The translations under genes were made by a program, and so were the position numbers. A model generated the notes under the pieces. It saw only the letters and a program-made list of their open reading frames with translations. It made no database searches and was not told the origin of the DNA. This document shows positions 1 to 30,072 of a stretch of 30,072 bases of DNA, one piece after another (the first letter of the stretch is position 1; each line of letters starts with the position of its first letter). Source of the stretch: Pseudobdellovibrionaceae bacterium. GTDB lineage: Bacteria; Bdellovibrionota; Bdellovibrionia; Bdellovibrionales; Bdellovibrionaceae. The stretch is from contig JBGGMM010000113.1 of assembly GCA_041288045.1 (NCBI GenBank), positions 1 to 30,072 of the forward strand, in the 5' to 3' direction.

Positions 1-37
1 TTCCTCTTTCCCTCCCTTTCCCCTCCTCCCCTTAAGG

Positions 38-273
38 TTTTCTGGAAACTCGCCGCAGGCGAGCCCCGAAGGGGTGAGGCCCGGATGGCCGAATTTCCAG
101 AAAAGACGGACACGGACGTTCACGATCAGGCAAAGACGCAAGCTTCGCACACCACCTCACCAAATGACTTCGCGACAATCCCTCATCCACGATGTTGACC
201 GTCGGCACACCATACCAACGGACAACATCATGGATGGAGGGTCTCAAGCACAGCGGTGTCGAAGTGGTCGTCT
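38..273. repeat. Multi-hairpin palindromic element (REP/REPIN-like or structured ncRNA)
   Basis: TTTTCTGGAAACTCG (38-52) pairs with CGAATTTCCAGAAAA (90-104) with one mismatch. Short hairpins lie within it: CTCGCC-GCA-GGCGAG (overlapping the left arm), CCCC-GAA-GGGG and GGCC-CGGAT-GGCC. A second ~26-bp imperfect stem is formed by 180-205 with 215-241. No credible CDS here. Confidence 0.55.
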
Positions 274-364
274 GGCAAGTTTAAAAAATGGCAGGTCGTT
301 TGATGTTCTGTCTGTTTATCGTCTGCTTATGGGCAGACGCTAGTTGGAGTGCGGTTTGGATCTG

Positions 365-409
365 AAAAAAGAAATGGGTGCAGGAGAATAGAGGGGACTC
401 CTGCACCCA
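365..409 (-). terminator. Intrinsic terminator downstream of the aceB-aceA fusion
   Basis: Perfect 12-bp stem TGGGTGCAGGAG (375-386) / CTCCTGCACCCA (398-409), followed on the minus strand by TTTCTTTTTT, about 45 nt after the stop codon. Confidence 0.8.
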
Positions 410-454
410 ATGAATAAAGAGGACCAAAACCGGATCCTCTTTTGAATTTGATTT

Positions 455-3319
455 TTAGTGCGCGTTCAATGTCGTTTTACTGCCGTGGAACTGCTCTTCT
501 GTTGAGCCAACAAGGGCTCCAGTTGAAGCTTTTCCTTCAGCGATTGTTTGCAAGACATGGTCAAAGTAGCCAGTGCCGACTTCTTGTTGGTGGCGAACGG
601 CTGTGTAACCGACCTTGGCTCCGGCAAATTCGTGCTCTTGCAAGTTCACATAGGCTGTCATGCCAGCCGTTGAGTACTGTCTTGCCAATTCAAAAGTGTG
701 GTAGTTGAGCAAATGCCAACCTGCCAAAGTGATGAATTGGAATTTGTAACCCAATTGACCCAAACGATTTTGGAACTGAGCAATCTCTTCGTCCGACAAA
801 TGCATTTTCCAGTTGAAGGAAGGAGAGCAGTTGTAGGCTAGAACTTTGCCTGGGTATTTGGCGTGAATTTCAGCTGCGAATTTTTCTGCTTCTGCCATAT
901 CTGGCTTCGAAGTTTCAAACCACAGAACGTCAGCCCATGCACCATAGGCCAGGCCGCGGGCAATAGCATAATCCAATCCGCCGCGAATATGGAAATAGCC
1001 CTCAGGAGTTCTCTCGCCAGTGAGGAATTCGCGATCGGCTTCATCAATATCAGAAGTCATCAAATTGGCGCTCAGAGCATCCGTGCGGGCAATGATCACT
1101 GTTGGCACATCCAAGACGTCAGAGGCCAAACGAGCCGCCTGCAAAGTGCGAACAAAATTGCAAGTCGGGATCAAAACTTTGCCTGCCAAGTGACCGCATT
1201 TTTTTTCTGCTGCCAATTGATCTTCAAAGTGAACACCTGAAGCACCCGCTTCAATCATTGATTTCATCAATTCAAAAGCATGCAAAGGACCACCGAATCC
1301 GGCTTCTGCATCGGCGATGATCGGTGCGTACCAGTCATGACCGCGACCCACATGTCCTTGCGCTTTTTCGATTTGATCCGCTCTTTGAAAGGCATTGTTG
1401 ATTCGCTTCACAACAGCTGGAACTGAATTGGATGGATAAAGACTTTGATCAGGATATGTCTGTCCAGCCAAATTGGCATCAGCGGCCACTTGCCATCCGC
1501 TCAGGTAAATGGCTTTCAGTCCGCCCTTCACCATTTGCACTGCTTGAGCGCCGGTCATCGCCCCGAAAGTGCGAGTGTAATGCTCCTCATGCAACATCTT
1601 CCAAAGCTTTCTGGCACCGAAAGCAGCGATGGTGTGTTGTACTGGAAGAGTGGTTCGAAGCTTGAGCACATCCGCTGGGCTGTAGTTGCGCTGGATTCCC
1701 TGCCATCGAGGGTCGTGACTCCAAGCGTACTCGAGCTGAGAGGCGGAAGCTTCTGTTGTGACTGTCATTGAGTTCTCCTTATGGTGTATGAGGTTGAGCG
1801 TTTCTTCAGATTCCAAAGTTAAAAATTCTTTAAAGTCAGTGGCTCGCACCAAGCGATTCAAAAGCCGAAAAGCTTCCTTCAAAAACGGAGCTTCACTGGC
1901 ATTGATTTTTTTGAGCTCTTCGGCGGCCCATCGGTCGTAAAGTTCCAAAGTGAAAACAGGTCCTTCTTTTAATTTCACTTGGTGATGCACCCATTGCCAA
2001 AGCTGACTTCGCGAAATTTCAGCGGTGGCCGCATCTTCCATGAGATTGTTCAAGGCGACAGCTCCCAATCCTCCAAGCCACTTTTCAATATAGAGCAAAC
2101 AAACTCGAATATTGCTTCGCACTCCTGCTTCGCTCACGGCTCCGCCTTCAATGGAAGTGTTGAGAAGCTCTGGACCTTTGACTTCGACGGCCGGAATTTT
2201 ATTTTTTTGATTTGGCTGAGAACCCAAAACTTTATTGAATTCAACTTCGGCAACAGCAATCAAATCCGGATGCGCCACCCAAGTGCCGTCAAAACCCAAA
2301 TTGGCTTCACGGGCTTTGTCTTGTGTGACGTTCATCAGAGCCTGCTTGGTCACTTCTGGTTCTTTGCGATTGGGAATAAAGGCCGACATTCCACCCATGG
2401 CATGGGCTCCACGACGATGGCAAGTGCGAACCAAAAGGTCACAGTAAGCCTTCATAAAAGGAGTGCTCATGGTGACTTGAGCTCTGTCGGGCAAAATCAT
2501 TTTAGAATTGAAATGGAATTTTTTAATCAGACTGAAAATATAATCCCATCGACCGGCATTAAGACCTGCCGCATGCTCGCGAAGTTCAAAAAGAATTTCT
2601 TCCATCTCAAAGGCCGCCGGCAGAGTTTCAATCAAACATGTGGCACGAATCGTTCCACGCGGGATTTTCAAAGCGTCTTGGGCAAAGTTGAAAACATCAT
2701 TCCAAAGCCGGGCTTCCAAATGACTTTCCATTTTTGGCAGATAAAAATAAGGACCCGATCCCCGCGCCAAAAGCTCTTTGGCGTTGTGGAAAAAATAAAG
2801 CCCAAAATCCACTAGGGATCCTGACATCACTTCGCCTGAAACCTGCAGGTTGGGTTCTTCCAAATGCCAGCCGCGAGGGCGAACCACTAAAGTGGCCGTC
2901 TTACTTTGAAGACGATACTGCTTTCCAGTTTCATTGGTGAATTCAAGATTTTTCCGCACAGCTTGATAAAGAGCCTTTTGCCCTTCCACCAAATTGAACC
3001 AAGTGGGCGAAAGCGAATCTTCAAAATCGGCCATAAAAACTTTGGCACTGGAATTCAATGCATTGATGATCATCTTCGCTTCGGCAGGGCCAGTGATTTC
3101 GACTCGGCGATCATTCAAATCAGCTGGAGCGGCCGCCACTTGCCACGAGCTTTCACGAATGGATTTTGTCTCTGCCAAAAACTGAAGAGTTCCGCCTTTT
3201 TTCAATTCCTCGGCGCGCAAATGACGTTTGTTTAAAAGTTCCTGTCGTCGCGAATTGAATTTGCGATGAAGCTCATTGAGAAAGTGCAAGGCCTCGGAAG
3301 AAAGCAGTTGGAAACTCAT
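455..3319 (-). CDS. aceB-aceA: Malate synthase A - isocitrate lyase fusion protein (MS N-terminal, ICL C-terminal)
   Basis: The N-terminal half has malate synthase A motifs ([60 protein letters not shown]). The C-terminal half has ICL motifs ([52 protein letters not shown]). No stop between them. Start moved to ATG 3319 (AAGGAG 7 nt upstream). Confidence 0.95.
1766..1781 (-). promoter_or_regulatory. Internal in-frame ribosome binding site and ATG at the start of the ICL domain
   Basis: Minus strand reads TAAGGAG-AACTCA-ATG (ATG at 1768), in frame, at the MS/ICL junction (HKENS-MTVT). Confidence 0.7.
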
Positions 3320-3485
3320 AAACTGACTCCTTTTCAAACTGACCTAAGTCTAGCCGAAAGTGGGGCAATAATGTCCAGAAGAAGTTCATTTTCATCAGTT
3401 TATTCGCATAGTTAGAGCATTTACTCTTAGAGCACTTATTCTAAATTGAGTGAGGAATACCTAAAGCCTTGCCTGCCGCCAACGA

Positions 3486-3914
3486 TCAAACCAAAGGATC
3501 ATGGCCTCTTTGGAAAAGAATCAACCCCTGAGCTTCCAATTCGAAAGCCTTTTCAAGAATTTCTTTTTGAGCGGCTTCAACTTTTGTTAAAGGCTGAGGT
3601 CCCAAGTGATCCAAAGCCGCTTTGAGTAAATCAGCTCGGCGCTGAGGTAGAATTTTTAAGATTGAATCAACAAATTCTTTATTTTTCCCGCGAAGGGCCA
3701 TCACCCAGCGAGGATCCGGCACGCTTTGAAAAAGTTTGCTGAGGCCTTGAGGGTTCGCGGAAAGAAGATCCTCAAAGACGATCAGGTTTTTCTTTAGCTT
3801 CTCGGCCATCTGCGGATCTTTTTTTAAAATGTCTGCAAGGATCCGCGCCTGTGATTTGCTGTCTAAAGCACGAAGCGCTTCCAGTGCCGATTCAAAACCT
3901 TTGATTTTCCCCAT
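3486..3914 (-). CDS. Stand-alone FliG C-terminal-domain protein
   Basis: DPQMAEKLKKNLIVFEDL...MALRG...LPQRRADLL...LGP...VEAAQKEI matches the FliG-C pattern (FTFEDL, ALKG, MSxRAA, GPV, VExAQxxI). Only 142 aa; AAGGA upstream. Confidence 0.8.
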   Translation of the reverse strand: MGKIKGFESALEALRALDSKSQARILADILKKDPQMAEKLKKNLIVFEDLLSANPQGLSKLFQSVPDPRWVMALRGKNKEFVDSILKILPQRRADLLKAALDHLGPQPLTKVEAAQKEILEKAFELEAQGLILFQRGHDPLV

Positions 3915-3923
3915 TCATCATCC

Positions 3924-4841
3924 TTACATGATCGACCCTTTGGGGATCGGAGTGTTTTCAGGAGCTGGAATAAATTCCAGATCATCGCCAGGAATTTTTT
4001 GAAACCGCGGACTGTCGGATCGAGGACCTAAAATCCAATCGCGTTTGGCTTCTTCTAGTTTTTCCGAAGAGCTCGAAACAAGATTCCACCAAATCAGTCG
4101 GGGCCCGACGGGATGACCGCCAAGAATCATCATGCGGCTGTCGGCCTGGGCCTGGATCTCGGCTCCAGCTCCGGATTTCAAAATGACCATCGATTGCGGT
4201 TCAATGTTTTGATTTTCAATCAAAACATTTCCCTCGACCAAATAGAGGGCGGTCTCTCGAGGATCCTCAGGCCAAGAAAAGCGCGAACCTTTGGGCATTT
4301 TGACTTCTAAATAAAAAAGATCGGAATGAAGTCGGACTGGACTTTGCTTGCCAAAAGCTTTTCCCAAAAGAAGTTTACAGTGGATATTTTGGATTTCAAA
4401 TTCAGGCAAAGTGCTCGCCGGATGATGCTTGAAGCTGGGCTCAGTCTCTTCGAATTCTGTGGGGAGCGCCACCCAACACTGAATTCCGTTCACTCGTCCG
4501 CCTGTTTTGCGAAAATTCGCCGGTGATCGCTCTGAATGCACAATTCCCCGTCCCGCAGTCATCCAATTGATGGCGCCAGGTTCAATCACTTGCTCAGATC
4601 CCAAACTGTCCCGATGAAAAATTTGACCTTCGAAAAGATAAGTCACTGTTGCAAGCCCGATATGCGGATGCGGCCGCACGTCCATGCCTTTGCCAGAAGG
4701 CAAATCCGCCGGACCCATGTGATCAAAAAAAATGAAAGGCCCCACCATGCGGTGAGTGGCATATGGCAAAAGTCTGCGAACAGTGAAGCCGCCTAAATCT
4801 CGATCTCTTGCAGTCACGACCAATTCAATTTTTTCATTCAT
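3924..4841 (-). CDS. Pirin family protein
   Basis: VGPFIFFDHMGP, DVRPHPHIGLATVTYLFEG, HRDSLG, WMTAGRGIVHSE and QCWVALP are pirin/cupin metal-binding motifs. Start is ATG 4841 or GTG 4850. Confidence 0.93.
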   Translation of the reverse strand: MNEKIELVVTARDRDLGGFTVRRLLPYATHRMVGPFIFFDHMGPADLPSGKGMDVRPHPHIGLATVTYLFEGQIFHRDSLGSEQVIEPGAINWMTAGRGIVHSERSPANFRKTGGRVNGIQCWVALPTEFEETEPSFKHHPASTLPEFEIQNIHCKLLLGKAFGKQSPVRLHSDLFYLEVKMPKGSRFSWPEDPRETALYLVEGNVLIENQNIEPQSMVILKSGAGAEIQAQADSRMMILGGHPVGPRLIWWNLVSSSSEKLEEAKRDWILGPRSDSPRFQKIPGDDLEFIPAPENTPIPKGSIM

Positions 4842-5048
4842 TGAAGCCACCTTTCTTCACCATATTTTCACTAGACCTCAGCCGAGCTTATGCAATCCTG
4901 GACTGCGAGAGAAGCGGATTCCCATGCCATACTCAGTCAATAATCCACAGTGCAAAATAAGCAAGAGGCCAAACAAGAAACCTTTGACCCTTGGGACTGA
5001 CGCTGCCTTCAAAAGGCGCAATGAAACTTGAGCACACAAGGAAGATTC

Positions 5049-6017
5049 ATGCGAACTCAAATGACACCTTTCTTCTTGATTCTTTTGATTCAAACTCTTT
5101 TAGGATCTCTCTCGGTGGCCGCCTCAACAAGCGACGATTTAGAATCTGAACTGAACACCGCTTGGGTCGGACAATCCAACATCCGTCCCAGCACGGCTTC
5201 GAATAGCCTGGCAACAGGCTTGGACGTCACCGAGGGCAATCTCGAATACGTGGTCTGTATGACTGGAAATCGATTGAATGTGCGCACTCAAAGCCTGAGC
5301 CAAGTGCTTTTCACTGTGGCCCCCTACGCACAAGTCCTTCCAGTTCAGTCTTTCGGCACCGACCGCTTACAAAAAGTCATCAATGGAATCACTTACACAT
5401 TTATGAAAGCCCAATTTCCCGAACGAAATTCCGATCTGAACACTGGATGGGTGGCCGAGGATTTTGTGCGGCTCAAATCAGAATGCCCAGGTGCCATCAC
5501 CGAATCTTCAACTGGATTGGCCTCTTCGAAGCGGATTTTCCCCACAGTGAATAGACCCATCGAATCTTACCGCACCGGAGCTCGGCGATTTGGCTCACCC
5601 CGAGACAATGGAAGCCGATTGCATGCCGCCAGTGATCTGTACGCAACCCACGGTGAAAACGTACTTTCGATTTATTCCGGAAAAGTAATTCGAACTCTCT
5701 ATTATTTTTACCAAGGCACCTACGCCTTGGAAGTGAAGCATTCCGATGGAAAAGTTGTCCGTTACGGAGAAATCACCGGCAAATCCGCTCCCAACACTTC
5801 CAAGAATGACTCGGTTTCGGCCGGCCAAGTGATTGGTTATGTTGGCACTGTCAATTCTGGCTGCTGCCATCCAATGCTTCATTTTGAAATGTACGCCGGA
5901 ACTCAAACTGGAAACCTCTTGACCAGCGGAAACATCTACAATCGACGCTCAGACCTCTTAGATCCCACAGAATATTTAGCCAAGTGGGAAAAGGAGAAAT
6001 TCGGAACATCCTACTAA
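5049..6017 (+). CDS. Secreted M23-family metallopeptidase with a probable SH3-like N-terminal domain
   Basis: Signal peptide; LNVR...TGWVAEDFV resembles SH3b; the C-terminal domain has FGSPR..HAASDLY (HxxxD), VSAGQVIGYVG and MLHFE, typical of M23 zinc ligands. Start 5049 or 5061. Confidence 0.85.
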   Translation: MRTQMTPFFLILLIQTLLGSLSVAASTSDDLESELNTAWVGQSNIRPSTASNSLATGLDVTEGNLEYVVCMTGNRLNVRTQSLSQVLFTVAPYAQVLPVQSFGTDRLQKVINGITYTFMKAQFPERNSDLNTGWVAEDFVRLKSECPGAITESSTGLASSKRIFPTVNRPIESYRTGARRFGSPRDNGSRLHAASDLYATHGENVLSIYSGKVIRTLYYFYQGTYALEVKHSDGKVVRYGEITGKSAPNTSKNDSVSAGQVIGYVGTVNSGCCHPMLHFEMYAGTQTGNLLTSGNIYNRRSDLLDPTEYLAKWEKEKFGTSY

Positions 6018-6029
6018 GGAGGAGTCCCT

Positions 6030-6731
6030 GTGACAAAAACACAAAAAGTGATCCTAGCTATCCTCATCTTCGGAAATGGAGTTCTCGCTTATATCAGTCG
6101 CGAACAAGAAAAAACCAAGCCTTCTGAAGCCCCCATCGCCTCCACTCCTTCGGAAGTCAGTGAAAAAAGAGACCCAGCTTCTCAAACGACGGAACCAACA
6201 CCGCCAACTGCAGTAGAGAGTCTGGCCGACCGCCAAAGTCTCGAGGACATGACTCAAACTCTGTTTCAGTACACTCGCCCCGACACACAGCTTCGTGATT
6301 TGGTCGATTATTTGGAAAGAAGCAGGCAAGAGCCCATGCTCACTCGGAACGAAAATGCGGACACTGGAGAAATGGTGATCGTTCGCACCAAAAGCCCACT
6401 CCCCGGCACTCGTTACTTTCATGCTCAGTATGTGAAAGATGAAAATGACAAAGGCTTTGTTCAGCACATGTCTTTTGAATTCAAACCGGGCCCTGAGGCC
6501 ATGAATCAGGCTCAGGAAGCTGTGAGAAAGTTCTTTCCCAATCTGAGTGATCCGCAAGATCAGAAAGAGGACTTCGTAAAATGGAATCTGGATCAGGATC
6601 ATATTCTTTGGATCAAGCGAATGGGTCCCCAAGATCTTAAAGACGATCCCTTCAATGCCTATTCAAAAGATGATGTCGGCACCATTCGAGTGGCTGTGGA
6701 AGTTGAAATCCACAACCACTCTGAAAATTGA
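6030..6731 (+). CDS. Hypothetical N-terminally membrane-anchored protein
   Basis: AAGGAGG overlapping the M23 stop, then a GTG start; one hydrophobic segment, a P/T/S/E linker containing KRDPAS, then a globular domain I cannot assign. Confidence 0.75.
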   Translation: MTKTQKVILAILIFGNGVLAYISREQEKTKPSEAPIASTPSEVSEKRDPASQTTEPTPPTAVESLADRQSLEDMTQTLFQYTRPDTQLRDLVDYLERSRQEPMLTRNENADTGEMVIVRTKSPLPGTRYFHAQYVKDENDKGFVQHMSFEFKPGPEAMNQAQEAVRKFFPNLSDPQDQKEDFVKWNLDQDHILWIKRMGPQDLKDDPFNAYSKDDVGTIRVAVEVEIHNHSEN

Positions 6732-6736
6732 TTTTC

Positions 6737-7219
6737 TTATTTTGGCTGAGAGTGTGACTCTTTGGTGTGATAAAAGCTTTGATAGGTTTTCATGTCAAAT
6801 TTCCACCCTTGAGGCGTTTGCAGAAAAGGAATCAAGCGCTTTTCTCCCTTGGCATCTGCTTCAACCACCGCGTGATCCTCAGCAATGATTTCGTTGTTGC
6901 AACTGAGATCCTGGATCTTTTCAAAATACTTCTGACCCATTTTTTCAAAGTCAGCTTTTTTGGGTTGAGCTTTTTTAGGCGGCATTCCTGTGGAAAGGCT
7001 CGCAAAAGTCTCAAAGTTTTTATTTTTTGCAGCTTCAGCAATCGCTTTGCAAGCTGCCGTTGGGCCCGCCGGAGACGCTGCGCTGGCAGAGGCAGTTGGT
7101 GCTGCGCTCGTTGAGCTGCCGCTCAATTGTGAGCTACTGGAATCTTCCGATTGAACTTCTTTATTTGCACAGGCCATTAAACTGACCAATATAAATCCTA
7201 ACATCAGGTGTTTTGTCAT
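6737..7219 (-). CDS. Lipoprotein of unknown function (possible DUF4878/NTF2-like fold)
   Basis: AGGAGG upstream of ATG 7219; lipobox LMA-C; Ser/Ala linker; C-terminal strands HAVVE...IPFLQTPQGWKFD. Confidence 0.75.
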   Translation of the reverse strand: MTKHLMLGFILVSLMACANKEVQSEDSSSSQLSGSSTSAAPTASASAASPAGPTAACKAIAEAAKNKNFETFASLSTGMPPKKAQPKKADFEKMGQKYFEKIQDLSCNNEIIAEDHAVVEADAKGEKRLIPFLQTPQGWKFDMKTYQSFYHTKESHSQPK

Positions 7220-7359
7220 GATGTCCTCCTTTTCTTCTAGCCTGAAGTACAAATCCATCTTGAGCATCACGCAAGCTGATCCCTGACAAAGAAAAGGCAA
7301 ATTTCCCCTTTGCTCTGAAGGAAAAATTCGAGAGCTGCCATTCCACTGCGGACCTGGAG

Positions 7360-7375
7360 TGGCATATGACTTGCT
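7360..7375 (+). promoter_or_regulatory. Sigma54 (-24/-12) promoter
   Basis: TGGCATATGACTTGCT has GG-N10-GC with TGGCA and TTGC, 33 nt upstream of ATG 7409. Confidence 0.8.
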
Positions 7376-7408
7376 CCTCTTTCATTTCGAAAAAGAAAGG
7401 AAGGGATT

Positions 7409-7873
7409 ATGTACACTGACAGTTTTACTCAACCCGACGGCGAAGTGAAATCCTATGGATCTATCATTCGCGAGCTGGGAATGAGTGCGAAGGATTTAAT
7501 CCAAAGTGAAATCAGCTTGATGACAGCCGAATTAAAACATGTGGCTCAGGATGTAGGACGTCACTCAGCTCAAGCAGCCGCTTTCGGCGCTCTTTTAGCT
7601 CTGAGTGTTTTTCCCTTCTTGGCATTTGTTGTGATCGGCCTTGGCGATCTTCTGGATGGGCGATATTGGCTGAGCTCATTGATTGTGGCCGTGATTTGCG
7701 CCGCTGTCGGGGGACCCTTGGCCTACCGGGCCTTTCGAAAGATCAAAGAAAACGACATCAAATTCACGCATTCAAAAGCCAAGCTTCAAAGAGGCTTGGA
7801 AGCCTTTTCAGGAAAAATAGACCAAGTCAAAGATGCAGCGAGAGGAGACCGCTATGGACAACAACATCACTAA
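7409..7873 (+). CDS. YqjE-like / 'phage holin family' two-TM membrane protein
   Basis: SIIRELG..DLIQSEISLMTAELK amphipathic N-terminus, two TM helices (..LGDLLDGRYWLSSLIVAVI..), basic tail. Confidence 0.75.
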   Translation: MYTDSFTQPDGEVKSYGSIIRELGMSAKDLIQSEISLMTAELKHVAQDVGRHSAQAAAFGALLALSVFPFLAFVVIGLGDLLDGRYWLSSLIVAVICAAVGGPLAYRAFRKIKENDIKFTHSKAKLQRGLEAFSGKIDQVKDAARGDRYGQQHH

Positions 7874-8321
7874 TCCTAAAATTGACAATGCGATTTTTCG
7901 TGCCGAGCAGGCAGTGGAAAATAGCATCAACAAATTTGAAGCCGCCATGGAGCACCTTGCTGAAAAAGCGGAGATGACTTCACAAAAGCTTCAGCATGTC
8001 CGCGATGTGGGCCGAAGATCTAAAGATCAATTGGTTCATTTGAAAGACGAGGTCACCAGCACCTTTGAACCGGTGATGCCTTACGTGAGCCGAGCTCGCT
8101 CTGTGTCTCGTTCAGCTGTTGGCGAAGTTAGAAGAAACTCAAGACCTCTGTTTGTCAGCGCTTTGGGTCTTTTGGGTGGCTATCTGATCTATCGCTACTT
8201 TCTGAAAGAAAGATCCTCGGGAGTTTGGCTGAGCAATCAATATTCTGCCGCAGCAAACAATGCCTTTTCTTCTTCGGGTCAATCCGCTGACCAGTTTTCG
8301 AATCTTTCTTATCCCAGATAA
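7854..8321 (+). CDS. ElaB/YqjD/DUF883-like tail-anchored helical protein
   Basis: AGGAG before ATG 7854, overlapping the upstream stop; long helical region followed by EVRRNSRPLFVSALGLLGGYLIYRYF near the C-terminus. Confidence 0.6.
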   Translation: MDNNITNPKIDNAIFRAEQAVENSINKFEAAMEHLAEKAEMTSQKLQHVRDVGRRSKDQLVHLKDEVTSTFEPVMPYVSRARSVSRSAVGEVRRNSRPLFVSALGLLGGYLIYRYFLKERSSGVWLSNQYSAAANNAFSSSGQSADQFSNLSYPR

Positions 8322-8325
8322 ATAA

Positions 8326-9927
8326 TTATGAGTGGGCCTCAGCCAGGGGCCCACTTAATAGATCCCAGCCGAATTTTTCAAGTTTCGCATCGCCTATTCC
8401 ATGAATGCCCTTCAGGGTCTCAAGGCTTTGTGGGTTCTCAAAAGCCAAATGCTTCAATGTCTGATCACTGAAAATAACAAAAGCAGGAACATCCAGTTCC
8501 ATGGCCTTTTCTTTTCGCCACAGACGGAGATTTTGAAAACGCTTTTCAGCCCAGACATCCAAAACAATTTCTTTCTGCCCCGATTTGGGCCGGCGCTTGA
8601 CTGAAGCTGGGGCTTTCGTGCTTGCCTCCTGAGCTGTCCACATGGGTTGAGGGATCGTGACTTTTCGCTGGGAAGTGGGTGCACAATTATCACAATGGCC
8701 ACAGCTTTGAATTCTCTGAGAGTCTTTATAATAAGTGAGAATCTCGGCATGTCGGCATTCACTGCCTTCCGAGTAATTCACCAAAGCTTCCAAATTTCTC
8801 CAACGAAGGTCTTTGATGGCCTTCAAAGCTTGAGAACTTTGAATAAAGTAGGACTGCAGTCCTTTGTCTTTCTTTGAATAGAGCATCAGACATGTGGAGT
8901 CTTTGCCATCGCGTCCCGCTCTTCCCATTTCTTGATAGAGGGAATCAATATTGGCTGGCATTTGAAAATGCACGACCAAGCGAACATCGGGCTGATCGAT
9001 TCCCATTCCGAAAGCATTGGTCGCAACCAAAATTCGAAGTCCCCCCTGGATATAGGCCTCTTGCACCTGCGTTCGTTCTTTGCTGCTCATGCCGGCATGG
9101 TAAAATCCGACCTTGGCAAATCTTTCTTGCAAATGGGCAGTGAGATCCTCTGTGATTTTTCGAGTTCCACAATAAATCAGAACCCGCCCCTCAGGATGCT
9201 GCCTGAGTCCCTGAAGTAAAAATGTCATTTTCGCTTCATCATCCGCACAGGCTTCCACTTGGTAATACAAATTGGGACGATAAAAACCATGCACCATTCG
9301 CGCTGGATTTCGAAGTTTCAAATTTTTTGCAATGTCATTCAAAACTGTTGGAGTGGCCGAAGCTGTCAAAGCCAAGACAGGAACATCAGGCCGGAGTGTT
9401 TTTAAAACATGCAAAGCTGCGTACTCGGAGCGAAAATCGTGTCCCCACTGAGAAATACAATGAGCTTCATCGATGGCAAATAGCGCAATTTGACGATTTC
9501 GAATCCAAGCTTGAAATCCTTCTTTTTGCACTCGCTCAGGTGAAAGATAAAGAAGGTAGGGACCCTTTTCATTCATTTCAGAAAAAATTTTTCTTTTTTC
9601 GCTCTCTGGCTGGCCTGAATGCAAGCAGCCGGCCGCGATCCCCTGACGCTTGAGGGAACTCACTTGATCACGCATCAAAGCAATCAATGGCGAAACCACG
9701 ACGACCAATTGTTGAGATGAAATGGCCGGGAATTGATAACAAAGGGATTTACCACCGCCAGTCGGCAAAACGGCCAAAACGTCCTTCTTATCTAAAACAG
9801 CTGAGATGATTTCCCTTTGTCCAACACGAAACTGCAAAAGGCGAAAGCTCGATTGCAAAAGGCTTTCAAGGGATTCTGAATGGCTTGGCATACAAGGAGT
9901 GTTGTGCAATTGATGTTCCAAGGTCAA
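8326..9927 (-). CDS. recQ: RecQ-family ATP-dependent DNA helicase with HRDC domain
   Basis: LPTGGGKSLCYQ, SPLIALMRDQV, IDEAHCISQWGHDFR, ALTASAT, ATNAFGMGID, QEMGRAGRDG, zinc site CRH..CGHCDNC, HRDC (LRLWRKEKA..VPAFVIFSD..IHGIG). Start could be ATG 9891. Confidence 0.93.
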   Translation of the reverse strand: MTLEHQLHNTPCMPSHSESLESLLQSSFRLLQFRVGQREIISAVLDKKDVLAVLPTGGGKSLCYQFPAISSQQLVVVVSPLIALMRDQVSSLKRQGIAAGCLHSGQPESEKRKIFSEMNEKGPYLLYLSPERVQKEGFQAWIRNRQIALFAIDEAHCISQWGHDFRSEYAALHVLKTLRPDVPVLALTASATPTVLNDIAKNLKLRNPARMVHGFYRPNLYYQVEACADDEAKMTFLLQGLRQHPEGRVLIYCGTRKITEDLTAHLQERFAKVGFYHAGMSSKERTQVQEAYIQGGLRILVATNAFGMGIDQPDVRLVVHFQMPANIDSLYQEMGRAGRDGKDSTCLMLYSKKDKGLQSYFIQSSQALKAIKDLRWRNLEALVNYSEGSECRHAEILTYYKDSQRIQSCGHCDNCAPTSQRKVTIPQPMWTAQEASTKAPASVKRRPKSGQKEIVLDVWAEKRFQNLRLWRKEKAMELDVPAFVIFSDQTLKHLAFENPQSLETLKGIHGIGDAKLEKFGWDLLSGPLAEAHS

Positions 9928-9952
9928 TCTTCATTTTAATGAAAAATAACAC

Positions 9953-10705
9953 TCACTGTCCGACTTTTTCATTGGAGTTTTCTTCCCACTCCCATTCAAT
10001 GACTTCTCGTTGGCGAAACCGCCTCTTGTTCAGAAGAAAGTAAGCAGCCCCCCAAAGCACACCAAAAACAAAGCCAATGGCGTGACTGCGATAACTGACT
10101 TGCGGATCAAAGGCCTCAGCTGGGAAAAAGAGAACAAGACCGACGCCCAAAGCTCGAAGCCAGCGCTGACCCCAGCTTTGTCGTCGGTCCAAAAAAAGAT
10201 ACAAAGAGAGCCAAGCTCCACCCATCCAAAAAACCACACCGGAAGCGCCAATCAAAGAAACCTCAGCAGGCATGGCAGAAATTGCAACTAAATTGATCAA
10301 TCCTCCAAAAACAAAGGCAATGAGAGGGAACACGAGGGAACCAAAATAAGCATTGAGAAAATATCCCAGAATAAAAAACAAAAATGAGTTGGAGAGAAGG
10401 TGTTTAAAATCGGCATGCAGAAAAAGCGCACTCCAAAGCCGGTACCATTCTTGGGATTGAAAAACTTTTTCTCCGCTCACTCGAAAAAGCAACTGCCACT
10501 GCGGAAATTGCTCAAATGCCAGCAGACCGGGAAGAGCCAGTATCAACAGCGACAGAAGAGTCAGATTCAAAGCTGAAGACGCTGGTCTTTGGCTGAGCCA
10601 GGTTTGCCGAACCAAAGCCTGAGGCTTGAATTTTGGAAGCTCCGAAGTCAATGGCCCGATGGGACCTCCTTGCATAGAATCTGAGCTTGCTTCGCTCTTT
10701 GTCAA
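9953..10705 (-). CDS. Rhomboid family intramembrane serine protease
   Basis: WYRLWSALFLHAD..HLLSN, catalytic GASG, VSYRSHAIG; several TM helices. Start uncertain (10705 or 10675). Confidence 0.9.
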   Translation of the reverse strand: MTKSEASSDSMQGGPIGPLTSELPKFKPQALVRQTWLSQRPASSALNLTLLSLLILALPGLLAFEQFPQWQLLFRVSGEKVFQSQEWYRLWSALFLHADFKHLLSNSFLFFILGYFLNAYFGSLVFPLIAFVFGGLINLVAISAMPAEVSLIGASGVVFWMGGAWLSLYLFLDRRQSWGQRWLRALGVGLVLFFPAEAFDPQVSYRSHAIGFVFGVLWGAAYFLLNKRRFRQREVIEWEWEENSNEKVGQ

Positions 10706-10756
10706 GACTCAGCCAAAATGATTGTCGGAACCCTTCAAATGAACTCTAATGGGCGC

Positions 10757-11029
10757 ATGGATCTGAAACACCAGACTGAAAACCACCCTCCTGTTCTTGT
10801 CCCTGTGGAGGCCCTGAGTGCCGAGACTCTTCAGGCTTTGATTGAATCCTTTATCCTTCGTGAGGGAACAGATTATGGTCGCCAGGAAGTCGAGCATCAA
10901 ACCAAACTGGAGCAGATCAAAAGACAAATGGACAAAGGCCAAGTCAAAATCGTTTTTGACCCCAATTCGGAATCAGTGACTTTGATGACCGACCGAGATT
11001 GGAAAAGGCTTTCAACAAATCAAAACTGA
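10757..11029 (+). CDS. yheU: YheU/UPF0270 family protein
   Basis: VPVEALSAETLQALIESFILREGTDYG..L..K..QI..Q...G..KIVFD..SESV is the YheU signature. Confidence 0.85.
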   Translation: MDLKHQTENHPPVLVPVEALSAETLQALIESFILREGTDYGRQEVEHQTKLEQIKRQMDKGQVKIVFDPNSESVTLMTDRDWKRLSTNQN

Positions 11030-11039
11030 AAAAATAAAT

Positions 11040-11753
11040 TTATCGCTGATTTCGAGAGGCCAGCTCTCGTTGAGATTCGGCGAGATTGCTTCGCTGCTCA
11101 TTTTGCACATTCTCCCAGATTCTCTGGCTCACAGGACCTGGCAAAAGAGATTCGATTGGACCCAATGAAGAAGGCGCAATCGATGTTGCATGATAAAGAA
11201 TTTCGCCTTTGATCCCGGCTAAAATTTCACGCAGCTCTTGAGGAAGCTTGTCATTTTCGACCTGAGGGTCTTGAATCAATTGTTTGCTCACTTCAAGAGC
11301 TGTTTTTTGATCCCCGCTTTGAAGAGCCTCCATCAAAAAATCCAAAGCGGCATTTTCGCTGGTTTCGTACTGAGGATCCTGCATCAGGTGGACATTTCGC
11401 AAAGTCTCGCCCAGAGAGCGCAAAAATTCGGAGTTTTTCAAAAGCGATTTTTTCTTTTCCTGCTCAGCGGCTGTGGGAAAAGGCTTGGCTTTGATGATTT
11501 GAAGCTCTCTCAATTCAGCTTGCAAACTGGGATTGAGTCTTTCTTTTTTCACTTGAGCAGAAGTTGTTGGAACTGGAGTGAGCACCTCTGAAGACTTCTC
11601 TTCCTGTTTTTCTTCAGATTTTTTTTCCGATTTTTTTTCAGAAGAAGCCGTCGAGTTGATAGAAACGGAACTTGGGTCCTTTTTGAAAAGGACCCAAGCC
11701 GTTGCGACTAGTAATAAACCAGTCATTGGAATAATCAAAGACTTCTTCAACAT
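11040..11753 (-). CDS. Hypothetical N-terminally anchored alpha-helical protein, coupled to the Hint protein
   Basis: Its ATG overlaps the upstream TGA (TGATG); one TM helix, an SEKK/SEEK repeat linker, then a helical domain. Confidence 0.8.
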   Translation of the reverse strand: MLKKSLIIPMTGLLLVATAWVLFKKDPSSVSINSTASSEKKSEKKSEEKQEEKSSEVLTPVPTTSAQVKKERLNPSLQAELRELQIIKAKPFPTAAEQEKKKSLLKNSEFLRSLGETLRNVHLMQDPQYETSENAALDFLMEALQSGDQKTALEVSKQLIQDPQVENDKLPQELREILAGIKGEILYHATSIAPSSLGPIESLLPGPVSQRIWENVQNEQRSNLAESQRELASRNQR

Positions 11754-14509
11754 CAAGGTCGTCCCTTATTTTCAAAGGCACCTCGAAAGAGGTTTTCTCG
11801 AAACAGGGCGCGATTCATAAATTTGGCGCCTTCGTTCTGGTAAAAGGCAGTCCCATTCAGATAGCCGTTCACTACCACCACATTCTTTTTCAAGTCATTG
11901 GATTTCACGAAAAGGTTGTAGACCTTGCCATGAAAAATCGTTTTCTCAATCGAGACAATAGGATCCAAGATTCCACCCAATTGCACCAAAGATTCTCCGA
12001 CTTGAAAATCATGAGCCAGTTTCATCACGCCGCTTTGGGCCAAAATCGGATGATTGGGAGTGACCTTTAATTGTCCCCCGGATTTCATCGTGAAAACCAA
12101 GATTTCATGATCTTCATCAAAGAGTTCAGTGACCCAATTATCAACTGCTGATTTGGCAACAGTTTTGCTGCTCATTGAGCTTGCGCTGTGCAAAGTTCCC
12201 ACCCAAGGCATCTGCTCTGTGAGAGCCTGAATAAATGAGACATTTTTCATGTTTCTCTCTTTTTGAGCCTGCGCCAAAATCATTTGATCTGGAGTTGCGC
12301 AAGAAGAGACACACACTGCTCCGATATAGGCCCCAGCTGGGGCTTGGCAAGAGGAGGTTTTCGCCTTTGGTGCAATCCATGGTTTTTTTGATTTTGGATC
12401 CATAAAAGTTGGGTACAAAAGACGAACCCCTTCGTCGATATGCAGTCCCTTGTACTGAGCCTCTGTCATCGAGCTTAAAAACTCTTTCACAGCTGGGATT
12501 TGATCCGCACATTTTTTCATCCAAGCCAATCGTCCTTTGGCCTGCTCGTTGGTCAAAGAATCGTGCGAGCATCGGTAAGGGACCAGGTCGCGACAGTAGG
12601 TTTCTTGCACCCAAGGACCTGCTGTGACTTGAGAATCGACGGCTTGAACTTGATGATCCTGGCAGGCGTAAGTGGTCGTGGTTGTGACTTCGCGGCTTTG
12701 AAGAATCACACCAATTTGATTTTTTGGACAAGTCGCACTGCTGCCCGCTTCTTCGGTACTGACTGAAGATTCCGAACGACGAACAGCTTCAGGATTTGCA
12801 TCACACAGCCTTTCTACCAAAGGCGCAGAACCTGAACATCGCGAAGCTTCAGTCACTTGACCTAAATTGTCGCGGCATTCGAAAACCTGTTGCTGCTTTC
12901 CACCGCAATCGGCAGAACATGTGCTCCATTGATTGCTGGCGACGAATGAATACGTGGGGCAAAGACCAGCGGTTTTTATTTCACCTTTTCGGGTGTTCGT
13001 GGTTTGAACCGATCCATCCTGACAAACCAAATCTGAAACCAATTGATAGGTGCTTGTGATTCCCTGCTCACCAAAAGCGCAAGTCACTGCTTCCGAAGTT
13101 TCTCCGGTCACAACTCCAGTTTGAGTGCTCCCATGGGATCCGAAATCACCGCAGCCATTGTGACAGGTGAGATACTTGGCCTCATTGGATCCGGATAAAA
13201 CCCCATTTTGGCAAAGCCGAGTCTGCTGCACAGATTGACAAGAATCGACCGGCGTTTTGGATGTGTAGAGAGATCGCGATTCACCATCTTTTAAATTTTC
13301 AGTGCCATTTTCAGTGGTGATTTGGCAAGACTGCCCCAAGCAAGCTCCTTCATTGATCAGGACTCGCTCTCGTGAAATCTCACTCCAGACCAGGAATTCA
13401 CCTGAAATCTGACATTTCTGAGTGATCTGCTCTCGATAAGTCATGATTTTTTTGCCATCGGCTCCGCAGGCCACCTCTTCTGTGCTAGTTGCGCCCTCTT
13501 GCACTCGGCTGGCCCCCTCATTCAGACAGTGATTGGGATCATTGGGATCTGAAATCGGCCCTGGCATTTCCTCTAGATTGTCACTGACTGTAATAAAACG
13601 ATGCAAAGTCAAAGATCGATTGTTTAAGAAAACCTCAGCTGTGATTTCAAAATCACCGGCAGTGGCAAAGCGATGTCCCGCCTGCGCTCCAGTGGCTGAT
13701 CCAGAGCCATCACCGAAATTCCAGACAATCTGAGTCACCTGAGTTTTCAAACAGTCCGTCAGGTTCACCGAGTAAGTCACCAGTCGATCCAAGGGAACTT
13801 CGGTGGGTCCAGCAATATCCAGTTGGTCCAATGGACAAAACTGACCTTCCGGAAGCTGCAAAATGGAAATCAAATGTTGGACTGTCAAAGATTGACCATT
13901 TTCATCTTTGGCTGTGACAGTGATTGTGAATGTTCCTTCAGGAAAAGCATGAGTGATAGAAGAAAGCGAATTTTCAATGGCAGATTCATCACCAAAATCC
14001 CATTGAGCTTCGGATAAGGCGACGCCCTCTGGAGATTTCAAAGTGAAAGTGAGGGGCTGATCCGCAAACCCAGCTTGCGGACCTTCAATCAAAAGAGCAG
14101 AATCGGCCACAGCAACTCGGGTTGAAATTGTCATTTCTGAAACAGATTTATTTTGATTGGCGGAAACTTCGGGTGGAAGTGCGACAGAAATAAAGTACAC
14201 TCCAGATCCTTGAATTTTGGCTTTGATTTCAGAGCCTGAACCTAAATAGGTGTCACCCACTGTCCAGACGGCTTTTTGAGCTGAATCACAATTCACTCCG
14301 GGGCTGAGACTGAGAGCAGTTGCCAGTCCCGATTTGAGATTTTCTGTTCCAAGCATGCTGACATTTTGACTTTTCCCTTGTTGGCATGAAGCTGACGACT
14401 GAAGCCCTTCACTGACAGACGTGTTTTCACCTTCTCCAGGTGCGCCTGACTTCTGACAGGCTGACAGAAAAAGACTGCTGAGAATGAGAAGCCACATTGA
14501 GGTTTTCAT
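11753..14509 (-). CDS. Large lipoprotein: two PKD domains, Cys-rich modules, thrombospondin type-1-like repeat, C-terminal Hint domain
   Basis: AAGGAG before ATG 14509; lipobox LSA-C; PKD motifs WDFGD and WNFGDG; WSTCSADCGG..Q.FECRD (TSP1-like); Hint motifs S-CATPDQMI, LKVTPNHPI, AHDFQVGESL, KVYNLFV...VVVNGYL. Confidence 0.85.
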   Translation of the reverse strand: MKTSMWLLILSSLFLSACQKSGAPGEGENTSVSEGLQSSASCQQGKSQNVSMLGTENLKSGLATALSLSPGVNCDSAQKAVWTVGDTYLGSGSEIKAKIQGSGVYFISVALPPEVSANQNKSVSEMTISTRVAVADSALLIEGPQAGFADQPLTFTLKSPEGVALSEAQWDFGDESAIENSLSSITHAFPEGTFTITVTAKDENGQSLTVQHLISILQLPEGQFCPLDQLDIAGPTEVPLDRLVTYSVNLTDCLKTQVTQIVWNFGDGSGSATGAQAGHRFATAGDFEITAEVFLNNRSLTLHRFITVSDNLEEMPGPISDPNDPNHCLNEGASRVQEGATSTEEVACGADGKKIMTYREQITQKCQISGEFLVWSEISRERVLINEGACLGQSCQITTENGTENLKDGESRSLYTSKTPVDSCQSVQQTRLCQNGVLSGSNEAKYLTCHNGCGDFGSHGSTQTGVVTGETSEAVTCAFGEQGITSTYQLVSDLVCQDGSVQTTNTRKGEIKTAGLCPTYSFVASNQWSTCSADCGGKQQQVFECRDNLGQVTEASRCSGSAPLVERLCDANPEAVRRSESSVSTEEAGSSATCPKNQIGVILQSREVTTTTTYACQDHQVQAVDSQVTAGPWVQETYCRDLVPYRCSHDSLTNEQAKGRLAWMKKCADQIPAVKEFLSSMTEAQYKGLHIDEGVRLLYPTFMDPKSKKPWIAPKAKTSSCQAPAGAYIGAVCVSSCATPDQMILAQAQKERNMKNVSFIQALTEQMPWVGTLHSASSMSSKTVAKSAVDNWVTELFDEDHEILVFTMKSGGQLKVTPNHPILAQSGVMKLAHDFQVGESLVQLGGILDPIVSIEKTIFHGKVYNLFVKSNDLKKNVVVVNGYLNGTAFYQNEGAKFMNRALFRENLFRGAFENKGRP

Positions 14510-14654
14510 GGAACCAACTCCTTGGTTGATTCTAGTTTGAAGCTCAAATTGGAAAATAGAAAAGGATTCCAATGAATTGCGCCATCTTGGCTGACCACGA
14601 AAAAGGCAAAAAAGAAAAGATTTAAAAAAGCGTCAAGGATTTCGTCAAAAAATG

Positions 14655-14689
14655 AAAAAGCCGTGATCACAATGAATCAACGGCTTTTT
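14655..14689. terminator. Intrinsic terminator, potentially bidirectional
   Basis: AAAAAGCCGT ... ACGGCTTTTT inverted repeat about 30 nt downstream of the 14719 stop; it separates the signalling cluster from the Hint gene. Confidence 0.75.
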
Positions 14690-14718
14690 ATGAGATATCA
14701 AATCAGTTCAATCGTCGA

Positions 14719-15018
14719 TTAGTGAAGATTGGGATTGGTTTCGTAATCTGAACCTTCCAATTTGACGAGTTTATTGTAAATTCCCATCAACATGAAACTT
14801 GGAACCCAAAGACCCACGAAATTGGCCAGACTTTTTCGCTCTGTGAAAAGAGCCAGTCCTGCTGAAATCGCCATGCTACCGACTGCCAAACCTAAATATC
14901 CAAGCGAAGGAACTTTGGCAGTGACATTTTCAATTTTCTTTGTGACTTCACCCTCAGTTGCATGAGGGGTCGTTGCATTTGCACTGCTGCTCGTTCCGTA
15001 TGAAGCTGTTTTTTCCAT
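14719..15018 (-). CDS. Small two-TM membrane protein of unknown function
   Basis: GGAGG before ATG 15018; 99 aa; EGEVTKKIE..TAKVPS..YLGLAVGSM..ANFVGLWVPSFMLMGIYNKLVK looks like a genuine conserved small membrane protein. Confidence 0.8.
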   Translation of the reverse strand: MEKTASYGTSSSANATTPHATEGEVTKKIENVTAKVPSLGYLGLAVGSMAISAGLALFTERKSLANFVGLWVPSFMLMGIYNKLVKLEGSDYETNPNLH

Positions 15019-15042
15019 AAGACCTCCTGTTGACTCAACATT

Positions 15043-15058
15043 TGCAACGCAAATGCCA
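15043..15058 (-). promoter_or_regulatory. Sigma54 (-24/-12) promoter
   Basis: Minus strand TGGCATTTGCGTTGCA (GG-N10-GC), 24 nt upstream of ATG 15018. Confidence 0.8.
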
Positions 15059-15150
15059 CTGCTCTTTATCTGTTGTTTGCAATTGCTATCCTTCAGAAGT
15101 GGCAGATTTCCCATTTCTGAGTAATGACAGACCCAAACAGCCAGATTCTT

Positions 15151-15420
15151 TTAGGGCGTAGGAGCCAATTTTGAACTCGAATCTGAGACCCGATCCACAA
15201 AATGGGGTTGACCCGACATGCGAGCACAACTGGCACAACAAAAAAACTGGCCAGCCTCTTCGAGTCCATGACCTAAAATCCTCACTCCACAGTGATAGCA
15301 CTTTGGCGCTAAAGCGTGAACGGCACACTCAAAGCAGTCAAAGTTTTTTTCTTGACCATCCATCGTGATAGTCATCATCTTATCGTATTGGTTTCCACAA
15401 ACATCACAAACACCAATCAT
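15151..15420 (-). CDS. Small Cys-rich metal-binding protein (prokaryotic metallothionein-like / TRASH-like)
   Basis: CDVCGN.YDK..FDCFECAVHALAPKCYHCG.RILGHG.E....FCCASCA; AAGGAG upstream. Confidence 0.8.
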   Translation of the reverse strand: MIGVCDVCGNQYDKMMTITMDGQEKNFDCFECAVHALAPKCYHCGVRILGHGLEEAGQFFCCASCARMSGQPHFVDRVSDSSSKLAPTP

Positions 15421-15456
15421 CAGGCACTCTCCTTTCCGTCATTTTGCTTTTGATTC

Positions 15457-15472
15457 AGCAACCTTGATGCCA
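15457..15472 (-). promoter_or_regulatory. Sigma54 (-24/-12) promoter
   Basis: Minus strand TGGCATCAAGGTTGCT (GG-N10-GC) inside the 58-nt gap, 36 nt upstream of ATG 15420. Confidence 0.8.
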
Positions 15473-15478
15473 GCCGAT

Positions 15479-16672
15479 TCAAGCCGAAGGTTGCGCTTCG
15501 ACACTGCTGTCTGGAATTTTCTCTAAAAGAACTGTTAAGACAAAAGTAGATCCCTGACCAGGGGCTGTGGCTTTGAGTAACAAATCCCCCTTCAGTGCCC
15601 GCGCCAGTTGTTGTGCAATCACCAGCCCAAGACCTGTTCCCCCATACTGCCGCTTGGTCGAAGCATCTGCTTGCGTGAAAGGCTGAAACAAGGACTCTGC
15701 CTGCTCGGGAGTCATGCCAATGCCAGTATCTGTCACGGTGATCGTCAATCGATCAAAATTCTCGTTCTCATGAGTGAGATCAAGCGCCCGAGTTTCCATT
15801 TCAACTCGCACTTCACCTTGATTCGTAAACTTAATGGCATTGCCAATCACATTGATCAGGATTTGCTTCAGACGAACCGGATCACAGAGATAACTTTGTT
15901 GCATTGAATTCTTGAAAACAGAAGAGAGCTGAATCTTTTTTTCTTCCGCTCTCTTTTGCAAAATTGAAATCACGTCCTGAATAAGCTCTTGAAGATTGAA
16001 TTTTACCTTTTCAAGAACGAGTCTTTGAGCTTCAATTTTAGAAAAATCCAAAATATCGTCAATGATTCTTAAAAGCAGATGACCATTCCGGCGAATAGCT
16101 TCGCCAAATTGCTCGCGTTCCGAATCTGATATATCACTTTGAGAAATCAGATCGGCAAAACCCATCACTGCGCCCAAAGGGGTTCTGATTTCGTGGCTCA
16201 TATTCGCCAAGAATCGGCTTTTTGCCAAATTGGCGGCATCAGCCTCAATACGCAGCCGATTCATTTGTTCCAATTGCTGCTTCAATTTTTTATTCTGTTG
16301 ATCAATTTGCACAAAAGCTTTGACCTTGCTTCGAACCACATGCGGATCCAAGGGCTTAAATAAAAGGTCCACAGCACCCGTTTCATAGCCTTCAAAAATA
16401 AAAGACTGCTCTTGCAGGTGGGCTGTCACAAACATAATTGGCAGACCACGGAATCTTTTCACTCCGCGAATCAGCCGCGCCAGTTCAAAGCCACTGACGA
16501 TCGGCATTTGTACATCCAAAACGGCCAGCGCAAAATCATGATTCATCAAAAGATTCAATGCGCGATCCGCATCCTGCGCCGAGATCACCTCAATCTCGTC
16601 GCTCTCAATCAAGCGTGTGAGAGCTTTGATATTCTCTGGTTGATCATCAACCACGAGGATGTTGGTCTTCAT
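15479..16672 (-). CDS. Cytoplasmic hybrid kinase, REC-HisKA-HATPase
   Basis: ILVVDD..LDVQMP..FVTA..KP receiver; [14 protein letters not shown]-box; [32 protein letters not shown]. Confidence 0.93.
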
Positions 16673-17246
16673 AAGCTCCTTTTCTCTGCATCAACCGATT
16701 GAGAAATGCTGAAATCTCGGCAAGATCTAAAATCAAGTCTGGTTGAAAGATCTTAATTGCCGATGATGGCATCATTGACAACTCTGCCGTTTGCGGCGAC
16801 TGGACGATGGTTATTCCTCCTCTTTTTTTGATTTCAAACAAACCGAGTGCCCCATCTTCGTTGGCGCCAGTCAAAAGGACTCCAGTGAGAGCTTTGGCAA
16901 AAACAGAAGCTGCTGATTCGAAAAAAACATCAATCGAAGGTCTTGAAAAATGCACGGGTTCGTCCACTGAAAGCGCAAAACAGGAGTCTTTTTCAAGTAG
17001 GACATGATAACCCGGAGGACAAAGGTACACTCCGCCTTTTTCAAGAGGCATTTTATCCTCAATTTCACGCACTTTGAGCGAAGTGTATCTCTGGATACCC
17101 ATTCCATGGGGACCATTCGACCTTGCCGAAAGGTGCTGAACCATGACGATAGGGATTTGAAAGTCGCCTCGCAAACTGGAAAGAATTTTTTGAAAAGCCG
17201 AAATTCCACCTGCCGATGCGCCAATGGCAATCATTTTAATTTGCAT
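16647..17246 (-). CDS. cheB: Stand-alone CheB methylesterase catalytic domain, no receiver
   Basis: IGASAGG (Ser), VQH (His), [25 protein letters not shown] (Asp). Start reassigned to ATG 17246, overlapping the cheR stop. Confidence 0.9.
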
Positions 17247-18087
17247 GAAGACCTTCCTTTCCCCATGCAAGATTTTCTTTCTGAAAAATTTTATGTTTCG
17301 GATCAAAGACCCGATAACTTCGGTGCAGGGAAGAAAAGCGAGTCGTCTCTTTGCTGCCAAGAACAAGAAAACCATGATAGACCAAAGAATCATGAAAAAG
17401 CCGCAGAACCCGATCCTCTAAAGTGCGATTGAAATAGATCAAAACGTTTCGACAGAGAATCAAGTGCATTTCGCGAAAGACGTGATCGGTCGCCAGGTTG
17501 TGTTCTTCGAAAAGAATGTTTTCCTTGAGTTCGTTCTGAAAATGTCCAAATCCCTTTTTCACTGTGTAATAATCCGAAGGGCTCTGAGTCCCGCCAGAGG
17601 CGGTGTAATTGTGAACATAGCTTTGAAAAGTTGAAAGCGAATACCGGCCTTCTCGGGCCATTTCGAGAGCCCGTGGATTGATGTCAGTCGCAAAAATATT
17701 GGAGCGGCTGTAAAGCCCTTCTTCTAGCAGAATGATCGCTAAACTATAAACCTCTTCACCTGTGCTACAACCGGCAACCCAGATATTCAACCGAGGATAG
17801 GTCTTTAAAATTGGAACGAGGCTTTCCCGAATGGTTTTAAAGACCAAGGGATCGCGAAAGAGCTCTGTGGTTGAAATTGTCAAAAAAGGCAGAATTTTTT
17901 CAAATAGCTCGGGATCGTTGTACACTTTTTTTAAAAAATCGAAGCCGTCTTGAAATTCGAACTTTTTAAAAATGTTCTGCAGTCTTCGACTAAATGAGGA
18001 TTCTGCATACTTACGAAAATCATATCCATATTTCAGAAAGATTCCCTCTAAAATCAGTTTTTGCTCGAGAGAATCAACCGAGCTCAT
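17236..18087 (-). CDS. cheR: CheR-type protein-glutamate O-methyltransferase
   Basis: GYDFRKY, TELFRDP, IWVAGCSTGEEVYSLAI, ATDIN, LILCRNVLIYF, GFLVLGSKE. Confidence 0.93.
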   Translation of the reverse strand: MSSVDSLEQKLILEGIFLKYGYDFRKYAESSFSRRLQNIFKKFEFQDGFDFLKKVYNDPELFEKILPFLTISTTELFRDPLVFKTIRESLVPILKTYPRLNIWVAGCSTGEEVYSLAIILLEEGLYSRSNIFATDINPRALEMAREGRYSLSTFQSYVHNYTASGGTQSPSDYYTVKKGFGHFQNELKENILFEEHNLATDHVFREMHLILCRNVLIYFNRTLEDRVLRLFHDSLVYHGFLVLGSKETTRFSSLHRSYRVFDPKHKIFQKENLAWGKEGLHAN

Positions 18088-21000
18088 CTGTGCATCCTCT
18101 CAGACGAGAGCCACACTTTCAAAACAGATCGCAGATTGGCCAATTGAATGGGCTTTGGCAGATAATCGTTCGCTCCCGCTTCAAGACATTTGGCTTTGCT
18201 TTCAGGAGCTGTCTTGGCAGTTAAAGCAATAATTGGCAGGCGACTGAACTGCTTATGAGCCCGCACTCGACGGATGGCCTCAAAGCCATCCATTTTGGGC
18301 ATCATCAAATCCATCAGAACGATTTCAATATCATCATCTTCTTCGAGCATTTGCAGGGCCTCAAAACCATTGCGGGCAATCCGCACGTTCAAGCCCCAGG
18401 CCTCCAAAGCGTGCGCAAGAGCAAAAACGTTTCTCAAATCATCATCCACCAGGAGCACGGTTTTTCCTTCGATTTCAGAGCCTTCCCAAAAGCTTTCTTC
18501 GGGGATTTGATTCTTATCGAAAGAATTGATATTGGCTTTTTGATTGAGAAACAGATGAACTTCGTCAACCAACCGCTCCGGTGAGCGAGCCCCTTTGATA
18601 ATGATACTTTCAGAAAAACGGCGAAGCGTTTCTTCTTCTTGCTCGGTGATTTCCCTTCCTGTGTAAATCACAATCGGCGGAAGCTGGACCGCTTGAGTCC
18701 TTAAACGCTCAAGAACATCAAATCCTGAGACATCGGGAAGCTCCAAATCCAAAATGATGCAGTCGTAGTTCGCGCTTTGTATCATCTGAAGGGCTTCTCC
18801 TCCATTGGTGGCAGTCGAAACCTCGAGATTGCGTCCAGAGATCAACTGAACAATGGCATCTTTTTGCCTTTCGTTATCCTCAACCACTAAAATCTTGCGA
18901 ACTTCAGGTTGCCAAATTTCTTTCAAATGATGAAAAGCCGAGCGAATCTCGGAACCCTTCAATGGTTTTTTCAATCGACCCAAAACTTCCAGACCTTCAA
19001 CGCCGAGAGCCTCTGAATCTCCGGAAATGATTTGAATCGGAATGGATTTGAGATTTTCACTCAGCTTGAGGTTTTGCATGAGCTGTTTTCCACCAAGCCC
19101 TGGAAGATCCAAATCCAGGAAAATTCCCTTTGGCTGATGTTCACGCAATAAATCCAAAGCCATCTCAGCGGACGCAACGCAGATGGGCTGATATCCACCC
19201 TCTTGAGCGATTCGCGAAATCTGACGTTGGATCTGAGGTTCATCTTCGATAATGAGAATGCTCTTCATTTCAGAAGAAAGATCTTTGAGGATCATATCCA
19301 TTTGAGGTCTTGTTTCGGCCGACTCTGCGGACACTGCCGGGCCGAGCGAAGGTTTTTTTTCTTCAGATTTGAGAATTTGCTCAGACAGTTGCATTGGAAT
19401 TTCCAAAGTGAATCGACTGCCTTGACCCACTTCGGTTTGCAAGCTGACATTCCCCCCCAAGAGCGAAGCCAATTCTTTTGAAATTGTCAGTCCCAATCCT
19501 GTTCCACCGTAGCGGCGACTGACAGAGCTGTCCGCTTGCTCGAAAGCTTCAAAGATCAAGTCCTTCTTATTTTCTTCGATTCCAATACCTGAGTCCTGAA
19601 CTGAAAAACGAATCCAGCCTTCTTTTTCTCCGGGCTCAACAATCAGTTGAACTTGTCCTTCTTGAGTGAATTTAAGGGCATTTGAAAGAAAATTTCTCAA
19701 AACCTGCTCCACCCGTTGACGATCCGTATGCATATTGGCTTCGCGAATTTCCTGAGACAGCTGAATTTCGAATTTCAGATTTTTTGATTGAAACTGCAGC
19801 TCAAAGGTTTTTTGCAAATGATCCGCCAGGGATTGAACAGTGAATTTTTCCGGTCGCAAATTGAGTTTTTGGGCATCCATTTTTGAGAGGTCCAAAATAT
19901 CATTGATCAAACTCAAAAGATCATGACCCGCACCATAAATTGACTGAGCGAATTCTTGCTGCTGGGGAGAAAGATTTTTTTCTTTGTTCTCAATGAGGAG
20001 CGAAGTCAGAATCAAGAGACTGTTGAGGGGGGTTCGCAGCTCATGTGACATTTTGGCCAGAAAATCGGATTTATACTGATTGGCCTTGGTCAAATCAAGG
20101 GCCCGCCTTTCGGCGATCCTTTTTGCCAAATCCAGCTCTTCAGTTTTATTTTTTAAGACCTGTTGCTGCTCTTCCAGCAGTCTGGCCTGCTCGGAAAGTT
20201 CGTCATTGCTTGAGCGAAGCTCTTCTTGTTGGGCCTGAAGCTCCTCGGTCTGCTGCTCAAGCTCTTCGTTGTTGGCCCTGAGCTCTTCTTGCTGGCTTTT
20301 GAGCTCTTCGCTTTGCTCTTGAGTTTTTTCCAGCAGGTTTTGCAATCGCTCTCGCCAAAGCGCCGAATTCAAGCCACTGGCAATGATCAATCTCTGTCTT
20401 TCCAAAAGCTTTGATTCTTGCTCTGACAGCTGGCTGAAAAATGCAATTTCCATCACACCGAGTTTTTGCCCTTCAAATTTCAATGGCACGAAGACCAGAA
20501 ATTTCGGGGGCGCTTTGCCAAGTGTCGAAGAGACCATCAGATAGTTTTCAGGAATATCGCTGACCTGCCAAATGTCATCTCGCCGAAAAGCTTCGCCGAT
20601 CAATCCCTCCCCCATTTTCACTTTCCGAGGCGAGGTCAAATTCGAGTGGTCTTCAGCGAAGCTGCTCAAATGGAGAAGCTGAGAATCTTCATGCAGATAA
20701 AGATTGGCGGCGGTCAGCGGAAGGTCAGTCGAAAGTTTTTGCAGGATATGTTGTGAAATTTCTTTTAATGGAAGAGGTTTTGCTAATTCTTGAGCCAGTT
20801 CGGCCACAAGCTTTTGAATTTCGGCTTCTTCTGCCTGCAGTGCCGAGACAGCCTGAGCCCGCCGCTGATTCCTCCAAATCTGAGTCAAAGACCAAGTGAT
20901 AATCAGAATACTGGCGAAAGTTGTGAGGATCAGGGCGATATGAAAATTTCTCTGAGAATTGAAAGCTCTTTCATCGCGAAGGAGCAGCAGCCGTTCTTCT

Positions 21001-21509
21001 TCGGCTTTCAAATTGCTCAATTGATGGCGAAGGTTCTCCATGAGAGCCTGCCCGGTTCGAAATATCGGATGGCCTTCAAATTTTTCGCCTGGATTTGAAG
21101 ACAAAATCAGTTGATGAATTTTTTCAAGTGCCTGCATGCGGGACCGCAGAGCCAGCTCGACCGAGGCCAGCACAGTTTCTTGATTTCCATTGTCTTGGAC
21201 GAGATTCCGAACTTTATATAAATGCTCCCAAGCTTCGACTTGTCCCCGCTGAAACTCCTCGAAAGATGTGGTTTCTCGATTCAAAACAAAGCCGCGGATT
21301 CCAGCTTCGGACTCTTTCACAGAGGAGTAAATTAAATCGATTTCATGAATGACCTGATCGGAATGGCGAATCCAATCTTGATGGGCCCGAACAGTATTAA
21401 AGTTATACCAGAGAAATCCAGCATTGGATAACAAAAGAGCACTTGCTAAAAGCGCATAAGGACTGACACTTAAAAATTTCATTGAGCCACGAATTCGCAT
21501 AAACCTCAT
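18084..21509 (-). CDS. Membrane hybrid sensor kinase: CHASE3-like, GAF, coiled coil, HisKA-HATPase, three REC domains
   Basis: Two TM helices around WIRHSDQVI..ESEAGIRGFVL..EEERLL (CHASE3-like); GEGLIGEA..VPL..GVMEIA (GAF); MSHELRTPLNS; three receivers with Asp (FLDLDLP, ILDLELP, LMDLMMP). Start may be 21500 or 21482. Confidence 0.93.
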   Translation of the reverse strand: MRFMRIRGSMKFLSVSPYALLASALLLSNAGFLWYNFNTVRAHQDWIRHSDQVIHEIDLIYSSVKESEAGIRGFVLNRETTSFEEFQRGQVEAWEHLYKVRNLVQDNGNQETVLASVELALRSRMQALEKIHQLILSSNPGEKFEGHPIFRTGQALMENLRHQLSNLKAEEERLLLLRDERAFNSQRNFHIALILTTFASILIITWSLTQIWRNQRRAQAVSALQAEEAEIQKLVAELAQELAKPLPLKEISQHILQKLSTDLPLTAANLYLHEDSQLLHLSSFAEDHSNLTSPRKVKMGEGLIGEAFRRDDIWQVSDIPENYLMVSSTLGKAPPKFLVFVPLKFEGQKLGVMEIAFFSQLSEQESKLLERQRLIIASGLNSALWRERLQNLLEKTQEQSEELKSQQEELRANNEELEQQTEELQAQQEELRSSNDELSEQARLLEEQQQVLKNKTEELDLAKRIAERRALDLTKANQYKSDFLAKMSHELRTPLNSLLILTSLLIENKEKNLSPQQQEFAQSIYGAGHDLLSLINDILDLSKMDAQKLNLRPEKFTVQSLADHLQKTFELQFQSKNLKFEIQLSQEIREANMHTDRQRVEQVLRNFLSNALKFTQEGQVQLIVEPGEKEGWIRFSVQDSGIGIEENKKDLIFEAFEQADSSVSRRYGGTGLGLTISKELASLLGGNVSLQTEVGQGSRFTLEIPMQLSEQILKSEEKKPSLGPAVSAESAETRPQMDMILKDLSSEMKSILIIEDEPQIQRQISRIAQEGGYQPICVASAEMALDLLREHQPKGIFLDLDLPGLGGKQLMQNLKLSENLKSIPIQIISGDSEALGVEGLEVLGRLKKPLKGSEIRSAFHHLKEIWQPEVRKILVVEDNERQKDAIVQLISGRNLEVSTATNGGEALQMIQSANYDCIILDLELPDVSGFDVLERLRTQAVQLPPIVIYTGREITEQEEETLRRFSESIIIKGARSPERLVDEVHLFLNQKANINSFDKNQIPEESFWEGSEIEGKTVLLVDDDLRNVFALAHALEAWGLNVRIARNGFEALQMLEEDDDIEIVLMDLMMPKMDGFEAIRRVRAHKQFSRLPIIALTAKTAPESKAKCLEAGANDYLPKPIQLANLRSVLKVWLSSERMHR

Positions 21510-21511
21510 GA

Positions 21512-21997
21512 CTAAGAAAGTTCAAGGATTTCATTCAACTCACTTTCAATTCCACGAACAGTCCGCTCCAATTTGGGATCCTTCACAACCGATGAAGCAA
21601 TTCTGAAAAAATGGCTTTCCAATCCTTGAAGCGTAAAATCCTCTTCTTGATCGCGCAAAACAATCACTGGGATTTTTCCGATTTCAATCAGTGAATTTTC
21701 CAGAAGTGGCTCCATATAATTTTCAGCTTCCGTGAGAGCCTGATAGGGATTGAGCTTACTGTCCAAGACAAGCACATCAAAAGAATCATGGGTCATCCGA
21801 CTGAGGGCTTGATAGGGATTTTTCACCACTTCGACTTCGACATCCAGGTGGTGTCGAATGAGCGAAGCCAGCAGCTGTGAAAAATCCCAGTCTTCTTCAA
21901 TCAAGAGAATGCGTTTTTTGCCGAGGTGGAAAAACTCATCCTCTTGAAAATGCGGATGAACTCCATTCATGGTAAATTCTGTGGCCATGAATTCCAA
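21512..21997 (-). CDS. Single-domain atypical response regulator receiver
   Basis: ILLIEED..FDVLVLD..IPVIVL fits a receiver fold, but the conserved Thr/Ser and the KP motif are degenerate. AAGGAG upstream. Confidence 0.7.
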   Translation of the reverse strand: MEFMATEFTMNGVHPHFQEDEFFHLGKKRILLIEEDWDFSQLLASLIRHHLDVEVEVVKNPYQALSRMTHDSFDVLVLDSKLNPYQALTEAENYMEPLLENSLIEIGKIPVIVLRDQEEDFTLQGLESHFFRIASSVVKDPKLERTVRGIESELNEILELS

Positions 21998-22043
21998 ATT
22001 TCATCTCCTTCTTTTCATTTTCTTTTTTCATTTTGACTTCAAA

Positions 22044-22226
22044 TCAAGGCAGACTGCGCGGAGTCTTTCCACCGAGAACGCCGGCCAAAAATGAAATGAC
22101 GGCTAAAGCGAGAAAGGCAATGAGCAAAGTCCGCCCAATGTCCATTGACACTCCAGCAAATCCGGTGGCTCCGAAGATGATGGCAATCAAACCCAAAACG
22201 AAAAACACAATGGCTGCGCGTAGCAT
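22044..22226 (-). CDS. DUF1328/UPF0391 (YtjA-like) small membrane protein
   Basis: MLRAAIVFFVLGLIAIIFGATGFAGVSMDIGRTLLIAFLALAVISFLAG is a typical DUF1328 pattern; 60 aa. Confidence 0.88.
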   Translation of the reverse strand: MLRAAIVFFVLGLIAIIFGATGFAGVSMDIGRTLLIAFLALAVISFLAGVLGGKTPRSLP

Positions 22227-22274
22227 GACGAACCCCTTTCGTGAGAGTTGAGTTCTTGACTTAATCTGCACTCT

Positions 22275-22290
22275 CGCAATTCTTGGGCCA
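22275..22290 (-). promoter_or_regulatory. Sigma54 (-24/-12) promoter heading the DUF1328-REC-kinase-cheR-cheB-kinase run
   Basis: Minus strand TGGCCCAAGAATTGCG (GG-N10-GC), 48 nt upstream of ATG 22226. Confidence 0.75.
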
Positions 22291-22406
22291 GTCTTCAGAT
22301 GCGTAAAAATTCACCATGGCACGTGGCAAAAATGGGAACGGGGCAATAATCATTTTGCTTGGGGAAAATCTCCACTTCCCGTATAACTAGTTCCCAGAGG
22401 TGAAGC

Positions 22407-23798
22407 ATGTCGAAAATTTTGGTGATTGAAGATGATCTCGATGTTCAAGAAATGATTCTCGCTTTCTTCCGCCAGAAGGGTTTCGAAGGTGTTGGCTACG
22501 ACAATCCAGAAACCGCTCTCAAAGATTTCGCTAAAGAGAAATTAAAAGTCGATGTGATCATCACGGATCTCAAGCTTCCCTCGATGTCTGGGATTGACTT
22601 CATTCGCAAATTTAAAGACGGCGGTGTCGACATTCCAATCATTGTTGCGACTTCGAACCGCTCTGTTGAAACTGCCATAGAAGCGATTCAAGTTGGCGCT
22701 TTTGATTTTGTCGTCAAGCCTCTTCACTTTCCCCAGCTTTTGGTTTCAGTTGAAAGAGCGCTGCACTTTTCCAAACTCAAAAATGAAAATCAGACACTGA
22801 AAGCGGCAATTCACACCAAAGAAGGGACCAACCTTCAATCCATCATTGGCAAAAGTCCGAATTTTCTCAAAGCTCTGGACCTCGCAAAGCGTGTGGCCAG
22901 CAGCCATTCCAATGTTTTTATCTGTGGTGAAAGCGGAACTGGAAAAGAAGTGATCGCCAGAACGATTCACAATATCAGCTCACGGGCAAAGATGCCGTTT
23001 CTGGCAATCAACTGCTCGGCTATTCCTGAAAACTTGCTGGAATCCGAACTGTTTGGTTATGCCAAAGGAGCTTTTACTGGGGCCGCCGAAAAGAAAATCG
23101 GTCTGTTTGAAGAAGCCGAGGGTGGCACTTTGTTCCTGGATGAAATCGGCGACATGAATGTGCAGCTCCAGGCGAAGCTTTTGCGGGTTTTGCAAGAGCG
23201 TAAGATCAAGCGAATTGGCGAAAATCAGCTCCGCGATATCGACGTTCGAATCATTTCAGCAACCCATAAAGATCTCAAAAAAGAAATGCAGGAGCATCGA
23301 TTTCGCGAAGATCTTTTCTTTCGATTGAATGTCATTCCAATTTATATTCCACCATTGCGCGAACGGATCGAGGATGTGATTCCTCTGGCAGAATTCTTTT
23401 TAAAGAAATATTCGGCGCTGAATCACGTTCCAATGAAGGGATTTGCCAAACCTGCACTTGAAAAACTTTTGCGCAATTCATGGAAGGGCAATGTTCGTGA
23501 ATTGGAGAACACGATCGAAAGAGCGGTTGTGCTTTCGCAGGGACGGATGATCGAATCAGATGATCTTTTGGATTTCTTCGAAAGCGCCCCCAGCAGCATC
23601 AATTCCGATCAGTTGTTTGACGTGAAATCCCTGAGTGGCGAAGACGTCATGCCAGCGGATCGAATGATGAAGCTTTATATCAAACATGTTCTGGAAAAAA
23701 ACAGCTGGGCCAAAGAAAAAACCGCCAAGGATTTAGAAATCGACCGCAAGACTCTTTATCGAAAACTTCAAGAGATGAGAGCCGAGAACATGATCTAG
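22407..23798 (+). CDS. NtrC/AtoC-family sigma54-dependent response regulator (REC-AAA+-Fis HTH)
   Basis: ITDLKLP receiver; GESGTGKE; ESELFGYAKGAFTGA; LFLDEIG; FREDLFFRLNV; WKGNVRELEN; TAKDLEIDRKTLYRKL. Confidence 0.95.
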   Translation: MSKILVIEDDLDVQEMILAFFRQKGFEGVGYDNPETALKDFAKEKLKVDVIITDLKLPSMSGIDFIRKFKDGGVDIPIIVATSNRSVETAIEAIQVGAFDFVVKPLHFPQLLVSVERALHFSKLKNENQTLKAAIHTKEGTNLQSIIGKSPNFLKALDLAKRVASSHSNVFICGESGTGKEVIARTIHNISSRAKMPFLAINCSAIPENLLESELFGYAKGAFTGAAEKKIGLFEEAEGGTLFLDEIGDMNVQLQAKLLRVLQERKIKRIGENQLRDIDVRIISATHKDLKKEMQEHRFREDLFFRLNVIPIYIPPLRERIEDVIPLAEFFLKKYSALNHVPMKGFAKPALEKLLRNSWKGNVRELENTIERAVVLSQGRMIESDDLLDFFESAPSSINSDQLFDVKSLSGEDVMPADRMMKLYIKHVLEKNSWAKEKTAKDLEIDRKTLYRKLQEMRAENMI

Positions 23799-23830
23799 GT
23801 CATGTTCGCTCTGAATTGAAAGGAAAAAAG

Positions 23831-24151
23831 ATGGATCTTGATTTCATCGATCACGAGGCCAAAGAAAGATACACTTCCCGTCGCCAGATGGATCTGCTTC
23901 GCTGCCGTGAGTGCATGAAGCGAAATGACCTTTCCGAAATTGAAACGATCGGCCACAATTTGAAAGGCAATGGCATTTCCTTTGGCTTTCCAGAACTCTC
24001 TCGACTGGGTGAAGAAATGGAAAATTCGGCTAAAAATTCCGATCATTCCCAAGTGCAAAAATTAATCGATCGATTTGAAGAGTGGCTTTCTGAGCATTTA
24101 AATACTCAGAAAGCCCCTCAGGTCAGACCAAACGATCTTTCGCTGAATTGA
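23831..24151 (+). CDS. Hpt (histidine phosphotransfer) domain protein
   Basis: IGHNLKGNGISFGFPELSRLGEEME matches HxLKGxxxxxG; 106 aa, helical. Confidence 0.85.
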   Translation: MDLDFIDHEAKERYTSRRQMDLLRCRECMKRNDLSEIETIGHNLKGNGISFGFPELSRLGEEMENSAKNSDHSQVQKLIDRFEEWLSEHLNTQKAPQVRPNDLSLN

Positions 24152-24386
24152 CATCCGTGCGAGAATCTTCTGGATTTTTGTTCAACTGATTCTGCATCTG
24201 GACATCGGGATTGCGCCAGTTTGGATCGGCTTCGTCATAGCGTCTGGGTTCATCGGCTTTGCGATCCTCATTATTGGCCAGATCGTCTGATTTTCCTGGC
24301 TGTCCCTGGTTGGGAGTGACAGGCTTTGGATTTTGATTCTGCTGATTTTGATTGGGCTTTTGCCCGGGTTGTTGTTCTTGGGGCAT
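24123..24386 (-). CDS. Small hydrophilic Q/N/P/D-rich disordered protein
   Basis: AAGGAGG before ATG 24386, 13 nt after the upstream stop; almost no hydrophobic core. Confidence 0.7.
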   Translation of the reverse strand: MPQEQQPGQKPNQNQQNQNPKPVTPNQGQPGKSDDLANNEDRKADEPRRYDEADPNWRNPDVQMQNQLNKNPEDSRTDVNSAKDRLV

Positions 24387-24399
24387 TGGAACCTCCTTG

Positions 24400-24966
24400 T
24401 TATTTCAGTTTAATGAAAACCATTGCTGAAGAGTTTCGTGATGAATCGTCCACTGCCGCCAAACGATTTTTGACAGTGGAGTCTTGTGTATTTAAAAAAT
24501 TGGCAAAGGCATTCGGTTTTTCAGCCATATTGTGAACATTAACATCCGCATTTGGCTCCATGCGATCAATGTATTTTTCAATATTCTCACCGCGCTCTTC
24601 CGCCAGTTCAATTTGCTCTGTCGAAAGTTTTGCGCCTTCGGCTTTCGGCAAAGCTTGATCCGACCAGACGGCCACGTCAACGGCTGCAACCTCTCCCTGT
24701 TTTTTAGCCGCCATCAGAGCTTTGTTGATTTCAGCTGTTGCTTCAGGGCTGAGTCCCTTTCTTCCGGGTTCAAATGCAATAGTGGAAACAATGTTGCGAT
24801 CCAAAGCCATCGCGGCCTGCTCGCTGGAAGATGGAGCGATTGCTCCAGGCGCTTGGACTTGAGCTTGATCCTTGGGAATCACTTCCGTTTTATTGCCACT
24901 GGTGGAACAGGCAGAAAGAAAACAAGCGAATAGAAAATAGATCAGTTGAAATTTCATCTTAAACAT
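24400..24966 (-). CDS. Lipoprotein with a divergent OmpA-C-like domain
   Basis: AAGGAGG upstream; lipobox LSA-C; IAFEPGRKGLS..VAVWSD..IELAEERGENIEKYI parallels OmpA-C (FxxxsxxL, GHTD, LSxxRA). Confidence 0.7.
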   Translation of the reverse strand: MFKMKFQLIYFLFACFLSACSTSGNKTEVIPKDQAQVQAPGAIAPSSSEQAAMALDRNIVSTIAFEPGRKGLSPEATAEINKALMAAKKQGEVAAVDVAVWSDQALPKAEGAKLSTEQIELAEERGENIEKYIDRMEPNADVNVHNMAEKPNAFANFLNTQDSTVKNRLAAVDDSSRNSSAMVFIKLK

Positions 24967-24996
24967 ACCAAGGCCTCCTTCATTCCATTTTTAAAT

Positions 24997-25012
24997 GGCA
25001 AAGAGAGTGCCA
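24997..25012 (-). promoter_or_regulatory. Sigma54 (-24/-12) promoter
   Basis: Minus strand TGGCACTCTCTTTGCC is a full TGGCAC-N5-TTGC consensus, 30 nt upstream of ATG 24966. Confidence 0.85.
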
Positions 25013-25148
25013 TCCTGAAGTCAAATCCATCCAACCCTCAGCACTTCGCAAGCGGGGTAAATTGCCCGTTGCGCCTCAACAAGCAAGATGGACATTTCAA
25101 AACCTTTGCGCTAGTTCTGAGGACCTTCCAAGAACTGAGGTCGAATCC

Positions 25149-26210
25149 ATGCTGAGAATTCCAGTCCAGAAATGCGTTCAAGGAAAAACCAAACCCAATT
25201 CCCAAAGCTTGGGTTTTGGCCAGTATTTTACCGATCACCTTTTTCAAGTGAAATACTCCAGCCAAAATGGATGGCATGAGCCTCAAGTGATTCCCTATGG
25301 GAACTTTCAAATTGATCCTGGAGCTTCTGTTCTCCATTACGGACAAGCTCTGTTTGAGGGAATGAAAGCTTTTCGCTTGAAAGATGGGGGCATTGGTCTT
25401 TTCAGGCCAGATTACAATTGCCGGCGTTTGCAAGCGGGAGCCAACCGCCTTTGCATGCAAGCTCCACCAGCCGAATTGATGATGGCAGGGATCAAAGAAC
25501 TGATCAAAGTCGATGCGGATTGGATCCCAAAAGATCGTGGCTGCTCGCTTTACATTCGACCCACGCTGATTGGCACCGAGGCTTTTTTAGGTGTTCGCCC
25601 TTCGAATGAATATTTGTTTTATGTGATCCTGTCGCCAGTCAGCTCTTACTACAAAGAAGGTCTCAATCCGATTTCGATCTGGGTTGAGGAAAAATATGTT
25701 CGGGCCGCTCCAGGCGGCTTAGGCGCAACCAAAGCCGGCGCTAACTATGCAGCTAGTCTGCTGGCCGCCCTTGAGGCGAAGAGCCATGGTTATGCTCAAG
25801 TGCTCTGGCTCGATGTTCATCATCAGTACATCGAAGAAGTCGGCACGATGAATGTTTTCTTTGTGATTGATGATGAAGTCATCACCCCTTCTTTGGATGG
25901 AACGATTTTAGCTGGTGGAGTCCGCGATTCTGCCATTCAACTGATGAGATCATGGGGACTGAAAGTCAGCGAACGAAAGCTAGCCATGCAAGAAGTTCTC
26001 TCCGCGCTGCAATCCGGTCGACTGAAAGAAGCCTTCGGAACAGGCACGGCCGCAGTGGTGTCACCCATGGGTGAGCTCTATTATCAAGGAAAGCAGTGGG
26101 TTCTCAACGAAAAGAAAATCGGACCTTTGGCTCAAAAGCTGTATCAGGAAATCACGGCGATTCAGTACGGGGAAGCGACTGATTCTTGGGGATGGATTGA
26201 ACGACTTTAA
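25149..26210 (+). CDS. ilvE: Branched-chain amino acid aminotransferase
   Basis: LHYGQALFEGMKA, LFRPD.N, LYIRP, PLP Lys in TKAGANYAAS, EEVGTMNVF, ILAGGVR, EAFGTGTAAVVSP; GAGGT before ATG 25149. Confidence 0.95.
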   Translation: MLRIPVQKCVQGKTKPNSQSLGFGQYFTDHLFQVKYSSQNGWHEPQVIPYGNFQIDPGASVLHYGQALFEGMKAFRLKDGGIGLFRPDYNCRRLQAGANRLCMQAPPAELMMAGIKELIKVDADWIPKDRGCSLYIRPTLIGTEAFLGVRPSNEYLFYVILSPVSSYYKEGLNPISIWVEEKYVRAAPGGLGATKAGANYAASLLAALEAKSHGYAQVLWLDVHHQYIEEVGTMNVFFVIDDEVITPSLDGTILAGGVRDSAIQLMRSWGLKVSERKLAMQEVLSALQSGRLKEAFGTGTAAVVSPMGELYYQGKQWVLNEKKIGPLAQKLYQEITAIQYGEATDSWGWIERL

Positions 26211-26929
26211 AAGTCTTCATAGACCATCCGTCTTTGCAGATCCATGGTCAGACCCAAAAGTCGGTTTTTAAGCCCTGGCGTGAAATCCACAAATTCAATC
26301 CCAAAATGCTCAACGATCACTCCGCGATGGACGGCCTGCTGGGAGTGTTTCACTTCGCAAATCACATCCACTGTTTTTCGATTGCCGAAATTGAGAACCG
26401 CCTTAAAGCGGCTTCCCATTTGAATCCCCGGATTGCTCGTATTTCCAAGAGCTGGGATTGGTGACTCGACAGTGGAAAAGAAAATGCGAGCGCCTCCGGC
26501 TGAGACGTCGGCAATTTGTGCCACTGAATAAACGGACTTTCCATTCAGTTCGGTGATCGCCATGTAAAGCCCAAAAGAAGCTTGGACATGCAAGCGGACC
26601 GTGGCCCTTCTTTGCAGCTTAAAGACATCACAGGTTGTTTCAAACACTCCTTCTTCGCCACTGATGTTCATCGCCGCTTGGAAAAAGAAACGATCAGCTC
26701 CGATTGAAAAGTTGCCGAGAACATTGGTGTCAGATTTGGGAGCTTGATCGATGGCGCGAATCCAGCCTTGAATGTGTTGGTCTTTGACAATGGCAGAGGG
26801 GCGAAAATAAAAAAGAGAGTCGTCCTCCCCTTTGCAGACCATTTCTCCTTTTTCAAGAAGAAGATCTTCGAATAATTTCTTTCTCTCGACCAAGGACCTG
26901 ACTTTTTCAAAAGGGGTTTTTGCCGTCAT
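26207..26929 (-). CDS. PilZ-domain protein (YcgR-like two-domain layout)
   Basis: QRRATVR (RxxxR) and DVSAGG (D/NxSxxG) c-di-GMP motifs, FGIEF terminal strand. Start reassigned to ATG 26929. Confidence 0.85.
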   Translation of the reverse strand: MTAKTPFEKVRSLVERKKLFEDLLLEKGEMVCKGEDDSLFYFRPSAIVKDQHIQGWIRAIDQAPKSDTNVLGNFSIGADRFFFQAAMNISGEEGVFETTCDVFKLQRRATVRLHVQASFGLYMAITELNGKSVYSVAQIADVSAGGARIFFSTVESPIPALGNTSNPGIQMGSRFKAVLNFGNRKTVDVICEVKHSQQAVHRGVIVEHFGIEFVDFTPGLKNRLLGLTMDLQRRMVYEDF

Positions 26930-26975
26930 AGTTGAATTGTTTAGCGAGCCTCTAAAAAAGGCAAGTTGATTGTCG

Positions 26976-28130
26976 TCAAGATTCTCTTTCCCGATCTTTT
27001 CGGAATCTCTGCCAGGCCACTTTTTCAAATTCGACTGCTAAGAGCAGATTTTGACTGAGAAGACGGTAAAAGGATTCATAGGGGATTTCAAGCACGATCG
27101 CCTCTGTTTGCGCTCGAACGGTGGCGGTTCGCCTGCCTTGACTGACCATCAAAGCCATTTCACCAAAGCAATCTCCTTGCCCCAACACTCGCACTGGCTG
27201 GCCCTCTTTGGTTACCACCAAGGAACCTTGAACGATGATGTAGCAGTGCTCGCCCAGATCGCCTTCACGACAGATCACTTCATTCTGAGGAACAGTGCGG
27301 ATTTGGCCGGCAAAGACCAAAGCATCAAAACAATCATCGGGAATGCCACGAAAAATTTCAGATTTTAAAAGTGCGTGAATCACCCACAAGCGTTTGTGCA
27401 ATTGCCGAGCTGAGTCCTTCTGGATCAAAGGATCGAAAACTTCGGGCAAGTATTTCAGTCTGACGACCTGGCATTGGCCTTCGCTGATCACATCGGCGGT
27501 GCGTGGCTCGCCAAGAAAAAAACCGACTTCGCCAAACACACTGCCCTCACTGAGAGTCGCAACTCTTCGCGGCTTCGGGTAATTGCCACGCTTGATGATG
27601 GAAGCTTGTCCTTTTAAAAGCACGAAAAGACTTCTTTGCACTTGACCCTGCTGACAGATGGCAATGCCTGAGGGGGCTTCGATGATTTTCATATGGCCGA
27701 GGAAAATTTCAAGCAGGCCGGGATCCAAAGATCGCATGAAAGGAATTTTTTGCAGTTCATTTCGGACTTCAACTGGAGGTGCTGTTTCTTGAGAGAATAT
27801 TTTTTTGATCTGATCCCAAAAATGCGGACTTGGAGGCTCATCGATTTCATAAAAATAATCGGCAAATCCCTGATTGCGTAAAAGCCCCTCACGCAAAAGG
27901 AAATTCAAAAGGTGATAAAGACCGACAAAGGAAATCAGAATTTTTTGCGCCAAAAAGCCATTGACCAGCTTTTCAATGCTGGTGGATTTCTGCATTTGCT
28001 TGAGGATTTCAATTTGCTGGGCATTGAGAGTGAGAGTTTCTTTTGTGTTCAGTCCAATGATTTGCCCGCTCATTCCGATCTGCTCAAGATTTAAAGGAGC
28101 CAGATCTAATAATTCGTTTTCAATTTTCAT
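26976..28130 (-). CDS. Tandem cyclic-nucleotide-binding-domain protein
   Basis: Two phosphate-binding cassettes, FGEVGFFLGEPRTADV and FGEMALMVSQGRRTATV; a ~90-aa N-terminal domain; no Crp-type HTH after the second CNB domain. Overlaps the cyclase stop. Confidence 0.9.
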   Translation of the reverse strand: MKIENELLDLAPLNLEQIGMSGQIIGLNTKETLTLNAQQIEILKQMQKSTSIEKLVNGFLAQKILISFVGLYHLLNFLLREGLLRNQGFADYFYEIDEPPSPHFWDQIKKIFSQETAPPVEVRNELQKIPFMRSLDPGLLEIFLGHMKIIEAPSGIAICQQGQVQRSLFVLLKGQASIIKRGNYPKPRRVATLSEGSVFGEVGFFLGEPRTADVISEGQCQVVRLKYLPEVFDPLIQKDSARQLHKRLWVIHALLKSEIFRGIPDDCFDALVFAGQIRTVPQNEVICREGDLGEHCYIIVQGSLVVTKEGQPVRVLGQGDCFGEMALMVSQGRRTATVRAQTEAIVLEIPYESFYRLLSQNLLLAVEFEKVAWQRFRKDRERES

Positions 28131-30072
28131 AAAGACCTACTTTTTGTATTGCTTCCCAGGACAAACGCGCTCGGGTTTGCACCATGGGATCTGGATCGTT
28201 CAGATAATTGGGGATTTCAAAAACGAGACTGCGAAGAAAAGAATTGGCTTTTAGATACACCAAATCGCGATCCGAGTGGTATTCCACCAAAGCGGCGATC
28301 AGATAAAGGCCACTGGCTTTAGCTCTTGGCCTTGGCGAAGAAAGAAAATCTCGCACTTTTTTGAACAGGTTTTCGTCAAAATCGATTCTGCCTGACACCA
28401 ACACAGCGTCGGCTGCCAGCCGGTTGGAAGGTGAATTCATTTTCTCTGGCAGGTCTTCGATATCAAAATCAAAGAAGGCCTGGACGATCAGGGAATTGGC
28501 TTGGACGCGCAGATCTTTCGCTGTTTGGCATTTGCGGATGGCATTTTCAATTTCAGAATCCAGCTGCTCTTTTTGCAATAGATTTTGACTGAGCGCCATG
28601 ACCGATGCCAGTCTTCGGGATTCTGGTTTTTTATTTTCTCCCATTTTGAGGCAAGCGCTGAGAAGGTCGGTGTAAGCGCGAACGACTTCGTCACTGGCCA
28701 GTCCGACTTTCATGGAGCGAAGCGGAGCGATCAGAGAGAAAAAAGAGGAGTCCTCTTCTTCATGCAAAAGGAAATAGAGCTTTTGCAGAATTCCCACGAG
28801 GTCTTGATCACTGCGATAGGCTTCGGCAACGTGGGGAAGCGGAAATTGCTCAAAGGCTTTCACGAGTGGCGTGAATTTTTTGATTTCGACGATATGCGAT
28901 TCGGTTTGGAAACCTTTGAACACAGTGGTGCGATTGTCTGAAGCCTGACAGTAGGGGGAGAGTTCCTTCAGAGAGTCGGCGTAGGCGACCAGGATGTTGT
29001 CGTTTTTCTCGGTCACCTGTCCGAGCATTCGCACTGATTCGATCAGTGGCAATCCGCTGAAAGAGTAGCCCTGATCCAATTTCACGAACTGCAAGGAGCC
29101 TGAAACCAAGCTGGCTTTCAAACGCAGGCCGTTGGGAAGTCCGGGGCTCACCAATCTTTCGGCCATTTCAAAAAGACTTCGGATAGCACGTAGAGCTCGC
29201 ACACTGGATGGCAAAACTCCATTTTCCTTAAACAGGAAAATGATTTCATCACCGACGTACTGGTAGATGAGACCCCCGTGATAGCGCTCAATCAGATCCC
29301 TCGAGGTTTGAAAATAGAGATTGAGGATGTGCAAAAGCTCATCCGGTTTTTTCTGAAGCACCAGCTGCGTGTAACCATTCAAATCAATTCGCGCCAAAGT
29401 GCAGGGAAATTCATAGGGCGGCCGCTGCCCTGATCGAATCTCGGCGCGAACCGCCGGCGCCAGCGAGCTTGCCAGCAAGAGATTGTCTTTACGCAATCCC
29501 TCCGTGGCGCGCTCAAAGCCCTTGGTGGCTTGAAGCAGGATATCCCCTTCTTTCGAGCGGGATTGAATCTTTGAGAGGTTTGAGCGGGTCCGGGTTTGAA
29601 GCGCTTTGGAAAGCTGAACGATGTCTTTTAAAATCAGATAGACAATGAGAAACACCATGGTGGTGACCAGTACCAGATCCTGAATGATGGCTTGCTTGCG
29701 AGCTTGCAGTTGGCGCCACAGAAAAGTTCCTTCGGCTTTGTTGATGCCGATGGTGATTTTGTAATCGTACACCGCGAGGGCTTTGAAAGCGAAGTCATCG
29801 GATTCAACGAAATCATCGGTGACTTTGTAATCGTGATTGATGCCTTGAAGGTCCTCGTTTTTGTTATAAAACCCGAGCACTTCATCGTTTTTACGCAAAA
29901 GAAAGAAATCAAATTCGCCAAGCTCTCGCGCTGTCTGCAAGCGTGGCAAAAGAGCTTGAGAATTTCGATTCATCAGAAAATGAGCCGAAAGGTCTAGGTA
30001 AAAATTAGCGATTTTCTTTCGTCGCTCTGTTTCACGCTGATAAGAATCGCGGGATTGGTAAATGTACATGCC
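28120..30072 (-). CDS. Membrane class III (adenylate/guanylate-type) nucleotide cyclase with helical C-terminal domain, probably 5'-truncated by the window
   Basis: TM helix, then RIDLNGYT and YQYVGDEIIF (both metal-binding Asp), LRLKASLVSG, FSGLPLIESVRM; HEAT-like tail. The frame is open to the window edge. Confidence 0.8.
   Translation of the reverse strand, partial: GMYIYQSRDSYQRETERRKKIANFYLDLSAHFLMNRNSQALLPRLQTARELGEFDFFLLRKNDEVLGFYNKNEDLQGINHDYKVTDDFVESDDFAFKALAVYDYKITIGINKAEGTFLWRQLQARKQAIIQDLVLVTTMVFLIVYLILKDIVQLSKALQTRTRSNLSKIQSRSKEGDILLQATKGFERATEGLRKDNLLLASSLAPAVRAEIRSGQRPPYEFPCTLARIDLNGYTQLVLQKKPDELLHILNLYFQTSRDLIERYHGGLIYQYVGDEIIFLFKENGVLPSSVRALRAIRSLFEMAERLVSPGLPNGLRLKASLVSGSLQFVKLDQGYSFSGLPLIESVRMLGQVTEKNDNILVAYADSLKELSPYCQASDNRTTVFKGFQTESHIVEIKKFTPLVKAFEQFPLPHVAEAYRSDQDLVGILQKLYFLLHEEEDSSFFSLIAPLRSMKVGLASDEVVRAYTDLLSACLKMGENKKPESRRLASVMALSQNLLQKEQLDSEIENAIRKCQTAKDLRVQANSLIVQAFFDFDIEDLPEKMNSPSNRLAADAVLVSGRIDFDENLFKKVRDFLSSPRPRAKASGLYLIAALVEYHSDRDLVYLKANSFLRSLVFEIPNYLNDPDPMVQTRARLSWEAIQKVGLYEN

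Follow-up and report, generated by a model that had tools for sequence, protein, structure and literature searches.

The window, as we call the whole stretch of 30,072 nt analysed here, comes from a Bdellovibrionaceae MAG that is 83% complete. Its features, with the palindromic sites given without strand, are as follows.

7294–7308: predicted palindromic activator site, centre 59 bp upstream of the −24 element, PWM score 12.7
7360–7374 (+): sigma-54 −24/−12 motif of the yqjE-like operon
7409–7873 (+): YqjE-like membrane protein (PF07332, Pfam 1.7e-17; two TM peaks)
7854–8321 (+): conserved partner gene, coiled-coil-like, which follows yqjE homologues in relatives
14719–15018 (−): 99-aa small membrane protein of no named family, 67–68% identical in two relatives
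15044–15058 (−): sigma-54 −24/−12 motif of the small membrane protein, conserved in 2/2 relatives with the gene at the locus
15099–15113: predicted palindromic activator site, centre at −48, score 13.4
15151–15420 (−): Cys-rich 89-aa protein (9 Cys, 4 His; automatic cluster name prokaryotic metallothionein)
15458–15472 (−): −24/−12 motif before the Cys-rich gene, a doubtful member
15479–16672 (−): REC-HisKA-HATPase hybrid kinase of an inserted cassette (Pfam; 54% identical to the C245 copy)
16647–17246 (−): CheB-type methylesterase without REC (PF01339; start inferred)
17236–18087 (−): CheR-type methyltransferase (PF01739) in an RsbM-like position
18084–21509 (−): CHASE3-GAF-coiled helix-HisKA-HATPase-3xREC hybrid kinase (Pfam; RsbK/CfcA-like layout)
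21512–21997 (−): single-domain receiver, second gene of the DUF1328 operon (Pfam and relatives' loci)
22044–22226 (−): DUF1328 (YtjA-like) 60-aa membrane protein (PF07043), 93% identical in three relatives
22276–22290 (−): sigma-54 −24/−12 motif of the DUF1328-REC operon, also in G006, G002, G007, G005 and G012
22340–22375: tandem predicted activator sites 21 bp apart, a half-site (22340–22354) at −57, score 6.1, and a full site (22361–22375) at −78, score 16.0
22407–23798 (+): NtrC-family sigma-54 activator (REC, Sigma54_activat, GAFTGA, HTH_8; recognition helix DRKTLY)
23831–24151 (+): stand-alone Hpt protein (PF01627)
24123–24386 (−): hydrophilic 87-aa protein (GRAVY −2.06), with stretches 53–74% identical in relatives
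24400–24966 (−): OmpA-like lipoprotein, homologue of Bd2243/Bd2244
24998–25012 (−): sigma-54 −24/−12 motif of the lipoprotein operon, in 5/5 same-genus orthologues
25054–25068: predicted palindromic activator site, centre at −49, score 10.8

The five motifs are exact matches to TGGC-N7-TTGC, intergenic and co-oriented with the gene that follows, as an earlier sequence-only reading had said; the 24–48 nt it gave to the start codon measure 25–49 nt (34, 25, 37, 49, and 31 nt in order of position). Two more matches (12154 on the plus strand, 19814–19828 on the minus strand) lie within long ORFs, and the total of seven compares with 1.99 ± 1.46 in shuffled sequences, of which 1 in 100 reached seven. 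Across the genome we took as promoter-placed any match outside long ORFs and 8–160 nt before a same-strand start codon. This placement was found for 45 of 194 N7 sites but for only 5–10 sites with each wrong spacer (N5, 6/183; N6, 8/188; N8, 10/233; N9, 5/218), a 4.5- to 9-fold enrichment of the −24/−12 (GG-N10-GC) element. The window holds five promoter-placed sites in 30 kb, with 0.42 expected from the remainder of the genome (Poisson p = 8e-5). The element is conserved upstream of orthologues for four of the five promoters. The exception is the promoter at 15472: its motif is absent in 3/3 relatives and it has neither a palindrome (best score 6.2) nor a half-site, so that its proposed place in the regulon is doubtful.

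The labels proposed for the targets fared unevenly. YqjE-like and DUF1328 were upheld by Pfam, but the ElaB/YqjD (DUF883) label for 7854–8321 was not confirmed, since neither this protein nor five homologues match the DUF883 C-terminal glycine zipper. The metallothionein-like label of the Cys-rich protein matches automatic cluster names only, with no Pfam match; in relatives, a metallothionein-type gene is the third gene of a DUF1328-REC-MT arrangement. The 99-aa membrane protein falls in unnamed clusters in Bdellovibrionota and Planctomycetota, and the lipoprotein is 24–30% identical to OmpA-like lipoproteins of relatives. Among yqjE homologues in other genomes, six of eight have a −24/−12 motif scoring at least 10, three of these six with the palindrome as well.

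This palindrome, G[GT]GG[AC]AAWTT[GT]CC[CA]C with N3 spacing, was found de novo using relatives' promoters only (26 promoters; log-likelihood 95.5, against 23–25 for shuffles), and its PWM was trained on relatives alone, leaving the window's own genome untrained. In that genome, 7 of 47 strict promoters score at least 10, compared with 2% of background (p = 5e-5); they precede DUF1328 twice, YqjE, YmgE, the small membrane protein and the lipoprotein of the window, and a beta-barrel gene, at whose position the relative G006 carries CsbD. The predicted palindrome lies upstream of every window promoter except 15472 and likely ties these four together as a common activator site. The score of the site at 7294–7308 is reached by about 0.5% of background upstream windows. 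The strongest palindrome of the genome is the conserved full site 22361–22375, which lies 32 bp before the window activator's start and overlaps the sigma-70-like promoter predicted for this activator (−10 at 22382–22387); the tandem layout is kept in G006, G002, G001, G003, and G005.

Palindromes are spaced about 46, 57, 68, 78, and 88 bp from the −24 element and lie on one helical face (n = 34, R = 0.65, 0/100000 permutations; controls R = 0.03) in a sample that includes related genomes not independent of each other. Phasing recurred in a held-out set (n = 18, R = 0.68, p = 1.4e-4) and was not significant within the own genome alone (n = 13, R = 0.38). The stretch between palindrome and promoter showed no IHF consensus. 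A DNA-only metagenome scan gave 87 loci, and at eight of them an activator with the same DRKTLY helix is directly upstream of a site at −68 to −70. The regulon with the palindrome is small (about 8–14 promoters) because the Dps, DUF6496, PEBP, and Usp genes have a −24/−12 motif with no palindrome or half-site (for Dps, within the 124 bp upstream available). No −24/−12 promoter was called for the trehalose phosphatase gene.

The window activator has the AAA+ domain, GAFTGA loop, and DNA-binding HTH of its class. About 11–12 sigma-54 activators are encoded in the genome, and three paralogues (C113, C245, C189) have the same recognition helix; the regulon is therefore not uniquely assignable to the local activator, and the proposed local control holds only as sigma-54-type control through this activator family. 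The proposal that the adjacent phosphorelay supplies the input survives for the Hpt, located no farther than 6 kb from the activator in 31/45 loci, but not for the CHASE3-CheR-CheB-REC/HK cassette. The latter is a local insertion, absent in the three same-genus relatives whose locus covers the position, and other loci of the family have CHASE or PAS kinases instead. The larger kinase (44% identical to the C245 copy) has a Glu/Gln-rich helix before the H-box, and CHASE3, GAF, helix, kinase, receiver, and an adjacent CheR-type methyltransferase, the parts of an RsbK-type sensor, are all present. HAMP was not detected in it, and with no PP2C among the window's 30 proteins, no RsbY-type REC-PP2C/SigB output was found.

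Beyond this genome, 23/37 phylum genomes holding both (8 families) have a member of the activator family no more than 6 kb from DUF1328, with CsbD, DUF883, YqjE, YmgE, YflT-like, DUF2383, ferritin-like, and hemerythrin proteins as further neighbours and DJ-1/PfpI in the linked clusters; the stress-regulon markers CsbD, DUF883, DUF1328, YmgE, and YqjE were identified by Pfam. The promoters themselves are patchier: phylum-wide DUF1328 loci have the −24/−12 motif in only 12/30, four of these 12 with the palindrome, and those of the genus Bdellovibrio in 0/7. Where helix and site recur in Desulfuromonadales-like loci, they drive a receiver and a DegP-type protease rather than small stress proteins. 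RpoS was found in 0/60 family and 0/151 phylum genomes, and neither SigB nor PhyR passed the cut-off in five genomes tested (0/5 each). The suggested distinctness from RpoS, SigB, and PhyR-EcfG systems is supported in the genomes searched for RpoS, SigB, and PhyR; −24/−12 promoters and a predicted activator site take their place.

We consider it probable, judging from the sequence comparisons, that a single regulon has four of the five motifs as its sigma-54 promoters, under a DRKTLY NtrC-family activator predicted to bind the palindrome, fed by a kinase-Hpt-receiver phosphorelay and with small stress-type membrane and envelope proteins as output. The proposed sigma-54 stress-type regulon is retained in this form, with activator-family control and the palindrome at four promoters, but without 15472, a unique local activator, or the cassette as a fixed part. 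A hybrid sensor kinase, which is the CHASE3/CheR/CheB cassette here and of CHASE or PAS type elsewhere, would donate phosphate to the conserved Hpt, and the Hpt would hand it on to the receiver aspartate of the activator. Bound on the correct helical face, the activator would use ATP hydrolysis to open the sigma-54 complex. The sensor cassette likely belongs to the DUF1328-REC operon, an arrangement that would give positive feedback, and the site that overlaps the promoter predicted for the activator itself would give autorepression. The three same-helix paralogues likely route different signals to the same sites. The output would be comparable to the small-protein core of the RpoS, SigB, and EcfG regulons, and it likely protects cells from osmotic or envelope shock when the prey is exhausted and left.

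From the promoters, the palindrome, and the absence of RpoS from the genomes searched, it follows that the phylum likely uses an ATP-driven activator for a survival gene set. A broader reading, which we hold tentatively and at somewhat less than an even chance, is that Bdellovibrionota have a putative general stress response, a term defined by induction under several stresses, that needs no stress sigma factor. The master switch would be a DRKTLY activator family, ancestral and spread through the phylum, with its phased palindrome; swappable CHASE3, CHASE, or PAS kinases would act on it via one Hpt, and it would fire as progeny exhaust and leave the prey. If true, RpoS, SigB, and EcfG would be joined by a fourth kind of architecture, of which B. 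bacteriovorus would keep a remnant lacking the receiver (Bd1522, Bd1524).

In that species, Bd1522 (CAE79402) shares the helix of the window activator but lacks the receiver domain, and its locus lacks an Hpt. A protein identical to the adjacent Bd1524 (DUF883) has the motif and a palindrome at −68 upstream, and Bd2243/Bd2244 are 32–35% identical to the window's lipoprotein. The published data are expression values only, those found covering the predation cycle: Bd1524, Bd2243, and Bd2244 make up three of the eight proteins of cluster 18 in the sheet 'PeakAfterExit', gain 2.4–2.8 log2 units between T3-4h and T6-7h, and lie below their exit level in starved attack-phase cells aged 24 h (PMC12546842). 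The lower levels in starved cells point to a pulse more than to a sustained response to starvation. Upstream of proteins identical to Bd2243/Bd2244 no motif or site was found (best 6.1 and 6.2), despite the co-induction.

The same timing favours an alternative in which identical wiring does a developmental or envelope job, once per predation cycle at prey exhaustion or exit, remodelling the progeny envelope with no induction by unrelated stresses. Membrane proteins, lipoproteins, and beta-barrels predominate among the targets, and the DegP-type protease in Desulfuromonadales-like loci also suits it. Against it are the cytoplasmic markers in the same clusters (CsbD, hemerythrin, DUF2383, ferritin-like, DJ-1/PfpI), the CHASE3/RsbK-like sensors of some loci, and the near silence of the regulon homologues in attack- and growth-phase RNA (PMC3627812); on balance we think it unlikely.

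Quite improbable is that the promoters are sigma-54-dependent but the palindrome is bound by another activator, with the window activator a mere neighbour. Candidates would be a paralogue (C245 or C189), given the common helix, or, among the genome's many activators, a flagellar FlbD-like one, as related motifs are given for FlbD (GGCA-N5-TGCC) and DVU1063 (GGCA-N4-TGCC) in the available part of PMC3333781. The window palindrome has N3 spacing, however, the fliL promoter scores only 6.4, the genome's top site is the conserved one before the window activator, and where a genome has only one family member, sites still lie beside it. That the motifs are chance matches or relics, the genes being read from sigma-70-family promoters (RpoE, RpoH, or FliA), is very improbable: in its favour, the 83%-complete MAG yielded no rpoN (present in 4/5 same-genus genomes), DUF1328 and the Bd2243/44-type pair of the genus Bdellovibrio lack motifs, and the activator is split in one Bdellovibrio-genus strain, but enrichment over the spacer controls, conservation across families, and independent phasing all oppose it.

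The preferred reading, of a sigma-54 regulon under the DRKTLY activator family, assembles known parts: sigma-54 promoter, NtrC-type activator, Hpt relay, and CHASE3 kinase. The palindrome is what is new, described nowhere in the literature searched, where we also found no sigma-54/palindrome stress regulon. It bears on the means by which phyla that have no RpoS, SigB, or EcfG respond to stress broadly, and on Bdellovibrio survival outside prey, which is relevant to living-antibiotic use. The question is directly testable, since the activator family has a name and a predicted binding site, the spacing follows a rule, the targets are listed, and locus tags are available for a species that is cultured and genetically tractable; the regulon may also account for unassigned proteins peaking at prey exit. 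The target families common to the RpoS, SigB, and EcfG (PhyR-NepR) regulons are DUF1328/YtjA, CsbD, DUF883/ElaB-YqjD, YqjE, YmgE, YflT-like, and DUF2383, and they are RpoS- or SigB-dependent. Here, in contrast, they would depend on −24/−12 promoters with a predicted activator site, the regulon appears smaller, and a dedicated sigma-70-family stress sigma (RpoS or SigB) was not found in the genomes searched.

CHASE3 kinases feed SigB and SigF stress systems, according to the portions available of PMC4574943 and PMC10950880. Judged from these and the like portion of PMC6849547, RsbK-RsbM-RsbY (Bacillus cereus), RsfS (M. smegmatis), CfcA (P. putida), and KipF (S. melonis) share with the window a CHASE3-GAF-helix-kinase-receiver sensor and an adjacent CheR-type methyltransferase. 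The window cassette differs in its three receivers, its CheB, and its second REC kinase, in not being fixed at the locus, and in an output that would be Hpt and sigma-54 activator rather than PP2C partner switching or a diguanylate cyclase. DVU3305 of Desulfovibrio vulgaris is a sigma-54 response regulator labelled 'general stress response'; compared by description, its regulon is small and local (Usp-domain genes, a Lon-fused regulator, and kdp), and the small-protein markers are not named in the available parts of the sources (PMC3333781, PMC4641369).

The window's relay, with its hybrid kinases, stand-alone Hpt, and REC-type sigma-54 activator, also resembles LuxN/LuxQ-LuxU-LuxO. The latter is the Vibrio pathway of the same three kinds of component. 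The window activator does not pass as LuxO, scoring 358.7 against the model's cut-off of 800, and its predicted targets are protein genes, not Qrr RNAs.

Four of the five -24/-12 promoters in the window are very probably under sigma-54 control by a family of activators that carry the helix DRKTLY. A combined mechanism that also includes a stress-protective role is likely, though we hold it with less confidence. The elements concerned are as follows.

7360 (+), -24/-12 motif ahead of the YqjE-like gene
15058 (-), -24/-12 motif ahead of the small membrane protein gene
15472 (-), -24/-12 motif ahead of the Cys-rich gene
22290 (-), -24/-12 motif ahead of the DUF1328-REC genes
25012 (-), -24/-12 motif ahead of the lipoprotein gene
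22407-23798 (+), NtrC-family activator with the helix DRKTLY
23831-24151 (+), Hpt
15479-21509 (-), CHASE3 cassette (CHASE3-GAF hybrid kinase, CheR, CheB and REC kinase)

The sequence-only reading had placed all five motifs between genes, and we found each of them intergenic and 25-49 nt ahead of a start codon. The window (contig C113 of a 2.89-Mb MAG that is 83% complete) contained seven motif matches against 2.0 expected, two of them within genes, and the five gene-preceding sites compare with 0.42 expected. The enrichment held genome-wide: of 194 sites whose spacer is correct, 45 preceded a gene start, whereas each of four wrong spacers gave only 5-10 such sites among 183-233, from which we estimate ~37 real sites. 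The remaining sites were mostly ahead of genes for secreted or envelope proteins, FliL, an RpoE-like sigma factor and the like, and the genome encodes about 11-12 sigma-54 activators. A common -24/-12 motif alone therefore makes no regulon. No rpoN was found in this 83% complete MAG; the gene was present in four of five same-genus genomes. None of the five motifs had an IHF consensus within 100 nt upstream, and scanning for sigma-70 promoters and terminators performed at chance level.

Conservation ahead of orthologues was borne out for four promoters and failed for 15472. The motif was kept in 5/5 same-genus orthologues of the lipoprotein gene, ahead of DUF1328 in G006, G002, G007, G005 and G012 (genomes compared), in both relatives with the small membrane protein, and in six of eight YqjE-family homologues. 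Some relatives have activators 84-88% identical to that of the window. The exception is 15472: in 3/3 relatives the Cys-rich gene comes immediately after the receiver gene and has no motif of its own; the CHASE3 cassette that separates these two genes in the window is absent in the same three.

De novo motif discovery on 26 promoters, taken from relatives only, recovered the palindrome G[GT]GG[AC]AAWTT[GT]CC[CA]C with a log-likelihood of 95.5 against 23-25 for three shuffles. Of 47 strict promoters in the window's own genome, seven scored at least 10 with the resulting matrix, where the background rate is 2% (p = 5e-5); these include four of the five window promoters, a second DUF1328 gene with its divergent partner, and YmgE. 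Among relaxed promoters, those of a paralogous activator, of a hemerythrin protein and of a few further genes also had the site. Distances from the site to the -24 element, which were unused in training the matrix, clustered at ~46, 57, 68, 78 and 88 bp. This helical phasing was strong in relatives (n = 34, R = 0.65 at 10.5 bp, matched by none of 100,000 permutations; related genomes are not independent) and persisted in a hand-collapsed list of 28 (R = 0.70) and in later-fetched loci that have one promoter in common with the first set (n = 18, R = 0.68, p = 1.4e-4). Low-score control sites gave R = 0.03, and within the own genome alone phasing was not significant (n = 13). We rejected the view that the site accompanies every sigma-54 stress gene, as the motif stands without it ahead of Dps, DUF6496, PEBP, Usp and the Cys-rich gene. 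Scanning for an exact site-plus-promoter pattern proved too strict (6 of 61 genomes) and an alternative version too noisy, and neither was counted as evidence.

The candidate binding protein is the activator. Its IDRKTLY helix was invariant in the HTH of 20 aligned rows, which had been selected by that same helix motif, and this helix was absent from solved structures, the nearest being ZraR. Strong activator matches were found in 45 of 151 phylum genomes, 37 of which also encode DUF1328; in 23 of these 37, across eight families, the two genes lie within 6 kb. A DNA-only metagenome scan for site and motif returned 87 loci, mostly chance (37 inside ORFs), among them eight (two identical) in which a same-helix activator immediately precedes single or tandem sites located at -68 to -70. 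The same layout occurs in a Geopsychrobacteraceae genome, and together these cases support the predicted pairing of helix and site. The metagenome loci and this genome are the basis for the family's range beyond Bdellovibrionota. In loci of this type a receiver and a DegP-type protease are the targets, which shows that the site alone does not identify a general stress gene. Such Desulfuromonadales-type modules (L304:277-2404; L264:1093-4526) consist of a HAMP kinase, the same-helix activator and tandem sites, followed by the receiver and protease genes. In the AAA+ tree, which kept 29 of 33 activators and dropped four without the anchor motif, the receiver/DegP-type activators branch apart; support for the Bdellovibrionota group was 93/93, short of the tool's bar. 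Among 121 genomes from the phylum to which G225, a compared genome, belongs, the exact pattern matched twice, so the element is rare there. Other metagenome matches, on unrelated DNA, placed site and motif ahead of an HSP20 gene and a Usp gene (L288:1323-1754; L227:2614-3552).

The own genome encodes three activators with the same helix, which makes cross-talk likely. The top-scoring site coincides in part with a sigma-70-like promoter predicted for the window activator and is kept in five relatives, an overlap that suggests possible autorepression. The third activator with this helix, on own-genome contig C189 (L109:3786-5303, G000), is itself preceded by a site at -45 together with a weak -24/-12 motif, which suggests that a cascade may exist.

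An Hpt gene lies within 6 kb of the activator in 31 of 45 loci and in 0/4 receiver-less loci. From gene order only, we infer that phosphate would be transferred through this relay, which resembles LuxU-LuxO. The CHASE3-GAF, CheR, CheB and REC kinase set is found in the window and in the paralogous C245-type locus (44% identical). That C245 module (L110:705-10443, G000) comprises activator, Hpt, CHASE3 kinase, CheR, CheB and REC kinase, with divergent DUF1328-REC and small proteins and half-sites only; it also occurs in G006 and G002. Activator loci of G009, G036 and G066 encode CHASE hybrid kinases and those of G006 and G007 PAS kinases. We rejected the CHASE3 cassette as a fixed cognate sensor; it is missing at relatives' loci, and other kinases stand elsewhere. 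The window's CHASE3 kinase has the same layout as RsbK, and as a sensor it resembles RsbK-RsbM. RsbK and the methyltransferase RsbM control SigB (PMC4574943), and the CHASE3 kinases RsfS, CfcA and KipF have been connected with respiratory or salt stress (PMC10950880).

Clusters around the activator include CsbD, DUF883, YqjE, YmgE, YflT-like, DUF2383, ferritin-like, hemerythrin, OmpA-like and beta-barrel genes. Such genes are RpoS or SigB targets in other bacteria. The earlier proposal that this stress gene set is driven by sigma-54 through the local activator is partly supported, by four promoters with motif and predicted site, and does not extend to 15472. That proposal had also set the system apart from RpoS: rpoS was found in none of 60 family or 151 phylum genomes, and SigB and PhyR in none of five. 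The system would work like the small-protein core of RpoS, SigB and EcfG regulons, from which its sigma factor separates it. Among 30 DUF1328 loci, 12 had the motif, four of these with the site; in genus Bdellovibrio, 0/7 had either. The small sigma-54 regulon of DVU3305, labelled general stress, has other targets in the available parts of PMC3333781 and PMC4641369, and the supplements of the latter gave no match to four motif halves. FlbD-type motifs have the GGCA/TGCC core in common with our palindrome but differ in spacing. No description of the regulon or motif appeared in the literature searched (subscription papers, figures and one scanned PMC12546842 supplement lie outside it); the available portions of PMC12316311 mention neither Bdellovibrio, CsbD nor DUF1328, and those of PMC3162934 do not mention Bdellovibrio.

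Genus Bdellovibrio retains two pieces of the system. Some strains have a full locus (activators WP_015091232.1 and WP_063206939.1 come from such loci), with sites ahead of OmpA-like lipoproteins and YmgE and with Hpt and a CHASE kinase nearby; in G175 the full-length activator is broken across two frames (L168:12299-13686), by assembly error or decay. The other piece, conserved in the genus, is a receiver-less sigma-54 activator (L308:4593-7137) that shares its operon with DJ-1/PfpI; convergent to it runs a second operon, whose DUF883 gene has motif and site in six of seven loci examined. By accession, name and length, the proteins of this locus are Bd1521-Bd1524, which show hardly any expression in RNA from attack or growth phase (PMC3627812). 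In a time-course proteome (PMC12546842), Bd1524, Bd2243 and Bd2244 make up three of the eight proteins of cluster 18 ('PeakAfterExit' sheet), Bd1524 has risen by 2.0 log2 at 6 h (FDR 1e-6), and starved cells 24 h old contain less of all three. The window lipoprotein shares 32-35% identity with Bd2243/44. Co-induction of these predicted targets supports a common programme, and the lower level in starved cells fits a transient shock or developmental pulse. That Bd2243/44 themselves carry the motifs was rejected at the locus examined, with neither motif nor site upstream of the pair.

Other genes in the window were also of interest. At 455-3337 (-), a single 960-aa frame joins malate synthase A and isocitrate lyase, both over NCBIfam cut-offs; G016 has the fusion too, G002 and G004 have the two as split genes, and they were not found in G006 and G009. 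A site match of 12.5 lies just upstream at 3362-3376, with no convincing -24/-12 motif. At 11753-14572 (-) is a 939-aa lipoprotein-like protein with two PKD domains and Cys-rich repeats, 53-56% identical in three relatives, whose C-terminus, judged by eye, may be Hint-like. A conserved run at 26207-30069 (-) encodes an adenylate-cyclase-like protein (labelled by eye, with no Pfam match), a double cNMP-binding protein and a PilZ protein. Finally, a stand-alone FliG C-terminal-domain protein at 3486-3914 (-) adjoins a pirin gene.

What the first reader, a model, noticed from the sequence alone, without database searches (positions are those of the whole stretch)
11753..12301. Hedgehog-like Hint domain with no His-Asn terminus on a surface lipoprotein
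Seen: the Hint starts at Cys737 (VSS/CATPDQMI, codon 12301-12299), has TxxH (TPNH) and block F (VYNLFV), and ends VVNGYLNGT where inteins have xxNGxxxHN. A ~30-aa tail follows (AFYQNEGAKFMNRALFRENLF). Established: Cys1 plus TxxH drive the N-S acyl shift; without the terminal Asn there is no splicing, and Hedgehog resolves the thioester with cholesterol recruited by a short C-terminal region. Inference: this protein self-cleaves and may ligate its adhesin-like N-fragment to an unknown nucleophile (lipid, glycan, peptidoglycan or a target-cell molecule), with the tail acting as adduct-recognition region.
Basis: partly seen in the sequence, partly recalled or inferred. Interest (0 to 1): 0.78.

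Follow-up and report, generated by a model that had tools for sequence, protein, structure and literature searches.

The report
Self-cutting predator protein with docking partner
This gene encodes a relative of Bd2400, a known self-cleaving surface protein of predatory Bdellovibrio bacteria, and its short conserved tail is predicted to dock on a likely membrane-anchored protein made by the next gene, which likely controls when the surface part is cut loose.

Summary
Observation confirmed: a 918-aa lipoprotein (14509-11753, minus strand) ends in a Hint fold (C737-T887; Z 16-17 to inteins and Hedgehog). Gly886/Thr887 stand where inteins have His/Asn, followed by a 31-aa tail. The kind is known: this is a full-length orthologue (44% identity) of Bdellovibrio bacteriovorus Bd2400, the type protein of C-type bacterial intein-like (BIL) domains (Dori-Bachash 2009; not readable here, content recalled). 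This scan noted another C-type BIL before, on other DNA. Splicing through Asn885 is unlikely (83 of 152 homologues keep it). What appears new: the next gene, an unnamed helical protein with an N-terminal hydrophobic segment, accompanies the domain (51 of 54 loci, the other 3 truncated; the same 31 of 201 genomes) and is fused to it once. It is predicted to bind the distal tail (score 0.84, best control 0.16). The tail therefore looks mainly like a partner-docking site for tether-and-release. Short family members lie in operons with a subtilase-like lipoprotein and a MACPF/cytolysin-like protein.

The parts
11753..14509 (-). Bd2400-orthologous precursor gene, 918 aa (lipoprotein signal, 2 PKD, Cys-rich beta stalk, PPS-1, C-type BIL Hint domain, tail)
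14456..14509 (-). Signal peptide with lipobox (LSA-C18)
   Evidence: sequence; Cys18 in 95 of 100 homologues; lipidation is inferred
13886..14065 (-). PKD domain 1 (aa 149-208)
   Evidence: Pfam PF00801
13631..13816 (-). PKD domain 2 (aa 232-293)
   Evidence: Pfam PF18911
12614..13528 (-). Cys-rich, long-beta-strand stalk (aa 328-632) with a TSP1-like segment (526-571)
   Evidence: (TSP1 below cut-off)
12302..12595 (-). Conserved domain directly upstream of the Hint (aa about 639-736; RCxxDSL, GRxxW, YPTF, WxAP, C733); taken to be PPS-1; it would be the C-terminus of the released fragment
   Evidence: the name PPS-1 rests on position and orthology to Bd2400, not on the authors' profile
11849..12301 (-). 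Hint domain, C737-T887
12299..12301 (-). Cys737, the Cys1 nucleophile
   Evidence: (147 of 152)
12050..12061 (-). Block B TxxH (T817-P-N-H820)
   Evidence: T 151, H 152 of 152
11906..11923 (-). Block F VYNLFV; Asn865 at the position of the intein block-F Asp
   Evidence: (N 151 of 152)
11849..11854 (-). G886-T887 at the positions of intein His-Asn
11756..11848 (-). 31-aa tail: proximal motif Y/F890-Q891-N892 next to the Hint end; distal part (897-912) predicted to dock on the partner
11040..11753 (-). Partner gene (237 aa from the ATG that overlaps the precursor's stop, TGATG): N-terminal hydrophobic segment, low-complexity linker, helical HEAT-like domain of no Pfam family
11669..11700 (-). 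Strong stem-loop in the 5' part of the partner gene; possible mRNA-stability element (inferred)

Best explanation
The gene encodes an orthologue of Bdellovibrio Bd2400, an exported lipoprotein with a C-type bacterial intein-like Hint domain that likely cuts itself between Ser736 and Cys737 without splicing, while its conserved tail is predicted to dock on the likely membrane-anchored protein of the next gene, which likely tethers the precursor and times the release. Steps. (1) Export and lipidation at Cys18 (inferred from the lipobox). (2) Cys737, helped by Thr817/His820, forms a thioester (fold and residues shown; chemistry established for Hint domains; N-cleavage of Bd2400's BIL recalled from the 2009 abstract). 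(3) There is no His-Asn and no +1 nucleophile, so no splicing (shown by alignment). (4) The thioester is most likely resolved by water or a small thiol, freeing the lipid-anchored PKD-stalk-PPS-1 fragment (inferred). (5) Tail residues about 897-912 bind the partner's conserved AGxKxE and PGPVSxxIWxNV surface (predicted). (6) The partner thereby holds the precursor and gates cleavage in place or time (inferred, the weakest step).
For: Orthology: 44% identity over 926 columns to CAE80217.1 of B. bacteriovorus. The published bd2400 qPCR primers translate to ATPEQQI and TMQSAD, found at residues 737 and 771 of that protein; implied amplicon 122 nt against 121 printed. Fold and catalytic residues. 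Partner linkage: directly downstream in 51 of 54 named-genome loci, the other 3 ending within 218 nt; start overlapping the stop in 37 of 49; present in 11 of 13 short-type operons, the other 2 cut by contig ends. Among 201 genomes of the phylum, full PPS-1/Hint matches (E<1e-50) and full-length partner matches (E<=6e-7) fall in the same 31 genomes, with 2 and 2 copies in G129 and G172. One natural fusion, P0173 (partner profile E 4e-43). Complex prediction: score 0.84, best of 3 controls 0.16; the mark was reached by 116 of 157 solved complexes and 2 of 215 mismatched pairs (counts hold only roughly with my own alignments); runs agree in at least 79% of contacts, partner pLDDT at least 87; the best pairs are L907, F908, A911, R904 against partner 180-188 and 209-220. 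These are the partner's most conserved segments, and the same tail stretch has low confidence alone (pLDDT about 60). Hint-less PPS-1 proteins exist, one ending 4 residues after the C733 equivalent, about at the cleavage point, and genomes G212 and G069, which have only such proteins, show no full partner.
Against: No cleavage, binding or localisation was measured. The 2009 paper could not be read, so its results are recalled and it may already discuss the tail or the neighbour. The complex score is model confidence, not affinity. About 20 of the 31 co-occurring genomes contributed a sequence to the partner profile, and kin are not independent. Seventeen further genomes gave weak partner hits limited to the N-terminal part of the profile, which I treated as non-specific. 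A search for longer, fused partner forms found none among 5697 candidates; the second possible fusion P0193 is weak (profile E 8e-5; no significant BLAST); P0173 has lost Cys1. Divergent Hint-plus-tail proteins in G200 and G096 showed no partner hit, and G103 only a weak one (E 2e-4). The model does not list the active-site residues in the interface, so how the partner would gate chemistry is open. The proximal tail motif is not explained by partner binding.
Confidence: 0.6

Rival explanations
1. Hedgehog-like ligation: the thioester is attacked by an outside nucleophile (lipid, glycan, peptidoglycan amine or prey molecule) recruited by the tail, possibly with the partner presenting it, so the N-fragment ends up covalently tagged.
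For: Same layout as Hedgehog: exported N-domain, Gly/Ser-Cys junction (S 100, G 46 of 152), terminal Hint, short tail of fixed length (20-40 aa in 147 of 152). Polar tail residues Q891 (150), N892 (133), N899 (134), R900 (123), R904 (134) are conserved. N892 is lost in 3 of 3 Cys1-less homologues but kept in 131 of 147 intact ones (Fisher p 0.002, n very small), so the proximal tail is tied to the chemistry. An acidic residue near Hedgehog's D303 spacing exists (E795; E or D in 97 of 147).
Against: The distal tail is predicted to be occupied by a protein. The tail is no more amphipathic than its shuffles (0.447 against 0.482, 150 sequences), unlike the helical sterol-recognition region described in PMC9163320. 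Position 795 is Ser in 48 of 147, so no invariant general base. Hint-less PPS-1 proteins exist, so the domain can be made without ligation. No acceptor-specific gene is seen next to the two-gene operon in the window.
Confidence: 0.2
2. The partner is only a folding or export chaperone that recognises the tail as a sorting signal; cleavage is spontaneous hydrolysis and is not gated.
For: Fits all linkage and docking evidence equally; the predicted interface avoids the active site.
Against: Bd2400 is recalled to be processed differently across the life cycle although its gene is expressed constitutively (used as a housekeeping gene in PMC11271337), which suggests control.
Confidence: 0.12
3. The partner itself is the acyl acceptor: the N-fragment is transferred to a conserved partner residue such as Lys91, giving a covalent membrane-anchored product.
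For: K91 and K183 are nearly invariant in the close set and residues 90-94 are in the predicted interface; the one clear fusion has a dead Cys1, which would mimic a permanently joined product.
Against: C737, T817, H820 and T887 are not among the listed interface residues; K91 is not kept in several divergent partners; a single fusion.
Confidence: 0.05
4. True splicing or C-terminal cleavage through a nearby Asn (N885 or N892).
For: N892 is well conserved and lost with Cys1; S/T887 offers a hydroxyl that could take a branched ester.
Against: N885 is Asn in only 83 of 152 (Ser 39, Thr 15, Val 8). Structural alignments put T887, not an Asn, at the terminal position. N892 lies after a helical turn, has no preceding His, and is followed by Glu/Asp (115 of 152), not Cys/Ser/Thr.
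Confidence: 0.03

Closest known systems
Bd2400 of Bdellovibrio bacteriovorus and the C-type BIL / PPS-1 family (Dori-Bachash et al. 2009, pmid 19153786; not readable here)
   Same: Full-length 44% identity, same length and domain order, same Hint ends and tail, same downstream gene in named B. bacteriovorus loci.
   Different: No architectural difference found. The partner gene, the tail-partner docking and the subtilase/MACPF-like operon context were not found in any paper I could search; the 2009 full text was not seen.
Hedgehog Hog domain (Hint plus sterol-recognition region)
   Same: Exported N-domain, terminal Hint with Cys1 and TxxH, no His-Asn, short tail; Z 16.4, rmsd 2.2 A, 135 aligned to 1at0.
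   Different: 14-15% identity; Ser/Thr, not Cys, at the domain end; no invariant D303 equivalent; tail not amphipathic and predicted to bind a protein; sterol ligation has no support here.
B-type BIL domains
   Same: No block-G His-Asn; cleavage uncoupled from splicing (PMC4031507); a conserved Ser/Thr near the end (PMC9185962).
   Different: Different host architecture, PPS-1 upstream, a conserved tail and a linked partner; no Pfam Hint_2 hit for this protein.
Inteins and A-type BILs
   Same: Fold (Z up to 17.4), Cys1, block B, block F.
   Different: No terminal His-Asn/Gln and no +1 nucleophile; sits at the end of the protein, not inside a conserved host protein.
Vint domain (PDB 8r2c)
   Same: Hint fold with a C-terminal extension; the only listed match whose range reaches into the tail (model 103..269; Z 10.9, rmsd 3.1 A, 124 aligned).
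   Different: VWA host protein, described as probably not secreted (PMC2362128); weaker match than inteins.

Membership tests
C-type BIL / Bd2400 family | Homology to the type protein Bd2400 over the Hint domain and the whole protein | tested here: met
   44% over 926 columns; the target is identified as Bd2400 by published primers
C-type BIL / Bd2400 family | Hint fold with Cys1 and TxxH | tested here: met
C-type BIL / Bd2400 family | PPS-1 domain directly upstream of the Hint (named in PMC9185962; position recalled) | tested here: met
   A conserved Cys-containing domain precedes the Hint here, in Bd2400 and in the short members. The authors' own PPS-1 profile was not available, so the name rests on orthology.
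C-type BIL / Bd2400 family | Signal peptide and two PKD domains at the N-terminus (recalled for Bd2400) | tested here: met
C-type BIL / Bd2400 family | Occurrence in predatory bacteria | tested here: met
   53 of the 54 named loci are titled Bdellovibrio, Pseudobdellovibrio(naceae), Bdellovibrionaceae, Bdellovibrionales or Bdellovibrionota, one 'Proteobacteria bacterium'; a predatory lifestyle of this organism itself is inferred
C-type BIL / Bd2400 family | Autocatalytic N-terminal cleavage | not testable with these tools
   recalled for Bd2400 in vitro; needs a bench assay here
Intein / A-type BIL | Terminal His-Asn (or Gln) | tested here: not met
   G886-T887 at these positions
Intein | Cys/Ser/Thr at +1 | tested here: not met
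   A888; Ala in 65, Ser in 33, Val in 14 of 152
Hedgehog Hog domain | General-base Asp (D303, 23 residues before the TxxH Thr) | tested here: inconclusive
   T794 is at that spacing, E795 one off; position 795 is E 61, S 48, D 36 of 147; no residue-level structural alignment was returned
Hedgehog Hog domain | Amphipathic sterol/adduct-recognition helices after the Hint | tested here: not met
   hydrophobic moment 0.447 against 0.482 for shuffles; tail about 27 aa
Hedgehog Hog domain | Covalent transfer of the N-domain to an adduct | not testable with these tools
   needs mass spectrometry

The most novel reading that the evidence does not exclude
C-type BILs are a two-component, Hedgehog-like processing machine of predatory bacteria: a membrane-anchored partner grips the tail, switches on the Hint domain, and the proximal tail motif directs the thioester onto a specific acceptor (an envelope lipid, glycan or prey-surface molecule), covalently fixing the PPS-1-tipped adhesin, which in short members works with a subtilase-like lipoprotein and a MACPF-like protein in attack on prey.
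Probability: 0.18. Interest if true: 0.8.

Novelty: new member of a known kind. Interest (0 to 1): 0.45.

Why it matters
The domain and its self-cleavage were described in 2009, so the finding as first written is largely known. The family seems little studied since (5 papers in the searchable library cite that work), and the purpose of its conserved tail was not addressed in anything I could read. A tightly linked partner with a confident predicted interface on the tail turns this into direct tests in a tractable predator: a Hint domain controlled by a separate protein would be an unusual kind of regulated autoprocessing, of use for triggerable cleavage tags. The link of PPS-1 to subtilase-like and MACPF-like genes gives a first functional lead toward prey attack.

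Tried and rejected
Single-sequence searches do not see the Hint: Pfam none, PDB phmmer only E 0.26 to an intein behind spurious Ifi204 hits. Dori-Bachash 2009 is not held by DOI or PubMed id, nor the 2008 proteome paper. Paper searches for Bd2399, C-type BIL details and the Vint structure paper gave nothing further. A Pfam scan of alignment A1 exceeded the size limit and was not repeated. The search for related loci failed with the diverse alignment and with the single protein, and worked with A2. No longer, fused partner forms were found. The tail as an amphipathic sterol-type helix was rejected. Splicing via N885 was rejected. Foldseek of the full-length model gave only low-TM matches to Ig-rich chains; the PPS-1 region had no match above Z 2.6 in a search dominated by the Hint domain and was not folded alone, so its fold is untested. 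The MACPF-like profile has no PDB sequence hit and no match in G000, which is 83% complete. No RNA holder listed. No promoter-like site upstream of the gene; counts were at or below chance. A covariation analysis was set up (Neff about 143) but not run. No supplementary files were read; those of the 2009 paper may bear on the novelty of the tail and partner.
Full report
Observation. The minus-strand frame 14509-11753 encodes 918 residues from MKTS; C737 is codon 12301-12299, TPNH is 817-820, VYNLFV 863-868, and 31 residues follow T887. Pfam reports two PKD domains and a sub-threshold TSP1 segment but no Hint. A profile of 135 homologues reaches inteins and the Clostridium BIL 2lwy. An AlphaFold2 model of residues 633-918 (pLDDT 87.7) matches Hint folds by Foldseek (E 3e-9) and VIA-align (Z 17.4, rmsd 2.3 A, 139 aligned; Hedgehog 1at0 Z 16.4, 2.2 A, 135 aligned). 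Several intein alignments span exactly C737..T887, so G886 and T887 replace the His and Asn.

Identity. The search with residues 620-918 gave 219 proteins (120 listed). One is CAE80217.1, a 913-aa 'putative cell surface protein' of B. bacteriovorus, 44% identical over 926 columns. PMC11271337 (passages read) prints qPCR primers for bd2400; they translate to ATPEQQI and TMQSAD, which lie at residues 737 and 771 of that protein, an amplicon of 122 nt against 121 printed. So the window gene, single-copy in its 83%-complete genome, is a Bd2400 orthologue. PMC9185962 (passages) cites Dori-Bachash et al. 2009 for C-type BILs and their PPS-1 domain. That paper is not held. From memory of its abstract, Bd2400 has a signal peptide, two PKD domains, PPS-1 and a C-type BIL, is secreted and processed differently through the life cycle, and its BIL cleaves at its N-terminus in vitro; these points are recalled, not checked.

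Family and residues. HMMER over cluster representatives found 501 relatives (150 listed), many of about 300 aa: signal peptide, PPS-1, Hint, tail. In an alignment of 152: C737 147, T817 151, H820 152, N865 151, G886 149, S/T887 144, Q891 150, N892 133, N899 134, R900 123, R904 134. N885 is Asn in only 83, and the +1 residue is mostly Ala, so splicing is unlikely. The tail is 20-40 aa in 147 of 152. All 3 homologues without Cys1 have lost N892, against 16 of 147 intact ones (n is small; two fragments lacking the junction were left out). The proximal tail is thus tied to the chemistry. The tail is not more amphipathic than its shuffles, and the position nearest Hedgehog's D303 (PMC9163320, passages) is E, S or D.

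The partner. The next gene (11753-11040) starts on an ATG that overlaps the stop codon. It has an N-terminal hydrophobic segment, a low-complexity linker and a helical domain with no Pfam family and only loose HEAT-like resemblance (TM below 0.5). A homologue follows the Hint gene in 51 of 54 named-genome loci, the other three ending within 218 nt, with overlapping stop and start in 37 of 49. In 13 short-type loci it is the third gene in 11; two are cut by contig ends. Across 201 genomes of the phylum, complete PPS-1/Hint matches and full-length partner matches mark the same 31 genomes; about 20 of these had contributed to the partner profile, 17 other genomes gave weak N-terminal-only hits, and related genomes are not independent. 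P0173 fuses a Cys1-less Hint and tail to the partner domain; P0193 is a weak second case; a search for longer forms found none.

Predicted complex. Residues 633-914 folded with partner 62-236 scored 0.84 against a best control of 0.16; this mark was reached by 116 of 157 solved complexes and 2 of 215 mismatched pairs, counts that hold only roughly with my alignments; runs agree in at least 79% of contacts and the partner's pLDDT is at least 87. The surest contacts join tail residues L907, F908, A911 and R904 to partner residues 180-188 and 209-220, its most conserved segments; PPS-1 and Hint surface loops add contacts, while C737, T817, H820 and T887 are not listed. Neither chain pair has a solved relative that I found, so a pass from memory is unlikely but not excluded. 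The model supports binding; it does not show it.

What is released. Stand-alone PPS-1 proteins without Hint occur: tandem secreted copies with Pro-rich ends in G107, G184 and G126, and one in G172 that ends four residues after the C733 equivalent, about at the cleavage point. No partner gene was detected beside the tandem copies. PPS-1 can therefore be produced without any Hint step, which argues against obligatory ligation. In short-type loci the second gene is a lipoprotein with a subtilase-like domain (10 of the 10 scanned) and the fourth often a secreted protein whose N-terminal domain resembles MACPF/thiol-activated cytolysins by language-model features (score 0.96, a lead only), followed by LRR and Kelch repeats; its profile hits 10 of 13 loci, 7 of them in the training set, and also the gene beside the tandem PPS-1 copies. 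It was not found within the 4-kb flanks of the Bd2400-type loci or in G000.

Mechanism. Most likely the precursor is exported and lipidated, its tail docks on the co-translated anchored partner, and Cys737 cuts the Ser736-Cys737 bond through a thioester that is hydrolysed, freeing the PKD-stalk-PPS-1 fragment while Hint and tail stay with the partner. Family assignment and N-cleavage are about 0.9 likely, tail-partner binding about 0.75, a gating role about 0.5-0.6. Hedgehog-like ligation stays open at about 0.2, because the proximal motif is unexplained and the layout fits.

Novelty. The partner, the docking site and the operon context were not found in my searches, with the caveat that the key paper and its supplements were not seen. 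Other papers consulted as passages only: PMC5874633, PMC3403396, PMC2362128, PMC4031507. Interest 0.45.

Noticed in passing
L101-L113 (short-type loci), e.g. L104:685-7012: Recurring four-gene operon: signal-PPS-1-Hint-tail protein, subtilase-like lipoprotein, partner, and a secreted MACPF/cytolysin-like protein with LRR and Kelch repeats. The subtilase catalytic triad was not checked.
   Followed up: partly
L094:2217-3599, L095:2398-3362, L096:2228-3209: Tandem arrays of two or three small secreted stand-alone PPS-1 proteins with Pro-rich, Cys-ending tails, directly upstream of a MACPF-like LRR gene.
   Followed up: partly
window 11669-11700 (-): Strong stem-loop early in the partner gene. 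In 49 partner genes the +50 to +110 window folds 4.9 kcal/mol below its shuffles against about 1 elsewhere, with differing sequences; possibly an mRNA-stability element setting the precursor-to-partner ratio. Only a mononucleotide shuffle control was used.
   Followed up: partly
P0173, P0164, P0167: Homologues that lost Cys1 (Gly, Ser, Gly) while keeping TxxH; P0173 is fused to the partner domain.
   Followed up: partly
L114:2347-3153, L115:1702-2499, L116:2544-3614, L119:906-2441: More divergent secreted Hint proteins ending in GDLxWQ/LQ plus a short tail, with a different upstream domain (CxCGC junction in three); L116 lies two genes from a MACPF-like gene.
   Followed up: no
window 455-3337 (-): A single 960-aa open frame carrying both malate synthase and isocitrate lyase domains, a fused glyoxylate-shunt enzyme.
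   Followed up: no
window 3486-3914 (-): Stand-alone FliG C-terminal domain protein, 142 aa, outside a flagellar cluster.
   Followed up: no
window 15479-21997 (-): Cluster of CHASE3-GAF hybrid kinase with three receivers, CheR, CheB and a receiver-kinase; looks like an ordinary signalling operon.
   Followed up: no
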